Below, in pieces: positions 1-64,000 of a stretch of DNA of 64,000 nucleotides; within the stretch, counting starts at the first letter, position 1; each line of letters begins with the position of its first letter. The notes beneath the pieces were generated by a model. It was not told the origin of the DNA. It did no database searches and saw only the letters and a program-made list of their open reading frames with translations. The position numbers were made by a program, and so were the translations under genes. Source of the DNA: an uncultured Chloroflexia bacterium. Its GTDB lineage: Bacteria; Chloroflexota; Anaerolineae; JAAYZQ01. The DNA lies in assembly GCA_963700285.1 (NCBI GenBank), contig CAVOXA010000010.1, positions 352,001-416,000 on the forward strand, written 5' to 3'.

Positions 1-48
1 CACGATCAACAACGCCAGAAGTGTCATCCAACTCTTTTTGCTGAACAT
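1..48 (-). CDS. 5' end of a gene running off the window; signal-peptide-like N-terminus (MFSKKSWMTLLALLIV), probably another substrate-binding lipoprotein
   Basis: ATG at 48 with AGGAGAGG upstream; basic then hydrophobic N-terminus resembling the SBP at 20558 (MKKQYWPSMLLMIVV). Confidence 0.55.
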   Translation of the reverse strand, partial: MFSKKSWMTLLALLIV

Positions 49-274
49 TTTACCCTCTCCTCTTGGATTCTGATTCGTAATAGCCGACGACAGTTGACGG
101 GCTTGACCAGAGCCCACCCTCGTGAAGCCGTGCGCCCTGGCAAGCAATGCCGATACCTCCCGACTCTTTTCTACCACCTCCCTCCCGAATAGGCCTGTTT
201 CCAGCCAACACCTGGCAGTATGGCCCGGAGCCAAGATCACGTGAACTACTCGTTGTTGTTGAGTAGCCGCGCGA

Positions 275-1282
275 TCAAGCCACTACCTCGGCCTTGTCGG
301 CGTCGAACAGGATGTAGGCATAGTTGCCCGGGTAATTCCACGATGGTACAGCCACAGCGGCGATCAACAACGTCCGCTCGAAAGGCGCTTCGAAGGTCTG
401 GCGCTCCGTCAAGTCGTACATGTTCAGCAGCCTGCCGAGCACAGGCACCCCTGATACCGGCTGTCCATCGAACACCGTCCGGGGAGTAATGGCTGGATCG
501 GGAATGATCAGGCCGCCCTCCCGCGGTTTGACAATGTGTGCGTTGTGTTGGTGGCCGCTGTCGCCCCGGACCACGACTTGCCTGGGCGGCGGTTGTACCT
601 CGCCCGGCAACATGCCCAGGTAACGCATGACGTTGAACACACCACGCACCCCTCTTTCTACCCACTCGTTGTAAAGCTGTCCCTGGCCGCCACAGAGGGC
701 GACGATGACCTTGGCCCCCAGGCGTTCCGACTGGCGCCACATCTGTCCGGGCCGCCACTCGTCAAAGAGCAAGATGGGCATGTTGAAGGCGCGGGCCATG
801 CCGGTGGAAACCGGATCTTTGGTGAATTCGACCATGTGAACGGAATGGTGGTCGGCCCCGTCGTGGAGGTCGATCTGATAGTCCAGATGAGACAGAAACT
901 CGCTGGTCAGCACGTCGGCGATCTGTTCGGTAATGGTTTTTACCGGCTGGGTATACTTGCTTTTTCCCGGCTCAAAGAACACGGCATTGGCGTTCTGGCC
1001 GTCGCCTGGTGTCTCGCGCGACATCTGGCCAGCCCCCAGGGGGTTGCAGACGGGCACAGCCATGATGGTACCCGACAATTCCTCGGGGTCCACCAACTCA
1101 AGCACCCTGCGGATGATGCTCACCGGCGACGTCACTTCGTCCCCGTGTATGGCTCCACTCAAGCCCAGGGTCGGGCCGGGCTTGGCGCCCTTGACCACGT
1201 GCAGGGGCAGGCGGAAATCCGAGCCGGTGGGCATCGTCGTTACCGGCAGCCAGGTGAAAGTCGATTTCAGTTTCAAGTCCAT
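275..1282 (-). CDS. Succinylglutamate desuccinylase/aspartoacylase (M14-like) family protein, copy 1; catalytic Glu position is Leu
   Basis: GPTLGLSGAIHGDE, PVCNP and DLH motifs; VALCGG where the paralog has VAECGG; start placed at MDLKLK. Confidence 0.85.
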   Translation of the reverse strand: MDLKLKSTFTWLPVTTMPTGSDFRLPLHVVKGAKPGPTLGLSGAIHGDEVTSPVSIIRRVLELVDPEELSGTIMAVPVCNPLGAGQMSRETPGDGQNANAVFFEPGKSKYTQPVKTITEQIADVLTSEFLSHLDYQIDLHDGADHHSVHMVEFTKDPVSTGMARAFNMPILLFDEWRPGQMWRQSERLGAKVIVALCGGQGQLYNEWVERGVRGVFNVMRYLGMLPGEVQPPPRQVVVRGDSGHQHNAHIVKPREGGLIIPDPAITPRTVFDGQPVSGVPVLGRLLNMYDLTERQTFEAPFERTLLIAAVAVPSWNYPGNYAYILFDADKAEVVA

Positions 1283-1319
1283 AGTTCCCCCCACAGGCAC
1301 AAGCTACAGGCCGCGCCCG

Positions 1320-2326
1320 TCAGTCCAGTACCTCCACGTCCGGGCCGTCGGCATCGAACAGGATGTAGGCATAGGTGCCAGGGTAGGACCACGCCGGTCC
1401 AACCACCGCGGCAATGAGAAGCGTACGATCGAAAGGCGCCTCGAATTCCTGCCGCACCGTCAGGTCGTACATGTTGAGCAGTTCGCCCAGGACAGGCACT
1501 CCGGTCACCGGCTGGCCATCAAAGACCGTCTGTGGCGTGATGGCCGGATGCGGAACAATCAACCCCCCCTCGCACGGTTTCAGGATGTTCGCGTTGTGCT
1601 CGTGACCGCTGTCGCCCCGTACCATGTACTGCCTGGGCGGCGCTTCCACCTCGCCCGGCAGCATGTCGAGATAGCGCATCACATTGATAGTGCCTCGCGC
1701 GCTCCGCTCCACCCACTCATTGTAGAGCGCTCCACCGCCGCCACACTCGGCGACGATGACCCTGGCCCCCAAACGCTCGGACTCGCGCCACATTTGACCC
1801 GGCCGCCACTCGTCAAAGAGCAGGATGGGCATGTTGAAAGCCCGGGCCATGCCCTTGGAGATGGGATCCTTGTTGAACTCGATCATGTGGACGGAATGGT
1901 TGTCGCCGCCGCTGTGAAAGTCGATCTGGAAATCAAGATTGGCCAGAACCTCGGCAGCCAGCACATCGGCAATCTGCTCGCTCACCGTCTTGACCGGCTG
2001 CGTGTACTTGGTCTGGCCTGGCTCGAAAAAGACCGCATTGACGTTCTGGCCATCACCCGGCGTCTCACGCGATAGTTGGCCAACGCCCAGGGGATTGCAG
2101 ACAGGCACAGCCATCACCGTACCTGACAGTTCCGCCGGATCCAGCAACTCGAGTACCCTACGGATGGCACCTATGGAAGGCGTGACCTCGTTTCCATGTA
2201 TCGCACCGGTCAGGCCCAGCGTCGGACCCGGCCGCACGCCCTTGACCACGTGCAAAGGCAGGCGCAGGTCAGAGCCATCGGGCATTGTCGTCACTGGCAA
2301 CCACTGGAACTCGATTTCACACTCAT
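1320..2326 (-). CDS. Succinylglutamate desuccinylase/aspartoacylase family protein, copy 2; probable 1-nt deletion near 2311
   Basis: HGNE, DFH and VAECGGGG motifs; GGAGG RBS precedes ATG at 2326 (MSVKS), which is out of frame with the body by one base and matches the copy 1 start (LKSTFTWL). Confidence 0.85.
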
Positions 2327-2480
2327 TGCTTTTCCTCCACCTAACCAAGTGGCAAGACCGATCCCGTGTTCTGTGAACCGTCTGTTCGGGTTGTCGATCC
2401 AGCCACCATGGCGCAATAGGCCCAGATCTGGGCGTTACTCACCTCACGGAAGGGGCCTCTGGATGGGTCCCAATGGCAGT

Positions 2481-3295
2481 TCATGGTACGTGATCGCCGC
2501 GCGTGTCACGGTGGGGTCCCCGAATGTTGTATTTCCCGGCGCCGTACCCCCCATCCACCGCAACGTACTGACCGGTGACGAACTCGGCCTGATCCGAGGC
2601 GATAAATAGCACCATGTTCGCTATGTCCTCGGGGCGTGCAAGTCGCCCCAGCGGCATGGCCGTCAGGTGGTTTGCCACATACTCAGGCGTGGCCCCTCCA
2701 TGGCGAGAGACTTCGGAAACATCGGTCAGACCGGGGCTGACACAGTTCACAGTGATCCCATGCTTGCCCAACTCCAGGGCCATCACCTTGGTCAGCATCA
2801 CGACAGCAGCCTTGGAGGCACAGTGCGGCGCTGCCTGGATCCGGGCATTGGCAGCAGCTCCAGAGCCGATGTTGATGATCCGGCCACCGTCCCCCTGCTT
2901 GACCAACTGGCGAGCCGCAGCGCGGGAGCACAGGAAGGCACCCTTCAACTGAACGTCCACCTGATAGTCCCAATCCTCCTCCGTGAGATCCACCACCTCT
3001 TTGTGGACCCCGACGCCAGCATTGTTGACGAAAACATCTAGACGCCCAAAGTTCTCCAACACGGCTGCCATCATGGCGTCCACCTGGTCAGCCTTGGAGA
3101 CATCTGTCGTGCAAACCAGCACCTCCCCCCCTCGTTCCGCAGATTGTCTGCGACCATACCGGCCCATTCCTGGTCGACATCTGCGATGACTCCTTTTGCG
3201 CCTTCCCGCACAAAGGCAGTGATGATGGCCCGGCCAATACCCGAGGCCGCGCCTGTGACCACGACGACCTTGTCCTCAAAACGCCCGTTATTCAT
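2481..3295 (-). pseudogene. SDR family oxidoreductase split by a 1-nt deletion in a homopolymer near 3125 (probably a sequencing error); HxxxK active-site motif
   Basis: ORFs 3071..3295 and 2481..3167 join into a paralog of 3400..4203; C7 here versus C8 in the intact copy; TGAASGIG, NNAG, PHCASK. Confidence 0.85.
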
Positions 3296-3399
3296 ATTGC
3301 CCCTCCTGATTCGACCTGCAATCTTGGTTCTACCCAGCGCCGCTCGTGGAACGGGCGCTCTGCCGGCCAGATTCCAGCGGCGGGAGCAACCAGGTCCCG

Positions 3400-4203
3400 C
3401 TAATAGCGATCGCTTTGGTGAGGTCCCCGAATAGAGAGCTTACCTGCACTATAACCCCCATCCACCGTGATATGCTGGCCGGTAACGAACTCGGCCTGAT
3501 CCGAGGCGACAAAGAGCACCATATTCGCTATCTCCCTGGGATCGCCCAGGCGACCCAAGGGCACGCTGCTCAAGAACGCCTCGATGTACTCGGGCGAGGC
3601 TCCTCCATGGCGAGAGACTTCTGAAACATCGGTCAGACCGGGGCTGACACAGTTCACAGTGATCCCATGCTTGCCCAACTCCAAGGCCATCACCTTGGTC
3701 AGCATCACGACACCGGCCTTGGATGCACAGTGCGGCGCCGCCTGGATCCGGGCATTGCTAGTTGCAGTGGAGCCGATGTTGATGATCCGGCCACCACCCC
3801 CCTGCTTGACCAACTGGCGAGCCGCAGCGCGGGAGCACAGGAAGGCACCCTTCAACTGAACGTCCACCTGATAGTCCCAATCTTCCTCCGTGAGATCCAC
3901 CACCTCTTTGTGGACCCCGACGCCAGCGTTGTTGACGAAAACATCTAGACGCCCAAAGTTCTCCAACACGGCTGCCATCATGGCGTCCACCTGGTCAGCC
4001 TTGGAGACATCTGTCGTGCAAACCAGCACCTCCCCCCCCTCGTTCCGCAGATTGTCTGCGACCATACCGGCCCATTCCTGGTCGACATCTGCGATGACTC
4101 CTTTTGCGCCTTCCCGCACAAAGGCAGTGATGATGGCCCGGCCAATACCCGAGGCCGCGCCTGTGACCACGACAATTTTGTCCTCAAAACGCCTGTTGTT
4201 CAT
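3400..4203 (-). CDS. SDR family NAD(P)-dependent oxidoreductase (HxxxK variant)
   Basis: TGAASGIG, NNAG, PHCASK, VNCVSPG; AGGAGG RBS; ATG overlaps the upstream stop. Confidence 0.9.
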   Translation of the reverse strand: MNNRRFEDKIVVVTGAASGIGRAIITAFVREGAKGVIADVDQEWAGMVADNLRNEGGEVLVCTTDVSKADQVDAMMAAVLENFGRLDVFVNNAGVGVHKEVVDLTEEDWDYQVDVQLKGAFLCSRAAARQLVKQGGGGRIINIGSTATSNARIQAAPHCASKAGVVMLTKVMALELGKHGITVNCVSPGLTDVSEVSRHGGASPEYIEAFLSSVPLGRLGDPREIANMVLFVASDQAEFVTGQHITVDGGYSAGKLSIRGPHQSDRY

Positions 4204-5366
4204 TTGCCCCCTCCTAGTTTGAACTGCAATGGTAATTCGACCCAACGCCGCTCATGGAACGAAAGCTCCACAGCGTTAACCACTTCCTGCACCCAAGCCC
4301 CATCCTCAAAATTTCCCTGATTCCGCTCGCCACCGTCCAGGATCTCGTCGATAAAGTCCTTGATCAGGTTGGCATAGAACAGGGAGCGCCACGACTCGCG
4401 TGGGTGCCCACCCACCGGATAGAACCGCTGCGGGATCTCTAGCTCGCGGAACTCGACATCGTCCGGCGTGGCGACCTTGATCGTCTCTGCCAAGCCAAAT
4501 TCCTCTACGAGGCGGCAGATGACGGCTCCTTCTTGGCCAAAGATGCGGGCCTCGATGCCAGGGTAGTTGCCGACGGTCACCAGGCTCGTCTGTATGGAGC
4601 CAATAGCGCCGTTGGTGTACTCGCCGATAAAGATATCCCCATCATCCATGTTGATCTGCGTCATGCGACCGGTGTCCCGCACCATGCGTTCGGGGACAAA
4701 GTTGTGCAGGGTGCCCACGACGCGGGCATAATCGGCGCCCACCCACCAGTGGCCGATGTCGATAATGGGCGAGCCATAGCCCTCCAGGGAGCGGGTCTGG
4801 ATGGCCGACGGATCCGCCGGGCGGCCCAGAAGCCAATCGGGAGGCGTCCGCGGCATCTGTCGCAGTGGGACCTGGGGATCCAGCCATTGCGAGTTCTGCT
4901 CGTAGCCATTGAAGATGAAAGGTCTGCCCACAAAGCCCTCGTCGATGAGGGACTTGGCATAGAGCACGCCAGGGCTGTAGCGGAAGGTGAAGCCGAGCTT
5001 GGTCTTGAGGCCCTGGCTCCTGGCCAGTTCCGCAGCCCGCAGCGTATCGCGATAGTCGTAGGCCACCGGCTTCTCACACAGGATGTGCTTGCCCGCCTCC
5101 AGCGCTGCCCAGGCGAGTTCAAAGTGAGCCGATGATGCGGTGGCGACATCGATCACATCGATATCGGGCCGCGAAACGACGGCCTGCCAGTCACCGGTCG
5201 CGTCGGGAATGTCAAACTGCCGGGCAAAGTCCCTGGCTCGCTCCGCCACCACATCGCAGATAACCACGACCTCGCAGCGGGGATCTCGCAGCCAGCCGGG
5301 GATATGGGCCATCTCAGCCCACCTGCCCGCACCAAGTACGCCAACCCGGAGCTTTTCCCTAGTCAT
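4200..5366 (-). CDS. Gfo/Idh/MocA family oxidoreductase
   Basis: KLRVGVLGAG Rossmann start, GKHILCEKP motif; start MTREKL overlaps the upstream gene end. Confidence 0.88.
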   Translation of the reverse strand: MTREKLRVGVLGAGRWAEMAHIPGWLRDPRCEVVVICDVVAERARDFARQFDIPDATGDWQAVVSRPDIDVIDVATASSAHFELAWAALEAGKHILCEKPVAYDYRDTLRAAELARSQGLKTKLGFTFRYSPGVLYAKSLIDEGFVGRPFIFNGYEQNSQWLDPQVPLRQMPRTPPDWLLGRPADPSAIQTRSLEGYGSPIIDIGHWWVGADYARVVGTLHNFVPERMVRDTGRMTQINMDDGDIFIGEYTNGAIGSIQTSLVTVGNYPGIEARIFGQEGAVICRLVEEFGLAETIKVATPDDVEFRELEIPQRFYPVGGHPRESWRSLFYANLIKDFIDEILDGGERNQGNFEDGAWVQEVVNAVELSFHERRWVELPLQFKLGGGK

Positions 5367-6603
5367 GCAGATTTTCCTCCCCAACCACAAACTCGCCATC
5401 CAACAGTACAGCGCGGATATTCCCTGGCTTGCGCAACAGCGACACATTGGCCGTGGCATCGCCATTCACTGCTACCAGATCAGCCTTGAACCCTGGGGCC
5501 AATCGTCCTACCGTATCCTGCATGCCCAGGCAGGCGGCAGCCATAGAGGTACCCGCCCGGAGAGCTTCCAGGGATGAAAGACCTGCGTCGACCAGGTATT
5601 CAAGTTCCCTGGCATTCTCGCCGCGGACCCAATCGCCGATGTCGGTGCCCAGGCAGATCCGAACGCCCAGCTCCCTGGCCCGTTCCAGGCGTTCCGCCTG
5701 CAGGGACACGAGACTCCGCGCAGAGCGCAGGCGCGGTGGCTCATCATCCCCCGGGCCCGTGGTCGCGGTCTCTATTAGGTAGCGCTCGGCGCTCAGTGTA
5801 GGCACCAGGTAGACACCCTGCTCGGCCATGAAGGCCAGATCCTCATCGTCAAGGGGGCCCAGATGCTCGATGGAGCGGACCCCAGCCCTGAGCGCGTTCT
5901 TGAGCCCTGGGCCGCAGTAGGCGTGGGCGGCCGTGGGCAGACCGAATGCCTGTCCCTCTTCCACGATGGCTTGTACTTCGGCAAGCGAGAACTGCCTCTG
6001 AGCGTAGCTCCCCCGCACGGCACCCACAGCGCCAGTCGTCGCTACCTTGAGAAAGTCGGCGCCCGCACGGATGATCTCCCGGGCCTTGGCCCGTACGCCG
6101 TCCACCCCGTCAGCAACGCCGTCGGGGATGCCAGGCAGCCGGGGTACGTTCCGGCGCAGACCGCTGGCCGGGATAAAGCCATCGGCTAACCCCGCGGTCT
6201 GGGTGATGATCACCAGGCAGATCTGCAATCTCGGCCCCGAGATCAGGCCCGATTCCACCGACTGTTTGACCCCCAGATCCACGCCAGCACAGTCCCGCAC
6301 GGTGGTAAAGCCCCGTTCCAGCGTCAGCCGCAGGTTGAGCGCCGTCTCGAGCACGGTCCGGCTGATGGGAGTATAGGCATTCGTCGCCAAGTCGCCGCCG
6401 GGATAGGCCAGGTGGTCGTGGCAGTCAATCAGGCCAGGCATTAGCGTCGCGTCACCAAGCTCACGGACAGCCACGCCTACTGGCCGGCCCACTGTTTCCG
6501 CCGGACCGACGGCCTCGATCCTGTCGCCATCGATGAGCACCGCACCACCACGGAGCGAGCGATCACCATCGAACAACCTGTCGGCCGTAAATAAGCGATG
6601 CAT
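5359..6603 (-). CDS. Metal-dependent amidohydrolase (prolidase-like subtype)
   Basis: PGLIDCHDH, GFTTVRD, GADFLK, HAY, IEH, GTD, GFKADLV. Confidence 0.88.
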   Translation of the reverse strand: MHRLFTADRLFDGDRSLRGGAVLIDGDRIEAVGPAETVGRPVGVAVRELGDATLMPGLIDCHDHLAYPGGDLATNAYTPISRTVLETALNLRLTLERGFTTVRDCAGVDLGVKQSVESGLISGPRLQICLVIITQTAGLADGFIPASGLRRNVPRLPGIPDGVADGVDGVRAKAREIIRAGADFLKVATTGAVGAVRGSYAQRQFSLAEVQAIVEEGQAFGLPTAAHAYCGPGLKNALRAGVRSIEHLGPLDDEDLAFMAEQGVYLVPTLSAERYLIETATTGPGDDEPPRLRSARSLVSLQAERLERARELGVRICLGTDIGDWVRGENARELEYLVDAGLSSLEALRAGTSMAAACLGMQDTVGRLAPGFKADLVAVNGDATANVSLLRKPGNIRAVLLDGEFVVGEENLHD

Positions 6604-6604
6604 C

Positions 6605-7684
6605 CTACGGCAACTCCAAGCCCAGTTCCTGGCGGTACAGGTCCAACTCTTCCAGGTTCTCCCAGCCCATGGAGCGCTCGCCACGTTCTATCTCGTATAT
6701 CATTTCGACCAATCGTTGATTCAGGGGCACCGGCACTCCATACTCCAGGGCCTTGTCCACCACGGCGCCGGTCAGACCCGGTGTTTCGGACGGCCGGTGG
6801 CGGTAGACAATGTCCCACCATACACCACTGGCAGTCTTGACATAGTCGTGGGGATCCTGAACCTGATGGCGAGAGAGCCTGTCCAGGTAGTTATCCAGGT
6901 AGTCCAGGATACGCAGCGTATCCTCTGGCGTCCGGGGCTGATACATCTCGGGATCAAAGGAAGCGCTGGCCGGTAGGGAGACACCCGCCGCCCAGGCTAC
7001 ATCTAGAGCCTCACCGACCAGGATGATCCCCAGTCGCCGGTATCTATCGACGTCAAGAACTTGGTGTACGGAGGCGTCTACCAGGGCGGTGAGTGTGATC
7101 TGCGAAAAGTAGCACTGTTTGCCCCAGATCTCACCCACGATATTCCCCGAGACGTAGGTCGTCGTCAGATGCTTAAACCCACTTTCCAGCCATTGGATGC
7201 GGGGCGTGACTGCACCGTTCAGCTCGCCAATGTGGATGGGGCCCTCGTGCACAAACTCGATGTGGCCTGGCTCCACGAGCGCGCCGCCATAGTTGGGAAC
7301 CGTACCGACAATCTGAGAGGCGTCCACAAAGGCCTGAAGGACCTCGACGTTGAAGCCGTTCTGCAAGCTCACGACGATGGTTTCAGACGTGAGGAGGGGC
7401 TGAATCGACCCCATCGCCTCTACGGTATGGTGGCTTTTGACGCCGAGAAACAGCACGTCCAGGGGCTCAGCGAGTTCCGTGGTCAGGCAGGCCTTCACGT
7501 CAAAGTGCTTCACCCCACGGACGCCATCGGTGTACAGTCCCCTGGTCCGCAGGGCTTCTACGTGCTCCCGCCAACTGTCCGTCAAGGTGACATCGTAGCC
7601 TGCGCCGGATAGATAGGTTCCGGCCAGGCCTCCGATGGCGCCTGCACCCACTATGACAATTCGATGCTTGTCCAGATCATTCAT
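6605..7684 (-). CDS. Ketopantoate reductase (PanE/ApbA) family protein
   Basis: GAGAIGG, LGVKS, SLQNG, IWGK, RPSE; C-terminal GVPVPLN. Confidence 0.8.
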   Translation of the reverse strand: MNDLDKHRIVIVGAGAIGGLAGTYLSGAGYDVTLTDSWREHVEALRTRGLYTDGVRGVKHFDVKACLTTELAEPLDVLFLGVKSHHTVEAMGSIQPLLTSETIVVSLQNGFNVEVLQAFVDASQIVGTVPNYGGALVEPGHIEFVHEGPIHIGELNGAVTPRIQWLESGFKHLTTTYVSGNIVGEIWGKQCYFSQITLTALVDASVHQVLDVDRYRRLGIILVGEALDVAWAAGVSLPASASFDPEMYQPRTPEDTLRILDYLDNYLDRLSRHQVQDPHDYVKTASGVWWDIVYRHRPSETPGLTGAVVDKALEYGVPVPLNQRLVEMIYEIERGERSMGWENLEELDLYRQELGLELP

Positions 7685-7714
7685 GACTTTGTCTCCAACT
7701 GTACGGGGGAGCCA

Positions 7715-9115
7715 CTATCGGGGAGCAGCCCCTTCTGGCAGGGGCGACACATAGGCTTTGCCGCCCGTTTTGCGCTGAAACTCGTCCTGGGCTGCTTTGA
7801 CAATATCCGGCTTGACCTCGAGATCGAAGGCCGCCAGGGCCATGGCCTTTGCCGCCAGCATCATGCCTTTGTAGCCAATGCTCGATCCCGAAGTGACAAC
7901 GTTCTGCCAGCTATGTCCTGGCGTCCCAAGCGCCTGGCAACAGGTTGTGAGTTCCATCGTTGGCGTGATATGGCTCACATCGCCTACGTCGGTCGAGCCC
8001 CCCATTACCTTGCCCAGGCCGCCAGGTTCAGTGATGACCTCACAGAGGGGATCCCCCATCTCTTCCCTGGTCATCTCAAAACGCTTCAATGCCTTCTCTA
8101 TCGACCCAGGTGGGAAGGTAGCCTGCAGTTTCCTGGCCAGATCTTTTTCCTCATCCGTGAACTTTGGGGGGCCTGCCACCTTGAGTTTCTCCACCAAGAG
8201 TTCACCGAGCACCTCGTTGGGCAGCGTATTGTAGCATCCGGTCAGGAACTCGATATCGTAGGTTGTACCGGTCATGAGGGCAGCGCCCTTGGCTATGTCG
8301 AGCATCCAGGCATAGATAAAGTCGACCTGGTCCCGATTGGGGGCGCGGACATAGTACCACACCTGGGCATAGGGTGGGACGACGTTGGGCGCCTGCCCCC
8401 CCTCGGTTATCACACAGTGGACACGGGCGTCTTGAATGATATGCTCGCGCATATAGTTGACGCCCACATCCATCAACTGGACGCCATCCAGAGCACTGCG
8501 GCCTGCCTCTGGTGTGCCCCCAGCATGAGCAGCGATCCCATGGAAATTGACCTTGAAGGAGTTCAGAGCACTGGCCGACGTATACCTTGCAGAATTCACA
8601 TAGCTGGGATGCCAGGTGATGGCTGCATCCAGATCGTCAAAGACACCGGCCCTGGCCATAAAGACCTTGCCTACGAGTGTCTCTTCGGCGGGACAGCCAT
8701 AGTACCTGATAGTACCCTGGATCCCACCATCTTCCATAGCGTCTTTGACGGCCAATGCTGCTCCCACCCCCGCCATGCCCAATAAGTTGTGACCGCAGCC
8801 ATGACCTGGCCCCCCTTCTACTATCGGGGCCTGGGTGGCAGATACCTTTTGGGAAAGACTTGGCAGCGCATCATACTCGCCCAGGATGCCGATAATGGGC
8901 TGGCCCTGGCCCCAGCTCGCTACAAATGCCGTCGGTAACTGGTCGACGCCCTGGCTGATCTGAAAGCCCGCTGCTGCAAGCCGGTCAGCCTGCAGCTTGG
9001 CCGCATAGGATTCCTGCTGCCCCAGCTCAGGATGCTCCCAAATATCCTGCGCCATTGCTACAAGCTCGTTCTCCGCCATATCCAAAAAGCCCAGGATCTT
9101 TTTTTCTGCATTCAT
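7715..9115 (-). CDS. M20D amidohydrolase, p-aminobenzoyl-glutamate hydrolase AbgB-like
   Basis: HPELG, GEYDALP, HGCGHN, GCPAEE, AHAG, GSTDVGDVS, HSWQ. Confidence 0.85.
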   Translation of the reverse strand: MNAEKKILGFLDMAENELVAMAQDIWEHPELGQQESYAAKLQADRLAAAGFQISQGVDQLPTAFVASWGQGQPIIGILGEYDALPSLSQKVSATQAPIVEGGPGHGCGHNLLGMAGVGAALAVKDAMEDGGIQGTIRYYGCPAEETLVGKVFMARAGVFDDLDAAITWHPSYVNSARYTSASALNSFKVNFHGIAAHAGGTPEAGRSALDGVQLMDVGVNYMREHIIQDARVHCVITEGGQAPNVVPPYAQVWYYVRAPNRDQVDFIYAWMLDIAKGAALMTGTTYDIEFLTGCYNTLPNEVLGELLVEKLKVAGPPKFTDEEKDLARKLQATFPPGSIEKALKRFEMTREEMGDPLCEVITEPGGLGKVMGGSTDVGDVSHITPTMELTTCCQALGTPGHSWQNVVTSGSSIGYKGMMLAAKAMALAAFDLEVKPDIVKAAQDEFQRKTGGKAYVSPLPEGAAPR

Positions 9116-9137
9116 TGCTCCACCTCCACCAGTGATT

Positions 9138-10886
9138 CTATTCTGCGAAAGACTCGGCTTGCCTGGCAGCCTCCGCTCGCTGCCAGGGCGCTACCGGAAC
9201 CGCGGCATTGTGCTCCGGGGCGACCAAGATTTCGATGAGGGTAGGACTGCCATGCCGCAATGCATCCCTCAGAGCAGGGCCGATCTCCTCGGGGTCACGA
9301 ACCTGTTGGGAACGCAGGCCGAAACCCCTGGCTACGTCCGTGTAGCTCATATCCTCGTTAAAATCTACCGAATAGTAGCGGCCACCGTGGTACAGCTCCT
9401 GAAGGGCCTTTATCCAGCCGTAGCAGCCATTGTTGAACAGGATCAAAATCGTGGGCCCACCGACCCGGCCAACGGTCGCCAGGTCGCCGGCGGACATGGC
9501 AAAAGAACCATCGCCACACAATCCGACCACGAGCTGGTCGGGCCTGGCCAGGCGGGCGCCCACCACGCCGGGGATGGCGTAGCCCAGGCCGCCCTGGGCC
9601 CGAGGGATGACCACCCTCCGGCCCGGCTGGCTCAGTTCCAATTCGCCGGCGACAAAGGGCGTTGGCGTGCCAGGATCGCAAACCAGGACAGTCTCATCCG
9701 AGAGGATGCCCTCCAATTCACCCATGACGCGCCGAGGCATGATCGGCACCTGCGAACTCTTGGCCAACTTTCTGGTCTGAGACCGCCACGCCGCCTTCCG
9801 CGCCGCGATCTGCTCCAGCCACTTGCCCCGATCTGGGGGCGAGCCACCGCTCTCCTGCAGCGCCTGCAGCAGGTCAGCCAGGGTCATCTTCGCATCACCG
9901 CACAAACCCTCGTCGACCGGATAGTTGTTCCCGATCTCGGCAGGATCAACGTCGATCTGTACGATAGCAGGCGGTTCCGCCAGGGATGGGTATCGCCAGC
10001 TATCGGTATCCACATAGTTAACCTTGGAGCCCACAAAGAGTACGAGATCTGCTTCTCCAAGAACCTGGGCCGCGTAGGGCCGGCCTGCATTGGCCCCGAC
10101 CGTGCCGAGGCTCAGCACGTGTGTTTCGGCGACGGCTCCCTTGCCGCTGATGGTGGTGGCCACCGGGGCTCGCAGGAAATCAGAGACACCGCGCAACTCA
10201 TCAAAGGCACCCGACGATACCGCTCCTCCGCCGGCCACGATGACGGGGCGCTCGGCAGCCAGTAGCCTGCGAATTGCCCGGCTGACGGAGTCGGCGGCGG
10301 GACGGGTTCGATAGGCGGGCCACGACTTGCAGGCTGGCTCCCCAACCAATCGGGGCGCTGCGGTGGTATCTCCAGACAGCACATCCTTGGGCAGGCTCAG
10401 ATGCACGGCGCCGGGACGGCCGCTGGTTGCCAAGCGGAACGCGCGCCGGAGGAACCTGGGGACCATGTCCGGATGTTTGACCACCGCCGTCCACTTGGTG
10501 ACCGAACGATAGATCTGGGGCTGGTCGAGGTCAGTGAGCGCGCCTTGCACCTCGTAGCTCAGGGGGTTGTCGGTAGTCAGGGCAATCAGTGCCACCGACG
10601 AGCCATGGGCTTCCACGACCCCCGGCAGCATGTAGGTCGCGCCGCCGCCGCTGGGACCCTCACAGACGCCGGGCTTGCCGCTAAGACGGGCATAGGCGTC
10701 GGCCATGAAGGCGGCAGAGCGTTCGTCGCGGGCCATGAGGTGGGTAATGCGTGGTGAACGGCCATTCGCCTGAGACTGGGCATAAAAAGCGTCGTACAAG
10801 TCCACAGTGGTGTCCCCAGGCAGGCCAAAGACCACCTCTGTGTCATACTGAAGCAGCGTTTCTACCAAGGCTTGTGCGCCGTTCAT
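9138..10886 (-). CDS. Thiamine diphosphate-dependent enzyme (acetolactate synthase large subunit-like)
   Basis: VFGLPG, RDERSAAFMAD, GRPGAVH, GDGS...NN ThDP motif. Confidence 0.88.
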   Translation of the reverse strand: MNGAQALVETLLQYDTEVVFGLPGDTTVDLYDAFYAQSQANGRSPRITHLMARDERSAAFMADAYARLSGKPGVCEGPSGGGATYMLPGVVEAHGSSVALIALTTDNPLSYEVQGALTDLDQPQIYRSVTKWTAVVKHPDMVPRFLRRAFRLATSGRPGAVHLSLPKDVLSGDTTAAPRLVGEPACKSWPAYRTRPAADSVSRAIRRLLAAERPVIVAGGGAVSSGAFDELRGVSDFLRAPVATTISGKGAVAETHVLSLGTVGANAGRPYAAQVLGEADLVLFVGSKVNYVDTDSWRYPSLAEPPAIVQIDVDPAEIGNNYPVDEGLCGDAKMTLADLLQALQESGGSPPDRGKWLEQIAARKAAWRSQTRKLAKSSQVPIMPRRVMGELEGILSDETVLVCDPGTPTPFVAGELELSQPGRRVVIPRAQGGLGYAIPGVVGARLARPDQLVVGLCGDGSFAMSAGDLATVGRVGGPTILILFNNGCYGWIKALQELYHGGRYYSVDFNEDMSYTDVARGFGLRSQQVRDPEEIGPALRDALRHGSPTLIEILVAPEHNAAVPVAPWQRAEAARQAESFAE

Positions 10887-10900
10887 GCTATCCCTTTCTA

Positions 10901-12148
10901 CTATCGCGAATCCTTGATGACCTCTCCGTCTTTCATGATCAACCGCAGCCGCGAACGATCCTGGAGCAGGGTTACGTCCTGGAGCGGATCGCCATCAACG
11001 GCCAGCAGGTCAGCCAGCATGCCTTCTCGCAATACGCCTACCTCAGGGCCCAGCCCCATACACTGGGCGCCCATGCTGGTGGTCGCCACGATGGCCTGCA
11101 TGGGCGTCATGCCCGCTTCTACGAGGTAGGCCAATTCGGAAGCATTCTGACCGTGGCCAAAACCTCCGGCATCGGTGCCCATGGCCATTTTTACGCCGGC
11201 GGCCAGTGCATTCTGGAAACTCACGACCTGCTGGTCCAGCAGAGTCCGCGCCTTGCGGGGGATGTACTCCGGGATGGGACAGGGCTCCTGCTTACCTATC
11301 TCGACGATCTTGCGAAGTACGGTGAAGGTCGGGACCAGCCAGGTCCCCTGGCACACCATCCTCTCGATCAGATCGTCGTCCAGCGCCGCGCCATGCTCGA
11401 TACAGTCCACGCCCGCTTCCAGGCAGATGGCCACACCCTCGCCGCCATAGGCGTGGCTCATAACCGGCTTGCCCGCCGCGTGGGCGGCGTCCACGATGGC
11501 CTGTACCTCTTCCAGGGAGAACTGGCGGATGAGCGGGCCGCCCGTGGGGGTACCCACGCCGCCAGTGGTGCAGATCTTGATCCAGTCGGCGCCGGCGCGT
11601 ATCATCTCCCGCGTCTTTTGCCGGCAGCCGTCCGGCCCATCGCAGATACCACTGGGGACGCCGGGCAGGCGTGGGAAATCGGAATCGATGCCGGCCGGCT
11701 CGGTGTGATCGTTGTGGCCGCCAAACTGCGACAACAGGTTGACGCTTATCTTGAGGCGCGGCCCGGGGATAAGACCCTGCTCCACGGCCAGCTTCATGCC
11801 CAGGTCGACGCCGCCGGCGTCCCGGATGGCGGTAAAGCCGCCGAGCAAGGTATCGCGGAAAGTCCTGGCCGTCCTCAGGACCGCCAGGCTGGGTGGAATG
11901 GCTGCCCGGGCCACCATGCCGCCTTCCTGAACGGCCAGGTGATCGTGGCAGTCAATCATACCCGGCATCAGCGTCATGCCATGCAGATCGATCGGGCTTC
12001 CGCCCTCGGGGCAGGACAATTGAGACTGGGGCGCGAGGGCCTCGATCCGCTGACCAGAGACCACCATAGCATACGGCTCGTCGGGGACAGCACCCCCGGC
12101 GCCGTCGAGCAACCGGGCATTGCAGAGATATTTGGGTTTGTCGCTCAC
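10901..12148 (-). CDS. Metal-dependent amidohydrolase (prolidase-like), paralog of 5359..6603
   Basis: PGMIDCHDH, GADWIK, HAY, IEHG, GTDAG. Confidence 0.88.
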   Translation of the reverse strand: MSDKPKYLCNARLLDGAGGAVPDEPYAMVVSGQRIEALAPQSQLSCPEGGSPIDLHGMTLMPGMIDCHDHLAVQEGGMVARAAIPPSLAVLRTARTFRDTLLGGFTAIRDAGGVDLGMKLAVEQGLIPGPRLKISVNLLSQFGGHNDHTEPAGIDSDFPRLPGVPSGICDGPDGCRQKTREMIRAGADWIKICTTGGVGTPTGGPLIRQFSLEEVQAIVDAAHAAGKPVMSHAYGGEGVAICLEAGVDCIEHGAALDDDLIERMVCQGTWLVPTFTVLRKIVEIGKQEPCPIPEYIPRKARTLLDQQVVSFQNALAAGVKMAMGTDAGGFGHGQNASELAYLVEAGMTPMQAIVATTSMGAQCMGLGPEVGVLREGMLADLLAVDGDPLQDVTLLQDRSRLRLIMKDGEVIKDSR

Positions 12149-12178
12149 CGACCGTCCTCCATCACAGATCCCTCAAGC

Positions 12179-12985
12179 TCAATGACCATCCAGCATGGTA
12201 AAGTCATGCACGCCCTGGAAGGAGTAATGGCCCGCCATCAGGCCGCCATCGACCAGGTAAAGCTGGCCCGTGATCCAATCGGCGTCAGCCGACGAGAGAA
12301 AAAGAACCGCCTTTGCTATGTCTGAAGGCTGGCCCATGCGACCCAGTGGGACCTCCTCCAGATAGCGGGTTTGATAGGCCTGAGACAGGTTCTCTTCGTC
12401 GCGCTGGGCTGGCACATCGATCAGTCCCGGAGCCACGGCATTGACGTTGATCTGGTACTGGGCCAGCTCCATGGCCAGCACCTTGGTCAGCAGCGTCAGC
12501 CCGGCCTTGGCCGTGCAGTGGGGGCCGCCTTTGATGCGCCCCATGACAGCCGAAACCGACGAGATGTTGACGATCTTACCTCCGCCGCCCCGGTCGATCA
12601 TGTGCCGGGCTACGTGCTTGGATGTCAGGAAGGGACCGGTTAGCTGCACCGCCAGTTGCCGATCCCAATCGGACCGGTCCAGGTCCACCAGCAGTTTGTG
12701 GACGACAATGCCGGCATTGTTGACGAGGATGTCGATCCGGCCTAGCTGATCCAGGACCTGTTGAACCATGGTCTCGACCCGGGGCTCATCGGCCACGTCG
12801 GTCGGCACGGAGATGGCCCGGCCACCGGCTGCGGCGATCTCGGCGACAGCCCGCGCCCCAGATGCCTCATTGATGTCTGCTACCACCACTCGGGCGCCCT
12901 CGGCAGCATAGGCATGGGCCATGGCCAAACCGATGCCGTTGCCCGCCCCAGTGACGATGGTTACCTTGTCCTCAAAGCGTTTCAT
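12179..12985 (-). CDS. SDR family oxidoreductase (HxxxK variant)
   Basis: TGAGNGIG, NNAG, PHCTAK, VNAVAPG. Confidence 0.9.
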   Translation of the reverse strand: MKRFEDKVTIVTGAGNGIGLAMAHAYAAEGARVVVADINEASGARAVAEIAAAGGRAISVPTDVADEPRVETMVQQVLDQLGRIDILVNNAGIVVHKLLVDLDRSDWDRQLAVQLTGPFLTSKHVARHMIDRGGGGKIVNISSVSAVMGRIKGGPHCTAKAGLTLLTKVLAMELAQYQINVNAVAPGLIDVPAQRDEENLSQAYQTRYLEEVPLGRMGQPSDIAKAVLFLSSADADWITGQLYLVDGGLMAGHYSFQGVHDFTMLDGH

Positions 12986-14164
12986 TCTCCCATACCTCCC
13001 AGATCCACGTCGCCTTCCAGGGGCAGGCCCACCCAGCGCCGTTCCCGGTGAGACAAGGTCACGGCGTTGATGATCTCCTGCACCCGTGCACTCTGGGTGA
13101 AATTCCCCTGGTTGGTGTCGCCGCCATCCACGATCTCTTGCATAAAGTTGTGCACCAGCCCGACGTAAAAAGCCGAAGGCCAGGGCTCGCCGTCCTGATA
13201 TTCGGGCGGGAAGAAACGCTCGGGGATCTCTATCGGCACGAACTCCACGGCGTCCGGCTTGGCGCCGTGAAGGGTCTGAATAACGCCAAACTCCTCCACC
13301 AGGCGGGCGATCAGCGCGCCCTCAGAGCCATAGATGCGGGCCTCGATCCCGGGATAGTTGCCCACGGTCACAAAACTGCTCTGCATGGAGTAGAGCGCGC
13401 CGTTGGCGCACTCGCCGATAAACATGTCAGCGTCGTCGACGTTGATCCGCTCCCGCTCGGTGTCCAGATTGGTCCGCCGGCGGTAGGGAACCATATTGGC
13501 CAGGATGCCGACCACCTGGGTCAGATCGCTGCCCACCAGCTCCAGGCCAATGTCGATGGTCGGCGCGCCATAGCCTTCCAGCGACGAGACGTGGATCCCC
13601 TCCCGCGTCAGGTCGGTGCCCCACAGTTGCTCTTCGACCGGCTTGGTCCTGTGGATCCGCTTGTCCATGGGGTTGTCGGGATCCAGCCACTGGGAATTCT
13701 GCTCGTAGCCGTTAAAGACAAAGGGCTCACCGATGAAACCCTGGCGCACCAGTTCGAACATGTACTGCACGGCCGGTGCATAGCGAAAGGTGAGTCCTAC
13801 TTTGGTCTTTAACCCCTTGGAGTCGGCCAGCCGCTGGGCGCGCAACACGTCGCGGTAGTCGTGGCACACCGGTTTTTCGACCAGGCAGTGTTTGCCCGCC
13901 TCCAGGGTGGCAAAGACCAGATCCTGGTGATCGCCACGGGTCACGACGTCGACCACATCGATGTCGCTCGCGCTGAAGGATCTTTTCATAGTCGGTGACC
14001 ACCTCGGGGATGCCGAACTCCTCGGCCCTGGCCTCGGCCAGATCCCGATGGAGGTCACAGATCATGACGATTTCACTGAGCGGTGAACGGGTGAATCCCG
14101 GCAGGTGGGCAGAAGCCGACCAGCGACCGGCGCCAATAACGCCTACACGAAGTTTTTCTGTCAT
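12982..14164 (-). pseudogene. Gfo/Idh/MocA oxidoreductase with a +1 frameshift near 13970 (probably a sequencing error); paralog of 4200..5366
   Basis: ORF 13727..14167 (MTEKLRVGVIGAG) joins ORF 12982..14058 (DIDVVDV, VEKP, YEQNSQWLDP). Confidence 0.85.
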
Positions 14165-14239
14165 CACTTTCTCCTTTTCTCCAAATCCACACCGGCTGTC
14201 TGCCGGCAGTGTCCCTGGGATCGTACTCGCTTCTGGCTC

Positions 14240-15058
14240 TCAACCTCTATTGCGACCCGTCACCCAATCGTAACGGACGTCGTCGTCAACTATGGGTCCG
14301 CTGAAGCGAGTCCCTACCGACGCCGCCCCGTCGACGCTGATGACGGAACCGTTGATATAGCTGGACGCATCGGAGGCCAAAAAGAGGACTACGTCCACCA
14401 CCTCCTCCGGCTCGCCCGGCCTGGCCAAGGGCAGGGTGGGGATGCGGGCCTCCAGTTTTTCCTTCATATCAGGCGGCAGGGGCTTGGGCTGGGTGTCGAT
14501 CAGCCCCGGGCTGACGGTGTTGACCAGGATGTTGTGCGGCGCAAGCTCGATGGCCGCGACGCGAGAAAAACTCTCGGTCGCTGCCCGGCTGGAGGCATAG
14601 GCGGCCCCACCGGCTGAGCCACGTTTGCTGGCGGCTGAGGAAAAGTTGATGATCCGGCCCCCACGTCCGGCGGCGATCATGGCCCGGGCCGCCGCTTGCG
14701 TCAGCAGGAAGGTGCCGCGACAATTGACAGCGTAAACCGTGTCCCAGACCTCAACCCGCTCCTCCAGAAGCGCCGTGTGGGGCGCGACAGCGGCATTGTT
14801 CACGCAGATATCCAGGCGCCCAAAGCGCGCCATGGCTGCGTCGACGATCTCGCCGGCCCCTGCGGTTGTACTGACATCAGCCACCACTGCCACCACACCG
14901 GCGGCATACGGTGCACAGGTCTCGGCCAGGCCGATTGCGTCGCGGTCGGCCGCTACCACCTGTACCCCAACCTGCACAAAACCCGCCACCAGTGCCCGGC
15001 CGACACCACGTGCGGCGCCGGTCACAACTGCTACTTTACCCTCAAGACCAAAGTCCAT
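14240..15058 (-). CDS. SDR family oxidoreductase (YxxxR variant)
   Basis: TGAARGVG, NNAA, AYASSR, VNTVSPG; start MDFG after GGAG. Confidence 0.88.
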   Translation of the reverse strand: MDFGLEGKVAVVTGAARGVGRALVAGFVQVGVQVVAADRDAIGLAETCAPYAAGVVAVVADVSTTAGAGEIVDAAMARFGRLDICVNNAAVAPHTALLEERVEVWDTVYAVNCRGTFLLTQAAARAMIAAGRGGRIINFSSAASKRGSAGGAAYASSRAATESFSRVAAIELAPHNILVNTVSPGLIDTQPKPLPPDMKEKLEARIPTLPLARPGEPEEVVDVVLFLASDASSYINGSVISVDGAASVGTRFSGPIVDDDVRYDWVTGRNRG

Positions 15059-15084
15059 TTCTCCAACCCCCACCAGCATCCTCT

Positions 15085-16755
15085 TTAGAAGAGAACACCA
15101 TCATCGGCTGTCCCCAGCATATCCTGACGGATCAATTTTAGAGGAATCAAGCCGTAGGTCATAAAGCGGTCGTGGAACTCTTTTAGGTTGAACTCGCTGC
15201 CGAGCAAGGTCTCATAGTCAGCGCGGATCTTGCGCACCATCTCGCAGCCAATGTGATAGGTCAGGTGTGTGGGATAGTACACGGCGCGATCCAGCAATCC
15301 ATAGGCGCTGGCGCTCATGATACCCGCCTTGGCCTCCATCCACTCGGCCGCCTGGGATAGGGTCCGGACCTGCAGGTGGATCTCCATACCGATAATGGCC
15401 CGCACGATGTAGGCGCGCTTGGACACAAGCGCGCCAAAGCGGTATAGCGGGTCCTGTTCGCCATACACCTCGTCGATCATCATATACTTGCCATATTCAG
15501 CCCAGCCGTCCGAGTTGGAGTCAGAGTCGTGATCCTTGCTGGCCCGCATGGGTACGCGCTGTTCCAGGTGAAACTGGGTATGGTGACCCGGATAGGCCTC
15601 ATGCAGGAAGAGAAGCACCGTAGAATAAGTGTTAAAGTTCCGCAACTGGGACTGAAGCTGCTCAGCGGACCAATCAGACTGAGGCAGGTGCACCATCAGG
15701 TACGATTCCTTGGCCACCGTCTCGAACGGGCCAGGGGTGAGCATCATGCCCCCGCCACTGGCATAGCTGGGCATGGGGCTGACGATCACATCGGGCATCT
15801 CTGGCGGCAGCGTCAACAGGTCGCGGTCAGTGAGGTAGCCGCGCATGCGGGCCAGTTCGCGTCGCATCATCGGCATCAGATCATCGGCTTTTGGGTGGCG
15901 TCCCAACATCCGCTCGCGCAGATCGTCTGGCGTGGCAGCCGGGTCGATCTCGCGTGCCAGTTCATCGATCCGCCGTTCGACCTCCTCCAGGTGGCCATAG
16001 CAGCGCGCCAGAATCTCGGCCACTGGCACGTCGATCATCTCTTCGGCGTCCAGGATGGCCTGGATGCCTGCTTCGCCCACGGCAAAGCTGCCATGCGAGC
16101 GGGGCAGCAGATCTTCCTGCAGGTAGGCTAGAAAGCCCTCCAGTTCCTCCACCACGCAGTCGTTGGCCTCGCGGAAAGCGTTCACCAGGCTGCTATCCTG
16201 GACACGGTCAAACTGGCGGGGCAAGTTTCGAAAGAAATCAATGGCTCCCGGCATCAAGCGAATGGCTTGTTCGGTGTATTCGTAGGGTGGGTTGGTGAGA
16301 TTCGCCCACGCTGCCTGCAACACCTGGGGTACATGCCGCTCGCGTGAGATCACCAACTTGAGGCGCTCCTCCAGCGGCGCGAAGCTGCGGCTGACCAGGT
16401 TGAACACGCCTTCGACGATGGTATCCTTGTAAAAGAGGGGGTTGTTCTCCCAAAAGCGCCAGGTCTCGATCCAATAGATCTCGCGCTTCAGGCGTGTGCT
16501 CAGCACCAGATGGTCGATGGCATGCCAGTAGCCCATCCCCGCCGGGTCGATCCGGGCTACCTCTGCTTGGATGGCCTTCATGCGCCGCAGGGTTTCCTCT
16601 ACTTCATCGCGGCGATAGTGCCCCAGGTGATCATCGTACTGGTGCAGCCCCTGCCGCGTGGCATGCGGCGGGTGATAGGTGTAATAGACGTCGAAAAAAT
16701 CTTTGCTGAGCCGGTCGTATCGCGCTTCTACACTGCTCCGCGCATCCTGAGCCAT
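15085..16755 (-). CDS. DUF885 family protein (putative zinc metallohydrolase), no signal peptide
   Basis: N-terminal ATRQGLHQYD, HEAYPGHHTQ, DGWAEY, FNLKEFHD, YGLIPL. Confidence 0.78.
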   Translation of the reverse strand: MAQDARSSVEARYDRLSKDFFDVYYTYHPPHATRQGLHQYDDHLGHYRRDEVEETLRRMKAIQAEVARIDPAGMGYWHAIDHLVLSTRLKREIYWIETWRFWENNPLFYKDTIVEGVFNLVSRSFAPLEERLKLVISRERHVPQVLQAAWANLTNPPYEYTEQAIRLMPGAIDFFRNLPRQFDRVQDSSLVNAFREANDCVVEELEGFLAYLQEDLLPRSHGSFAVGEAGIQAILDAEEMIDVPVAEILARCYGHLEEVERRIDELAREIDPAATPDDLRERMLGRHPKADDLMPMMRRELARMRGYLTDRDLLTLPPEMPDVIVSPMPSYASGGGMMLTPGPFETVAKESYLMVHLPQSDWSAEQLQSQLRNFNTYSTVLLFLHEAYPGHHTQFHLEQRVPMRASKDHDSDSNSDGWAEYGKYMMIDEVYGEQDPLYRFGALVSKRAYIVRAIIGMEIHLQVRTLSQAAEWMEAKAGIMSASAYGLLDRAVYYPTHLTYHIGCEMVRKIRADYETLLGSEFNLKEFHDRFMTYGLIPLKLIRQDMLGTADDGVLF

Positions 16756-16772
16756 TGGCTACCCCCTGCGAG

Positions 16773-17705
16773 TTATCCTCGGTGTAGCGTCGGATCTAGG
16801 GCATCGTGCAGTCCATCCCCCACAAAGTTGATACAGAGCACGGTCACGAGGATGGCCAGTCCTGGGAAAATGGTGAGCCAGGGCTTGGTAGACATGGTAT
16901 CCTGCGAGTCCTGCAGCATATTGCCCCATGTCGGCGTTGGCGGTGAGACACCAAGTCCCAGAAAACTCAAGGAAGACTCGATGATAATGGCCATGCCCAC
17001 GCCCAGAGTGGCCCCGACAATGATCGGTCCCATGGCATTGGGCACAATGTGCCTAAAGATCACAGTTCTGTCACGGGTACCGATCATCCGTGCAGCAGTC
17101 ACAAACTCCTGTTCCTTGAGCGACAGCACAGAACCGCGTACGACCCTGGCCGTACCCATCCAGCTCAGGAAGCCGATGATCAATACCATGACCGGAACGG
17201 CGGCGTTGGTATAGGAGGTCAGGACGATGAGTAACGGCAGCGATGGAATGGCAAAGATGATGTCTGTGAACCGCATCAGGGCATTGTCTACCGCACCCCC
17301 GTAAAAGCCGGCAAAGGCTCCCACCAGCGAGCCAAAGATGGTTGCCACCAAGGCAGCAAAGATGCCGATGGACATCGAGATCCGTCCCCCGTACAGGATC
17401 CGGGTCAAAAGATCGCGACCCAAATCGTCCGTTCCCAACCAGTGTTCCTTCGAAGGAGGCTCTTTGACGTGCTTTAGATCGATGGCATCGAATTCGTAGG
17501 GAGCAATGATGGGAGCCAGGTATACTGCCAGGGTCAGGATTACCAGCACCACAGCGGCAGCCATGGCCACCCTGTGGCGCCGGAATTGCCGCCAGATCAT
17601 GCTGCGCAAAGAACGAACATGAGCCTGCTCTGGAGCTACCTCTGCGATCTCGCGTTTTTGGTTAACCATTTTGTGATTCGTATTATCCGGAGTTGAGTGT
17701 GTCAT
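16773..17705 (-). CDS. Oligopeptide/dipeptide ABC permease (OppC/DppC type)
   Basis: HWLGTDDLGRD, EFVTAARMIG EAA loop, FVGDGLHDALDP; ATG overlaps the upstream stop. Confidence 0.92.
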   Translation of the reverse strand: MTHSTPDNTNHKMVNQKREIAEVAPEQAHVRSLRSMIWRQFRRHRVAMAAAVVLVILTLAVYLAPIIAPYEFDAIDLKHVKEPPSKEHWLGTDDLGRDLLTRILYGGRISMSIGIFAALVATIFGSLVGAFAGFYGGAVDNALMRFTDIIFAIPSLPLLIVLTSYTNAAVPVMVLIIGFLSWMGTARVVRGSVLSLKEQEFVTAARMIGTRDRTVIFRHIVPNAMGPIIVGATLGVGMAIIIESSLSFLGLGVSPPTPTWGNMLQDSQDTMSTKPWLTIFPGLAILVTVLCINFVGDGLHDALDPTLHRG

Positions 17706-18655
17706 TCGTAGCTGATGCGCGGATCCAGCCAACCATAGACAATATCCGCGAAAAGATTGAAAAAGACAACCATGAAGGCCCCCATCATCAAGATAGCCAT
17801 CAGCAGGGGATAGTCGCGCTGACCCATGGCCTGGATGAACAGGCGACCAATGCCTGGCCAGGCAAAGATGGTCTCGGTGATCACTGCTCCGGAAAAGAGC
17901 CCAGCCAGGTCCAGGGCCATGATAGAGACCACCGGGATGAGCGCATTCTTGAGCGCGTGCCGCCCCAGAATCATGTTCTCGGTAAGGCCCTTTGCCCGGC
18001 CGGTACGAATATACTCCGAATTGACCACTCCCAGCATACTGGTTCGCATGTAGCGAGACCAGCCGGCAATGTAGCGCAGAGAGAGGACAATGCCCGGCAG
18101 AATAAGATGTTTGGCCTGATCCCAAAACGAGTTGTCGCCAACGGTCGCGCGGCCCGAGGTGGGCAGCCAGCCTAGCTGGACTGCAAAAACCAACTGTAGG
18201 ATCAAGGCGAACCAGAAGACCGGCATCGCCACCCCCAGGAAGGAGAGGCCGGTACCTGCAAAGTCCAGCGCGCTATACTGACGCACGGCGCTTACAATGC
18301 CCAGAGGTAAGGCTACGACGGCGGCGATGATGAACCCGACCAGCATCAACTCCAGCGTCGCCGGCAGGCGTTCAAAAACCATCTCTGCCACGGGCCGCGC
18401 TGAGGTATAGCTGTAACCCAGGTCCCCTTTGGCCGCAGTGCTGATCCAGCGCAGATATTGAATGTAGATAGGCTTGTCCAGGCCCAGCCGGTGGCGGTAG
18501 GCCTCGATGATCTTTGGATCGACAAAGCGTCCCGTCTCCAGAAAGACGGTCTCCGGGCCACCCGGGGCTGCCTGGATGACGAGAAAAATAATGATCGAGA
18601 TTCCGACCAGGAGCGGGATCATCTGCAGCAGCCGGCGACGTATATATCGACTCAC
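17702..18655 (-). CDS. Oligopeptide/dipeptide ABC permease (OppB/DppB type)
   Basis: GLDKPIYIQY, YIRTGRAKGL, HALKNA, WPGIG, LDPRI. Confidence 0.92.
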   Translation of the reverse strand: MSRYIRRRLLQMIPLLVGISIIIFLVIQAAPGGPETVFLETGRFVDPKIIEAYRHRLGLDKPIYIQYLRWISTAAKGDLGYSYTSARPVAEMVFERLPATLELMLVGFIIAAVVALPLGIVSAVRQYSALDFAGTGLSFLGVAMPVFWFALILQLVFAVQLGWLPTSGRATVGDNSFWDQAKHLILPGIVLSLRYIAGWSRYMRTSMLGVVNSEYIRTGRAKGLTENMILGRHALKNALIPVVSIMALDLAGLFSGAVITETIFAWPGIGRLFIQAMGQRDYPLLMAILMMGAFMVVFFNLFADIVYGWLDPRISYE

Positions 18656-18800
18656 TGAGTACCTTCCACCATGAGTTAGCTTCTGGAATTGGCAGCTATG
18701 GAAAGCCGCCCTACGGACTCCCCTACCAGGTTCCTGGCAGGGTGGGTATCCCTACCCGTATCTTTTCAAAGCTCAGCGCCTGTACTGCGGAATATCGCCA

Positions 18801-18834
18801 GGTTGGGCTGGAGACCTGAATCCCCAGCCCAACC
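18801..18834 (-). terminator. Stem-loop between the SBP and permease genes (terminator, attenuator or mRNA stabiliser)
   Basis: GGTTGGGCTGG / CCAGCCCAACC, 11-bp perfect arms about 25 nt past the SBP stop; no clear U-tract. Confidence 0.5.
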
Positions 18835-18860
18835 CATACAGACTAGACAACCTCAGTCAG

Positions 18861-20558
18861 CTAGTTGCCAAAGTCCCATTCGTAGGAATTCCAGAAGCTG
18901 CCCAGGTTGGTGCCACTGCCCTTAAAGTTCTCAAAGTCTTCCCTGAGAACATAGGGTCTCGGCTGGTAGTAGATGGGCAACTGCGGCACTTCTTCCTGCA
19001 AGATCACCTGGACCTCGTCAATCAGCGGTTTGCGCTCGGCAAAGTCAAAGACGCTATCTGAGGCGTGCATGGCCTCATCCAGGTCCTCGAAGCAATAGCC
19101 GGTAAAGTTGTTGGAGGCGTCGCAGGCATACAGAGAGGTGAGGCTTGGATCGGCGGGAATGATCCAACCGCCGACAATGGCGTCCCATTCGGTGGAAAGC
19201 CACTTTTCGATCCAGGCCGCATTCTCCATGTCCTCGAACACGACTTCGACGCCGATCTCTTTGAGCTGGGCCTGGATCACCTGGGCGATGGCCACGCGTT
19301 CCGGGCGGCTCATACGGTTCATGATGGCGAAGGAGAAACGCTCGCCGTCCTTTTCACGGATGCCATCGTCGCCTACCGTCCAGCCCGCTTCGTCGAGCAA
19401 CTGCTTGGCCTTCTCAGGATCATATGTGTACTTGGGCACGTCGGGGTTGTGATAGGGGCTGCTGGGCGTGATCGGCGTGTCCGCGACCTCTACGGTACCC
19501 TCCATAAGATCGACGGCGATGGACTCGCGGTCAAAGCCAAGGGACAGGGCATGGCGTACGTTCTTGTCGCCGAACAACATCTGGCCCCGCTCCGTGGCAA
19601 CGTTGGTACCAAAGTAGACCCAGATGTTCGAGTTGACGATGTCGGTCTTGTACCCTTCCAGGCCCTCAACCTCTGCTACCTGGGCGGGCAGGACCTCGCC
19701 AAGGTCGTGTTCACCGGCCTTGAGCGCATTCAGACGGGTGTTGGGGTCGGGGATGAAGGTAAAGATGATCTCGTCGAGCTTGGGATAGTCGGGTCCACGC
19801 CAGTAGTTCTCATTCTTTACGACGCGGACGTACTCGCCTGATTTCCACTCGGCAAACTTGAAGGGGCCTGTGCCCAGCGGGCTGCGGTTGTAAGCGTCGT
19901 AGGTGAGGATGTCCTCGCCCTCAAGAAAATGCTTGGGCAGGATCGTGTCGAACAGGCTGGCATAGGGCGCGTAGACTTTTTCCCAGGTCAGGACGACGGT
20001 GTAGGGATCGGGCGCCTGGCAGTCGATGATGTTCTGGTACTCGGTCTGGTTATAGACCGCAGCACCCGCCTCACTGACGATGAATTCCCAGGTGAAGCAA
20101 ACGTCCTCGCTGGTGAACTCGACGCCGTCGTGCCACTGGACACCCTCGTACAGGTTCCAGGTCATCTCGACCTTACCATCATCGAGCATGACAATGCCGC
20201 CGTTCTCGGTGGTGGGAATCTCTTTGGCCAGCACAGGAATATAGCTATTGTTGTCATCGCTCATGATCAAACCATCGATCATGGTGATCTCGATGTCAGT
20301 GAGGTTCTGGCTGGTGAGCGCATTCAGCGTATCGATCTCAGAACCATAGGCCACGCGCAAGACCTTCTTCTCGGCCGCGGGCGGCTCGGTGGGCGCCTCG
20401 GTAGGTTCGGGCTCGGCGGGCGCCTGGGTAGGCTCGGGCGCAGCGGCTGCCTCGGTCGGCTCCGGCGGCGCCTCGGTTGCTGCCGGACCGCAGGCGGCCA
20501 CCAACAGCGCGAGTACTACGATCATCAATAACATGCTAGGCCAGTACTGCTTTTTCAT
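18861..20558 (-). CDS. Peptide/nickel ABC substrate-binding lipoprotein (family 5)
   Basis: Lipobox VAAC, PEPTEA-rich linker, WHDGVEFTSEDV, GTGPFK, VRHAL. Confidence 0.92.
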   Translation of the reverse strand: MKKQYWPSMLLMIVVLALLVAACGPAATEAPPEPTEAAAAPEPTQAPAEPEPTEAPTEPPAAEKKVLRVAYGSEIDTLNALTSQNLTDIEITMIDGLIMSDDNNSYIPVLAKEIPTTENGGIVMLDDGKVEMTWNLYEGVQWHDGVEFTSEDVCFTWEFIVSEAGAAVYNQTEYQNIIDCQAPDPYTVVLTWEKVYAPYASLFDTILPKHFLEGEDILTYDAYNRSPLGTGPFKFAEWKSGEYVRVVKNENYWRGPDYPKLDEIIFTFIPDPNTRLNALKAGEHDLGEVLPAQVAEVEGLEGYKTDIVNSNIWVYFGTNVATERGQMLFGDKNVRHALSLGFDRESIAVDLMEGTVEVADTPITPSSPYHNPDVPKYTYDPEKAKQLLDEAGWTVGDDGIREKDGERFSFAIMNRMSRPERVAIAQVIQAQLKEIGVEVVFEDMENAAWIEKWLSTEWDAIVGGWIIPADPSLTSLYACDASNNFTGYCFEDLDEAMHASDSVFDFAERKPLIDEVQVILQEEVPQLPIYYQPRPYVLREDFENFKGSGTNLGSFWNSYEWDFGN

Positions 20559-20716
20559 TTCCTTCTCCTTATTCTTCCGAAAATGGATACAGCTTGTTCC
20601 TACACCTCGCTCCCGAGCATAGTCGGGAGAACCAACTGGTTATGGTTTGGTCTCACCTCCTTGCTCGGCGTGGACGAGTCTTGACCACACCACTCAGCCG
20701 AACGCGTTGCCAGCTC

Positions 20717-21886
20717 CTATTGAAACATCTCGACTGTCTGAAGGGAGTGCATTCTCCCATACAGATAGCGATAAAACTCGGGACGGCGCTCCACCGGCAC
20801 TCGTTGCCATACCGGCGTGACTACTCGCTCCCCCCACCAGTAGGACCAGATCAGGACAGCGCGCGCTGGAGCAGCCAAAAAGCGAATGCGATTCGCCACC
20901 CAACCCTCGCCCCCGGCCAGACTGACGGACCGCAGCCAATCAGTTACCTGTTCCTCAGGCCAGTCCAGGGCGTGCATGCGCCAGGCCGCCCCGGTCCCGA
21001 TGCCAGCCCGGTAGCGGCCCATCAAGGCTGAGAAGCGATCGTCATCCGACTCGAGCCAACCCAGCATGTGCAGGCCATTGTCGGCAATGCCCTCGAAGGG
21101 CGAAGAGCTGGCAGTATTGACCACCGAAAGCAGGCCATCGGCTGGCGCGAGCCCCTCGTGATACCAGCTTTCGCGCAGCTTGAACTGGACATAGTGGCCT
21201 GGGCAGCCTTCGTGCACAGCCAGATGCTTCAAACCAGGCCGCGTCAAAATGGGGTCTGTATTCAGCTCGATCTTGCGCACCAGGTAGTTGCAGCGCGCGT
21301 TAAAGGCAACACCCGAGACTGGGACAACCTGCATGGCGTCCGACTTGGGCGCGGGGATGTGCAGCCGCTCCTCGGTGCGGTCCCAGGCTTCTGCCATCAA
21401 CGCCTGGCTCAGATCAGGCACCTCATCAGGCGGCACCCGATTCCGGGCTTCCCAAGCTGCACACTGCGCTGCCAGATCACCGCTGTAACCCATGCTATTC
21501 AACAGAGAACGCATCTCGCCGCGTAGGGCGTCCAGTTCGGCATCGGAAGCAGGCCCGGCCGGGACATGCAGGAACCCGCCGAGTTGCTCGGACAGGGACA
21601 AGTCACCCTCGCGCCAGTCCATAAAAGCCAGCGTAGACTGGCACAGTTGCTCATAATAGCGGCAGCGGTCCGGTTCTGGCAGCTCGCCGGCCAGGGTCGA
21701 CAACTGCCCAAAGCGTTCCCGGGCTGCGGCATAGGAATCAAAGGCTTCGGGTTGGTGAGTACCGGCAGCCATATTGACGACGACAAGCCCTTCCTCGTCT
21801 CCGCTTTCGGCCCGGTACAGAGCATCCACGCCGAGCAGCGCGGTTGTAGCTTGCTCGCCAAGGGCCATAGTCTTGTCACTAAGCAT
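20717..21886 (-). CDS. Short DUF885-like putative metallohydrolase
   Basis: HEGCPGHYVQ followed by FEGIAD; start MLSDK overlaps the upstream gene end. Confidence 0.55.
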   Translation of the reverse strand: MLSDKTMALGEQATTALLGVDALYRAESGDEEGLVVVNMAAGTHQPEAFDSYAAARERFGQLSTLAGELPEPDRCRYYEQLCQSTLAFMDWREGDLSLSEQLGGFLHVPAGPASDAELDALRGEMRSLLNSMGYSGDLAAQCAAWEARNRVPPDEVPDLSQALMAEAWDRTEERLHIPAPKSDAMQVVPVSGVAFNARCNYLVRKIELNTDPILTRPGLKHLAVHEGCPGHYVQFKLRESWYHEGLAPADGLLSVVNTASSSPFEGIADNGLHMLGWLESDDDRFSALMGRYRAGIGTGAAWRMHALDWPEEQVTDWLRSVSLAGGEGWVANRIRFLAAPARAVLIWSYWWGERVVTPVWQRVPVERRPEFYRYLYGRMHSLQTVEMFQ

Positions 21887-23579
21887 CAACTGCTTTCCTT
21901 TCCATCTCACTGGCGGTCAACGCCACGGGAATAGAGCCATAGGAGAGAAACTGGTCATGGAAACGGCGCAGGCTAAAGCCGCTGCCCCAGCGGCGCGCCA
22001 TCTCCTGGCGCAACGATTGGATATGGTCAGTGCCAATCAGGTACATCATCGCCCCGCCGGGGAACATGCTGTTCTTGACTGCCTCGCCGTGGGCAGCCCC
22101 GTGCGGCATGCCTGCCCGCTCCTCATAAAAACGCACAGCCTCGTCCAGACTCATGCGCCCCTGGTGCAGCCGGACGTCAACGATGGCCCGGGCGCTCATC
22201 CGCCGCCTTGACTGGTGTTCGGCATACAGCTCCAGGGGCGTCAGGAACCCGGCCTCGCCCATGAGACCGGTAGCATAGCAAGCCCAGCCTTCGGCAATGG
22301 TCCCGCTGCAGAACATGGCGACGCGGGAAGCACAATCGACGGCCGCCATCCGCCCGATGCGGGATTCGGCCCGGTAGGCGTGCCAGTTCTGGACGTGGTG
22401 CCCGATGCTGCCGTGATGGACCACGTGGTTTAGCTTGATGGTACTATCGTTGTTGCCTCGAAGCAGTGCATCCTGCTCGGCCGCAGGCATCGTGGCCTCG
22501 ATGGGGGTTACCAGGTAATCGTGCACCGGCGGCCTGTTGAAAGCCGCTGGGGCGCGGTAGAACAAGAAATAGAGATAGGGAGCCGCCCTGCGCGCCCAGC
22601 CAGGCCGGGGCACGTAGCGGATGGGAAACTCGGGCCAGGTCAGCAGTTCCTGCGCTTCGGCCGTGGCCCGGCAGGCTTCCCACACCTCAGTGTAGCGATC
22701 ATAATAGCCCTCGACCGTGGGATGAAGATCGGCCAGTGCGTCCAGTGCCTCGCGGGCGATGCCTGCACCAAAGTCAGCGGCATGCGCCGCGAGCTGAGCT
22801 TCGGCCTCAGCCATCTGCTCCTCGGCGTAGCGAGCGATCTCGTCGGGGCTCATGTCCACAAAATGACCCTGCTGCATCATTAACTCAAACGCTAGCTCAC
22901 CGCAGGCATAGCCATCGGTGGGGTGTGCGCGCAATTCGGTTTCCAGGAAGCCCTGGTATCCGGCAAATGCCGAGGCGGCCTTGTCCGCTGCGGCCCGGAA
23001 GCGCGGATCGGTTACCGGCTCGTTCTGGATCAGCCAATCAACACCGTCCTGAAAGAAAGCCAGGGCCCCGGTGCATTCCCTTATGGCCCGCTCGGTCCAG
23101 GCAGGTGGCGCCTGGGTCACGTTGGCCCGCGCCTGCTCCAGCAAGGCTGCAGTCGCCCCCATGCGGGCGATGGCCGACTCGACACGCTGGTCCAGTGGGG
23201 CAAATGGGGTCAGAAAAAGGGACAGGATGCCAAATATCGCCTCGCCGGTATAGAGGGATGGATTCCCAAGGTGGAAATGAGTGGAGGTATATTCCCACAA
23301 CTGGCACTCGAGGTAGCCCTTGGCCAGTTTGCGATCCAGCGCCTCTGCCCCGGTCAGGGGTTCGGCGCCGGGCATGGGTTCGGCCGCTAGATTACGCAGT
23401 TGCCCCAGCAGTGACTCCATTTCGGCCAGCGTGTCACCCGCTCCCTGCTCCGAGTAATCAGGCAACTGGTCATCGTATTGGTGAACGCCAATGAACGTGG
23501 CGTTGACCGGGCGGCGGCGGTAGTAGGCAGCGAAAAACTCATCGAGCCAGGTAGTGAATTCTGGGGCTTTTGTCTCCAT
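21879..23579 (-). CDS. DUF885 family protein with HHGSIGHH motif; first gene of the operon
   Basis: ATFIGVHQYDD, GHHVQ, EGWACY, FSLRRFHD, YGSIPV. Confidence 0.78.
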   Translation of the reverse strand: METKAPEFTTWLDEFFAAYYRRRPVNATFIGVHQYDDQLPDYSEQGAGDTLAEMESLLGQLRNLAAEPMPGAEPLTGAEALDRKLAKGYLECQLWEYTSTHFHLGNPSLYTGEAIFGILSLFLTPFAPLDQRVESAIARMGATAALLEQARANVTQAPPAWTERAIRECTGALAFFQDGVDWLIQNEPVTDPRFRAAADKAASAFAGYQGFLETELRAHPTDGYACGELAFELMMQQGHFVDMSPDEIARYAEEQMAEAEAQLAAHAADFGAGIAREALDALADLHPTVEGYYDRYTEVWEACRATAEAQELLTWPEFPIRYVPRPGWARRAAPYLYFLFYRAPAAFNRPPVHDYLVTPIEATMPAAEQDALLRGNNDSTIKLNHVVHHGSIGHHVQNWHAYRAESRIGRMAAVDCASRVAMFCSGTIAEGWACYATGLMGEAGFLTPLELYAEHQSRRRMSARAIVDVRLHQGRMSLDEAVRFYEERAGMPHGAAHGEAVKNSMFPGGAMMYLIGTDHIQSLRQEMARRWGSGFSLRRFHDQFLSYGSIPVALTASEMERKAVDA

Positions 23580-23664
23580 CAGTAAACACTCCAGTGGTGC
23601 TCTGGCTCATCACAGGGGAACATGATCAAGTCAGAACTCCAGGATCGCCCGATCTCTATCCTCT

Positions 23665-23714
23665 ATCCTATAGGATGCAGGATCCATTATACCAGGATCA
23701 TATATCGCTGTCAA
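23665..23714 (-). promoter_or_regulatory. Consensus sigma70 promoter TTGACA-17-TATAAT plus downstream palindrome ATCCTATAGGAT (putative operator)
   Basis: -35 at 23709-23714, -10 at 23686-23691, palindrome at 23665-23676. Confidence 0.85.
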
Positions 23715-23739
23715 GCCCCTTACGGAACAGGGCCTTTGC

Positions 23740-24288
23740 TCAGATGACTGCCCGCACTACATCCTGGGCCGAAAGCCGGTGGGGTGGCCCTGGCTGGTGA
23801 GCTGGATAGCCCAGAGCAACCAGGAGAAAAGGTGTGATCTCTTTGGGAATGGGCAGCACCCGCTTCAGGGCGCCTGGATCAAAGCCGACGGCCACGCAAG
23901 ACCCCAGCCCAAAGTGGGTGGCGGCCAGCAGCATGTTCTCCACGCAGCCCATGCAGTCCAGCTTGGTCAAGAGATCTCGACCTTTTTGTCCATAGCGGGC
24001 GGTCATGCGTTTGAGATCGTAGCACACGACGACGATGACCGGGGCCGCCAGCATCCATTCCTGGGTGGTCACGCCAGCGCGGGTCGTGATGCCCGCATCG
24101 GTGGTATCCACCGCTTTCTGCCGCGCCCCTGGATCCTTCAGGATAACAAACTCCCAGGCCTGCATGTTACCTGCGGATGGCGCCCAGGTACCAGCCTCGA
24201 TGATCTGCCACAGTACCTCGTCCGGCACATCCTTGTCCACGAAACTGCGTACGCTCCGGCGCTGATAGATGGCTTCCATAACATCCAT
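23740..24288 (-). CDS. Nitroreductase family protein
   Basis: RRSVRSF, APSAGNMQAWEF, NMLLAATHFGLGSC, LGYP. Confidence 0.92.
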   Translation of the reverse strand: MDVMEAIYQRRSVRSFVDKDVPDEVLWQIIEAGTWAPSAGNMQAWEFVILKDPGARQKAVDTTDAGITTRAGVTTQEWMLAAPVIVVVCYDLKRMTARYGQKGRDLLTKLDCMGCVENMLLAATHFGLGSCVAVGFDPGALKRVLPIPKEITPFLLVALGYPAHQPGPPHRLSAQDVVRAVI

Positions 24289-24312
24289 GGACTCTATTCC
24301 TCGCTCCCTTGT

Positions 24313-24870
24313 CTACCACCGCTCCTGGTGGAAATAGTCCTCCAGGGGCAGGAGGGGCAGTCGCGCCGCCTCTGCCTGGGAATACCCGAGCACAATCAAG
24401 ATAAGCGGTTCGACGTGTTCTGGCAACTCCAGGAGTTTGGCCATCCGTTGGTGGTCGAATTCCCGGATCAAGCAGCTCTTGATCCCGAGCTCCAGGGCCG
24501 CCAGCCGCATATTCTGAATCGCCCCGCCGCTGTCCTGGATCCCAAACAGCTTCTCCCCAATCTCGCCGTAGCGGGCCTTGGCCCGCAAGCGATCAAGGCA
24601 CACAACCAGGACGACGGGTGCTTGGGCCAACCAGTCCCGCCGCTCATCGCCTCCCAGGCGTGGGCGCAGGTGGGAGTCCAGCAGGGTACGGACAAGGTCT
24701 ACCTTCCGCTCTCCGTCGCGGACGGCAATGATCTCCCAGGGCTGGGCGTTGGCCGCCGACGGCGCCAACGCAGCCATCCCCACGATGGCTGCCAGTTCAG
24801 CATCGCTCACAGCCTGCTCTTCGAACTCACTGACACAACCGACGCGCTTCAACTGATCGACAATGGCCAT
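24313..24870 (-). CDS. Nitroreductase family protein lacking the RRSxR motif
   Basis: APSAANAQPWE, QNMRLAALELGIKSC, LGY; N-terminus reads KRVGCVSEF. Confidence 0.85.
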   Translation of the reverse strand: MAIVDQLKRVGCVSEFEEQAVSDAELAAIVGMAALAPSAANAQPWEIIAVRDGERKVDLVRTLLDSHLRPRLGGDERRDWLAQAPVVLVVCLDRLRAKARYGEIGEKLFGIQDSGGAIQNMRLAALELGIKSCLIREFDHQRMAKLLELPEHVEPLILIVLGYSQAEAARLPLLPLEDYFHQERW

Positions 24871-24880
24871 GGTCACCTCT

Positions 24881-25585
24881 CTACTCCCTATCCGTACGGA
24901 GTTTCTCAAGGGCTCTCAGAGTACGCTCCTTGCCACCCTTTAGGTGGACAATGAGACGCTCGTAGGCCAACTCCTGATCACGGGCCCGCAGGGCCTGCAC
25001 GATGCCGCAATGTTCGTCGATCATGACGAGCACCTCTTCCGCCGGCGCGATCGTCTCGACCAGCCAGCGAATGCGGACAGATTGATCGTTCACCAACCTG
25101 GCCAACCGCTCGAACAACCGGTTACCGGTGGCCTGCAGGATCATCTCGTGCATGGCAAAGTCAGACTCCAGATGGCTGTCGTACCGAGATTCGCCTGCGT
25201 CCTGGCGAGCGCATGCCAGTGCCCCGGCGATCTCGTCGAGCGTGTCCTCCGGAAGCCTGAGCGCCGCCTCATTGATGGCCCAGCCTTCGAGCAGGAGGCG
25301 CATCTCCCACGCGTCGCGCACATCCGCTGCCTCGATCTCGGCCACGCGGGGGTTCTCATAGGGTCTCATTGTGACTAGACCATCGTGCTGGAGCATGGCC
25401 AGCGCTTCGCGCACTGGGGTGTGGCTCACACCCAGATCACTGGCCAGTCGGTCGATGACGATGGCTTGGCCGGGACGAAGCTGGTTAGTCAGAATGAGCT
25501 GTTTGATCTGGGCCCGGACCTGTTCCCGCAGCGGCCCCCTCTGGATCTTTTCCACTCCGGGTAGCGTGTATCTACTCTCGTCCAT
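24881..25585 (-). CDS. GntR family transcriptional regulator (FCD domain)
   Basis: LRPGQ..LASDLGVSHTPVREAL helix-turn-helix; FCD features D..MH, GN, EH. Confidence 0.92.
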   Translation of the reverse strand: MDESRYTLPGVEKIQRGPLREQVRAQIKQLILTNQLRPGQAIVIDRLASDLGVSHTPVREALAMLQHDGLVTMRPYENPRVAEIEAADVRDAWEMRLLLEGWAINEAALRLPEDTLDEIAGALACARQDAGESRYDSHLESDFAMHEMILQATGNRLFERLARLVNDQSVRIRWLVETIAPAEEVLVMIDEHCGIVQALRARDQELAYERLIVHLKGGKERTLRALEKLRTDRE

Positions 25586-25641
25586 CTGACCATGCCCCCT
25601 TTCAGAAGAATGTCGAGGTTGAGGATAAAGGCTGGAAGGGC

Positions 25642-26028
25642 CTAGTCCTCTACAACGGCAAACACCTCAATCTCCAGACGGATACCGCGCTCTACCCAGG
25701 ATTGGCTGTCCAGCTTGGTGCCGGTGTGCGGCGGGTAGTGGTCGCCCATGTACCGCTGGCGGACCTCGTGGATGACGGGCATGTCCTCCGCATCGAGGAA
25801 CATGGTATGCACATAGACCACGTCCTGAAGGGTGGCGCCCCCCTCAGCCAAGATCGCCTGCAAGGAATCCATGATATTCTCGGTCTGGGCCCGGGCATCA
25901 TTGGGCGCAACCACATTGCCATCGATATCCAGCGGCACGCGCCCAGCGGTAAAGATCATGTTGCCGGCCCTGACTCCTGAATAGTAGCGCGGTGTGTTAT
26001 AGATCGTCTTGGGGTTCAGTATTTTCAT
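25642..26028 (-). CDS. RidA/YjgF family protein
   Basis: YSGVRAGNMIFTAG, AQTENIM, GATLQDVV, LEIEVFA. Confidence 0.85.
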   Translation of the reverse strand: MKILNPKTIYNTPRYYSGVRAGNMIFTAGRVPLDIDGNVVAPNDARAQTENIMDSLQAILAEGGATLQDVVYVHTMFLDAEDMPVIHEVRQRYMGDHYPPHTGTKLDSQSWVERGIRLEIEVFAVVED

Positions 26029-26124
26029 GGCCTCATCGCCTCCTATGCATCTCTGCCCTTGTCAAAGCTGCCGAGGCTCCGCCCGACGCGAAGGTTCAGC
26101 ACGGCCCTGGGCAGGGTGATTGAC

Positions 26125-26598
26125 TCAAGCAAGCGGGTTCACTTTGCCTTCCACTGCCTGCATGAACTCGAGGGGAAGATGGGCATCCTCCGGCACGATA
26201 AAGTTACAGACACCCTCCAGGGCATCCCGATGTTCCTCAAAACGAACGCGCATACCGGCATTGGTCGCTTTATCAAGCATGTAGTCCAGATCGGTGGTCT
26301 CGAAAGAAATGTGCGAGATCCCCTCGCCGGTCTCGTTGACGATCCTGTGCCCGCTAAAGGTCACCGGCAGATCAAGGCCCTCGGTTGCCTGCGCCCGCCG
26401 GTCGGGGTTGGTGTACTCGTTCAGAAAAAAGGTCACGTCCACCACCTTGACCACACCGATGCGCAGACCATTCTCTGGGATGTCGACGACCTTGCCTTCA
26501 CAGCCAAAGACCGATGTCCATTGTTTCACAGCCTTTTGCGCGTCGTTGACCGTTACGCCAATGTGATGGATCCTGGTTACTTTTGGGTCCTGTGTCAT
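26125..26598 (-). CDS. VOC (glyoxalase / methylmalonyl-CoA epimerase-like) family protein
   Basis: IHHIGVTVND, GEGISHISFET, LEF. Confidence 0.75.
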   Translation of the reverse strand: MTQDPKVTRIHHIGVTVNDAQKAVKQWTSVFGCEGKVVDIPENGLRIGVVKVVDVTFFLNEYTNPDRRAQATEGLDLPVTFSGHRIVNETGEGISHISFETTDLDYMLDKATNAGMRVRFEEHRDALEGVCNFIVPEDAHLPLEFMQAVEGKVNPLA

Positions 26599-26616
26599 GT
26601 CAATGTCTCCTTTGTT

Positions 26617-27807
26617 TTAGACTTTGTTACTGAGGTTTCTCCAGCGCATCACTGCCTGCTGCATGCGCTGCAGGCCCTCTTCTAGTTTGTCGACGGGTGC
26701 GTTGAAGGACACACGGATGTAGCCTTCTCCCTCCTCACCGAAGGTGGTGCCAGGGCCCACCAATACCTTCTCTTCCTGCCTAAGCGCTTGGGCAAACTCC
26801 TTGGAAGTTTTGCCCGTTGGGGTGATGTTGACCATCAGATAGAAGGCGCCCTGTGGCTGGCCATAGCTCAAACCCATGGCATCCAGGCCCTCCATCCATA
26901 GCTGTCGGCGCTCCTCATAGTCCTTCTTGACCGCCGGCCACCAATCCATGGGGCCGGTCAGCGCTGCCAGGGCCGCCCACTGGGACACGGCTGGCGTACA
27001 GATGGTCATGGAGTGTTTGAAGGCCAGCATCTTTTGGAGCAGAGCCGCCGGTCCCGTGAGGTAGCCCACCCGCCAACCCGTCATCGAGTAGCATTTCGAA
27101 AAACCGTTGACGGTGACCGTCCGTTCCCACATGCCCGGCAGGGCCGCGATGCTGTGGTGTCGATAGCCGTCGTAGAGGAATTTTTCATAGATCTCGTCGG
27201 AAACCACCACCAGGTCGCGCCTCTGGGCCAACTCAGCAATCTCCTCCAAGGCCCTGAGGGAAAGAACTGTACCGGTCGAGCCTCCAGGGCTATTGAGCAT
27301 GATGGCCTTGGTCCTGGGGCTGATACGCTCCTCGATCTCTGCGACATCGACCAGGAAGTTGTCCCGCTCGTAGGTGGGCACCGTGACGAGGCAACCACCC
27401 GCCACCAGGGCGTCGCGATAGTACTCGTTGTAGTAGGGCGAGGGAACCAACATCTCGTCGCCCTGGTCCAAGAGAGCCAGAAAGATAACCAGGAGCGCCT
27501 CTTGGGCACCCGTCGTCACGATGAGTTCGTTCTGCACATCTACCTTGAGCCCGTTATCCAGGTCAAGCTTGTCGGCAATCGCCTCGCGGAGAGGCAAGAT
27601 GCCCGACCAGGCCGTGTACTGGGTATGTCCCTCATCCAGGGACCGTTTCGCTGCTTCAATAACATGGGCAGGCGTCGGAAAGTCCGGGGTCCCGGTCCCG
27701 AGATTGATCACCCCCTCCAGCGGGATAGAGGTCTGGGTCTCCAAAGTGGCGCCCACACGTTTGGCCCTATCCGAAAGGGCCCGATCAGCGACGGTACTTG
27801 CGGTCAT
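26617..27807 (-). CDS. PLP-dependent aminotransferase class I/II
   Basis: TTGAQEA, SDEIY, FSKCYSMTGWRVG, YIRVSF. Confidence 0.9.
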   Translation of the reverse strand: MTASTVADRALSDRAKRVGATLETQTSIPLEGVINLGTGTPDFPTPAHVIEAAKRSLDEGHTQYTAWSGILPLREAIADKLDLDNGLKVDVQNELIVTTGAQEALLVIFLALLDQGDEMLVPSPYYNEYYRDALVAGGCLVTVPTYERDNFLVDVAEIEERISPRTKAIMLNSPGGSTGTVLSLRALEEIAELAQRRDLVVVSDEIYEKFLYDGYRHHSIAALPGMWERTVTVNGFSKCYSMTGWRVGYLTGPAALLQKMLAFKHSMTICTPAVSQWAALAALTGPMDWWPAVKKDYEERRQLWMEGLDAMGLSYGQPQGAFYLMVNITPTGKTSKEFAQALRQEEKVLVGPGTTFGEEGEGYIRVSFNAPVDKLEEGLQRMQQAVMRWRNLSNKV

Positions 27808-27829
27808 GTTCAATACCTCACTTGGATTC

Positions 27830-29056
27830 TCAGACCAGGCGCTGGCCGGCTTTGAAGGTCATCTGGACCTCTTCGAGCGCGTCTAGATCCTCCAGGGGAT
27901 TGCCGGCCACGACGATGACGTCGGCCAGCTTGCCCGCTTCCAGCGTACCCAACTTATCATCAAGCCCGTTGAGCCAGGCTGCGACGCTGGTCGCGCTGCG
28001 CAGCGCACCATAGTTGTCGGGTACCAGGCCCAGCTTGACCAGGAACTTGAGCTCGGGTGCGACGATATCGTGGCCCACGGCCGGGCTGCCGGCATCGGTG
28101 CCGAAAACGATGGGAACTCCGGCCTTGGCCGCGGCCACAAGGCTGTCATAGCGGCTGGGATCGGCCACAGCGCGCTGGCGCTCGGCGATCTTCCACTCGG
28201 GTATGTTGTACTTGCGCGCCACCTCAGGCTGGGCCTGCATGACTACCGGCGCCATGGTCGTGACGATGGGGATCCCACGGTCCAACAAAAGCTGGATCGT
28301 CTCCTCGCTCATCTGACCACCGTGCTCGATGCAGTCGATGCCAAAACGGGCGACCCGGTTGATGCAGGCGTCAAAAGTGGCATGGGCCGTGGTGGGCAGG
28401 CCATTGCGATGCGCCTCGTCGATGACGGCCTCCAATTCAGCATCGGTGAACTCGAGTGTATCGTGGCAGCCCATGATCTTGATCAGGTCAGCCCCACCGC
28501 GAACCTGATCGCGCACAGCGCGGCGCATTTCGTCAGCCCCGCTGGCCTCTCGGCAGGTCCAATAGGTATGGCCACCTGTCTGTACAATCGACTCACCCGT
28601 GATCAGCAGGCGCGGGCCGGGGTAGATCCCTTGCTCCACGGCCTGCTTGGCGGCAAAGTTGGTCGCGTTGACGCCCAGGTCCCGCACGGTCGTGACACCG
28701 GCCCGCAGCGAGATTAGCATGTTGCTCGCATACTTGTAGGCGCTGATCTCCGGGCTGTCAAAGATCGATTGCTGGGCCAGATCGTGAATTCCGTCCCACC
28801 CCAGGTGGGCGTGGCTGTTAAAGAGACCGGGAAGCAAGGTACCCCCGGTGTCGATCACATCGGCATCGCTTTCACCCAGCTCAGCCGCGCTGCCCACGGC
28901 CTTGATCCGGTCGCCATCGATCTCGACGAAACCATCCTCAAGGATCGTATCACCCACGCAGGTTAGTAGCCGTCCCTTCAGGACAAGGTGCTGCGGTGGC
29001 GGGTCGTACAGAGGTTTTATCAGTTTTTGAAACCGCCAAGCCGGTTGCTCAGGCAT
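27830..29056 (-). CDS. Metal-dependent amidohydrolase (prolidase-like), third paralog
   Basis: PGLFNSHAH, GVTTVRD, GADLIK, HAT, IEHG, GTDAG. Confidence 0.88.
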   Translation of the reverse strand: MPEQPAWRFQKLIKPLYDPPPQHLVLKGRLLTCVGDTILEDGFVEIDGDRIKAVGSAAELGESDADVIDTGGTLLPGLFNSHAHLGWDGIHDLAQQSIFDSPEISAYKYASNMLISLRAGVTTVRDLGVNATNFAAKQAVEQGIYPGPRLLITGESIVQTGGHTYWTCREASGADEMRRAVRDQVRGGADLIKIMGCHDTLEFTDAELEAVIDEAHRNGLPTTAHATFDACINRVARFGIDCIEHGGQMSEETIQLLLDRGIPIVTTMAPVVMQAQPEVARKYNIPEWKIAERQRAVADPSRYDSLVAAAKAGVPIVFGTDAGSPAVGHDIVAPELKFLVKLGLVPDNYGALRSATSVAAWLNGLDDKLGTLEAGKLADVIVVAGNPLEDLDALEEVQMTFKAGQRLV

Positions 29057-29099
29057 AGTAACTCCCTTTTAGTGTCTTTCGATTGTCTTCGAAGCCGAA

Positions 29100-30443
29100 C
29101 TAGACCTCGGAGGTTTTCGAACGAACCCCCCGGTTCGCAACCTCCGAAGTCTGGTCTAGATAGAGACCATATTGTGCTTGTACCAAAGGCAGGATACCCA
29201 GCCGCTCCAATTGCTCTACCGGCGCCATGACGCTGGCCAATACCAAACCCGGCGCCCGACCGATCTCGAGGGAGCCGGTGATGGTCACCCTGTTCCTCAC
29301 CTCGTCCAGGCTCATATCCAGAAGGTGCGCCGTCCTTTCCAGGGCATTCTGTACCGCCGCATTCAGATCCGGCCCGGAGCCGACAACCTGAATCGGCGCC
29401 ACCTGCTCCAAGTCCGTGTCCCACTCTGTGGCCAGTTTTCGCGCCTGCTCCACCTCTACCTGGCTGTAGGGCTGGCACAGAAAGGGCAGATCCTCCGCCG
29501 GTGGCAGCAGGACCGGCCCCTGCAAAGCCAGCCTCTTGATAACCTCAACGCTGAGTGTCACCTCGGCTGAGACGTCCGTGGTATGACCGGCGATCTCGCC
29601 ATCGCCCTGCATGGCATGCACGTCACCCAGATAGACGCCTCCGCCCTGTACCTTGACCGGGCAGATCAGGATGGCGCCTTCCCGAACAGAGTCTGCGTCC
29701 AAGTGGCCGTCGGTCAAGGCATCGAACTCTTTCGGGCTCAGGCCCTCCTCATGGAGGCTCTGGCCAAAGTCGCCGCAGTTGCAGGAAGCAGAGATATCCA
29801 TGGCCGGGACAGTGCCGATGTTGCCAATGAAGGGCCTCATGCGGGTCAGGATCCCACCGCGGAGATCGGCACTGGCCAGGGCCAGCACGGAATGCTGCTT
29901 TGAACTGGGCGGTAGGGCCGTGTACCAGGCAGCCTCGCGGGCGATATCCGCCGCCTTCCCGCCACCAACCGTGAGCCCAAAGATCCCCGTATCATCAAAG
30001 ACCATGGTATAGCCAGAGGTGATCCGGGAAGGCATGGCCTCTGCCCCACAGTTTTTGCATTGAATCGCCCCAGGGCCAATGCCCGCCACGACCGTAGCAG
30101 GAAACTCGGCATCACACCGAGGGCACTTTCTTATGACCTGGGAACCACGCTTGAGCCTGGTCCCTTCGACAGACGCACCTGTACCCGAGGCAGTGGCCCT
30201 GGATCGAAGGGCGATCTTGTGGATGCGGATGGCGATCGCATCGCCGACCTCAGCACCCTCCACGGCAATCGGTTCGGTGATCTCGTGCCCGCCATCCAGG
30301 TGGGGGGTGATCATGGGCCCCCAGCAGCCGGGGGCCGTTCTGGCGACGATGGTCCCCCCATCTTGGACCGGCCCAAGCATGGGCAGGCTCGGTCCTACAT
30401 TGCAGCCGGCGATTTTGACATCTGTGATAACTCTGAGAGCCAT
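29100..30443 (-). CDS. Acetamidase/formamidase family protein with a CxxC..CxxC insert
   Basis: HEITEPIAVEGAEVGD, PFIGNIG, GDVHAMQGDGE; CPRC and CKNC. Confidence 0.8.
   Translation of the reverse strand: MALRVITDVKIAGCNVGPSLPMLGPVQDGGTIVARTAPGCWGPMITPHLDGGHEITEPIAVEGAEVGDAIAIRIHKIALRSRATASGTGASVEGTRLKRGSQVIRKCPRCDAEFPATVVAGIGPGAIQCKNCGAEAMPSRITSGYTMVFDDTGIFGLTVGGGKAADIAREAAWYTALPPSSKQHSVLALASADLRGGILTRMRPFIGNIGTVPAMDISASCNCGDFGQSLHEEGLSPKEFDALTDGHLDADSVREGAILICPVKVQGGGVYLGDVHAMQGDGEIAGHTTDVSAEVTLSVEVIKRLALQGPVLLPPAEDLPFLCQPYSQVEVEQARKLATEWDTDLEQVAPIQVVGSGPDLNAAVQNALERTAHLLDMSLDEVRNRVTITGSLEIGRAPGLVLASVMAPVEQLERLGILPLVQAQYGLYLDQTSEVANRGVRSKTSEV
29102..29152. repeat. REP-like palindrome AGACCTCGGAGGTT...AACCTCCGAAGTCT inside the 3' end of the acetamidase gene
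   Basis: 14-bp arms with one mismatch and an inner CGAACC/GGTTCG hairpin; translated as QTSEV..KTSEV. Confidence 0.7.
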
Positions 30444-30465
30444 TTGCTACCCCTTGTTGCGTCCC

Positions 30466-30497
30466 AGACTTCCGAAGGCTCAGGACCTCGGAAGTCT
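30466..30497. repeat. REP-like palindrome AGACTTCCGA...TCGGAAGTCT, related to 29102
   Basis: 10-bp perfect arms; overlaps the TAG stop of 30496..31896. Confidence 0.65.
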
Positions 30498-31896
30498 ATG
30501 GAATCTGCGGCTTGATGACGGGCCAGGAGACACTCAGCCCGATCCTTTCACCGTAGCCCGCTTCCCGGATCATGGCCGCCTGGGCCTCGCGCGCCCGGGC
30601 CACAACCTCCTCTTCGTCAAAAACCGTACTGCGCCCGTCGCTCAAGATCACGCTACCGCCGACCAGTACTGTGTCGGCCTGAGTGCTCACTCCCGAGTAA
30701 ACCAGGTTGCTGACCAGCATCGCATCGGGCACCAAATGCAACTGATTGCGCCGGAAGAGGGCGATGTCAGCCTGCTTGCCTGGTTCCAGGGATCCCACCC
30801 GGTCGTCCATGTTCAAGGCCGCCGCGGCCTTGATGGTGACCATCTCCAGGGCCTGTTCCGCTGTGCCCAGATAACGGTCGCCGGATTGGGAGCGTTGCAG
30901 ATAGACGGCCAGTTTCATAGCCTGCCAGATATTCTGCCCGTTGTTCGAGTTTGAACCATCGACGCAGATGGCGACCCGTGCTCCCAGCTCTTCCAGATCC
31001 CAAATGGGTGGGGGCTGGTTGCCTGTGCGCAGGGCCTGGTCGGGACAGTGGGCGATCCGCACCTGGCGACTGCCCAACAATGCCAACTCCTCCTCCAACA
31101 GGCCAGTCCGGGTACAGTGTACGGCCAGCAGTTCTGGCCCGAGCAGACCCAGGCTGTCCAGGTATTGGACCGTGCCCATGCCTACCGTTTGCAGTGCATC
31201 GGCCAGCTCCTCGCGGTGATGGCCAAGATGCATGTGCCACAATTGGCCCCGCTCCCTGGCCCAACCATACATGGCCAGGATCCCTTCGGGCGTGCAGCGC
31301 AGGGATTTGGATGCTTCCGAGTTGATGAGGATGCGCTCGGAATCGTACTTGGCTTCCAGGCGGTCTAGATCTTGCAGGGCAACCTCCGGTCGCTCCCGGA
31401 AGGGTTCCGCCATCTGCTGGCCATCGCTGAACCCCCGGCCGATGATGGCGCGCATGCCAGACTGCAGGACCGCGTCACAGACGCCGTCGGTGGAATCCAT
31501 GTGGTAGTGGGTAAAATGGCTCTCTTGCGTCGTCGTCACGCCATAGTGGACGAGTTCCAGAAGCGAAAGGCTGGCGCCCGCCCGTGCCCGTTCCCGCGTC
31601 AGACCCAGGGCCATGTGCCAGAAAGACCCGGGTGGATTGGGCTCGTTGAAACAACTCCGGTACAGACATTGGTCCAGGTGATTGTGGGCATTGACCAGGC
31701 CCGGCATGACCAGCATATCGGAAGCGTCGATGCGTTCTTTGGCCGCGAAATCTCGGACCGAACTGCTCACACCCACAACCAGGCCATCCTTGACGCCCAC
31801 ATGGCCGGGTACATAGATTCGCCGCTGGGCGTCCATGGTGAGGACGATGCCCCCCTCGATCAGCAGGTCCACAGGGATGCTTGGCTGCTTGGTCAT
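30496..31896 (-). CDS. Amidohydrolase, AtzA/TrzN/MTA-SAH deaminase-like
   Basis: PGLVNAHNH, GVTT, HMH, AVHC, HCP, CVDG, GSLEPGKQAD. Confidence 0.85.
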   Translation of the reverse strand: MTKQPSIPVDLLIEGGIVLTMDAQRRIYVPGHVGVKDGLVVGVSSSVRDFAAKERIDASDMLVMPGLVNAHNHLDQCLYRSCFNEPNPPGSFWHMALGLTRERARAGASLSLLELVHYGVTTTQESHFTHYHMDSTDGVCDAVLQSGMRAIIGRGFSDGQQMAEPFRERPEVALQDLDRLEAKYDSERILINSEASKSLRCTPEGILAMYGWARERGQLWHMHLGHHREELADALQTVGMGTVQYLDSLGLLGPELLAVHCTRTGLLEEELALLGSRQVRIAHCPDQALRTGNQPPPIWDLEELGARVAICVDGSNSNNGQNIWQAMKLAVYLQRSQSGDRYLGTAEQALEMVTIKAAAALNMDDRVGSLEPGKQADIALFRRNQLHLVPDAMLVSNLVYSGVSTQADTVLVGGSVILSDGRSTVFDEEEVVARAREAQAAMIREAGYGERIGLSVSWPVIKPQIP

Positions 31897-33381
31897 GCGT
31901 TCTCCTCCCAATTGGGGAAGGCAGGCTCATAGAAGTCGGTCAGAGGCTGGCCCCTGTAAGTAGTCTCTGCCGTCCTGGCATAGAGCTTGCGGTTGAACCG
32001 TTCAGCGCCGGAGCGCACCTGTTCCAGGTCAATGCCAGGGAGCCGACCCCGTTCAACGAGGGTGGCGCCGTCGACAATAACGGTATCCACATCGCTGCCC
32101 TGGGCGCAATAGACGAGCGCTTTGATGGGGTCATCAGCCGCGACCGGGCCGATGTGGGTGCGCTGTAGATCGACCAGGACAATGTCAGCCTTGGCGCCAG
32201 GCACCAGGCGCCCGATGTCGTCGCGCAGCAACGCCCGCGCCCCACCCAGAGTGGCAGCGTCCAAGACCTCACGGGCCAGGCCAGAGGTCGCATCCCCGTC
32301 AGCTAGTTTGCTTAACAAGGCAGCTGTGCGCATCTCCATGACCATGTCGTGGGGCGAGGTGTCGGTGCCCAGCGAGACCGGGATGCCGGACCGTACATAG
32401 TGGGAAAAGGAGTGGAGCGCCACACCACTCCGGGCAAACACCACGGGGCAATGGGCCACGCTGGCGCCGCTGGCGGCAATAAGCTGAACATCGGTATCGT
32501 CATCCAGCGGATAGGCCAGCCAGGGATGGCGCGTGGTATAGATGGCGTGCGTCAGGGACACCTCTGGTCCCAGAAAGCCTACCTCGTACAGGTACTGGAT
32601 GGGCGTCTTGGCCGTGCGCCGCAGGATCTCGTGGAACTCGAGCAGGTACTGGGCGACGTGGATCTTGAGTGGGCAAGCGAGTCCAGCCGCCGCCTCCTTG
32701 GAAGCACGCAACAGGTCGGGTGTACAGTTGTCGGCCTGGTAGGGAAAGAGAAAGGTGCGAATCCGGCCCTCATCCGCGCCGTCGAAGGCCCGGGCGAATT
32801 CAACGGCCTGTTCCAGGCCCTCCCAACCCTGGGCTTCCCTGGAAACCCACTCGAGGGTGCCGTCGGCCTTGCCCGCCGCGCCACCGGACATGTAGGGCAG
32901 GGCAAGATAGGCACGCAGCCCCGTCGCAGCCACCGCCTCGACCAGCTCCTGATCGGTGCCGATGCGCCCCCGGTAGGGATGGCGGCCATAGTTGGGCACC
33001 ATGACAAAGGTCGTGGTGCCGCTCGCAGCGCCGTGGCCATGGCATATTCGGCGCTGGCTCGCCAGTCGGCGCTCTGCAACCCCGGTGCGCCGTAGGCCTT
33101 CTCGGGCTGGACGCCCAGGCCAATACCGGAATTGAAAAAGTTGGGCCGGACAGCATCCAGCCGGAAGAGCTGCATGTGCACGCCAAAGGCCATGTGATGG
33201 TTGACGAATCCCGGGATGACCAGCTTGCCGCGGGCGTCGATCCGCGTATCCACCTCCCCTGCGTGGTCATGACCGACATAGGTGATGCGTTCCCGCTGTA
33301 GGCCACCTGGCCGCGGGGGAGAATCACGTGTTCGCCATTCTGAAAACCGACGACGGTTCCGCCTTCAATCAGCGTCGTCAC
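31893..33381 (-). pseudogene. Chlorohydrolase/deaminase-like amidohydrolase with two 1-nt deletions near 33290 and 33025 (probably sequencing errors)
   Basis: Three ORF pieces (MTTLIEGG / DARGKLVIPGFVNHHM / KIHVAQ, THA, HCP, LGTD) are collinear with 33378..34847. Confidence 0.8.
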
Positions 33382-34847
33382 AGCTCGCCTCGCAGTTTCG
33401 GGTAGGTAGGGGGGAAGAGAAGATCGGCAGACTCACCGCGAGGATGCTGTCCCACAAATCGATCCTTCTGCCACAGATGGGCCTCAGCCGCCTTTCGGAT
33501 CAGATCCGATTCGTCGACGCCGGATAGCTGCCCGCCATCGACCACGATCCGACCATCGACGATCACAGTATCTATGTCACTGCCGCTGGCGGCATAGACC
33601 AGGGTCTTGATGGGATCGTCCACCGGGCCGATGTGCAGCCGGCTCAAGTCCACAATGACCATGTCGGCCTTGGCCCCCGGCGCCAGCCGGCCGATATCGT
33701 CGCGGCCCAGGGCCCGGGCGCCGTCCAGCGTGGCGGCGTTGAATACCTCTCGCGCCGTGCCATGATTCGCGTTGCGGTCCGACCACTTGCAGGCCAGCGC
33801 CGCCCAGCGCATCTCCTCGATCATGTCCTGGGGAAAGGTGTCGGTGCCCAGGGGCACGTTGATGCCCATCTCCCGGTAGCGCGAGAATGAGCCCAAGATC
33901 TTGCCCCGGCGCACATAGACGACGGCACAGTGAGCCACGTGAGCCCCCCGGTCGGCCACGATCTGCAGGTCTGACCTGTCCCCTGGCGGATAGCCGGACG
34001 CCGGGTGCAGGGTTGTATAGAGCAGATGGGTCAGAATCGTCCTGTCGTCGAGAAAGCCGATGCTCTCCAGATACTGGACCGGCGTCTTGTTGTAACGGCG
34101 CAGGCAGTCGTGAAACTCGAACAGGCTCTGCGAGGTGTGCATGTGCACCGGCACTTTCAGTTCGCGGGACGCCTGTTTGACCTCGGCCAGGATCTCGGTA
34201 CAGGCATCAAACTGGTAGGGAAAGAGCATGGTGCGCACCCGGTCGTCGTGGGTACCTTCGTAGGTTCTGACGACATCCTGGGCATAGGCCAGCGCCGAGC
34301 GGGCAGCATCCAAGTCCCAATGGTACCGCCACACGCCATCGGTGTCCAGGTAGCGTTTACCCGCCCGAAACTTGTGGGAGACATAGATGCGAGCCCCCAA
34401 CTCGCCGGCGATCTCTGCCAGGAGCGGTGCCTCGTCCCGGGACACCTCAAAGCGCGAGGGGGCCATGGTCGTGATCTCGACGATGGTCGTCGAGCCTCCC
34501 TTGAGCAACTGCACCAGGGAGAAAAGGACACTCGTCCGCAGCCGCTCGCCGGCGAACTCTACCTGTCCCTTTCCATCCACGGCATAGGCGCGCGGAGAGG
34601 CAAAGCCGTCGTTGTTGGAGTCCAGGGCCAGCGTCTGCATGTCGATGTTGGCCACGGCATGGATATTGACAAAGCCGGGCGAGACCAGCTTGCCTCGGGC
34701 ATCCAGGATCTGGTCCACACGCCCACCAAAGCTTGGGCCGACGTACAGAATGTGATCATCCTCCAAGACTACGACCCCATCCCGCAGAATGGCGTGGTGA
34801 CCATTCTGGAAACCAACGACCCAACCACCCTGAATTAGTGTGCGCAC
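33378..34847 (-). CDS. Chlorohydrolase/deaminase-like amidohydrolase (HxH motif incomplete)
   Basis: GTG start after CAGGAG; PGFVNIHAV, HMHTSQ, THL, HCA, LGTD, GRLAPGAKAD. Confidence 0.85.
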   Translation of the reverse strand: MRTLIQGGWVVGFQNGHHAILRDGVVVLEDDHILYVGPSFGGRVDQILDARGKLVSPGFVNIHAVANIDMQTLALDSNNDGFASPRAYAVDGKGQVEFAGERLRTSVLFSLVQLLKGGSTTIVEITTMAPSRFEVSRDEAPLLAEIAGELGARIYVSHKFRAGKRYLDTDGVWRYHWDLDAARSALAYAQDVVRTYEGTHDDRVRTMLFPYQFDACTEILAEVKQASRELKVPVHMHTSQSLFEFHDCLRRYNKTPVQYLESIGFLDDRTILTHLLYTTLHPASGYPPGDRSDLQIVADRGAHVAHCAVVYVRRGKILGSFSRYREMGINVPLGTDTFPQDMIEEMRWAALACKWSDRNANHGTAREVFNAATLDGARALGRDDIGRLAPGAKADMVIVDLSRLHIGPVDDPIKTLVYAASGSDIDTVIVDGRIVVDGGQLSGVDESDLIRKAAEAHLWQKDRFVGQHPRGESADLLFPPTYPKLRGEL

Positions 34848-34872
34848 ACGTCGCTCCTGAAAACGCTTGCTG

Positions 34873-36330
34873 TTAGCCCTGCCCCAAGATCGAAGCGGGC
34901 GTACGGCCGATGGGATCCCGCTCAGTGGCCGCCGCGTGTAACTTGCGCATAATCTTGGGCGCAGCCGCCCGCAACTCTTCCTCGTCAGCATTCAGTACGT
35001 TTCCGCTGTCAACGATCAGATTCCCGTCCACATAGACCTGGTCCACGTCCTGGCCCGTGCCAAAGGAGACCAGAGCCCGTACCGGGTCCAGTACAGGTCC
35101 AAAGTGATAGCGGGATAGATCGACGCAGACGATGTCGGCCCGTGCGCCTGGCGCCAGCCGGCCCAGGTCGTCGCGCCGGAGCGCATCAGCGCTGCCAACC
35201 GTGGCCGCGGTGAACACCTCCATACAAGTCGGCCGGTCCACAGTCCCATTGGCATGCTTGCCCATCAACCAGGCCAACCGCATCTCGCTGATGATATCGG
35301 CTGGCCAGATATCACAACCTAGGCCGATATTAATGCCATAGTCGAGGTAGCGCGGCAGTGTGTGCAGCGCTTCGGCATCTCGCCGGGCAAAGGCAAGGGG
35401 CGCATGCGCTACGGACGAACCGGCGTCAGCGATCAACTTCAGGTCGCGGTCAGAATCGCCCCCCACGGCCGGGTGGTCGCCGACAAAAACGCAGTGGCCC
35501 AGGATGATATCCGGACCCAAGAAGCCCAAAGAATGCAAAAAGCCCACGGGCGTATCGCCTTGTCGCTGTCGCACCGTCTCGACCTCGTGAACCGACTGTG
35601 AGGTGTGGACCTGGACCGGCAGGTCCGCAGCCCGAGCCTCGGCCAGCGTGGCCGCCAACAGATCTGGCGTGCACTTTTCGACGGCATGAGGCGTAAGCAG
35701 GGTCTGGACCCGCCCATCATGGACGCCGCGGTATTCCAGGGCAAAGCGCAGGCCCTCGTGCAAACCAGCCAGACCCATTGCCTCGTCCCAGTACTGGCGC
35801 GAGACGCCATCACGATCCTGGTAAGAACGAGCCGAGCGGTAGCCAAGGGCCAGGTAGGCCCGGCTGCCGAGGCGTCCCACCGTCTCTGCCAAAGCAGCCT
35901 CGTCGGTGGGAGGATTGCCTAGCCACCAGATGGCGCCGTAGCCGTGAGCGTCGACGACAGTCGTCGTGCCGGTACGCAGCATCTGCACCAGGCAGAATTC
36001 GCCACTCAGACGCTGTTCTTCTGGTGTCAGCGTCGGCCACATCTCCAGCGGCGCCTGCTGGACAAAATCAGGACCAGGGGCATACTGTGCGGAGCGGGGG
36101 ACATCGACAAAGGGAGAAAAGGGATCTACTCCCACATGGCCGTGCAAGTTGATAAAGCCAGGGCAGATGAACCACTCCGGGCGGTTGACAACCACGTCGG
36201 CCTGCCCGTCGAACTGCGAGCCGGTGTAGAGGATCACGCCATCCTGAAAAGCTACTTCGCCACGCGCTACGATCTGGTGTTGGCTGCCCTGCCAGGCAGC
36301 CAGCCAGCCGCCCTGCAACAGTGTGATCAT
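34873..36330 (-). CDS. Chlorohydrolase/deaminase-like amidohydrolase; first gene of the operon
   Basis: PGFINLHGH, GTTT, QVHTSQ, GHC, HAP, LGCD. Confidence 0.85.
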   Translation of the reverse strand: MITLLQGGWLAAWQGSQHQIVARGEVAFQDGVILYTGSQFDGQADVVVNRPEWFICPGFINLHGHVGVDPFSPFVDVPRSAQYAPGPDFVQQAPLEMWPTLTPEEQRLSGEFCLVQMLRTGTTTVVDAHGYGAIWWLGNPPTDEAALAETVGRLGSRAYLALGYRSARSYQDRDGVSRQYWDEAMGLAGLHEGLRFALEYRGVHDGRVQTLLTPHAVEKCTPDLLAATLAEARAADLPVQVHTSQSVHEVETVRQRQGDTPVGFLHSLGFLGPDIILGHCVFVGDHPAVGGDSDRDLKLIADAGSSVAHAPLAFARRDAEALHTLPRYLDYGINIGLGCDIWPADIISEMRLAWLMGKHANGTVDRPTCMEVFTAATVGSADALRRDDLGRLAPGARADIVCVDLSRYHFGPVLDPVRALVSFGTGQDVDQVYVDGNLIVDSGNVLNADEEELRAAAPKIMRKLHAAATERDPIGRTPASILGQG

Positions 36331-36465
36331 TGGGGGCCTCCTGCGGCGCCGCCACGAGAAACAGCAGCGCTGCCCAAGTAATCCAAGCCCGATGTTGCTC
36401 TGCTACCCAGATAGCCATCAGATCGAAGAACCAGAGGGCAATGGCCTCGAGAACGAGGCTGCCTA

Positions 36466-36517
36466 TATCCTATAGGATAGATGGGGTTATTCTACAACAC
36501 CTTGGGCCTGCTGTCAA
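36466..36517 (-). promoter_or_regulatory. Sigma70 promoter TTGACA-17-TAGAAT plus downstream palindrome TATCCTATAGGATA (putative operator)
   Basis: -35 at 36512-36517, -10 at 36489-36494, 14-bp palindrome at 36466-36479. Confidence 0.85.
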
Positions 36518-36582
36518 GTTTCTGGAGGGACTTTTCAAGCAATGGTTCAGGTTTCCCCATAGGTGCGGCCTAGACAAAAGTG

Positions 36583-36591
36583 TGTTATAAT
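36583..36591 (+). promoter_or_regulatory. Extended -10 promoter (TGtTATAAT) for the divergent 36650-43150 operon
   Basis: TG-n-TATAAT about 60 nt upstream of the GTG start. Confidence 0.6.
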
Positions 36592-36649
36592 AGCCGCCAT
36601 CGGGCTTGCTTAGCGCTCGATAAATACAGTCCAACACAAGGAGGATCTC

Positions 36650-38251
36650 GTGCAAGCGAATCTGGTGCTCTGTAACGGGGACGTATACACGATGGATGCC
36701 GCTGCGCCGCGGGCTCGAGCAATCGCCATCGCGGGAAACCGCGTGCTGGCTGTGGGCGACGACGAGGCCATGCAGGCGCTCCTGGCGCCTGAGGGAAAGA
36801 CCATCGACCTGGGCGGGCGTACGGTCGTGCCTGGCTTCACCGACAGCCATCTGCACTTTATGTCCTATGGCCTCAGCCTGAAGGAGATCGATCTGATGGC
36901 GGTCCTCACCCTGGAGGAGGCTTTGAGGCGCGTGGCAACCCGAGCGGAGACAACGCCCGAGGGCCAGTGGCTCACTGGGCGTGGCTGGGACCACTCACTG
37001 TGGCCCGGCGGCGAATTCCCAACCCGGCAGGACCTGGACCGCGTCGCGCCCGACCACCCGGTCTGGCTCCGGCGCAAGTGCGGGCATGCGGGCTGGGCGA
37101 ATTCGCTTGCATTGGAATTGGCCGGCATCACCGCCGAGACGCCCGATCCGCCCGGGGGGGCCATCGATCACGATCCCGCCAGCGGCGAGCCCACCGGCAT
37201 CCTCAAGGAAACGGCCATGGAGCTGATGGCCGACCTGTTCGAGGATCCTTCTGTCGAGGAAGCGGTAGACGCCATCAAAGTGGCCATGGCCAACGCCCAC
37301 AAGCACGGGCTGGTCGGGGTCCATACCATGGAGGGAGCTGCTGCCTTCCGCGGCTTCCAGAAGCTGCGAGCCGACGGTGAACTCGAGATGCGGATTCTGA
37401 TGCAGATTCCCGAGGAGAACCTGGATGCCGCCATCCAGACGGGCCTGCAGAGTGGTTTTGGCGACGAGCGATTGCGCATCGGCGGGCTCAAGGCATTTGC
37501 CGATGGGGCGCTGGGCGCGCGCACGGCCTACATGCTCGAGCCCTTTGAGGGCGAACCGGACAATTGCGGAATCGCCATGTCCGAAGCCGGGCATTTGAAA
37601 GACCTTGTTGGCAAGGCCAGCCGGGGTGGACTACCCGCCTTTGTCCACGCTATCGGCGACCGGGCCAACCGCGAGGTACTGGACGCCGTCGAGGCCAGCC
37701 GTGAGGCAGGCGAGGAGCTGCACCTACGCCACCGCATCGAGCACACACAGATCCTGCACCCGGACGACATACCCCGGCTGGCAGAGCTGGGGGTCATCGC
37801 CTCCATGCAACCCATCCATGCGACGCAGGACATGCTCCTGGCCGACGCGCTTTGGGGTGCGCGCAGCGCCGGAGCCTACGCCTACCGCAGCTTGCTGGAC
37901 AGTGGTGCGGTCCTGGCTTTCGGCTCCGATTCGCCCGTAGAGGACTTGAACGTAATGGTCGGAATCCACGCCGCCGTAACCCGCCGCCGCGCCGATGGCT
38001 CACCCGGGCCTGAAGGCTGGTATCCCGAGCAGCGCCTGACCGTGGAGGAGGCTGTCTATGCCTATACCGCCGGGGCTGCATACGCAAGTGGGGAGGAGGA
38101 CATCAAGGGCACACTCTCGCCCGGCATGCTGGCCGACCTGGCCGTGCTCTCCCAGAACATCTTTGCCATCGACCCCATGGCCATTCTGGAGACCGAGGTG
38201 GTGGCCACGATGCTTGATGGCGACTTTGTCTACGCCCAAGAGGAACTCTGA
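36650..38251 (+). CDS. Amidohydrolase 3 (YtcJ/NfdA-like) family protein
   Basis: AAGGAGG RBS; PGFTDSHLH, PTGILKE, KAFADG, HAIGD, HRIEH, GSDSP. Confidence 0.9.
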   Translation: MQANLVLCNGDVYTMDAAAPRARAIAIAGNRVLAVGDDEAMQALLAPEGKTIDLGGRTVVPGFTDSHLHFMSYGLSLKEIDLMAVLTLEEALRRVATRAETTPEGQWLTGRGWDHSLWPGGEFPTRQDLDRVAPDHPVWLRRKCGHAGWANSLALELAGITAETPDPPGGAIDHDPASGEPTGILKETAMELMADLFEDPSVEEAVDAIKVAMANAHKHGLVGVHTMEGAAAFRGFQKLRADGELEMRILMQIPEENLDAAIQTGLQSGFGDERLRIGGLKAFADGALGARTAYMLEPFEGEPDNCGIAMSEAGHLKDLVGKASRGGLPAFVHAIGDRANREVLDAVEASREAGEELHLRHRIEHTQILHPDDIPRLAELGVIASMQPIHATQDMLLADALWGARSAGAYAYRSLLDSGAVLAFGSDSPVEDLNVMVGIHAAVTRRRADGSPGPEGWYPEQRLTVEEAVYAYTAGAAYASGEEDIKGTLSPGMLADLAVLSQNIFAIDPMAILETEVVATMLDGDFVYAQEEL

Positions 38252-38253
38252 TC

Positions 38254-39084
38254 ATGCCGGTAAAAGAGGCAACAGGGGGAAGCATCACCAACAAATGGTC
38301 ACGGCTGTATGGTACGCTCTACACCTTTCTGGCCAGAGCTATGCTCGACAACTTTGGCGACGAGGGCGAGTATGTGCTGCGGCAAGCCGTCCACGACTAT
38401 GGCGCCTACCGGGCTGACTGGATGCGCGCCGACCACCAGGCCCGGGGCCTGGCCCTGAACCTGGCCAACTTGCAGAACCTTGGCGACATGCCAAATACCG
38501 ACAGCCTGGAGAAGGACGGGCGTATCTGCACGCCATCCTATTTCCGCGTCACCGTGACCGAATGCACCCACAACGACACCTGGCGCGCCCTGGACAGTCT
38601 GGACGCCGGCATCATCTACTGCGCGGAGGTACACCATCCGATGTACGAGGGCTACTCCGGTGGTACTCTGGATCTGCCCGAATACCTTACCAAGGGGGAC
38701 AAGCACTGTACCTTTGTGCTCAACCAGCCTGGCGCCCCTGAGCCGGCCGCTGAGCCACAAGCCGACGCCCATCCAGAGACCAAAATCGCCCGGCTGTACG
38801 GCGTGCTCTACTGCTTTCTGGCCAGGGCGATGGTTGATGCCTTTGGCGACGAGGGGGAGAAAGCGCTGAGGCAGGCGCTCGGCGCGTACGCCCAGCATGC
38901 TGCGGATTTCCTGGATGAGGATCAACTGGCCTGCGGATGGGAATACCACGGCTCCGAACTCCATCCCATCGAGGGAAAGAGCACCATCGCAGGGGAAGCC
39001 GTATACGCGGCCTGGCAGGAAGTGGAGGGCAAAGACACCCCCCTGGGCCATATCTATTTTGACGAGATACATAGATCCAAGTAG
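38254..39084 (+). CDS. L-2-aminothiazoline-4-carboxylate hydrolase-like protein with an internal duplication
   Basis: Cys pattern VTECTH..IYCAEVH..GDKHCTF; the segment RLYG.LY.FLARAM.D.FGDEGE..LRQA occurs twice. Confidence 0.6.
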   Translation: MPVKEATGGSITNKWSRLYGTLYTFLARAMLDNFGDEGEYVLRQAVHDYGAYRADWMRADHQARGLALNLANLQNLGDMPNTDSLEKDGRICTPSYFRVTVTECTHNDTWRALDSLDAGIIYCAEVHHPMYEGYSGGTLDLPEYLTKGDKHCTFVLNQPGAPEPAAEPQADAHPETKIARLYGVLYCFLARAMVDAFGDEGEKALRQALGAYAQHAADFLDEDQLACGWEYHGSELHPIEGKSTIAGEAVYAAWQEVEGKDTPLGHIYFDEIHRSK

Positions 39085-39191
39085 GATCTGACGGGGCACT
39101 TGGCGTAGCGCTCGGGTGTGGGACACACCCGAGCCTGTTCGCCTACCCTGTCCGGTCTTGGAGCACCAAAGACATCAAGGAGAGCAATGTA

Positions 39192-40127
39192 ATGACGCCA
39201 CTGGCAGGAGAAGGTGGAGCGGGATGGCTGCCCCGGGCAGGCACATTCGTGGAGGAGATGCCCGAATTCTGGGGGGATTGGGGCGTTTCGTCGGAGTATG
39301 GGCGCCTGCATGCGGTCCTGATGCGGCGCCCGGGACCAGAACTTGATTTGGTGACCGACCCCAATGCCGCACTCTGGATGGAGGGCATGGAGGACACGGA
39401 ACTGGCCCGGACTCAGCATGGCGCCCTGGCCGATCTCTATCAGGCCCATGGCGTGACCGTGCATTTTGTGGAGAATGGGCGGCTGGACCGGCCAAACGCC
39501 CACTTTGTCCGGGACCTCATGCTTATGACACCCGAGGGGGCCATCATCACCCGCCCGGCATCCCGGCAGCGCTCGGGCGAGGAGCAGTTCGTGGCCGAGG
39601 CATTGGGCCGTCTGGGTGTACCTGTGCTCATGACGGTCCACGGCGAAGGAACCTTTGAAGGGGCAGACGTAGTGTTGGTCAATCCAGACCTGGCCATCCT
39701 AGCCGAGGGGATGCGCACCAACCCGGCTGGCTCTGCCCAGATCGAATGGGCGCTCCGTCAGGTAGGCTATAGTCAGGTGGTACGCGTACAACTGCCCCTG
39801 GGTACGGTACACCTGGACGGCGTGCTGAGCGCCGTCGATCGCGACCTGGCGCTGGTCCGCTTTCGCGAGACCCCCCTTGTGGCGGTCGAGACACTGCGCG
39901 ACCATGGGTTCCGGATCTTGGAGGTGGCGCCCGAAGATGAGCGCATGCCGGAGAATATCGTGGCACTGGCGCCAGGACACCTGGTCATGCCAACAGGCAA
40001 CCCGCGCACCAAGCAACGCCTGGAGGAGGCCGGCTGCACCATCGTCGAGATCGAGCTACGGGAGATCCAAAAGAGCGGCGGGGCGATGCACTGCATGACC
40101 GGCTTTCTGAAGCGGGACGATCCATAG
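39192..40127 (+). CDS. Amidinotransferase / dimethylargininase (pentein) family protein
   Basis: SEYGRL, FVRD, RSGE, FEGAD, HLD, GGAMHCMT. Confidence 0.88.
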   Translation: MTPLAGEGGAGWLPRAGTFVEEMPEFWGDWGVSSEYGRLHAVLMRRPGPELDLVTDPNAALWMEGMEDTELARTQHGALADLYQAHGVTVHFVENGRLDRPNAHFVRDLMLMTPEGAIITRPASRQRSGEEQFVAEALGRLGVPVLMTVHGEGTFEGADVVLVNPDLAILAEGMRTNPAGSAQIEWALRQVGYSQVVRVQLPLGTVHLDGVLSAVDRDLALVRFRETPLVAVETLRDHGFRILEVAPEDERMPENIVALAPGHLVMPTGNPRTKQRLEEAGCTIVEIELREIQKSGGAMHCMTGFLKRDDP

Positions 40128-40274
40128 CCAGATCCTTCCGCGGCTGCTCCAGGACTCAAGTGCTTCCCGGAGTCATACCGATGCCTTGGCTAGGCCATCG
40201 TCTCAGGGAAAAGCCTGCGGGAGGATATTCCAAGAATGTTCCAGGGAATACATTCTGTCCATCAGAGGTAGACT

Positions 40275-41993
40275 ATGACAACCAAGAAAATGAGCACCGG
40301 CCAGGCAGTGGTAGACGCGCTAAAAGAGGAACAGGTTGAGTTCGTCTTTGGATTGGCCGGTACGCACGTACTGGCGCTGTTCAACGCGCTGGCCGATGCG
40401 CCACAGATCCGCCACATCGTTGTGAAGCATGAAAGCAATGCCGCCTTTATGGCTGGCATGGTCGGCTACCTGACCGGTCGCCCGGGCGTTGCGATGGTCA
40501 CGGCCGGACCGGGGGCCACCAACTCGCTCAGCGGCGTGGGGCAGGCCTACGCCGCATCCTTGCCGATGGTCCACATCTCGGGAGATGTGCCGCTGAACGC
40601 CGGAAACGAAGCCTATCATGGCGTAGACCGGCGCGATTTCCTCCACCGGATGTTTCGCGACATCACCAAGTGGTCGGTGCGCGTCGAGCGGCCGGAGGAC
40701 ATCCTCGACATCCTGTCCCGGGCCTTTGCTCTGGCATGCAGCGGCCGGCCCGGACCGGTTCACGTAGATATTCCGTGGGACATTGCCGGAACCACCGAGG
40801 TAGAGTTCGCATCCTACCAACGGTCGCCGGTAGAAAAGCAAGAGCCGCCGGGAGAACTGGTACAACAGGTCTATCAGGGCCTGTTGGAGGCCCAGCGGCC
40901 CATCATCTGTGCCGGGCGGGGAGTCTTGGTCCACCACGCAGGGAAAGAACTGCTTGCCCTGGCTGAAGCGGTTTCCGCGCCCGTGATTTGCACCAACTAT
41001 GGCGATGGGGCCATGGCCCACGACCACCCGCTCTTTGTGGGCACCTTTAGCGAGTGGTCGGGAAATCCCTTTGTCTGGGAACTCTTGGAGGAATCGGACT
41101 TTTTGTTGGCAGTGGGCCTGCGGTCGGATACACTCATGACCACCATGCTGGCCGAGCACGCCCCCGAAAAGGCCATCCTGGTAGCGCTAGACGAGCCCCA
41201 CACACTAGGCCCGGTGCCAGGGCTGGCCACCGTGGTTCCCAGTGACACCAAGCTGTTTCTGTCGTACCTCCTGGCCCACGCTGACGAGCAGGGCCAGTCG
41301 TGGCACAAGTCGGGAGATCCGGCCACACTGAACAGAATCAGCCAGCACTGGGGGGCCTGGGAGAAGGGCCTGGCGACCCATATGGCGGCCTACGACGAGG
41401 TACAACCTCTGCACTTTGGCCGGGTAGGCATGGAACTGGCCAGGGCATTGGACGAGGATGCCATTTTGGTGGGCGGTGTAGGCAATCATACCATCTGGGC
41501 ACGCACAATGATGCCCATTCGAAACCGCGAGAGCTTTATTGAGGAAGCTTCCTGGGGCACCATGGGCAGCGAGCTGCCGGGCGGCATCGCCGCCAAGTTG
41601 GTCTACCCAGACCGTCAGGTGGTGGTCATAACGGGTGACGGCTCACTGCTGATGGCTGCGCCTGATTTTGTGACGGCCGTGGAGGCAGGAGCCAACATCC
41701 TGGTAGTAGTGCTCAATGACAGTCGTTACGGCATCATCAATGCCATCCAACAGCGGCAATTCCAGCGTTCCTATGGCGATGAGATTGGGACCATCAACTT
41801 TGCCGGCTATGCCCAGAGCTTTGGCGCGACCGGTATCCGGGTGGAGTCTCCCGAAGAACTGCCGGATGCCGTAACCCGCTCTCTGGCCTTGAGCGCAAAG
41901 ACGCCGGTGATCCTCGATGTGGTGTGCGACTACAGGTACCGCTGGCCCAACCGGGAAGCCATCCTGACCTCTGGAGGGAGTGACAGAGAATGA
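40275..41993 (+). CDS. ThDP-dependent enzyme (ALS-like)
   Basis: VFGLAG, KHESNAAFMA, GPGATN, GRPGPVH, GDGS...LND. Confidence 0.88.
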   Translation: MTTKKMSTGQAVVDALKEEQVEFVFGLAGTHVLALFNALADAPQIRHIVVKHESNAAFMAGMVGYLTGRPGVAMVTAGPGATNSLSGVGQAYAASLPMVHISGDVPLNAGNEAYHGVDRRDFLHRMFRDITKWSVRVERPEDILDILSRAFALACSGRPGPVHVDIPWDIAGTTEVEFASYQRSPVEKQEPPGELVQQVYQGLLEAQRPIICAGRGVLVHHAGKELLALAEAVSAPVICTNYGDGAMAHDHPLFVGTFSEWSGNPFVWELLEESDFLLAVGLRSDTLMTTMLAEHAPEKAILVALDEPHTLGPVPGLATVVPSDTKLFLSYLLAHADEQGQSWHKSGDPATLNRISQHWGAWEKGLATHMAAYDEVQPLHFGRVGMELARALDEDAILVGGVGNHTIWARTMMPIRNRESFIEEASWGTMGSELPGGIAAKLVYPDRQVVVITGDGSLLMAAPDFVTAVEAGANILVVVLNDSRYGIINAIQQRQFQRSYGDEIGTINFAGYAQSFGATGIRVESPEELPDAVTRSLALSAKTPVILDVVCDYRYRWPNREAILTSGGSDRE

Positions 41994-43150
41994 AACTGGC
42001 CCAACGATTACAGGAACAAAAAGACATCCACTGGTTCACTGTCGGCAGACTGATCCGGGCCAAACAAGCCGAAGGCGTGAAAACCATCTCGCTGGCATCG
42101 GGAGATCCGGACCTGCCAGCGCCGCCAGCAGTGGTGGAAGCCCTCATAGAAGCTGCATCGGAGCCAACCTACTTGCGCTATCCGTTCAGCTTTCAAACGG
42201 AACTGAGCCAGGCCGTCGCGACCTGGTACCGCCGCCGGTTCGACGTTGAGCTGGACCCGGTTACAGAGATATTTCCTCAGGCTGGCTCACAGCAGGCGAT
42301 CGGCAATCTCGGCCTGGCCGTTATGGAGCCAGGAACGGTGGCCCTGGTGCCCGATCCAGCCTATGGCAGTTACGCCCGTGCCAGCAAGTTTGCCGGAGGT
42401 GAGGTCTACCGATTGCATCTATTGGAGGGACACGGCTACCTGCCCAACCTGTCGGACATCCCTGAGGATGTACTGGCCCGGGCGCGCCTGCTGTGGCTAA
42501 ACTATCCCAACAACCCCACCGGGGCAGTGGCACCCCTGTCTTTCTTCCGGGAAGTCGTAGACTTTGCCCGGCAGTACGAAATCCTGGTCTGCCACGACAA
42601 TGCCTATTCCGACGTGACCTTTGACGGCTACGTCGCTCCCAGCTTCCTGGCAGTAGAGGGCGCCAGGGAGGTTGGCATCGAGCTGAACACTCTGAGCAAG
42701 TCGCACAACATGGCCGGCTGGCGGGTGGGTGCTGCCGTGGGCAAACCGGAGGTCCTGACGGCGTTGGCAGAAGTAAGCTTTAACACCAGTATGGGGCTCT
42801 TTGGCCCATCCCAACTGGCCGCCATCGAGGCGCTGACCGGTGACCAGAGCTGGAGAGTAGAGCGGGATCAGATCTATCACGAGCGGCGCGATATCGTCGT
42901 GCAGGGCCTGCGGGCCATCGGCCTAGAGACGGACTATCCAAAAGGAACGCTCTATGTCTGGGCCAAGCTGCCGGAGCACTATCCGGACTCGCTGGAATTC
43001 TCCAAGTGGGTGCTGGATCAGACTGGTGTATGGCTCACGTCCGGCATCTTTTTTGGACAGGGAGGCGAGGGCTACATACGCGCCAGCCTCACCCTACCGA
43101 CAGAGGAGCTCTGCGAGGCGATGGAGCGGCTGCAGACACTCGAACTCTAG
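41990..43150 (+). CDS. PLP-dependent aminotransferase class I/II (LL-DAP/MtnE-like)
   Basis: LNYPNNPTG, HDNAY, LSKSHNMAGWRVG, GEGYIR. Confidence 0.9.
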   Translation: MKLAQRLQEQKDIHWFTVGRLIRAKQAEGVKTISLASGDPDLPAPPAVVEALIEAASEPTYLRYPFSFQTELSQAVATWYRRRFDVELDPVTEIFPQAGSQQAIGNLGLAVMEPGTVALVPDPAYGSYARASKFAGGEVYRLHLLEGHGYLPNLSDIPEDVLARARLLWLNYPNNPTGAVAPLSFFREVVDFARQYEILVCHDNAYSDVTFDGYVAPSFLAVEGAREVGIELNTLSKSHNMAGWRVGAAVGKPEVLTALAEVSFNTSMGLFGPSQLAAIEALTGDQSWRVERDQIYHERRDIVVQGLRAIGLETDYPKGTLYVWAKLPEHYPDSLEFSKWVLDQTGVWLTSGIFFGQGGEGYIRASLTLPTEELCEAMERLQTLEL

Positions 43151-43168
43151 TTCAGAAGTAGCAACGGC

Positions 43169-43202
43169 AAAGGGCGATGGAAGCTACCCCATCGCCCTTT
43201 TT
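43169..43202. terminator. Intrinsic terminator between convergent operons, probably bidirectional
   Basis: AAAGGGCGATGG / CCATCGCCCTTT arms followed by a T-run. Confidence 0.8.
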
Positions 43203-43217
43203 CTCTTGGGCAGCCAC

Positions 43218-44072
43218 TCAGGGCAGCATCAGACCAAAACCCTCAAAGCGGTATACACGCGCGCCCTCTTCCAGTTCGTAGGGCGCCTGGCCGGCAACGA
43301 TCTGCTCAAAGGCATCCTGCACGCGCTCCAGCGCATCCTTGGGCACATAGGCCTCGTTGTGAGCCGGGCAGAGGTGACTTACCCCCGGCAACAGGCCGAC
43401 CATGTGGGCCATCGATCGCCGGTAGGTCTCAAAATCAGAGTCCTCAAAGTGACCGTACATCATGCCGGGGTAGAAGGCGTCACCGGTGAAAAGCAAGTCG
43501 GCGCGGCTGTCCAGCAGACAGATGCTGCCAGAACTGTGACCAGGCGTGTGGTGCACGGTCAATATCCGGCCACCCAGATCGATGGTATCCAGGTGCTGTA
43601 ACCGCTTCGTAACCAGCGACGGCCGGATCTCATAGGCCGCAGGGTCAAATCCCTGCGGCAACTCCGTGTAGGAGCCTGGTTCTAGATAATGCTCGCACTC
43701 GGCGCGCGTTTTCCCCCCTTCGATGCGGGCTATCTCCACGTCATGGTCATAGGCCCACACCTCAGCGAAGCGATAGTTGTCGCCCACGTGGTCATAGTGG
43801 CCGTGGCTGTTGACCACCACCACCGGTAGCTCTGTGAAGTATTCGACTTCAGCCTGAATGTTGCCGATGCCCATGCCGGTATCGAGCAGGATGCCGCGCT
43901 CGCTACCCAGGATCAGGTATGAGATTACTTCCTCATAGTGGCTTGGCTCCAATAGGGCAAAGGTACCCTCGCCCACCAGGTAGACCTCGAACCATGGTGA
44001 GACACTCTCCAGTTTCTCCAGTCTCTGATTGCCCGGCCGGGGCAATCCATCAGGCCAACTGCTGTAGTGCAT
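43218..44072 (-). CDS. Metallo-beta-lactamase-fold hydrolase
   Basis: LLDTG, SHGHYDH, TPGHS, FTGD, PAH. Confidence 0.9.
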   Translation of the reverse strand: MHYSSWPDGLPRPGNQRLEKLESVSPWFEVYLVGEGTFALLEPSHYEEVISYLILGSERGILLDTGMGIGNIQAEVEYFTELPVVVVNSHGHYDHVGDNYRFAEVWAYDHDVEIARIEGGKTRAECEHYLEPGSYTELPQGFDPAAYEIRPSLVTKRLQHLDTIDLGGRILTVHHTPGHSSGSICLLDSRADLLFTGDAFYPGMMYGHFEDSDFETYRRSMAHMVGLLPGVSHLCPAHNEAYVPKDALERVQDAFEQIVAGQAPYELEEGARVYRFEGFGLMLP

Positions 44073-44111
44073 GTTCAATCTCCTCGTATCCTATCTGGTT
44101 TACTGTATCGA

Positions 44112-45797
44112 TCAAGACAGTGCCGCAGCAACGCCAACCCCCAGCCCTACTCCCTCACGCTTCCAGAGAACAGAACCATCCACGATGGTCACGTCCACCT
44201 GGATGTCCTTGATCTCTTCCTCGGGCACAGCAAAATAGTCGCGGTCCAACACCGCCATGTCGGCCACTTTTCCAACCTCGATGGTGCCTTTGAGGTTCTC
44301 TTCCCTGGTCAGCCAGGTCCCGCCTGCGGTATAGGTCCTCAGCGCCTCCTCACGGCTGATGGCCTGCAGCGGCGCGATATCCTGGCCAAGCCTGTTCTTG
44401 CGCGAGATTAGTGCATAGAGAGAGACAAAAGGATTGGCGGACACGGTGCTGGTCACATCGGAACTGGAAGTGACTACGATGCCGTTGTCCAGGTACTTGC
44501 GCACCGGTTTGTAGTTAAGGGCCCGCCGCTGACCCACGTCCCGGAAGAGGAGTTCACCCTCCCAGTAGATAAAGGTGGGCTGGAGCACCGCGGCAATGTT
44601 ATAGGCGGCCATCTGCTCCAGAGAGTTGGCAGTAGGAAAGTAGGCATGGATGATGTTGTGCCGCGCGTCAGGATTGGGCACGTCGCGGGCTACCCGGGCA
44701 AAGGTATCCACGGCCATGTCCTGGGCGTGGTCGCCACAGCAGTGGATACCTACATCCCAACCCAGCTCCTGGGCGGTGCGAAAATAGCGATACAGCGCCT
44801 CCAGCTCGATGCGATTGAAGGCGACTAGTTCGGTATCGCCTTCGTAGGGCTCGTACATGAAGGCTGTATGCGGTGTGGTTCCGCCGTCAATGGCCATCTT
44901 GAGGCCGCCGATGCGTAACCACTCGTCGCCAAAGCCACTGTAGAGGCCCAACTCCCGGGCACGGTAGTCCAGGTCCATTTCCACTTCGTCATCAAAGAAG
45001 CCGTGCCAACTGGGCATCAGGTTGACGCGCACCGACAGTTTCCCATCGTCGTAGAAAGACTGGAAAGCACGGATCTCTGCCGGGCGCAAACCTGGTTCGA
45101 CGACGCTGGTGATGCCAAAGCGGTGCATCTCCCCACAGGCCAGCCTCAGCGATTCCTTCATCTGCTCCAACGTCGGTTTTGGGATCAAGGGACGCATCAA
45201 GTTTTTGGCACTGGCGCGCAGCAGGCCGTTGAGTTCCCCGTCAGCATCGCGCTCGACCTTGCCTCCCTCCGGATCGGGCGTGTCACGGTTGATACCAGCC
45301 ATGTCCAGGGCATAACTATTGACCACGTCCGTGTTAAAGAAACGCATCAGTATGACGGGGTGATCTGAAGTAGCGGGATCGATGTCCCGGCGCGTGGGCA
45401 GCCGTCCATCGGCAAACATGCCCTCGTTCCAGCCCTGGCCGATGATCCACTCCCCGGGCGGCGTGTCCTTGGCCCGCTCGCGGACCAGCTCCATCATCTC
45501 TTCTGGGGACTCGCACTCATCCAAGCGGATCATCGATAGCTTGGCTCCAACCTCCATAAAGTGGTTGTGGCTGTCAAAGATGCCCGGGATGACGGTCCGC
45601 CCACCCAGCGGCAGGCGCTCTGTGTTGGGTCCTGCCAGCGCCTCGACCTCTGCGTCTCCACCCACGGCTACGATGCGCCCATCCTTCACAGCTACGGCCT
45701 CGGCAACGCTACCACAGGTAGCTCCGCTAGTCACGTCCATCGTACAGATCTTGGCATTGAATATGACTAGATCTGGAGCCAACTCTTTCATCTCCAT
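44112..45797 (-). CDS. Amidohydrolase 3 (YtcJ-like), paralog of 36650..38251
   Basis: PGIFDSHNH, NGLLR, KMAIDG, HCCGD, SSD, GTIEVGKVAD. Confidence 0.88.
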   Translation of the reverse strand: MEMKELAPDLVIFNAKICTMDVTSGATCGSVAEAVAVKDGRIVAVGGDAEVEALAGPNTERLPLGGRTVIPGIFDSHNHFMEVGAKLSMIRLDECESPEEMMELVRERAKDTPPGEWIIGQGWNEGMFADGRLPTRRDIDPATSDHPVILMRFFNTDVVNSYALDMAGINRDTPDPEGGKVERDADGELNGLLRASAKNLMRPLIPKPTLEQMKESLRLACGEMHRFGITSVVEPGLRPAEIRAFQSFYDDGKLSVRVNLMPSWHGFFDDEVEMDLDYRARELGLYSGFGDEWLRIGGLKMAIDGGTTPHTAFMYEPYEGDTELVAFNRIELEALYRYFRTAQELGWDVGIHCCGDHAQDMAVDTFARVARDVPNPDARHNIIHAYFPTANSLEQMAAYNIAAVLQPTFIYWEGELLFRDVGQRRALNYKPVRKYLDNGIVVTSSSDVTSTVSANPFVSLYALISRKNRLGQDIAPLQAISREEALRTYTAGGTWLTREENLKGTIEVGKVADMAVLDRDYFAVPEEEIKDIQVDVTIVDGSVLWKREGVGLGVGVAAALS

Positions 45798-45909
45798 CGT
45801 CCACTCTCCTATCTATTGTTTGACCCGCCCTGCCACAGATATGACCGATTATCTGCAACCAGCTACTGGGTCAGGGCAGGTGAGTACCCGCTGCGTGTCC
45901 GCCGCCCTC

Positions 45910-47586
45910 CTACTCCAGGTCATAGTAGGCATAAAAGCCTTCCGAGAAATCCCAACCGTCGACAGCAAAGGCAACCATCGCTGGCTGGCCTGCATCGTTG
46001 GCTCGCAGCGCGCGCTCAAGTGCGCCTCTCACCTCCTCGGGCGCCTCCACCCGCTCACCATAGCAGCCATAAGCCCGCGCCAGTTGCACAAAATCAGGCT
46101 GTGCCTCGAAATCGGTAGAAATATAGCGCTCGCCCAAGTTCCTTTGACCAAACTTGACCCAGCCCAGGCTGCGGTTGTCGAGCACCACCCAGGTGACTGG
46201 CGTACCATACTGCACCGCCGTGGGCAGCTCCTGGTTGTGCATTTGGAAGGCGCCGTCGCCGGTAACGCACACCACCCTTTTCTCTGGAAGGGCCAGCTTG
46301 GCTCCTATTGCTCCGGAAACGCCCATGCCCATGCAGGTCTGCTCGCCGGGGGCCACAACGGCACTGGCGCCTAGTACCTTGTAATAGGGGCTGTAGTAGG
46401 ACCAGAGGTCCTGGCTGCCGTTTTCATGAACCAAGACCGTGTTGTCGCCAAAGACCTGGTTGACCTCGTAGAGCACTCGCTTGGTTTTTAGCGGCACCTC
46501 ATCCGTCTGTCCTTCGGCGGCAACCTCGGCGGCGTACGAGTGCTTGGCCTGGGCCCACTCCTCGCCACGCGCCTTCCAGCCAGTCTTTGCCTGTTCCTTC
46601 AGAATGGCCAACAGGTCAGTCAGAACCAGTCTCGCGTCGCCCACGACGGCTGCATCGGGGATCCAGTTGCGTCCGATCTCAAAAGGCTCGATATCGATCT
46701 GCACAAACTTGGCCCCCGGCGGAAAGATGCGCCAGGCGCCCGTCTGGAACTCTTCGTTGCGCGAGCCAACAGTCACCAGCAGATCGGCCTCTTCAAAGGC
46801 CTGCATGCCCAGACGCGTGCGATAGAGCCCCACCTGGCCGATGGACAGGCCATGGTCCTCCGAGATCAGGCCCCGGCCGGAAGGCGTGGTCATCACTGGC
46901 ATGCCCAGCAGCTCTGCCAGGGCTTGGAGTTCAGCGTGAGCCCCAGAACGGAGGGCACCACCACCGGCCACGATGAGCGGGCGCTGCGCCTGAACCAGGA
47001 GTTCTGCTGCCTGCTGGATCCGGGCTGGGTCGCCCGCCGAGCGGATGTAGCGCTCGGCCGGGACATAGTCTGCCATCTCCATCTCGGCCTTGCCGACCTC
47101 GACCGGGATCTCGACAAAGACAGGGCCGGGTTGGCCGTTGGTCGCCAGAGAGAAGGCGCGGCGCATGGCCCAGGGGACTCTATCCGCATAGGGAACGCGC
47201 ACCGCCCATTTGGTCACGGGCTCCATGATCCCCACCTGATCCGTCTCCTGGAAAGCGCCCTGGCCATAGGTATGCCCGCTGATGCCGGTACAGGGAGCGA
47301 TCACCGGTGCACAGGCGGCCAGAGCCTCGAGCATTGGCGGCACCAGGTTAGCAATCCCCGGTCCCGGGCTGGCAAAGCACACGGCCGGCTCCCCGGTCAG
47401 AAGTGCATAGGCCATGGCCATGAAACCACCGGCTGTTTCGTGGCGCACCAGCACCGGCTTGATGGCCGGCTCATCATAGAGTGCATCGTACAGGCAGGTT
47501 GGACTCCCCGGAAGGCCAAAGACATATTTCACCCCTTCGGCCTTCAGAGCCTTGACTACCATCTGCCATCCTGTCATCTTTTTCAT
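45910..47586 (-). CDS. ThDP-dependent enzyme (ALS-like)
   Basis: VFGLPG, RHE, PGPG, FQE, GDGAF...LDN. Confidence 0.88.
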   Translation of the reverse strand: MKKMTGWQMVVKALKAEGVKYVFGLPGSPTCLYDALYDEPAIKPVLVRHETAGGFMAMAYALLTGEPAVCFASPGPGIANLVPPMLEALAACAPVIAPCTGISGHTYGQGAFQETDQVGIMEPVTKWAVRVPYADRVPWAMRRAFSLATNGQPGPVFVEIPVEVGKAEMEMADYVPAERYIRSAGDPARIQQAAELLVQAQRPLIVAGGGALRSGAHAELQALAELLGMPVMTTPSGRGLISEDHGLSIGQVGLYRTRLGMQAFEEADLLVTVGSRNEEFQTGAWRIFPPGAKFVQIDIEPFEIGRNWIPDAAVVGDARLVLTDLLAILKEQAKTGWKARGEEWAQAKHSYAAEVAAEGQTDEVPLKTKRVLYEVNQVFGDNTVLVHENGSQDLWSYYSPYYKVLGASAVVAPGEQTCMGMGVSGAIGAKLALPEKRVVCVTGDGAFQMHNQELPTAVQYGTPVTWVVLDNRSLGWVKFGQRNLGERYISTDFEAQPDFVQLARAYGCYGERVEAPEEVRGALERALRANDAGQPAMVAFAVDGWDFSEGFYAYYDLE

Positions 47587-47709
47587 CTAGTTGCTCTCCT
47601 CATGGATCGTGATGTACACTTGTTACGTGACCAACTCACCCTCGGCAGTATCACCAAAGATGAACTGCACAGCCCAGGCCAAACAGCCAACAAGGCAGCG
47701 ATGGCCATT

Positions 47710-48531
47710 CTATGTTCTGTCAACCTCAAACGGGGCGCCGTACCCAAAGGCGCCATAGTAGCCGCAGGTCTCAGCCGCGGACGCCGCCGCAGCCTCCATA
47801 GCGACCGGGGTGGGCGCTCCACCCAGGTACTCGACCAGAAAACGGGCCGCAAAGGCATCTCCTGCCCCCAGCGTATCGATGACCTCGGTCTCCACAATGC
47901 CTTGGCGATGGATCTGCCCTCCGTCGTAGGCCATCGCACCACCTTTTCCCTGCGTCACAAGCACGAGCCTCGGCCCCTGGGCCAGCATCCAACGCATCAG
48001 GTCCACAACCTCCGAGTCGGAGCCGTCAGGATCAGATATCTGGGCGAAATCGACCCACGGCAGAAGAGCCGACAGATAATCATGGTCCGAACAGTCTGCA
48101 AAGTCAAACGACAGGCATCGTGAAGCGCTGTTGAGTCGCTTTATGTCGCGCTCGATGTGACTGTAGATGCTGGTGTGGGTCACGTTGTGCTGGCGGATGA
48201 AATGCAGATCCTCGTCTGACAGGGCGATCTGGGTACACACACCATGGTCGTAGGCCCCAAAGACCCGGTCGCCATCCACGAGCGAAACATCGTTGAAGGC
48301 ATTGGGCCCGTGGACCACCCGGCAATGTGACAGGTCGATGCCTTCTGCACGCAGCGAATTCAGGATCAAGCACCCGTGTGCGTCATCGCCCAGCCAGCCA
48401 AGGTAGCTGGCCTGATGGCCATAGCGATGGGCCAACACGGCAACGTTGACCGCATTGCCACCCGGGTACATGATCCGTTGATCCCGGTACCGGTCAACCG
48501 TATTGTCGCCTACTCCAATCACCCGAATCAT
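47710..48531 (-). CDS. PfkB family kinase, fructoselysine 6-kinase (FrlD)-like
   Basis: GDNTVD..YPGGNAVNVAV N-terminus, GDRVF, DTLGAGDAF. Confidence 0.8.
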   Translation of the reverse strand: MIRVIGVGDNTVDRYRDQRIMYPGGNAVNVAVLAHRYGHQASYLGWLGDDAHGCLILNSLRAEGIDLSHCRVVHGPNAFNDVSLVDGDRVFGAYDHGVCTQIALSDEDLHFIRQHNVTHTSIYSHIERDIKRLNSASRCLSFDFADCSDHDYLSALLPWVDFAQISDPDGSDSEVVDLMRWMLAQGPRLVLVTQGKGGAMAYDGGQIHRQGIVETEVIDTLGAGDAFAARFLVEYLGGAPTPVAMEAAAASAAETCGYYGAFGYGAPFEVDRT

Positions 48532-48613
48532 ACTCTGTCTTTTGCCTCTATACACAGAACAGCCAGGGGAAGACAAGGACCCCGACTTTCAACCTTTCGC
48601 CTCGAGGCGCACC

Positions 48614-49621
48614 CTAACCCACCAATAGGGGGCAGGTCATGCAATGGGCTCCGCCGTTGCCAAGGCGGAGCACCTCCGAGGGAAAGGTTGAGACTTGCCA
48701 GCCAAAGCGTTCCATTTCAGACACAACTCTGGTCGCCCCGGCAGGGCCAATCGCCTTTCTAGCACGCCGGGTCACAACCACGTTCGAGTGGTGGCCGCGG
48801 CATTCTTCTGCCGTGAAGGGTATGAGATCAAAACCGCGCTCATCGAGGAATTCCCGGAACATTACGTGGCGGGGCTCAGACCGACCAGCCCGGTAGAGAC
48901 GGCAGGGAAAAACCGTGAATATCTCTTCCCGAACGAGACACAGCTTCTCGTCGAGCACCATAAAAGTACCATCGATGTGGATCTCGCCAAAGGGCAGTGG
49001 TACTTCGAGAAAGTATTCGACATCCTGGCCCAATACCAGATCCCTCAGAGCACGCGTACCGGTCTCGTTTGCGCGATCGCACAGTGCGGCCACCGCCGTG
49101 TCCTCGCCAATGAGCGTGACGCCGCCGCCTTCCAGATACCCTGGCGGCTCGATGGCCCCCAGGATGGGCACGCCCAGGCAGCGAAAGGCGCGAGCCAACA
49201 TCTCCTGATCACCCCAGCGCCCTTTGAGGTGTGGTCCCATAAGAACCGCGCCCCGCGCAAAGACGACGGCCAGATCGCGGGTGTAGGTCATGTTGGGTCG
49301 ATGGCCGATGTAGGACAGTGCATCCTCGTCGTGGGCCAGAATGTCGCGCAACAGGAGCGTGTCGACGCCATGGCTCTGAAACAGGTGCAACATGACGTCG
49401 TACTCGGCAACGAACCTATCTACATCGACCGGGCTATCAAAGTGAAACTCGGCCATCGTACTCTCGGTGACGAGCCTGAGTTCAGGGCCAGGGCGGTGCA
49501 TGATGACCCGTTGCAGGTCGCCATAGGCCGACTTGACCCCGTAGCCAGAGCCTTGTCCAAGAGCGACTGCGGGTCTGGGGCCTCCATCTTTTAAAAGACT
49601 CTCAAATTGTGATACATCCAT
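48614..49621 (-). CDS. Amidinotransferase / arginine deiminase-fold protein
   Basis: HRPGPE, PNMTYTRD, LEGGG, HID, GGAHCMTCP. Confidence 0.85.
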   Translation of the reverse strand: MDVSQFESLLKDGGPRPAVALGQGSGYGVKSAYGDLQRVIMHRPGPELRLVTESTMAEFHFDSPVDVDRFVAEYDVMLHLFQSHGVDTLLLRDILAHDEDALSYIGHRPNMTYTRDLAVVFARGAVLMGPHLKGRWGDQEMLARAFRCLGVPILGAIEPPGYLEGGGVTLIGEDTAVAALCDRANETGTRALRDLVLGQDVEYFLEVPLPFGEIHIDGTFMVLDEKLCLVREEIFTVFPCRLYRAGRSEPRHVMFREFLDERGFDLIPFTAEECRGHHSNVVVTRRARKAIGPAGATRVVSEMERFGWQVSTFPSEVLRLGNGGAHCMTCPLLVG

Positions 49622-49648
49622 GTGCGAGTTCCTTTTCTGTTCTCGACA

Positions 49649-50200
49649 TCAGAACTCCGGCCCCCCTGCAGATGACTGGGACAGCTTGGCTTCTACGGTA
49701 GGCCTGATCAGCAGGAGCGGAAGGTCCGTGGTACGCAGCACCTTCTCGGCCACGCTGCCAAAGACCCTGCGCCTGAAGCCGCTGTGCCCATGGGTGGCCA
49801 TGGCGATCAGGTCTACCCCCTCGCGTTGGGCATAGTCGACGATCTTTTGTTCCGGACGTCCAAACAGGACTTCTCCGCGGGCTTCCAGCCCGGCTTCGCT
49901 CAGGCGCTCCTTGGCTCTATTCAAACACCGCTCCGCTTCCACCTTCAGGCTGGCCATCTCCTGCTCGCGGTAGATGGGATGCTGGACAGTGGTCATGCCC
50001 TCGACCAGATCTGGCTGGGGAGATACAGGCATTTCAAGCCTGAGGGACTGGTAAAGAGCCCTCGTTCCATCACCCGGCGGAGGGATGACCCGAAGCAATA
50101 GAATCTCTGCTGCACATCCCTTGGCGAAACCAATCACATGGGGCAAAACACTTTCGGCCAGATCCGAACCATCCAGAGGCACCAAAACTTTGCTGTACAT
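49649..50200 (-). CDS. Universal stress protein
   Basis: KVLVPLDGS, DLIAMATHGHSG..VFGSVAEKVLR. Confidence 0.92.
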   Translation of the reverse strand: MYSKVLVPLDGSDLAESVLPHVIGFAKGCAAEILLLRVIPPPGDGTRALYQSLRLEMPVSPQPDLVEGMTTVQHPIYREQEMASLKVEAERCLNRAKERLSEAGLEARGEVLFGRPEQKIVDYAQREGVDLIAMATHGHSGFRRRVFGSVAEKVLRTTDLPLLLIRPTVEAKLSQSSAGGPEF

Positions 50201-50223
50201 ATCACCCTCCCCCTGTCAGTTCT

Positions 50224-51993
50224 CTAACGCGGTTTCACACTGCAGGCAGATCCATGAACCAGCCGCCTCCCCCATACCAGCCAATCTGCAGCGCTCTCGA
50301 GTGCGTCCGAGACCCTGTTCTTCTCCCGTACGAACTTTGTCATCCACAGGTGAAAAGCCTGCTCATCGGCGCTCAATTCCGCCAATCGCGTGATGGGTAC
50401 AAGCAACCTGGGGATCGGCTTGCCTATGAGGTAATAACCATAGGGATCTTGGTCGTACTTGTCGGCTTCCGTCCAAAGGAAGGAAAGTTGCCGGGAGGCC
50501 TTGATGGCCGCCTCGTTAGCGACCTGCGTAGCTTCGCCCCCCACTGCTGCCACCAGCGACAAGGCCTGAACCGCTCGGTCCAGTTCTTCAGCCTTGTCAA
50601 TCAGGCCGTCCACGTTGACCCCTTTGGCTCCCGCTGCTAGCTCTTGTAGGGCCTGAAGGTCTGCCCTGATCCGGGCCACGGGTTCCGAGAGATCGTAGGG
50701 TATCGCTTCTGCGTTGTCTAGCCGCAATATCAGCGTGGCAAAGAAATCCAGATGCGTATCGTATAGCTGCCTGTCGACCTTGTCGAGCGTATCGGCCTCC
50801 GTATGAAGCCAGGGGCTCAAAAAGGCCCAGTTCAGCCTTTCCAGCTCCTCGGGCGTATAGCCTGTGGCAAAGGTGATGTAGGGCACGCCGACCCCAAAGA
50901 AGGACTGGTCGCCGCCCTTGTAGGGCATCTTCCAGACGCCTTTGTCACCCCAGACCTCCTCGACAATGTCCAGAAGAAATGCCTTGATCTCGGGGGCGCT
51001 TCTGGAATTCGGGACGCTGGTGCCTACAATGCCGGGATTGTCAATGTCCACATAGGCGACGCAGTGCCTGGCCAACTCTTCCCAATGGGTATCGACAAAG
51101 TAGGTGGAACCAGCAGCCTCCGAAATCTCGTGACCATCCCAATAGGTGAACACGACATTTCTTTTGAGCTTGTCCCGATGCTTGGCCAGGACCCTGGCCA
51201 ACTCCAGGGACAGGGCATTGCCCGACGAGTTGCAGATGGCTGTCTTGCCCCAGCCTTCAAGATGGCTGCCGACCAGCACAAACTCCTCTGTGTCGTCAGC
51301 CGCACGGAGAACACCAACAGGCTGGTTGGCCAGGACCCACTCCTGGGTTGCATCGGCGCGGAACCAGACCTCGACTCGCCCGGCGGCGCAGAGTTCTTTT
51401 AAATACTCACCTGCGGCCTTGGTGATATTAATGACGGGGATCCTCGGGATGCGCTGGAAGCTCTCGGGGGTGGGATTGCCCCACACGCCCTTGATGGCGC
51501 CCCGTTGGATGGTTGGGTTGTCCGGCATCCCCCAATTGAGGATGATGACAGCTTTGGCCCCCATCTCCAGGGCGATCCGCGCCTTTTCGGGCCGGGGCGG
51601 CGCCCAGGTCATGTCGGCCAGGACGATCAGGTTCCTTGCATCGATCTGCGCGTAATCCTCATAGCCTCCTGCGCCGACATAGACTAACTCACCAGCCATC
51701 CCCTCATCTAGGGTGGAGGGGATGTGACAACTGGGCAGGGCCTCGATGGTGCGCTCTTCTGGATGTGTGACCCGCAGAGCCGCAGAGCCGGGGTAGCTCT
51801 GATAGATAGGGAACCTATCAATCCTGACCTCCAGGCCGCATCTTGCCAGCTCATCCCGGATATAGTTCGCCGCCTTCCGGATGCTCTCTGTCCCGGCCAG
51901 CCGCTCGCCGACCTCCTCAACGAGGAAGGTCATGTGTGCGCTGGCCTTGTCGACAGACAGATCTGCCATGATCGCTTTTTCGATATCGCTCAC
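50224..51993 (-). CDS. M28 family peptidase-like protein with a PA domain; several metal-ligand motifs are divergent
   Basis: ERLAGT, ELVYVG PA domain, GSHLEGW, CNSSG, GHE, HTEAD. Confidence 0.7.
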   Translation of the reverse strand: MSDIEKAIMADLSVDKASAHMTFLVEEVGERLAGTESIRKAANYIRDELARCGLEVRIDRFPIYQSYPGSAALRVTHPEERTIEALPSCHIPSTLDEGMAGELVYVGAGGYEDYAQIDARNLIVLADMTWAPPRPEKARIALEMGAKAVIILNWGMPDNPTIQRGAIKGVWGNPTPESFQRIPRIPVINITKAAGEYLKELCAAGRVEVWFRADATQEWVLANQPVGVLRAADDTEEFVLVGSHLEGWGKTAICNSSGNALSLELARVLAKHRDKLKRNVVFTYWDGHEISEAAGSTYFVDTHWEELARHCVAYVDIDNPGIVGTSVPNSRSAPEIKAFLLDIVEEVWGDKGVWKMPYKGGDQSFFGVGVPYITFATGYTPEELERLNWAFLSPWLHTEADTLDKVDRQLYDTHLDFFATLILRLDNAEAIPYDLSEPVARIRADLQALQELAAGAKGVNVDGLIDKAEELDRAVQALSLVAAVGGEATQVANEAAIKASRQLSFLWTEADKYDQDPYGYYLIGKPIPRLLVPITRLAELSADEQAFHLWMTKFVREKNRVSDALESAADWLVWGRRLVHGSACSVKPR

Positions 51994-52026
51994 TGTACTC
52001 TAACCCCCTAGCCTCAATCAGAGCTC

Positions 52027-52239
52027 GCTCGCGCTGGGCCAAGTCCAACGCTCTTCACCAACGCGTGGACTGTTGTCCACGCGGAGCACACGAAGGGCTT
52101 TGCCTGAGCGCTTCTTCGATCTCACTCACCGTGCTTCAACTCCCTGGCTTTCAACTGAATCGTTTTCCGAAGCTTGCTCGCGCTGGACCACAGTCCAGCG
52201 CATTTGGCACCAACGCGCGGACTGTGGTCCGCGCGGAGC
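52027..52239. repeat. Two REP-doublet (BIME/REPIN-like) units, core GCGC.GGACCACAGTCC.GCGC
   Basis: Units at about 52027-52087 and 52176-52239, each an inverted pair of hairpins. Confidence 0.7.
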
Positions 52240-52262
52240 GTGCGACGAGTGAAGTCACTGGA

Positions 52263-53411
52263 TCAGGCCGCTGCCAGCGCCTGAGCCAGGTCGGTGATGA
52301 GATCGTCGGGATGCTCCAGGCCGACGGAGAGGCGAATCATGGCCGGATCGATGGCCAGCGCCGTACCCTGCAGCACATCGTGGGTCATATCGCTTGGGAT
52401 CTCGACCAGGGATTCAACGCCGCCCAGACTGACCGCCGAGGTAAAGAGGTGTGAGGCTCGAATGAACCTCTTTGCCGCCTCATACCCTCCCTTGATCTCA
52501 AAGGTGACCATGCCGCTGTACCCCCGCATCTGCCGGGCCGCCAGGGAGTGCTGCGGATGGCTCTCCAGGCCCGGGTACAAGACCCGGGCCACTTGGGCAT
52601 GATCCTCGAGGAAGCGGGCCACGGCCAGGGCATGTCGCTGGTGGGCTTCCATACGAACCGCCAGCGTCTTGATACCGCGCTGCAGCAGCCAGGCATCAAA
52701 GGGCCCCAGTATGCCGCCGGTGGTGCGCCGCATCTCAAAAAGTGGTTCGTACAGCACATCGTTGACCACCAGTACCCCAGCCACCAGGTCGCTGTGGCCG
52801 CCCATGTATTTGGTGCAACTGTGCATCACGATATCCGCGCCCAAGGCCAGCGGGTTCTGAAAATAGGAGGAGGCAAAGGTATTGTCCACGCCCAGCCAGG
52901 CCGAATGCCGGTGGGCCATGTCAGCCATCTGGGCGATGTCGATCACCTTCAGCATGGGGTTGGTCGGCGTCTCGAGCCAAAACAGGCGTGTGTTGGGCCG
53001 GACCGCGGCCTCGACGGTCGCCAATTCGCTCATGTCCACAAAGTCATGGTCCACGCCGAAATGGCTCAGGTGTTCGCGCAGCAAGCGATAGTTGCCGCCA
53101 TAGACGTCGTCGGTGATGAGCACGTGCTCGCCGGCGCGGACCAGCGACATGGCCGCCGTTGTGGCCGCCATACCGGAAGCGAAGGCCAGGGCCTGCTGCC
53201 CTCCCTCCAGCGCGGCCACAACCCGCTCCAGGGCCACTGTCGTGGGATTGGCGACGCGGGCGTACACATACTCGCCGCTCTCGTCGGGGCTGGGCAACTC
53301 GAAGGTAGAAGCCTGGTAGATGGGCGTCACGACGGCGCCGGTGGTTGGGTCGGGCTCCTGTCCGACGTGGATCGCCTTCGTCTCAAAGTTCATCTGGGTG
53401 GGATCGTCCAT
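52263..53411 (-). CDS. Cystathionine gamma-synthase/lyase family PLP enzyme
   Basis: PIYQASTF, YARVANPT, FASGMAA, ETPTNP, VDNTF, SCTKYMGGHSD, SLGGVESL. Confidence 0.92.
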   Translation of the reverse strand: MDDPTQMNFETKAIHVGQEPDPTTGAVVTPIYQASTFELPSPDESGEYVYARVANPTTVALERVVAALEGGQQALAFASGMAATTAAMSLVRAGEHVLITDDVYGGNYRLLREHLSHFGVDHDFVDMSELATVEAAVRPNTRLFWLETPTNPMLKVIDIAQMADMAHRHSAWLGVDNTFASSYFQNPLALGADIVMHSCTKYMGGHSDLVAGVLVVNDVLYEPLFEMRRTTGGILGPFDAWLLQRGIKTLAVRMEAHQRHALAVARFLEDHAQVARVLYPGLESHPQHSLAARQMRGYSGMVTFEIKGGYEAAKRFIRASHLFTSAVSLGGVESLVEIPSDMTHDVLQGTALAIDPAMIRLSVGLEHPDDLITDLAQALAAA

Positions 53412-53476
53412 GCCTGTGTCTCCGTCCGTGGCGCAGATCATCACTTGGTCATGCGTGAAGAATCTTTCCGCGAGTG

Positions 53477-53502
53477 GCGCCGGACTGTGGTCCGGCGCGA
53501 GC
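53477..53502. repeat. Single REP hairpin of the 52027 family
   Basis: GCGCCGGACTGTGGTCCGGCGCGAGC. Confidence 0.65.
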
Positions 53503-53522
53503 AGGTATTAGGGCTGACAGAC

Positions 53523-53556
53523 AACAGGGCAGCCAGGCAGAGCTGGCTGCCCTGTT
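53523..53556 (-). terminator. Stem-loop downstream of the second SBP gene
   Basis: AACAGGGCAGCCAG / CTGGCTGCCCTGTT, 14-bp perfect arms. Confidence 0.65.
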
Positions 53557-53586
53557 TGCACTATTTGCTACCGGCCAGGGCGAGGT

Positions 53587-55466
53587 CTATTCTTTGGTGC
53601 GATAGACCGTGCTCTCGCTGGAGTTAAAGCGCTCGCCGCGGAAGGTCACGACGCCGGCCGCGTTCGGTTCTAGCGCCGGGCCCGCGAGGCGAGAATTGAC
53701 CAACACGTTGAAAACGGGATGGTAGATGGGTACCAGGGCCACATCCTCGATGAGGATCTTTTCTGCCTGCCTGGTAGAGTTCGTCGCGTTTGGCCTCGTC
53801 GCCGATGATGGCGTTGGCCTCACACACCAGGTTGTTGTACTCCTCGTTGTACCAGGTATGGCGGCCGGGCATTTCGGGCATGGCTGGCGCCCTCATCCTC
53901 ACAACCACCCCAGACACCCAGCAGGTTGCTGCCGTCCACAAAGTCATACTCGTAGGGCACCATGGCGAAGAGCATGTCGCCGCCCTCATTCTTCTTCTGG
54001 TCGCCGAGCCTCTCCATGTACATGCTATAGTCGAGGCTCTGGATCTCGACATCCACGCCGATGTTGTTCTTGAGCATGGCAGCGATGGCCTCGCCAGCGT
54101 TGGTTAGGGCCGGGTAGGGGTCACGCATGAACATGGTCAGTTTGGGGAAGCCCTCGCCACCGGGGATAGCCGGCCTCCTCCATGAGCTGGGCGGCCAGTT
54201 CCGGATCGTAGTTCTGTACTTCCTTGAGCGCATCCACGTTCTCGCCGGGGAAACCTGGCGGGTTCATGGTGTAGGCGGACGAGGCCTGGTACTGCAAGCG
54301 GGCCGTTGACGATGGCGTCGCGGTCGATGGCGTGGCTGAAGGCCTGGCGCACCTTGATGTCGTCAAAGGGTGGGTTCCAGGTGTCGAAGATAGAGATAGT
54401 TGGTCATAAAGTTGGGCCAGGTGAGGAGATCTTTTTGCATCTCGGGATTGGCCATGACCTCGGCCAGGGCCGCCGGTGGCACGTCCACCTCGTAGCCATA
54501 GCCGATGATGTCCACCTCGCCGTTCTTGTAGGCGTTGTAGCGCACCTCAGGCGTCATGAAAGAGATGACGATCTTGTCCATCATGGGCGGGTAGGGTCCG
54601 GTGTACTTGTCGTTGGCTACCCAGACGATCTCCTTGCCCTTGTCCCAGTGGTCCAGCTTGTAGGGACCGGCTGAGACAGCGGTAGCCGGATCGAGGGCCC
54701 ACGAGCCGTCGGCCAGGCGGTCCTTGACGATGTGCTTGGGCGCCAGCCACAGGTCGGCGAACTGTTTGACCAGGAAGGGCGTCGGCTGGTCGGTGGTCAC
54801 GGTCAAGGTATAGTCGTCCACGACCTTGGCGCCCAGCTCCTCGGGCGGCAGGTCGCCGTTCACGACGGCGCCCCAGTTCTGGATGCCGGCCATGGAGTAG
54901 AACCACTCAAAGTCATAGTCGGGGCGGGCGTAGCGCTGGAGGGTGAAGACCCAGTCCTCGGCGGTCACGGGCGTGCCATCGCTCCAGACCTTGTCCTCGG
55001 GCAGGTGGAAGGTCCAGGTCAGGCCATCGTCAGAGACTTCCCAGCTCTCGCAGCCAGAGGGTTGCGGCTGGAACTCCTTGTCGGGCCGCACGCAGGAGTC
55101 ATGGATGCCGTAGGTAGGACCGGCCGTAAAGTCGTAGGCGGTATAGTCCCAGCCCAGCCAACTGTACTCGGTGTTGGCCAGCCTCAGAACCTGCTCCTCG
55201 AGGGGAGCCGCGTCGGCGGGCAGCTCGACACCAGCCGAGTTGACGACAGCGCCCGCGGGCTCCGCGGCGGGGGCCTCGGTAGGCGCAGCCTCCGCAGCCG
55301 GGGCCTCCGTGGGCGCAGCCTCCGCAGCTGGAACCTCCGTAGGCGCGGCGGCTTCCTCCGCCGGTTTCTCGGGTTCGGGCGTACCACCGCAGCCCACCAA
55401 AGCCACACTAACGACCAAGGACAGGATCACAAGCCACATCAACAGCGAAGTAACTTTACCTTTCAC
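53587..55466 (-). pseudogene. OppA-type ABC substrate-binding lipoprotein with five +1 frameshifts in the 3' third (assembly error or decay)
   Basis: GTG after AAGGAGG; lipobox LVGC; WSDGTPVTAED, GPYKL; VRQAFSHAIDR, YDPELA and QAEKIL lie in successive frames. Confidence 0.8.
55262..55350. repeat. About three 30-bp tandem repeats coding the AAPTEAPAAE linker
   Basis: GGGCCTC.GT.GGCGCAGCCTCCGCAGC.G periodicity. Confidence 0.7.
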
Positions 55467-55650
55467 GTTCTTTCCTCCTTCTTTTGCGTAGGCGGGTGAC
55501 ACACTTGTTCGAAAGCCACCCTTCTCACCAAACACTCAGATCCATCATCAGGGGTCTCCAGCCCTCTGGCAGAACCTGCCACAACCGGATGATAGTAGGG
55601 AGTACGTTCACCTCCTCTCTGCATTCTTGCCCGCGAGTCACCTCTGGCGA

Positions 55651-56673
55651 TTACCCCTTCAGCATATAGGGATCCAGAGCATCTCGCAGACCATCCCCCA
55701 TCAACGTAAAACCCAACATCGTGATGGCGATCATCAGCGCCGGAAACAGAGCCAGGTGCCAGAAAAAGTTGATATTGGCCAGGCCGTCACGGCTCAGCAT
55801 CTGGCCCCAACTGGGCGTGGGCGGGTTGATGCCCACACCCAGGAAACTCAACGCCGCCTCGGCAAAGATGGCGAGGGGGATGCCCAGGGTGAGGGCGACG
55901 ATGATCGGCGCCAGCGAGTTGGGCAGCAGGTGGTAGCGGACGATGCGCCAGCCCCCGGCCCCGATCGACTGGGAGGCCAGTACGAATTCTTTTTCGCGCA
56001 GGGACAGGAATTGGGCCCGCGTCAGACGGCTGACGGCGATCCAACTGGTGAGGCCGATGGCCAGCATCACGTTCCAATAACCCGGGCCCAGACGGGCCAT
56101 GATCAGAAATGCGAAGAGCAGCACAGGGATGGCCGACATGACGTCCACCAGGCGCATGACGCCAAAGTCGATGCGCCCCCCTCGCCAGCCGGCCAGGGCC
56201 CCCAGCGGAACGCCTATGGAAAAGGCGATGAGCGTGGCCAGCAGGCCGATGCTCAGCGAGACCCGTGCGCCATAGACGATGCGGCTGTAGAAATCCCGCC
56301 CGGCGAGGTCGGTACCCATCCACCATTCCCTGCTGGGAAAGGCCCCCGTCGGCCCGACAAAGACGTCGTTGTAGTGGTACTTGGCCAGGAGCGGCTCGGG
56401 TTCGCGCCCCTGTGGGATGGCGAGGAACCAGTCATCGGCGAAAATGGACAGCATGGCCAAGATCATAACCAGAATGAGACCGGCGATGGCGAGCCTATTC
56501 CTAAAGAAGCGGCGCACCGCGTCGCGATAGAGCCCCCGCTCCCGCTTGATGAAGGTGACCTCCGCATGGTCTATCTCGCGCAGGGCACCGGGCTCAGCCC
56601 GGGACAACTCCGCCACCTCGTCTCTGGCAGCCCCCGCGTCTTGGTCTGGTTGTGCCTCAAGCGCCGTGGTCAT
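55651..56673 (-). CDS. Oligopeptide ABC permease (OppC type)
   Basis: MGTDLAGRD, EFVLASQSIG, GDGLRDALDP. Confidence 0.92.
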   Translation of the reverse strand: MTTALEAQPDQDAGAARDEVAELSRAEPGALREIDHAEVTFIKRERGLYRDAVRRFFRNRLAIAGLILVMILAMLSIFADDWFLAIPQGREPEPLLAKYHYNDVFVGPTGAFPSREWWMGTDLAGRDFYSRIVYGARVSLSIGLLATLIAFSIGVPLGALAGWRGGRIDFGVMRLVDVMSAIPVLLFAFLIMARLGPGYWNVMLAIGLTSWIAVSRLTRAQFLSLREKEFVLASQSIGAGGWRIVRYHLLPNSLAPIIVALTLGIPLAIFAEAALSFLGVGINPPTPSWGQMLSRDGLANINFFWHLALFPALMIAITMLGFTLMGDGLRDALDPYMLKG

Positions 56674-56691
56674 AAGCTCACTCCCCTCGCA

Positions 56692-57612
56692 CTAGTTATA
56701 CTTGACCCGCGGATCGACGGCAACGTAAAGGATATCAGTGATCAAATAGGTGATGGCGATCAAGACCGCCCACAGAACTGTGAGGGCAATGATCATGGGA
56801 TAGTCGCGCTCGAAGGTACTGGTGACCCAGAATTTGCCCAGCCCGGGAATGCGAAAGATGGCCTCGATAAAGATCGAACCGGTGATCAGATCCGGAATCA
56901 GGGGTCCCATGACGGTTATCATTGGGATCAGGGCCAGTTTCATGACGTGGCGCCAGATGACCACCCGCTCACTCAACCCCTTGGCCCGGGCAGTTCGGAC
57001 GTGGTCGCCGCGCACGGCCTCAATGACGCTGGAACGCGTGTAGCGAGCGATGACGGCGATGGGCGCCAGCGCGTAGGCAATGACGGGCAAGATCCACTGT
57101 TTGGGCTCGTCCCAGCCGCCGGTGGGCACCCATTTGAGGGTCAGGGCAAAGATGAGGATGAAAAAGATACCCCACACAAAGTGTGGCGTGACGAAACCGA
57201 CGATAGAGAACAGGGTGGCTAGATAGTCGACGAAGGTATTCTGTTTCAGGGCAGCGACAATGCCCAAAGGTACGCCAACAGTAAAGGCCAGAGTCAGGGC
57301 CATGAGTCCCAGGTGGATGGTGACCGGCCAGGTACGGGCGATGAGGGCGAACACCGATTCATCGGGGTGCTGGAACGACATGCCAAAGTCAAGCCGGAGC
57401 ACGCCGGCGAGCCAGGTCAGGTACTGCTCATGCAGTGGTTTGTCCAGGCCATAGCGCGCCTCGAGGGCGGCGATCTGCTGATCGGTAAAGGGTCGCTGGC
57501 CAACCTTCCATGGCCCGCCAGGCACCTCGTGCATCAATATAAAGGTGATGATTGAGATGATCAACAGAACGACGACCAGCCCAGCCAGTCTCATTAGGAT
57601 AAAACGGCCCAT
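56692..57612 (-). CDS. Oligopeptide ABC permease (OppB type)
   Basis: YGLDKP, VRTARAKGL, IPGLG, VDPRV. Confidence 0.92.
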   Translation of the reverse strand: MGRFILMRLAGLVVVLLIISIITFILMHEVPGGPWKVGQRPFTDQQIAALEARYGLDKPLHEQYLTWLAGVLRLDFGMSFQHPDESVFALIARTWPVTIHLGLMALTLAFTVGVPLGIVAALKQNTFVDYLATLFSIVGFVTPHFVWGIFFILIFALTLKWVPTGGWDEPKQWILPVIAYALAPIAVIARYTRSSVIEAVRGDHVRTARAKGLSERVVIWRHVMKLALIPMITVMGPLIPDLITGSIFIEAIFRIPGLGKFWVTSTFERDYPMIIALTVLWAVLIAITYLITDILYVAVDPRVKYN

Positions 57613-57736
57613 GGTTCCTCCCTGTTCATGTCAGCTCAACCTTGGTACAGCACGCTGGATTCCTGACCAATCATGCGTTGCAGGTCCATCCATGGGGCCG
57701 CCCACCCCCACTCAGCATGGAATGGTCCCCACACCC

Positions 57737-57845
57737 GTCATAGCAAGGAGGCCGCAGGCCGACGAAGCAATCTCCATGTAATCACAAGAAAACACCTACT
57801 TTGTGCAAAAGGGGATTGCTTCGTCGCTGCGCTCCTCGCAATGAC
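57737..57845. repeat. Intergenic palindromic element GTCAT.GC.AGGAG..CGACGAAGCAATC / GATTGCTTCGTCG..CTCCTCGCAATGAC (REP/MITE-like)
   Basis: Imperfect inverted arms of roughly 35 bp around an AT-rich spacer. Confidence 0.7.
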
Positions 57846-57860
57846 AGATCCTCGGGATCA

Positions 57861-59039
57861 TTATGAAGATACTTGGCCACGCACACCCAAAAGATCGATC
57901 GCCGTCTGAACATAGATCCTGGCCACGGCGGGCATCGACCCCACTTCGACATATTCGTTGGCCTGGCAGGTGTTGCCACCCTGAGGACCCAGTACCAGGG
58001 TGGGAACGCCGCCATGGACGGCAAAATGATTGGTATCGGCCACGCTGCGCTGCAGCCACATACTGGCCGGCTGGGCCAGTTCACGCTCCATGTTGCCTAC
58101 GACCGTCCGAACCAGGTGGGAATCGGAGGGCACCAAATAGGGCAGAGGCGCGGGCGTCGGCCGCTCATCCCAGGTTAGCTCGTAGATTGATTCGATGCCT
58201 GCCCCCTGAATTACGGCTTCGATCTGCGCCGCCGCCTCCTCGACCGTCTGCCCCGGCAGGATGTGGCGGTCGACGTAAACGTGAGCCTCCTCTGGCACCA
58301 GGATCAAGGTCCCACCACCGTGGAAGCCAATGACACACTGGCTGCCGCGGACGTCAAACTCTGGATAGTACCCCATATCGACGCTATCCAGGACAGCAAC
58401 AACCTTGGCGGCATCTGCGACGGCATTGATGCCCTCATCGTAGGCAGCATGCGCCGTTCTGCCATGAAAGGTCAGGTGGAATACGTGACGCCCCCGAGCG
58501 CCGACGGTCAAGTTGGCTCGGGCCGAGGGCTCGGGAATCAAGCAGCCCTGGCAGCCCTCCAGCAGCCCGGTTCCGATGATTGCATGGGCGCCCCGGGACC
58601 AGTTCTCTTCGTCGGTCGTCCCCGAGACGTACAGCCGGCCGCCCAGCTCGACACCCGAGGCGATGAGGGCCTCGACCGCGGCCAGAACACAGGCACCGCC
58701 CCCTTTCATGTCGTGAGACCCCAAGGCGTAGAGGCGATCGTTCTCAAGGTGAGGCGCGAGCGGATCGGTGTCCCAGCCCTCGCAGATGGGAAAGGTATCC
58801 ATGTGAAAATTGTACATCAGGGTTGGGCCGTCAGCAGGGCCGTCGATCCAGCCAATGACCGAGTCGCCCGAGTCTTCGACGGGGAGCCGCCGCACGCCGC
58901 TCAAACCCATGGCTCTGAACCGCTCGTAGGCCCAATCAGCAATCTCCTCCTCCTGATTGGTGACGGAGGGGATGGACACCAGGGTCGAGACCAATTCGAC
59001 CAATCGTTCTTCGGTAACGCTATTCAGTGGATTCTCCAT
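57861..59039 (-). CDS. M20 ArgE/DapE-like metallopeptidase or deacylase
   Basis: HMDT, GSHDMKGG, DEE, GRTAHAA; C-terminal NTCQANE. Confidence 0.85.
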   Translation of the reverse strand: MENPLNSVTEERLVELVSTLVSIPSVTNQEEEIADWAYERFRAMGLSGVRRLPVEDSGDSVIGWIDGPADGPTLMYNFHMDTFPICEGWDTDPLAPHLENDRLYALGSHDMKGGGACVLAAVEALIASGVELGGRLYVSGTTDEENWSRGAHAIIGTGLLEGCQGCLIPEPSARANLTVGARGRHVFHLTFHGRTAHAAYDEGINAVADAAKVVAVLDSVDMGYYPEFDVRGSQCVIGFHGGGTLILVPEEAHVYVDRHILPGQTVEEAAAQIEAVIQGAGIESIYELTWDERPTPAPLPYLVPSDSHLVRTVVGNMERELAQPASMWLQRSVADTNHFAVHGGVPTLVLGPQGGNTCQANEYVEVGSMPAVARIYVQTAIDLLGVRGQVSS

Positions 59040-59106
59040 CTAGTTCCCTCTGCCCTGCCCTCAGTCTCTGAGATCGGCGGCTTTGGAAAGCCGTCCTGCT
59101 AATATC

Positions 59107-60579
59107 TTATCCCACCCAGCCGCCCATGACATCGGGCAATCGCTCAACCCCCTTGGACCTGGCGTAGGAGGCCATGATGGCCTTGATCTCTTTTACCTTG
59201 TCCTCTGGCAAGCGGGCGGGTTCATATTCGGCCAGCCGTGCGTCCACCTCGAGTTTGGCCCGGTCCCAGGCGGTACTTGATCTCGTTCCGGCACGCATGG
59301 CGCGCCTGTGGATGACGTCCGTGGGGAAAAAAAGTTCCTTCTTGAACCATTTCCTCGTATGGTCCGAGGAAAGGTGGCCCTTTGCCCCACGGCCCGCGGC
59401 CTTGATCGCATCCAGACCGATGGTTTCCTGGTCACAGACGATCCCATTGACGAGGCGTAAGGCCATTCCGCAGATGTTGTTGTCGATGACCATCTTCTCA
59501 TAGCTTTGACAGTTGGCAAAAGCCATCATTCCCGGACCACGGCTCAGGTTGACGCCGGACAGGGCGGCCAGCATGATACCCATCCCCGACTCCAGGCCTG
59601 ATTGGGAATCGACGATCTTGGAGTCGCTCTGGCCGATATTGGAGGCGGTGGGCAGACCCAGGGCTTTGCCTATCTGATTGTAGCCCGAGCCCAGCATATG
59701 GGATTCGACAGCGCCAATGCACGACGTCCCGTGACGCATGTCGAGAACAATGGCCCCCCCACCGTAGAGCACCGGCGTGCCGGGATTCACCAATTGTGCC
59801 ACGACGATGCCACTCAGGCTCTCGGCCGTATGTTCAGTCAGGGTTCCGGCCAATGTGACTGGGGCGTTTCCTCCCGGCAGGGGCATGGGGATCAGCATCA
59901 CAGGGATGCCTGCCCGGGCAGAGTCTAAAAGATTCTGAGCGACGATCCCGCCCCACATCAAGGGCGCGGTGGGGTTGGCTGCAAAGACAGCCCGCGGCAT
60001 TGATCGCAACTCAGCCTCACCGCCTCGCAAGACGGTCAGAATCTCTATCTGGACGCGAAGCCCGTCGACGGTGAAGGCACCGGCAAAGAGGGGCTTTGAT
60101 GTATTCAGCATGAGCAGATAGTAGCGGTAGGCGTCCTGGAGCGGTGCGGGGATATCTCGGGGCAGTACCGTGCCGGTGACAAATTGGACGTGCTCCAGCG
60201 TCTCAAGAAGACTGGTGATTCGAATCAGGTCGGAAAGCTCTGGCTTGCGGATCTTTTGCGTATCCGAGTCCAGAATGTTCAGGGCGACGGAGCCACCGCA
60301 AAAGTGCACGTTGTCGCCGGCCAACACCGCCGGCTCTTGGCAGTCCTGATCATAGATGTTGAAAGAGGAGGGCACCGACTCAAGGGCCTGATCGACCATG
60401 ACCGGGGGAAGATAGACCACCCGCTCCGAAAGATCGACGCGGGCGCCCGCATCGGCAAGGAGGCGCAACGCCTCCTCGTTGTCGATCTTGACGCCAAAGG
60501 TCTTAAGGAGGTCATAGGCGGCCTCAATGATCTGTTGGACGTCATCCGTGGTCAGGAACTCGAGCTTGGGTCGGCGCAC
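59107..60579 (-). CDS. Trimethylamine methyltransferase (MttB) superfamily protein, no pyrrolysine codon
   Basis: GGNAPVTLAGTL, PGTPVLYG, DMRHG, SDSKIVDSQSGLE; uninterrupted 490-aa ORF. Confidence 0.88.
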   Translation of the reverse strand: MRRPKLEFLTTDDVQQIIEAAYDLLKTFGVKIDNEEALRLLADAGARVDLSERVVYLPPVMVDQALESVPSSFNIYDQDCQEPAVLAGDNVHFCGGSVALNILDSDTQKIRKPELSDLIRITSLLETLEHVQFVTGTVLPRDIPAPLQDAYRYYLLMLNTSKPLFAGAFTVDGLRVQIEILTVLRGGEAELRSMPRAVFAANPTAPLMWGGIVAQNLLDSARAGIPVMLIPMPLPGGNAPVTLAGTLTEHTAESLSGIVVAQLVNPGTPVLYGGGAIVLDMRHGTSCIGAVESHMLGSGYNQIGKALGLPTASNIGQSDSKIVDSQSGLESGMGIMLAALSGVNLSRGPGMMAFANCQSYEKMVIDNNICGMALRLVNGIVCDQETIGLDAIKAAGRGAKGHLSSDHTRKWFKKELFFPTDVIHRRAMRAGTRSSTAWDRAKLEVDARLAEYEPARLPEDKVKEIKAIMASYARSKGVERLPDVMGGWVG

Positions 60580-60981
60580 AGTCTTCTCCCTATGGTGCAG
60601 AGCTCAGCTACGTAGCGCTCGAAATCTCACCTCAGATCTTCATAGATGGCACTGTAGAAGCAAAAGTCTCAAAATCGCGGCAGTGAATGACAAGCTTGAG
60701 CCCGAGCTATGCTAGTGCTCTCGCCACTGCCTATCTTCCTATGCCCAATGTACATCCCCGATTCTTCATAGCGGTTAGTTCCCTATGGCACCTCTTCGCA
60801 ATGCCTATTATTATGTTAAATCAGACAACTAAGGGGGACAGAGATATTACGTGCGTTAGGTAGCGATACAGAGCCAAACAGGTGGTGGATCGAGTTTGTC
60901 GGAAAAAGTCAAATGGCAATCTGCCAGCCCAGGAGCCTGTCCGGCCTCAGATCCAAGAATTCGCGACACCCGACAGCGAAT

Positions 60982-61010
60982 ATTTTACCCCATATCGGCT
61001 GGATTGTCAA
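60982..61010 (-). promoter_or_regulatory. Sigma70 promoter TTGACA-17-TAAAAT facing the MttB gene
   Basis: Reverse complement reads TTGACA atccagccgatatgggg TAAAAT. Confidence 0.7.
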
Positions 61011-61144
61011 GCGGGCTGCAAGCCCCCTGATACCCAATATCGCGAATGTGACGAGCGAGGGGCGGTTCCTGCAGTAAGCTCAGGACGCATCCGCTCGCCC
61101 TCCCCGGATAGCAACCGTTGCCCCAGCACCGACCAAGGTCTGTG

Positions 61145-61173
61145 TTGTCAGGTTGGCCAAATGGTAGTATAAT
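61145..61173 (+). promoter_or_regulatory. Sigma70 promoter TTGTCA-17-TATAAT
   Basis: About 57 nt upstream of ATG 61231, which has an AGGAGG RBS. Confidence 0.75.
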
Positions 61174-61230
61174 CGGGCGCAAAGTGACCGGATCCCAAAA
61201 CACCCAACAGATCTCTAGGAGGAGTGCCAT

Positions 61231-62181
61231 ATGATCGAGGATTCTCAGAAATCAGTGATTGAGGCGACCTATGGTGGGGAGGGTTGGTCGCCACGAACGC
61301 AATCCCTGGGCCAGGAGTTGGGCACCCTGTGGGGCGATTGGGGCGTGGGCCTGGAGTGGGCCAGGCTGCAAGCCATCCTCCTCCATCGTCCCGGCCCCGA
61401 GATCGAGGGGTTGGCCGAACCCGACAAAGTACAGATGCTGGCGCCCCTGAACGTCGACCTGTTTCGCCAGCAGTACGAGGGCATGGTCGCGGCCTACGAA
61501 GACGCCAGTGTGGAGGTCCACTTTGTCGCACCCGAGGGCCCGGTGCCACCCAACAATATCTTTTGCGCCGACCTGTTCTTCATGACGCCCCAGGGAGCCA
61601 TCCTGGCCCGGCCGGCATCCACCGTGCGGGCAGGAGAGGAGCGGAACGTAGCCCGCAGGCTGGCTTCGCTGGGCGTACCGATTCTCATGAGCGTCCACGG
61701 CAACGGTACTTTTGAGGGAGCGGATGCGGTCTGGATCGAGGAAGGCACGGCCATCGTGGCCACAGGTTTGCGAACCAACGAGGAGGGCGCTGACCAGGTG
61801 GAATGGGCGCTGCGCTCTATTGGCGCCGACGTGGTGCGCGTGGACCTGCCCTATGGGTCAATGCACCTGATGGGAACCCTGCGCTTTGCCGGTCCCGGTC
61901 TAGCAATTGGCTATCCAGGCCGGACGACACACCGCGCAGTTCGCGCAGTGCGCGAACGTGGCTACCGCGTGCTGTGGGCGCCGGATTTCGACGAGATCAA
62001 GCGACTGGCCCTCAACTTTGTCCCCTTGGGGCCGAACAAAATCCTCATGGCAGCCAACTGCCCCCGCACCCAGGCAATGTACGAGGCCGCGGGGATCGAG
62101 TGTATCACAATAGAGGCGGAAGAACTGGCCAAGGCAGCCGGCGGCATGGGCTGCCTGACCGGCATCCTGAAACGCGAATAA
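61231..62181 (+). CDS. Amidinotransferase / dimethylargininase family protein, paralog of 39192..40127
   Basis: HRPGPE, FCAD, RAGEE, FEGAD, MHLMG, GGMGCLT. Confidence 0.85.
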   Translation: MIEDSQKSVIEATYGGEGWSPRTQSLGQELGTLWGDWGVGLEWARLQAILLHRPGPEIEGLAEPDKVQMLAPLNVDLFRQQYEGMVAAYEDASVEVHFVAPEGPVPPNNIFCADLFFMTPQGAILARPASTVRAGEERNVARRLASLGVPILMSVHGNGTFEGADAVWIEEGTAIVATGLRTNEEGADQVEWALRSIGADVVRVDLPYGSMHLMGTLRFAGPGLAIGYPGRTTHRAVRAVRERGYRVLWAPDFDEIKRLALNFVPLGPNKILMAANCPRTQAMYEAAGIECITIEAEELAKAAGGMGCLTGILKRE

Positions 62182-62194
62182 GGAGCGGAGCACA

Positions 62195-63373
62195 ATGAAG
62201 ATCTTGGTTCTCGGTAGTGGGCTTATGGGGCCGGCATCGGCGTACAATGCCATGACGGACCCCGACGTGACAAAGGTCACCCTTTGCGACATGAATCAGC
62301 AGCAACTGGACGCTGCGTACGACAAGTTGAAGGGTATGGAAGGAGGCGAAAAAGTCACTACCATCACCCTTGACCTGAGCGACCAGGCGGCAACCACCGA
62401 GCTGATGGCCGGCTATGATGCCGTCGTTGCCGCACTGCCAAAGGTAGCCATTCCCCTGGGCATGCGGGCGGCAGTGGCGGCCAACACGCCTCTTGTTGAC
62501 CTGAGCTGGCCACCCCCAGAGCAGATCGAGGAAGTCAAGCAGTACGTGGAGGATGAGGGTGGCCTTGTCATCCCTGGCTGTGGTGTGGAGCCGGGCCTGA
62601 CCGAAATTATGGCCCGCCACCTGGCTGAGAAACTGGACCGCATCGACGAGTTGCACATCATGTGCGGCGGCATCCCAGCAAAGCCAGCCCCGCCTCTGGG
62701 TTACAAGATCGTCTTTGGTGGACGAAACTTGCCACTGAGAGAAGGTAAGGCAACCATCTGCCGGGACGGCGCCCTCGATACCGTACCCCGATATTCTGGC
62801 GCACAGCCGGTGCACTTTGCCGGCGTCGGCGAGTGCGAGGCATGGCACGAAGGTTTCATGCCCTGGTTGATGGAATTGGATGTACTCAAGAACCTGAAAC
62901 TGGGAACCCAGAAGACGGTCCGCTGGCCAGGTTACGCGGCCAAGGCCACGATTCTCCGGGATCTGGGCATCTTTAGCCAGGAACCCATCGACGTGGACGG
63001 CGCTCAGGTTGCCCCAAAGGCACTGCTCGATGCGCTGTTGTATCCCTACGTCAGGCTGGAGGAGGGAGAGATCGACATCACTTGCTTCCGCGTGGAGGCT
63101 ATTGGTGAGAAAGACGGCCGTCCCTGCCAGTACAAGATCGAGATGGTGGATTGGTACGACCAGGAGTTGGGATTCACCTCCATGGCCCGTACAACGGCGT
63201 TTACGGGAGCCATCGTCGCCCGCATGATCGCCCGGGGCGACATCAAGGCTCAGGGCTTTCTGACCCCGGAAAAGATTATCTACGGTCCTCTATTTGATAC
63301 ACTGGTGGAGGAGTTGGCGGCCGTCAACATGCGCTTCGAAATGACAACGGAAAAGGTAAAAGCCCTGGCCTGA
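62195..63373 (+). CDS. Saccharopine dehydrogenase / lysine 6-dehydrogenase family oxidoreductase
   Basis: LGSGLMG, GCGVEPG, CGGIP, KTVRWPG, SMARTTAF. Confidence 0.85.
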   Translation: MKILVLGSGLMGPASAYNAMTDPDVTKVTLCDMNQQQLDAAYDKLKGMEGGEKVTTITLDLSDQAATTELMAGYDAVVAALPKVAIPLGMRAAVAANTPLVDLSWPPPEQIEEVKQYVEDEGGLVIPGCGVEPGLTEIMARHLAEKLDRIDELHIMCGGIPAKPAPPLGYKIVFGGRNLPLREGKATICRDGALDTVPRYSGAQPVHFAGVGECEAWHEGFMPWLMELDVLKNLKLGTQKTVRWPGYAAKATILRDLGIFSQEPIDVDGAQVAPKALLDALLYPYVRLEEGEIDITCFRVEAIGEKDGRPCQYKIEMVDWYDQELGFTSMARTTAFTGAIVARMIARGDIKAQGFLTPEKIIYGPLFDTLVEELAAVNMRFEMTTEKVKALA

Positions 63374-63390
63374 ACCAAGGAGATTTCGCG

Positions 63391-64000
63391 ATGAAAATCT
63401 TGATCTTGGGCAGCGGGCTCATGGGACCGGCTGCAGCCTACAACGCTATGATCGACCCCGGCGTAACCCAGGTCACCCTGTGCGACGTGAACCTGGCGCA
63501 GTTGGAGGCAGCCTCCACCAAGCTGGCCAGCATGGAGGGCGGCCAAAAACTGACCACGGTCGCCCTCGACCTGAATGACCAGGCTACAGCCGCTGGGTTG
63601 ATGGCCAAGCATGACGCCGTTGTGGCTGCTCTACCCTGGCCGGTCATCCCCCTGGGCATCCGGGCCGCTGTGGCAGCCCAGACGCCCCTGGTAGACCTGG
63701 CCTGGCCCCCGTTCGAGCAGGTAGATGAACTCAAACGGCAGATCGAAGATGAGGGTGGGCTGGTCATCCTGGGCTGCGGCGTGGAACCAGGCCTGACCGA
63801 GATCATGGCCCGCTACCTGGCCGAGAAACTGGACCGGATCGAGGAGCTGCACATCAAGTGCGGAGGAATCCCCGAAAAGCCGGTTCCACCTCTCGGCTAC
63901 AAAATTGTCTTTGGTGGTCGCGAGCTGCCAATGTGGGTGGAGGATGCCCGCATCTGCCAGGACGGCGAACTTGGGCCGGTACCGCGCTATTCCGGGACAG
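63391..64000 (+). CDS. Second tandem saccharopine dehydrogenase family paralog (runs off the window)
   Basis: AAGGAG RBS, MKILILGSGLMGPAAAYNAM..., collinear with 62195..63373. Confidence 0.85.
   Translation, partial: MKILILGSGLMGPAAAYNAMIDPGVTQVTLCDVNLAQLEAASTKLASMEGGQKLTTVALDLNDQATAAGLMAKHDAVVAALPWPVIPLGIRAAVAAQTPLVDLAWPPFEQVDELKRQIEDEGGLVILGCGVEPGLTEIMARYLAEKLDRIEELHIKCGGIPEKPVPPLGYKIVFGGRELPMWVEDARICQDGELGPVPRYSGT

Follow-up and report, generated by a model that had tools for sequence, protein, structure and literature searches.

Comparison with described systems

The closest solved relatives, in sequence and in fold, of the Gfo/Idh/MocA protein encoded in the window (the whole 64,000-nt stretch analysed) are levoglucosan dehydrogenase and YjhC (6a3f, 4h3v, 4gqa). 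The NAD motif, the Lys of EKP and the substrate Arg are retained, and the logic proposed below, in which oxidation activates a neighbouring bond, resembles that of levoglucosan dehydrogenase/YjhC catabolism in the available part of the source (PMC7315737). Unlike these enzymes, the window protein has Gly and Pro in place of the DxxxH Asp and His and a new near-invariant Glu/Tyr, its partner is a DUF885 zinc-peptidase fold and its importer is a peptide ABC system. DUF885 (PF05960) belongs to the Peptidase_MA clan (PMC12572635), and among the papers listed by a literature search none assigned a function to any member. The window protein DUF885c matches DUF885 structures 3u24, 3o0y and 3iuk over its whole length (TM 0.72-0.76, Z 29-33) and keeps two His and one Glu ligand positions; unlike other DUF885 proteins, it has His for the catalytic Glu and a conserved DCAS(R/G) insertion.

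Amadori catabolism (Gfr, Frl, Fra) likewise begins with uptake and splits a modified amino acid, releasing the amino acid plus a carbon fragment, by phosphorylation (PTS or kinase) and a deglycase, according to the available part of PMC12675984. No Amadori-type kinase/PTS or SIS deglycase was found in the window genes, 14 scanned genes of the left part or 37 further scanned neighbours, the last of which also held no sugar kinase. Compared with the AstE/AspA deacylases (ectoine EutE/DoeB type, 6twm; Mlr6093, 2qj8), a tandem window pair keeps the zinc ligands HxxE and His, whereas the Arg of Asn-Arg is replaced across the pair's whole subfamily; the window showed no recognisable ectoine hydrolase or other eut gene. 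Finally, the short-chain dehydrogenase/reductase (SDR) at 14240-15058 shares S-x12-Y-x3-R with halohydrin dehalogenases (SDR fold, Ser-Tyr-Arg) but has TGAARGVG, an intact TGxxxGxG, where those enzymes have T-x4-F/Y-x-G (PMC4989007); it is therefore a dinucleotide-binding SDR, and the dehalogenase assignment was ruled out.

Regulon organization

The window belongs to a 7-Mb host genome (G000), which was compared with four relatives (G001, G005, G011 and G013). Between 275 and 36330 it carries 31 co-oriented minus-strand genes, under the following control elements:

36466..36517, minus: promoter 1 (TTGACA-17-TAGAAT, 36517-36489) and operator TATCCTATAGGATA (36466-36479); same site in G001
23664..23714, minus: promoter 2 (TTGACA-17-TATAAT, 23714-23686) and operator (23664-23677); from sequence
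24881..25585, minus: GntR-FCD regulator; from family and orthologues in relatives
1..48, minus: further SBP gene, start only; operon 2 continues beyond the window

Both window promoters are followed by the palindrome TATCCTATAGGATA (23664, 36466), and two matches occurred in 0 of 100 shuffles. The whole 7-Mb genome holds four copies against 0.25 expected, each 6-9 nt downstream of a sigma70 promoter, giving four operons that together span approximately 75 kb and 60 genes. Half of this block lies to the left of the window, where operon 3 begins at G000:C10:346021 and operon 4 at 326947, the two extending to about C10:313800. An earlier note on this DNA had described about 30 co-oriented genes in two operons over at least 36 kb; the gene number and the common promoter design held, while the extent grew to four operons.

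Operator copies numbered four in G001, three in G005, two in G013 and one in G011, with none for a reversed-pattern control. All six sites inspected in G011, G005 and G013 lie after a TTGACA-17-TA.(A/C)AT promoter and head regulon-gene orthologues; the site orthologous to that of promoter 2 precedes DUF885c in G001, G005 and G011. The GntR gene has orthologues in the G001 and G011 clusters and stands immediately behind the operator in G013, and its product is probably the repressor acting at all four operators. With one promoter-operator design and an operator that heads orthologous operons in four relatives, the single GntR regulon proposed earlier is supported.

Conserved core

Judged from sequence, the conserved core consists of Gfo (EGYGxP), DUF885c (HH), DUF885b, a peptide ABC transporter and 2-hydroxyacid/PanE-like reductases, represented in the window by:

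4200..5366, minus: core Gfo/Idh/MocA paralogue 1 (EGYGSP), EKP and NAD-binding motif intact; from sequence and fold
12982..14164, minus: core Gfo/Idh/MocA paralogue 2 (EGYGAP), probable assembly frameshift at 13967; from sequence and tree
21879..23579, minus: core DUF885c, gluzincin-type fold, H388-H389-x3-G-H394 and E430, His replacing the catalytic Glu; from sequence and structure model
20717..21886, minus: core DUF885b, short form, HExxPGH and EG intact; from sequence
16773..20558, minus: core peptide ABC transporter, SBP family 5 (18861-20558), OppB (17702-18655), OppC (16773-17705); from family matches
6605..7684, minus: PanE/ApbA-like reductase, core in the sister version; from family and cultured loci

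Among loci that are kin rather than independent, DUF885c starts at most 400 nt past Gfo in 59 of the 72 Gfo loci with downstream sequence and is absent from 11; seen from DUF885c, the gene immediately before it is Gfo in 30 of 55 loci and the gene immediately after it DUF885b in 42 of 69. In the host genome itself DUF885c adjoins neither Gfo. By record titles, the Gfo/DUF885c loci belong to Chloroflexota, Armatimonadota, Acidobacteriota, Gemmatimonadota, Rokubacteria and Bacillota. A sister version of the core was found in cultured bacteria, on plasmids of Deinococcus ficus, Deinococcus sp. KNUC1210, Lichenicola cladoniae and Ensifer adhaerens, which hold Opp, Gfo and DUF885c (HH) together with a DUF885b-like gene and, in three of the four, an intact PanE-like gene; there the Gfo stop overlaps the DUF885c start.

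Accessory genes

The accessory pool is mostly peptidases, which made up 11 of 38 proteins scanned (37 neighbours and one window control). The remaining window genes are:

34873..36330, minus: deaminase-like amidohydrolase 1 (PRK06151-like; HxH kept, HxxE to HxxQ), accessory block; from sequence
33378..34844, minus: deaminase-like amidohydrolase 2 (PRK06151 above cut-off; NIHAV, second His lacking); from sequence
31893..33378, minus: deaminase-like amidohydrolase 3 (NHHMA; frameshifted in the assembly); from sequence
30496..31896, minus: deaminase-like amidohydrolase 4 (two copies in G001); from sequence
29100..30443, minus: acetamidase/formamidase family; family match
27830..29056, minus: Cc2672-like amidohydrolase 3; family match
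26617..27807, minus: class I aminotransferase, PNNPTG to PGGSTG; from sequence
26125..26598, minus: VOC/glyoxalase family; family match
25642..26028, minus: Rid family, Arg105 to His; from alignment
23740..24870, minus: nitroreductase pair, 24313-24870 lacking RRSxR, 23740-24288 canonical; from sequence
15085..16755, minus: DUF885a, HEAYPGHH, third ligand Asp; from sequence
14240..15058, minus: SDR with S-x12-Y-x3-R and intact TGxxxGxG; from sequence
12179..12985, minus: SDR HxxxK (H3); from sequence
10901..12148, minus: Cc2672/ochratoxinase-like carboxypeptidase-type amidohydrolase 2, metal ligands intact; from sequence
9138..10886, minus: TPP enzyme, acetolactate-synthase-like, accessory; family match
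7715..9115, minus: M20/AbgB-like amidohydrolase, accessory; family match
5359..6603, minus: Cc2672-like amidohydrolase 1; family match
2481..4203, minus: tandem SDR HxxxK pair, 3400-4203 and 2481-3295 (frameshift near the start of the latter); from sequence
275..2348, minus: tandem AstE/AspA (M14-like) pair, Asn-Ala in both, 275-1282 also Glu to Leu; from alignment

The nitroreductase pair is conserved in G011 and in loci L056 and L148. The gene order GntR-MurI-aminotransferase-KorABC-SucCD occurs in G011; the racemase-Kor-Suc module was found only in G000, G001, G011, G013 and a few metagenome loci (MurI in 3 of 160).

Non-canonical active sites

Residues were mapped by comparison with solved relatives or with paralogues within the genome. 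The active-site changes listed in the earlier note proved real, being correctly mapped and conserved, and the 26 genes tested gave dN/dS of 0.03-0.26, below the value of 1 set for this check and indicating purifying selection; because the substitutions are conserved and selected, they are subfamily signatures and not decay. The searched motifs recur in G001, except that the nitroreductase pattern was unmatched there, yet that gene is 92% identical in G001.

The window Gfo has a Rossmann and a C-terminal alpha/beta fold and retains the glycine motif (GxGxxA/G), Asp35 and EKP, while EGYGSP aligns over GDIGSH/GDIATH, so that Gly and Pro occupy the positions of the canonical Asp-x3-His/Tyr (Asp191/His195 in PlIDH and Asp185/Tyr189 in AAOR, in the available part of PMC11612644). 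EGYG is present in 119 of 120 homologues. In a quick tree, EGYG(A/S)P nests within [VIH]GYGSH, within a clade sister to LGDH-like GDxGSH (SH-aLRT 99-100); since all 120 sister-clade proteins examined have the His and none the Glu, the Glu was gained where the His was lost. The EGYG-bearing loop is modelled with low confidence (pLDDT 45-77 at residues 161-200).

DUF885c scores 228 bits against PF05960 and DUF885a 238 (cut-off 32), DUF885b falling below at 25. Its model (pLDDT 94) matches DUF885 structures first and then M3/M32/MATCAP/ACE gluzincins (Z 10-14), and HHGSIGHH aligns over HEAIPGH. The His that follows the first metal-site His, where active gluzincins have the catalytic Glu, occurs in 149 of 151 matches and the third ligand Glu in 149 of 149; DUF885a and DUF885b keep the catalytic Glu (HExxPGH in 59 of 59 DUF885b).

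Among the SDRs, which keep the first motifs of the classical set (TGxxxGxG, NNAG, Ser and YxxxK), His aligns at the Tyr position of YxxxK in three genes and Arg replaces Lys in one. Both AstE/AspA copies have Asn-Ala for Asn-Arg, and the 275-1282 copy has Leu for the Glu that 114 of 120 homologues keep. The aminotransferase reads PGGSTG, against PxNPxG in most genome paralogues; VGCVS stands in place of RRSxR in one nitroreductase; NIHAV and NHHMA lack the second His of HxH in two deaminases; and His aligns over Arg105 in the window Rid, whereas the second Rid of the regulon keeps the Arg in G001. Some of these changes are ordinary, namely loss of Rid Arg105 (absent in Rid4-7; PMC4433059) and the HxxxK SDR, already described in rice (PMC8659612). 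Four subfamilies thus have selected non-canonical active sites (EGYGxP Gfo, HH-type DUF885, HxxxK SDR and Arg-less AstE), at least one of which likely does chemistry new for its fold.

Three window genes are frameshifted (the SDR starting at 3295, Gfo at 13967 and the deaminase starting at 33378). Only the Gfo frameshift could be tested, and its extra base is absent from G001 and from two of four public read sets; an assembly error is therefore most likely.

Proposed pathway and alternatives

The earlier proposal of an uncharacterised catabolic pathway is supported, and synteny is conserved. The reading we favour, at a little better than even confidence, is that the regulon imports oligopeptides and dismantles a residue or linkage that is chemically modified and resists ordinary peptidases. 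Opp systems would import modified peptides, which interchangeable exopeptidases (M18, M19, M20, M24, M28, M29, M42 and Cc2672-like) and the intact-motif DUF885b would trim to the modified residue. Gfo with NAD+ would then oxidise a CH-OH or CH-NH beside the resistant bond, using Lys96 together with Glu192/Tyr194, a new pair that substitutes for the lost Asp/His. The activated bond would be cleaved by DUF885c, through its metal-site His rather than a water-activating Glu, by enolisation/elimination or imine hydrolysis, to an amino acid and a 2-oxo or 2-hydroxy acid. The latter fragment would pass to PanE-like, GhrA-like and SDR reductases and RraA/DHDPS aldolases. Within the family of the host, released glutamate would yield ATP by way of glutamate racemase, aminotransferase, 2-oxoacid:ferredoxin oxidoreductase and SucCD. 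This oxidise-then-cleave chemistry is inferred from motif logic.

Non-enzymatically damaged protein residues (glycation or carbonyl adducts) are the likeliest substrate class, a tentative assignment. Because the phosphorylation/deglycase route of known Amadori pathways was not found here, glycation would need new chemistry. Of similarly low probability is the specific form in which an undescribed multi-phylum pathway deglycates or destroys aged protein residues, the Glu/Tyr Gfo and a His-dependent DUF885 lyase cleaving a C-N linkage with no need of a kinase, a deglycase or a flavin oxidase.

It is unlikely that DUF885c, the Glu-to-Leu AstE, the second nitroreductase and perhaps Gfo are non-catalytic subunits of intact neighbours, the pathway being peptide hydrolysis by heteromers. 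DUF885c does adjoin DUF885b at most loci (the 42 of 69 above), and Gfo pseudoenzymes are known; however, the one described in the available part of PMC11612644 lacks the Rossmann glycine motif, Asp35 and EKP that the window Gfo has. Moreover, DUF885c keeps its three predicted metal ligands and has gained an invariant His, the DUF885b-like gene is transcribed away from it in Deinococcus, and in 27 of 69 loci DUF885b does not follow it directly. The earlier suggestion of non-catalytic paralogues yielded one probable case, the 275-1282 AstE (dN/dS 0.06), which adjoins an intact copy and whose Leu occurs in 2 of 120 homologues.

Another reading appears quite unlikely, in which the regulon scavenges peptides of the D-amino-acid, isopeptide or N-(2-hydroxyacyl) type (cell-wall stems, depsipeptides, amidated or blocked termini), with hydrolases cutting and oxidoreductases only disposing of released hydroxy/oxo acids. 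It would accommodate glutamate racemase (TIGR00067 above cut-off), a class-A serine hydrolase, M19 and S58 peptidases, D-2-hydroxyacid dehydrogenases, an Amidohydro_3 enzyme that we take to be D-aminoacylase-like, and the missing carboxylate-binding Arg of AstE and Rid. It leaves unexplained why a Gfo of the sugar-dehydrogenase clade is so tightly coupled to DUF885c and why the peptidase Glu is lost, and the scanned neighbours included no amidase or dipeptide epimerase.

In a further reading, the whole regulon would take apart a single N-heterocycle bearing an amino-acid or amide tail, the earlier note's example of a substrate, with deaminases and formamidase opening the ring; this now seems improbable. 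The deaminase operon carries the common operator in G000 and G001, operons 3 and 4 hold a fifth deaminase-like gene and biuret-hydrolase-like isochorismatases, and Dehalococcoidia loci have a dihydropyrimidinase-like gene and an Ldh_2 enzyme. Against this, the four deaminase-like genes, formamidase, AbgB, TPP enzyme, aminotransferase, VOC and Rid found no counterpart of at least 45% identity among 160 related loci (median locus 12.6 kb), and the genes on which the idea rests are absent from the G011 cluster over 60 kb; the deaminase block is also missing from the four cultured operons, and the neighbours are mostly peptidases. A PRK06151-like purine/triazine deaminase pathway fares no better, as the deaminases do not travel with the core in those 160 loci. 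The deaminase matched 3 of 301 genomes of the class, outside G000 only as approximately 40% paralogues. We read the deaminase operon as a lineage-specific add-on.

An origin of the unusual residues in misalignment, long-read error or relaxed selection within an error-prone MAG is scarcely credible: despite many single-base indels relative to G001 (dense at -10 to -7 kb and 30.5-34.9 kb), the motifs are shared unchanged by G001 and other genera, nearly invariant across hundreds of homologues and under purifying selection, which refutes the artefact for substitutions and leaves it for frameshifts only.

Significance

Approximately 60 genes are tied to one 14-bp operator and can be reduced to a five-enzyme core that is also present in cultured Deinococcus and Ensifer, neither of them pathogenic, and the substrate question is therefore open to experiment. 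If the favoured reading is true, the regulon would recycle damaged protein by a route not yet described. A deglycating pathway would give DUF885 a function, with a peptidase fold doing non-hydrolytic chemistry, and would point to a sink that removes refractory organic nitrogen from soils, sediments and the deep ocean. The finding bears on what uncultured Chloroflexota and other necromass feeders draw from old organic nitrogen.

Gene content, operators and extent of the regulon

The source genome (7.05 Mb, 22 contigs, 89% complete) encodes 31 minus-strand genes between window positions 275 and 36330, and Pfam and NCBIfam assignments agree with the gene families listed in the earlier note. The closest named protein relatives of the window genes belong to Anaerolineae and other Chloroflexota. 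Two near-consensus sigma70 promoters are each followed by the same palindrome, taken here as the operator.

Principal features (window coordinates; negative values lie to the left)
36517, minus strand: near-consensus sigma70 promoter, then palindrome TATCCTATAGGATA
36466: operator
30496-36330, minus strand: four deaminase-like genes
24881-25585, minus strand: GntR-FCD regulator
23714, minus strand: near-consensus sigma70 promoter, then palindrome TATCCTATAGGATA
23664: operator
21879-23579, minus strand: DUF885c, zinc-peptidase fold with His for catalytic Glu
20717-21886, minus strand: DUF885b, short form with intact HExxPGH
18861-20558, minus strand: peptide ABC transporter substrate-binding protein (SBP)
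12982-14164, minus strand: second Gfo/Idh/MocA oxidoreductase (Gfo)
4200-5366, minus strand: first Gfo (Gfo1)
-5979: operator
-25053: operator

With one mismatch allowed, the genome has four copies of the palindrome, every one on contig C10, versus 0.25 expected from base composition; each lies 6-9 nt past the -10 box of a TTGACA-17-nt promoter. Operators were also found in a genome of the same genus (G001, four) and in relatives of other genera (G005, three; G013, two; G011, one), with none for a backwards-motif control. One operator each in G011 and G005 heads DUF885c; further sites head SBP-Opp-amidohydrolase-SDR and SBP-Opp-serine hydrolase-RraA in G005, and SBP-Opp-M28 and GntR-racemase-aminotransferase-Kor-Suc in G013. 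This distribution suggests that the operator is bound by the GntR regulator. The palindrome at 23664 and several G011, G005 and G013 operators have an additional half-site next to them (ATCCT or AGGATA repeats), suggesting a second repressor dimer.

The two operons of at least 36 kb described previously do share an operator, but the regulon is larger, with about 60 genes and four operator sites over about 75 kb. To the left of the window it continues with another Opp system, SDR and Gfo; then with glutamate racemase, aminotransferase, KorABC, SucCD, amidohydrolase, SDR, an Amidohydro_3 enzyme, isochorismatases, M20, PTE, Rid, M18 and 2-hydroxyacid dehydrogenase; and then with a third Opp system, M28, M20, serine hydrolase, two RraA, DHDPS and a fifth deaminase-like gene. 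The synteny sought in the earlier note was found in G001, where gene order is kept and colinear at 79-92% DNA identity (covered to about -34.6 kb). Tandem duplicates of Gfo1 and deaminase-4 in G001 (C20:344398-346735 and 316-319 kb) correspond to single copies in the source genome; either the two genomes really differ here or the latter assembly has collapsed the copies. In L002:1-3433 (source genome C10:332001-335433), isochorismatase domains occur with and without the catalytic Cys, one in tandem and one fused to M20, and the racemase has GCTD in place of GCTH; isochorismatase and M20 are separate genes in locus L035, which makes an assembly indel a possible cause of the fusion. The long assemblies of both genomes carry many single-base indels at differing places, and the frameshift at 13967 is absent from G001 and from two of four read sets.

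Altered active sites

Alignment to solved relatives confirmed Tyr to His in the SDRs, Arg to Ala in AstE, Glu to His in DUF885 (a member of the HExxH clan; PMC12572635), and Asp to Gly with His to Pro in Gfo, at positions whose roles are described in PMC11612644; alignment likewise confirmed Arg105 to His in Rid. The substitutions are also present in G001, G005, G011 and G013 wherever the covered stretch included the gene. For 26 of the 31 genes, all but three deaminases, one SDR and OppC, dN/dS was 0.03-0.19 relative to G001 and 0.08-0.26 relative to other genera, for which dS is close to saturation.

SDRs deviating from YxxxK comprised 4/4 in the window versus 5/44 elsewhere in the genome (one gapped row dropped; p 0.0006) and 4/6 in the whole regulon versus 5/42 (p 0.008), while Gfo without His/Tyr comprised 2/2 versus 0/19 (15 gapped rows dropped; p 0.005), all p values being generous because paralogues are not independent. 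First-look candidates across the genome numbered 68 SDR, 46 amidohydrolase and 38 Gfo, a strong expansion of paralogues, and two more HxxxK SDRs are located at C10:1364264 and C10:1413385. A phylum search with the HxxxK SDR matched the source genome alone (1/401 genomes) but, with only six candidates scored per genome, carries no weight.

Among homologues, EGYG is kept in 119/120 Gfo, HxxxK in 17/17 and YxxxR in 4/4 SDR matches. In AstE, at least 114/118 homologues have Ala, Gly, Ser, Asp, Thr or Glu in place of the Arg (four carry rarer residues), and the catalytic Glu is kept in 114/120, with Leu in two. The substitutions, given in the earlier note as apparent deviations from family consensus, are conserved within their subfamilies. 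Some are ordinary: Rid4-7 lack the Arg (PMC4433059), and PMC8659612 describes a rice HxxxK SDR of unknown activity. At the HxxE catalytic motif the PRK06151-like deaminases have HxxQ, also present in a Roseomonas relative, and the fourth enzyme has HLGH; the earlier note did not name these changes. Readings as halohydrin dehalogenase, ectoine catabolism and guanitoxin-type GntC (345 bits versus a cut-off of 415) were rejected.

Conserved core in other bacteria

At least 505 stretches of GTDB genomes encode a Gfo relative, and at least 530 stretches bear DUF885c. Among the best 80 of the 505, DUF885c starts within 400 nt downstream of Gfo in 59 of the 72 loci with downstream sequence. In 80 metagenome DUF885c loci, Gfo was present in 47 and directly upstream in 30/55, with DUF885b directly downstream of DUF885c in 42/69. 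Less frequent neighbours are Opp genes, GntR, HxxxK SDR, Cc2672-like amidohydrolase, AstE, a second SDR and D-2-hydroxyacid dehydrogenase. The remaining neighbours are mainly peptidases (M3, M17, M19, M20, M24, M28, M29, M42, S9, S58), which made up 11 of 38 scanned proteins, picked from 60 unassigned clusters plus several genes at the flanks. Neither an SIS deglycase nor a sugar kinase was found among the scanned neighbours. A phylum search matched DUF885c in 10/401 genomes, two of these at 31-33%, and matches in the ESM Atlas bore no more than generic DUF885 and Gfo names. Five loci from Dehalococcoidia MAGs (L070, L082, L083, L091, L098) hold the Gfo-DUF885c pair within a conserved cluster of their own, containing Ldh_2, M19, SDR, PTE, isochorismatase, dihydropyrimidinase-like, class III aminotransferase, AKR and type II dehydroquinase genes.

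Gfo and DUF885c occur together on eight plasmids. The Deinococcus ficus operon (DFI_RS14445-14490, where DFI_RS14450 is the counterpart of the window SBP) reads SBP-OppBC-PanE-Gfo-DUF885c-RraA-SDR-aminopeptidase, and the locus also has a divergent DUF885b-like gene, IclR and M24 peptidase. The Lichenicola and Ensifer operon comprises Opp, DUF885b, PanE, Gfo, DUF885c and a GhrA-like reductase, with VOC and a GcvA-type LysR. A TonB-dependent receptor follows the Lichenicola operon (L199:19946-22753), hinting at a scarce or bulky substrate.

Changes in Gfo and DUF885c

The predicted Gfo model matches levoglucosan dehydrogenase (LGDH) and its kin. In a quick tree of 63 rows, rooted at the midpoint and with flags on long branches, the sister clade of an LGDH-like GDxGSH group loses first Asp, giving [H/V/I]GYGSH, and later His as well, giving EGYG[A/S]P; SH-aLRT is 99-100 at these forks. 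All 120 sister-clade sequences keep His, with Val/Ile at the position of our Glu. Since Lys96, Arg126, Glu192 and Tyr194 are invariant in 40 aligned sequences, and Glu appears on the tree as His is lost, we infer that the acid/base was probably relocated, rather than the site being dead. Members of a basal HG(Y/F)GSH Gfo clade occur on their own in G001 and G005 (L202:11051-12184, L203:5624-6757), with no DUF885 alongside.

The predicted DUF885c fold resembles three DUF885 structures and next the M3/M32/ACE/MATCAP gluzincins. H388, H394 and E430 are kept, His occupies the catalytic-Glu position in 149/151 matches, and the Cys of an inserted DCAS(R/G) is present in 134/150. With His for Glu at a metal site, ordinary peptide-bond hydrolysis is unlikely and proton abstraction from an oxidised intermediate possible. 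Complex prediction for DUF885c and Gfo1 gave no answer (score 0.00), which says nothing either way.

Proposed pathway and alternatives

The class of explanation we moderately favour, inferred at every step past import, is peptide uptake followed by Gfo oxidation and DUF885c cleavage. Peptides would enter via Opp and be trimmed by any available exopeptidase and DUF885b; Gfo might then oxidise beside a resistant bond, much as YjhC carries out an oxidation ahead of elimination (PMC7315737), and DUF885c would cleave. Reductases and aldolases would process the 2-oxo/2-hydroxy acid, and amino acids would pass onward, a step for which the host's family has racemase, aminotransferase, Kor and SucCD. 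Further candidates considered were mycosporines, cyclic dipeptides, opines, folates and ergothioneine. A glycation or carbonyl adduct is the leading guess at the substrate, though less likely than not; it is made because Gfo derives from a clade of sugar dehydrogenases and enzymes of 2-oxo acids are met repeatedly. It is weakened because the Amadori enzymes described in PMC12675984 were not found among the regulon and neighbour genes scanned, and the classical Amadori pathway is rejected.

Of the alternatives, that the altered proteins are non-catalytic subunits ranks first and is unlikely; the residues kept in Gfo and DUF885c argue against it. Scavenging of D-, iso- or hydroxyacyl-peptides comes next and is improbable. 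Third and also improbable is the earlier note's breakdown of an N-heterocycle. The deaminase block is not the conserved core: four deaminases, formamidase, aminotransferase, VOC, Rid, TPP enzyme and AbgB had no match of at least 45% identity in 160 related loci, themselves short (median 12.6 kb), the block is absent from the 60 kb surrounding the cluster in G011, and searching with a deaminase gave matches in 3/301 class genomes. Gene decay is rejected as barely credible, since the substitutions recur in relatives and dN/dS is 0.03-0.26, below one as the earlier note had looked for.

Surroundings and significance

Outside the regulon, window positions 36650-64000 form a second dense catabolic region with two Amidohydro_3, an ATC-hydrolase-like, three amidinotransferase/DDAH-like and two TPP enzymes, a PfkB kinase that we take to be FrlD-like, and, presumably, a trimethylamine-methyltransferase-like gene and a tandem saccharopine-dehydrogenase-like pair. 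Twenty DNA sequencing runs matched (shares 0.05-0.20), with no RNA runs listed.

Regulons of this kind are common, and searches of the open-access literature, without supplements, found no published account of the pathway or its enzyme subfamilies and nothing relevant on DUF885, the Chloroflexota cluster, Devosia, glycated peptides with MocA, or EutE; RB-TnSeq or transcriptome tables in supplements could therefore hold data on cultured carriers. The regulon is real and under selection, its core is widespread, and the proposed pathway can be tested in cultured hosts.
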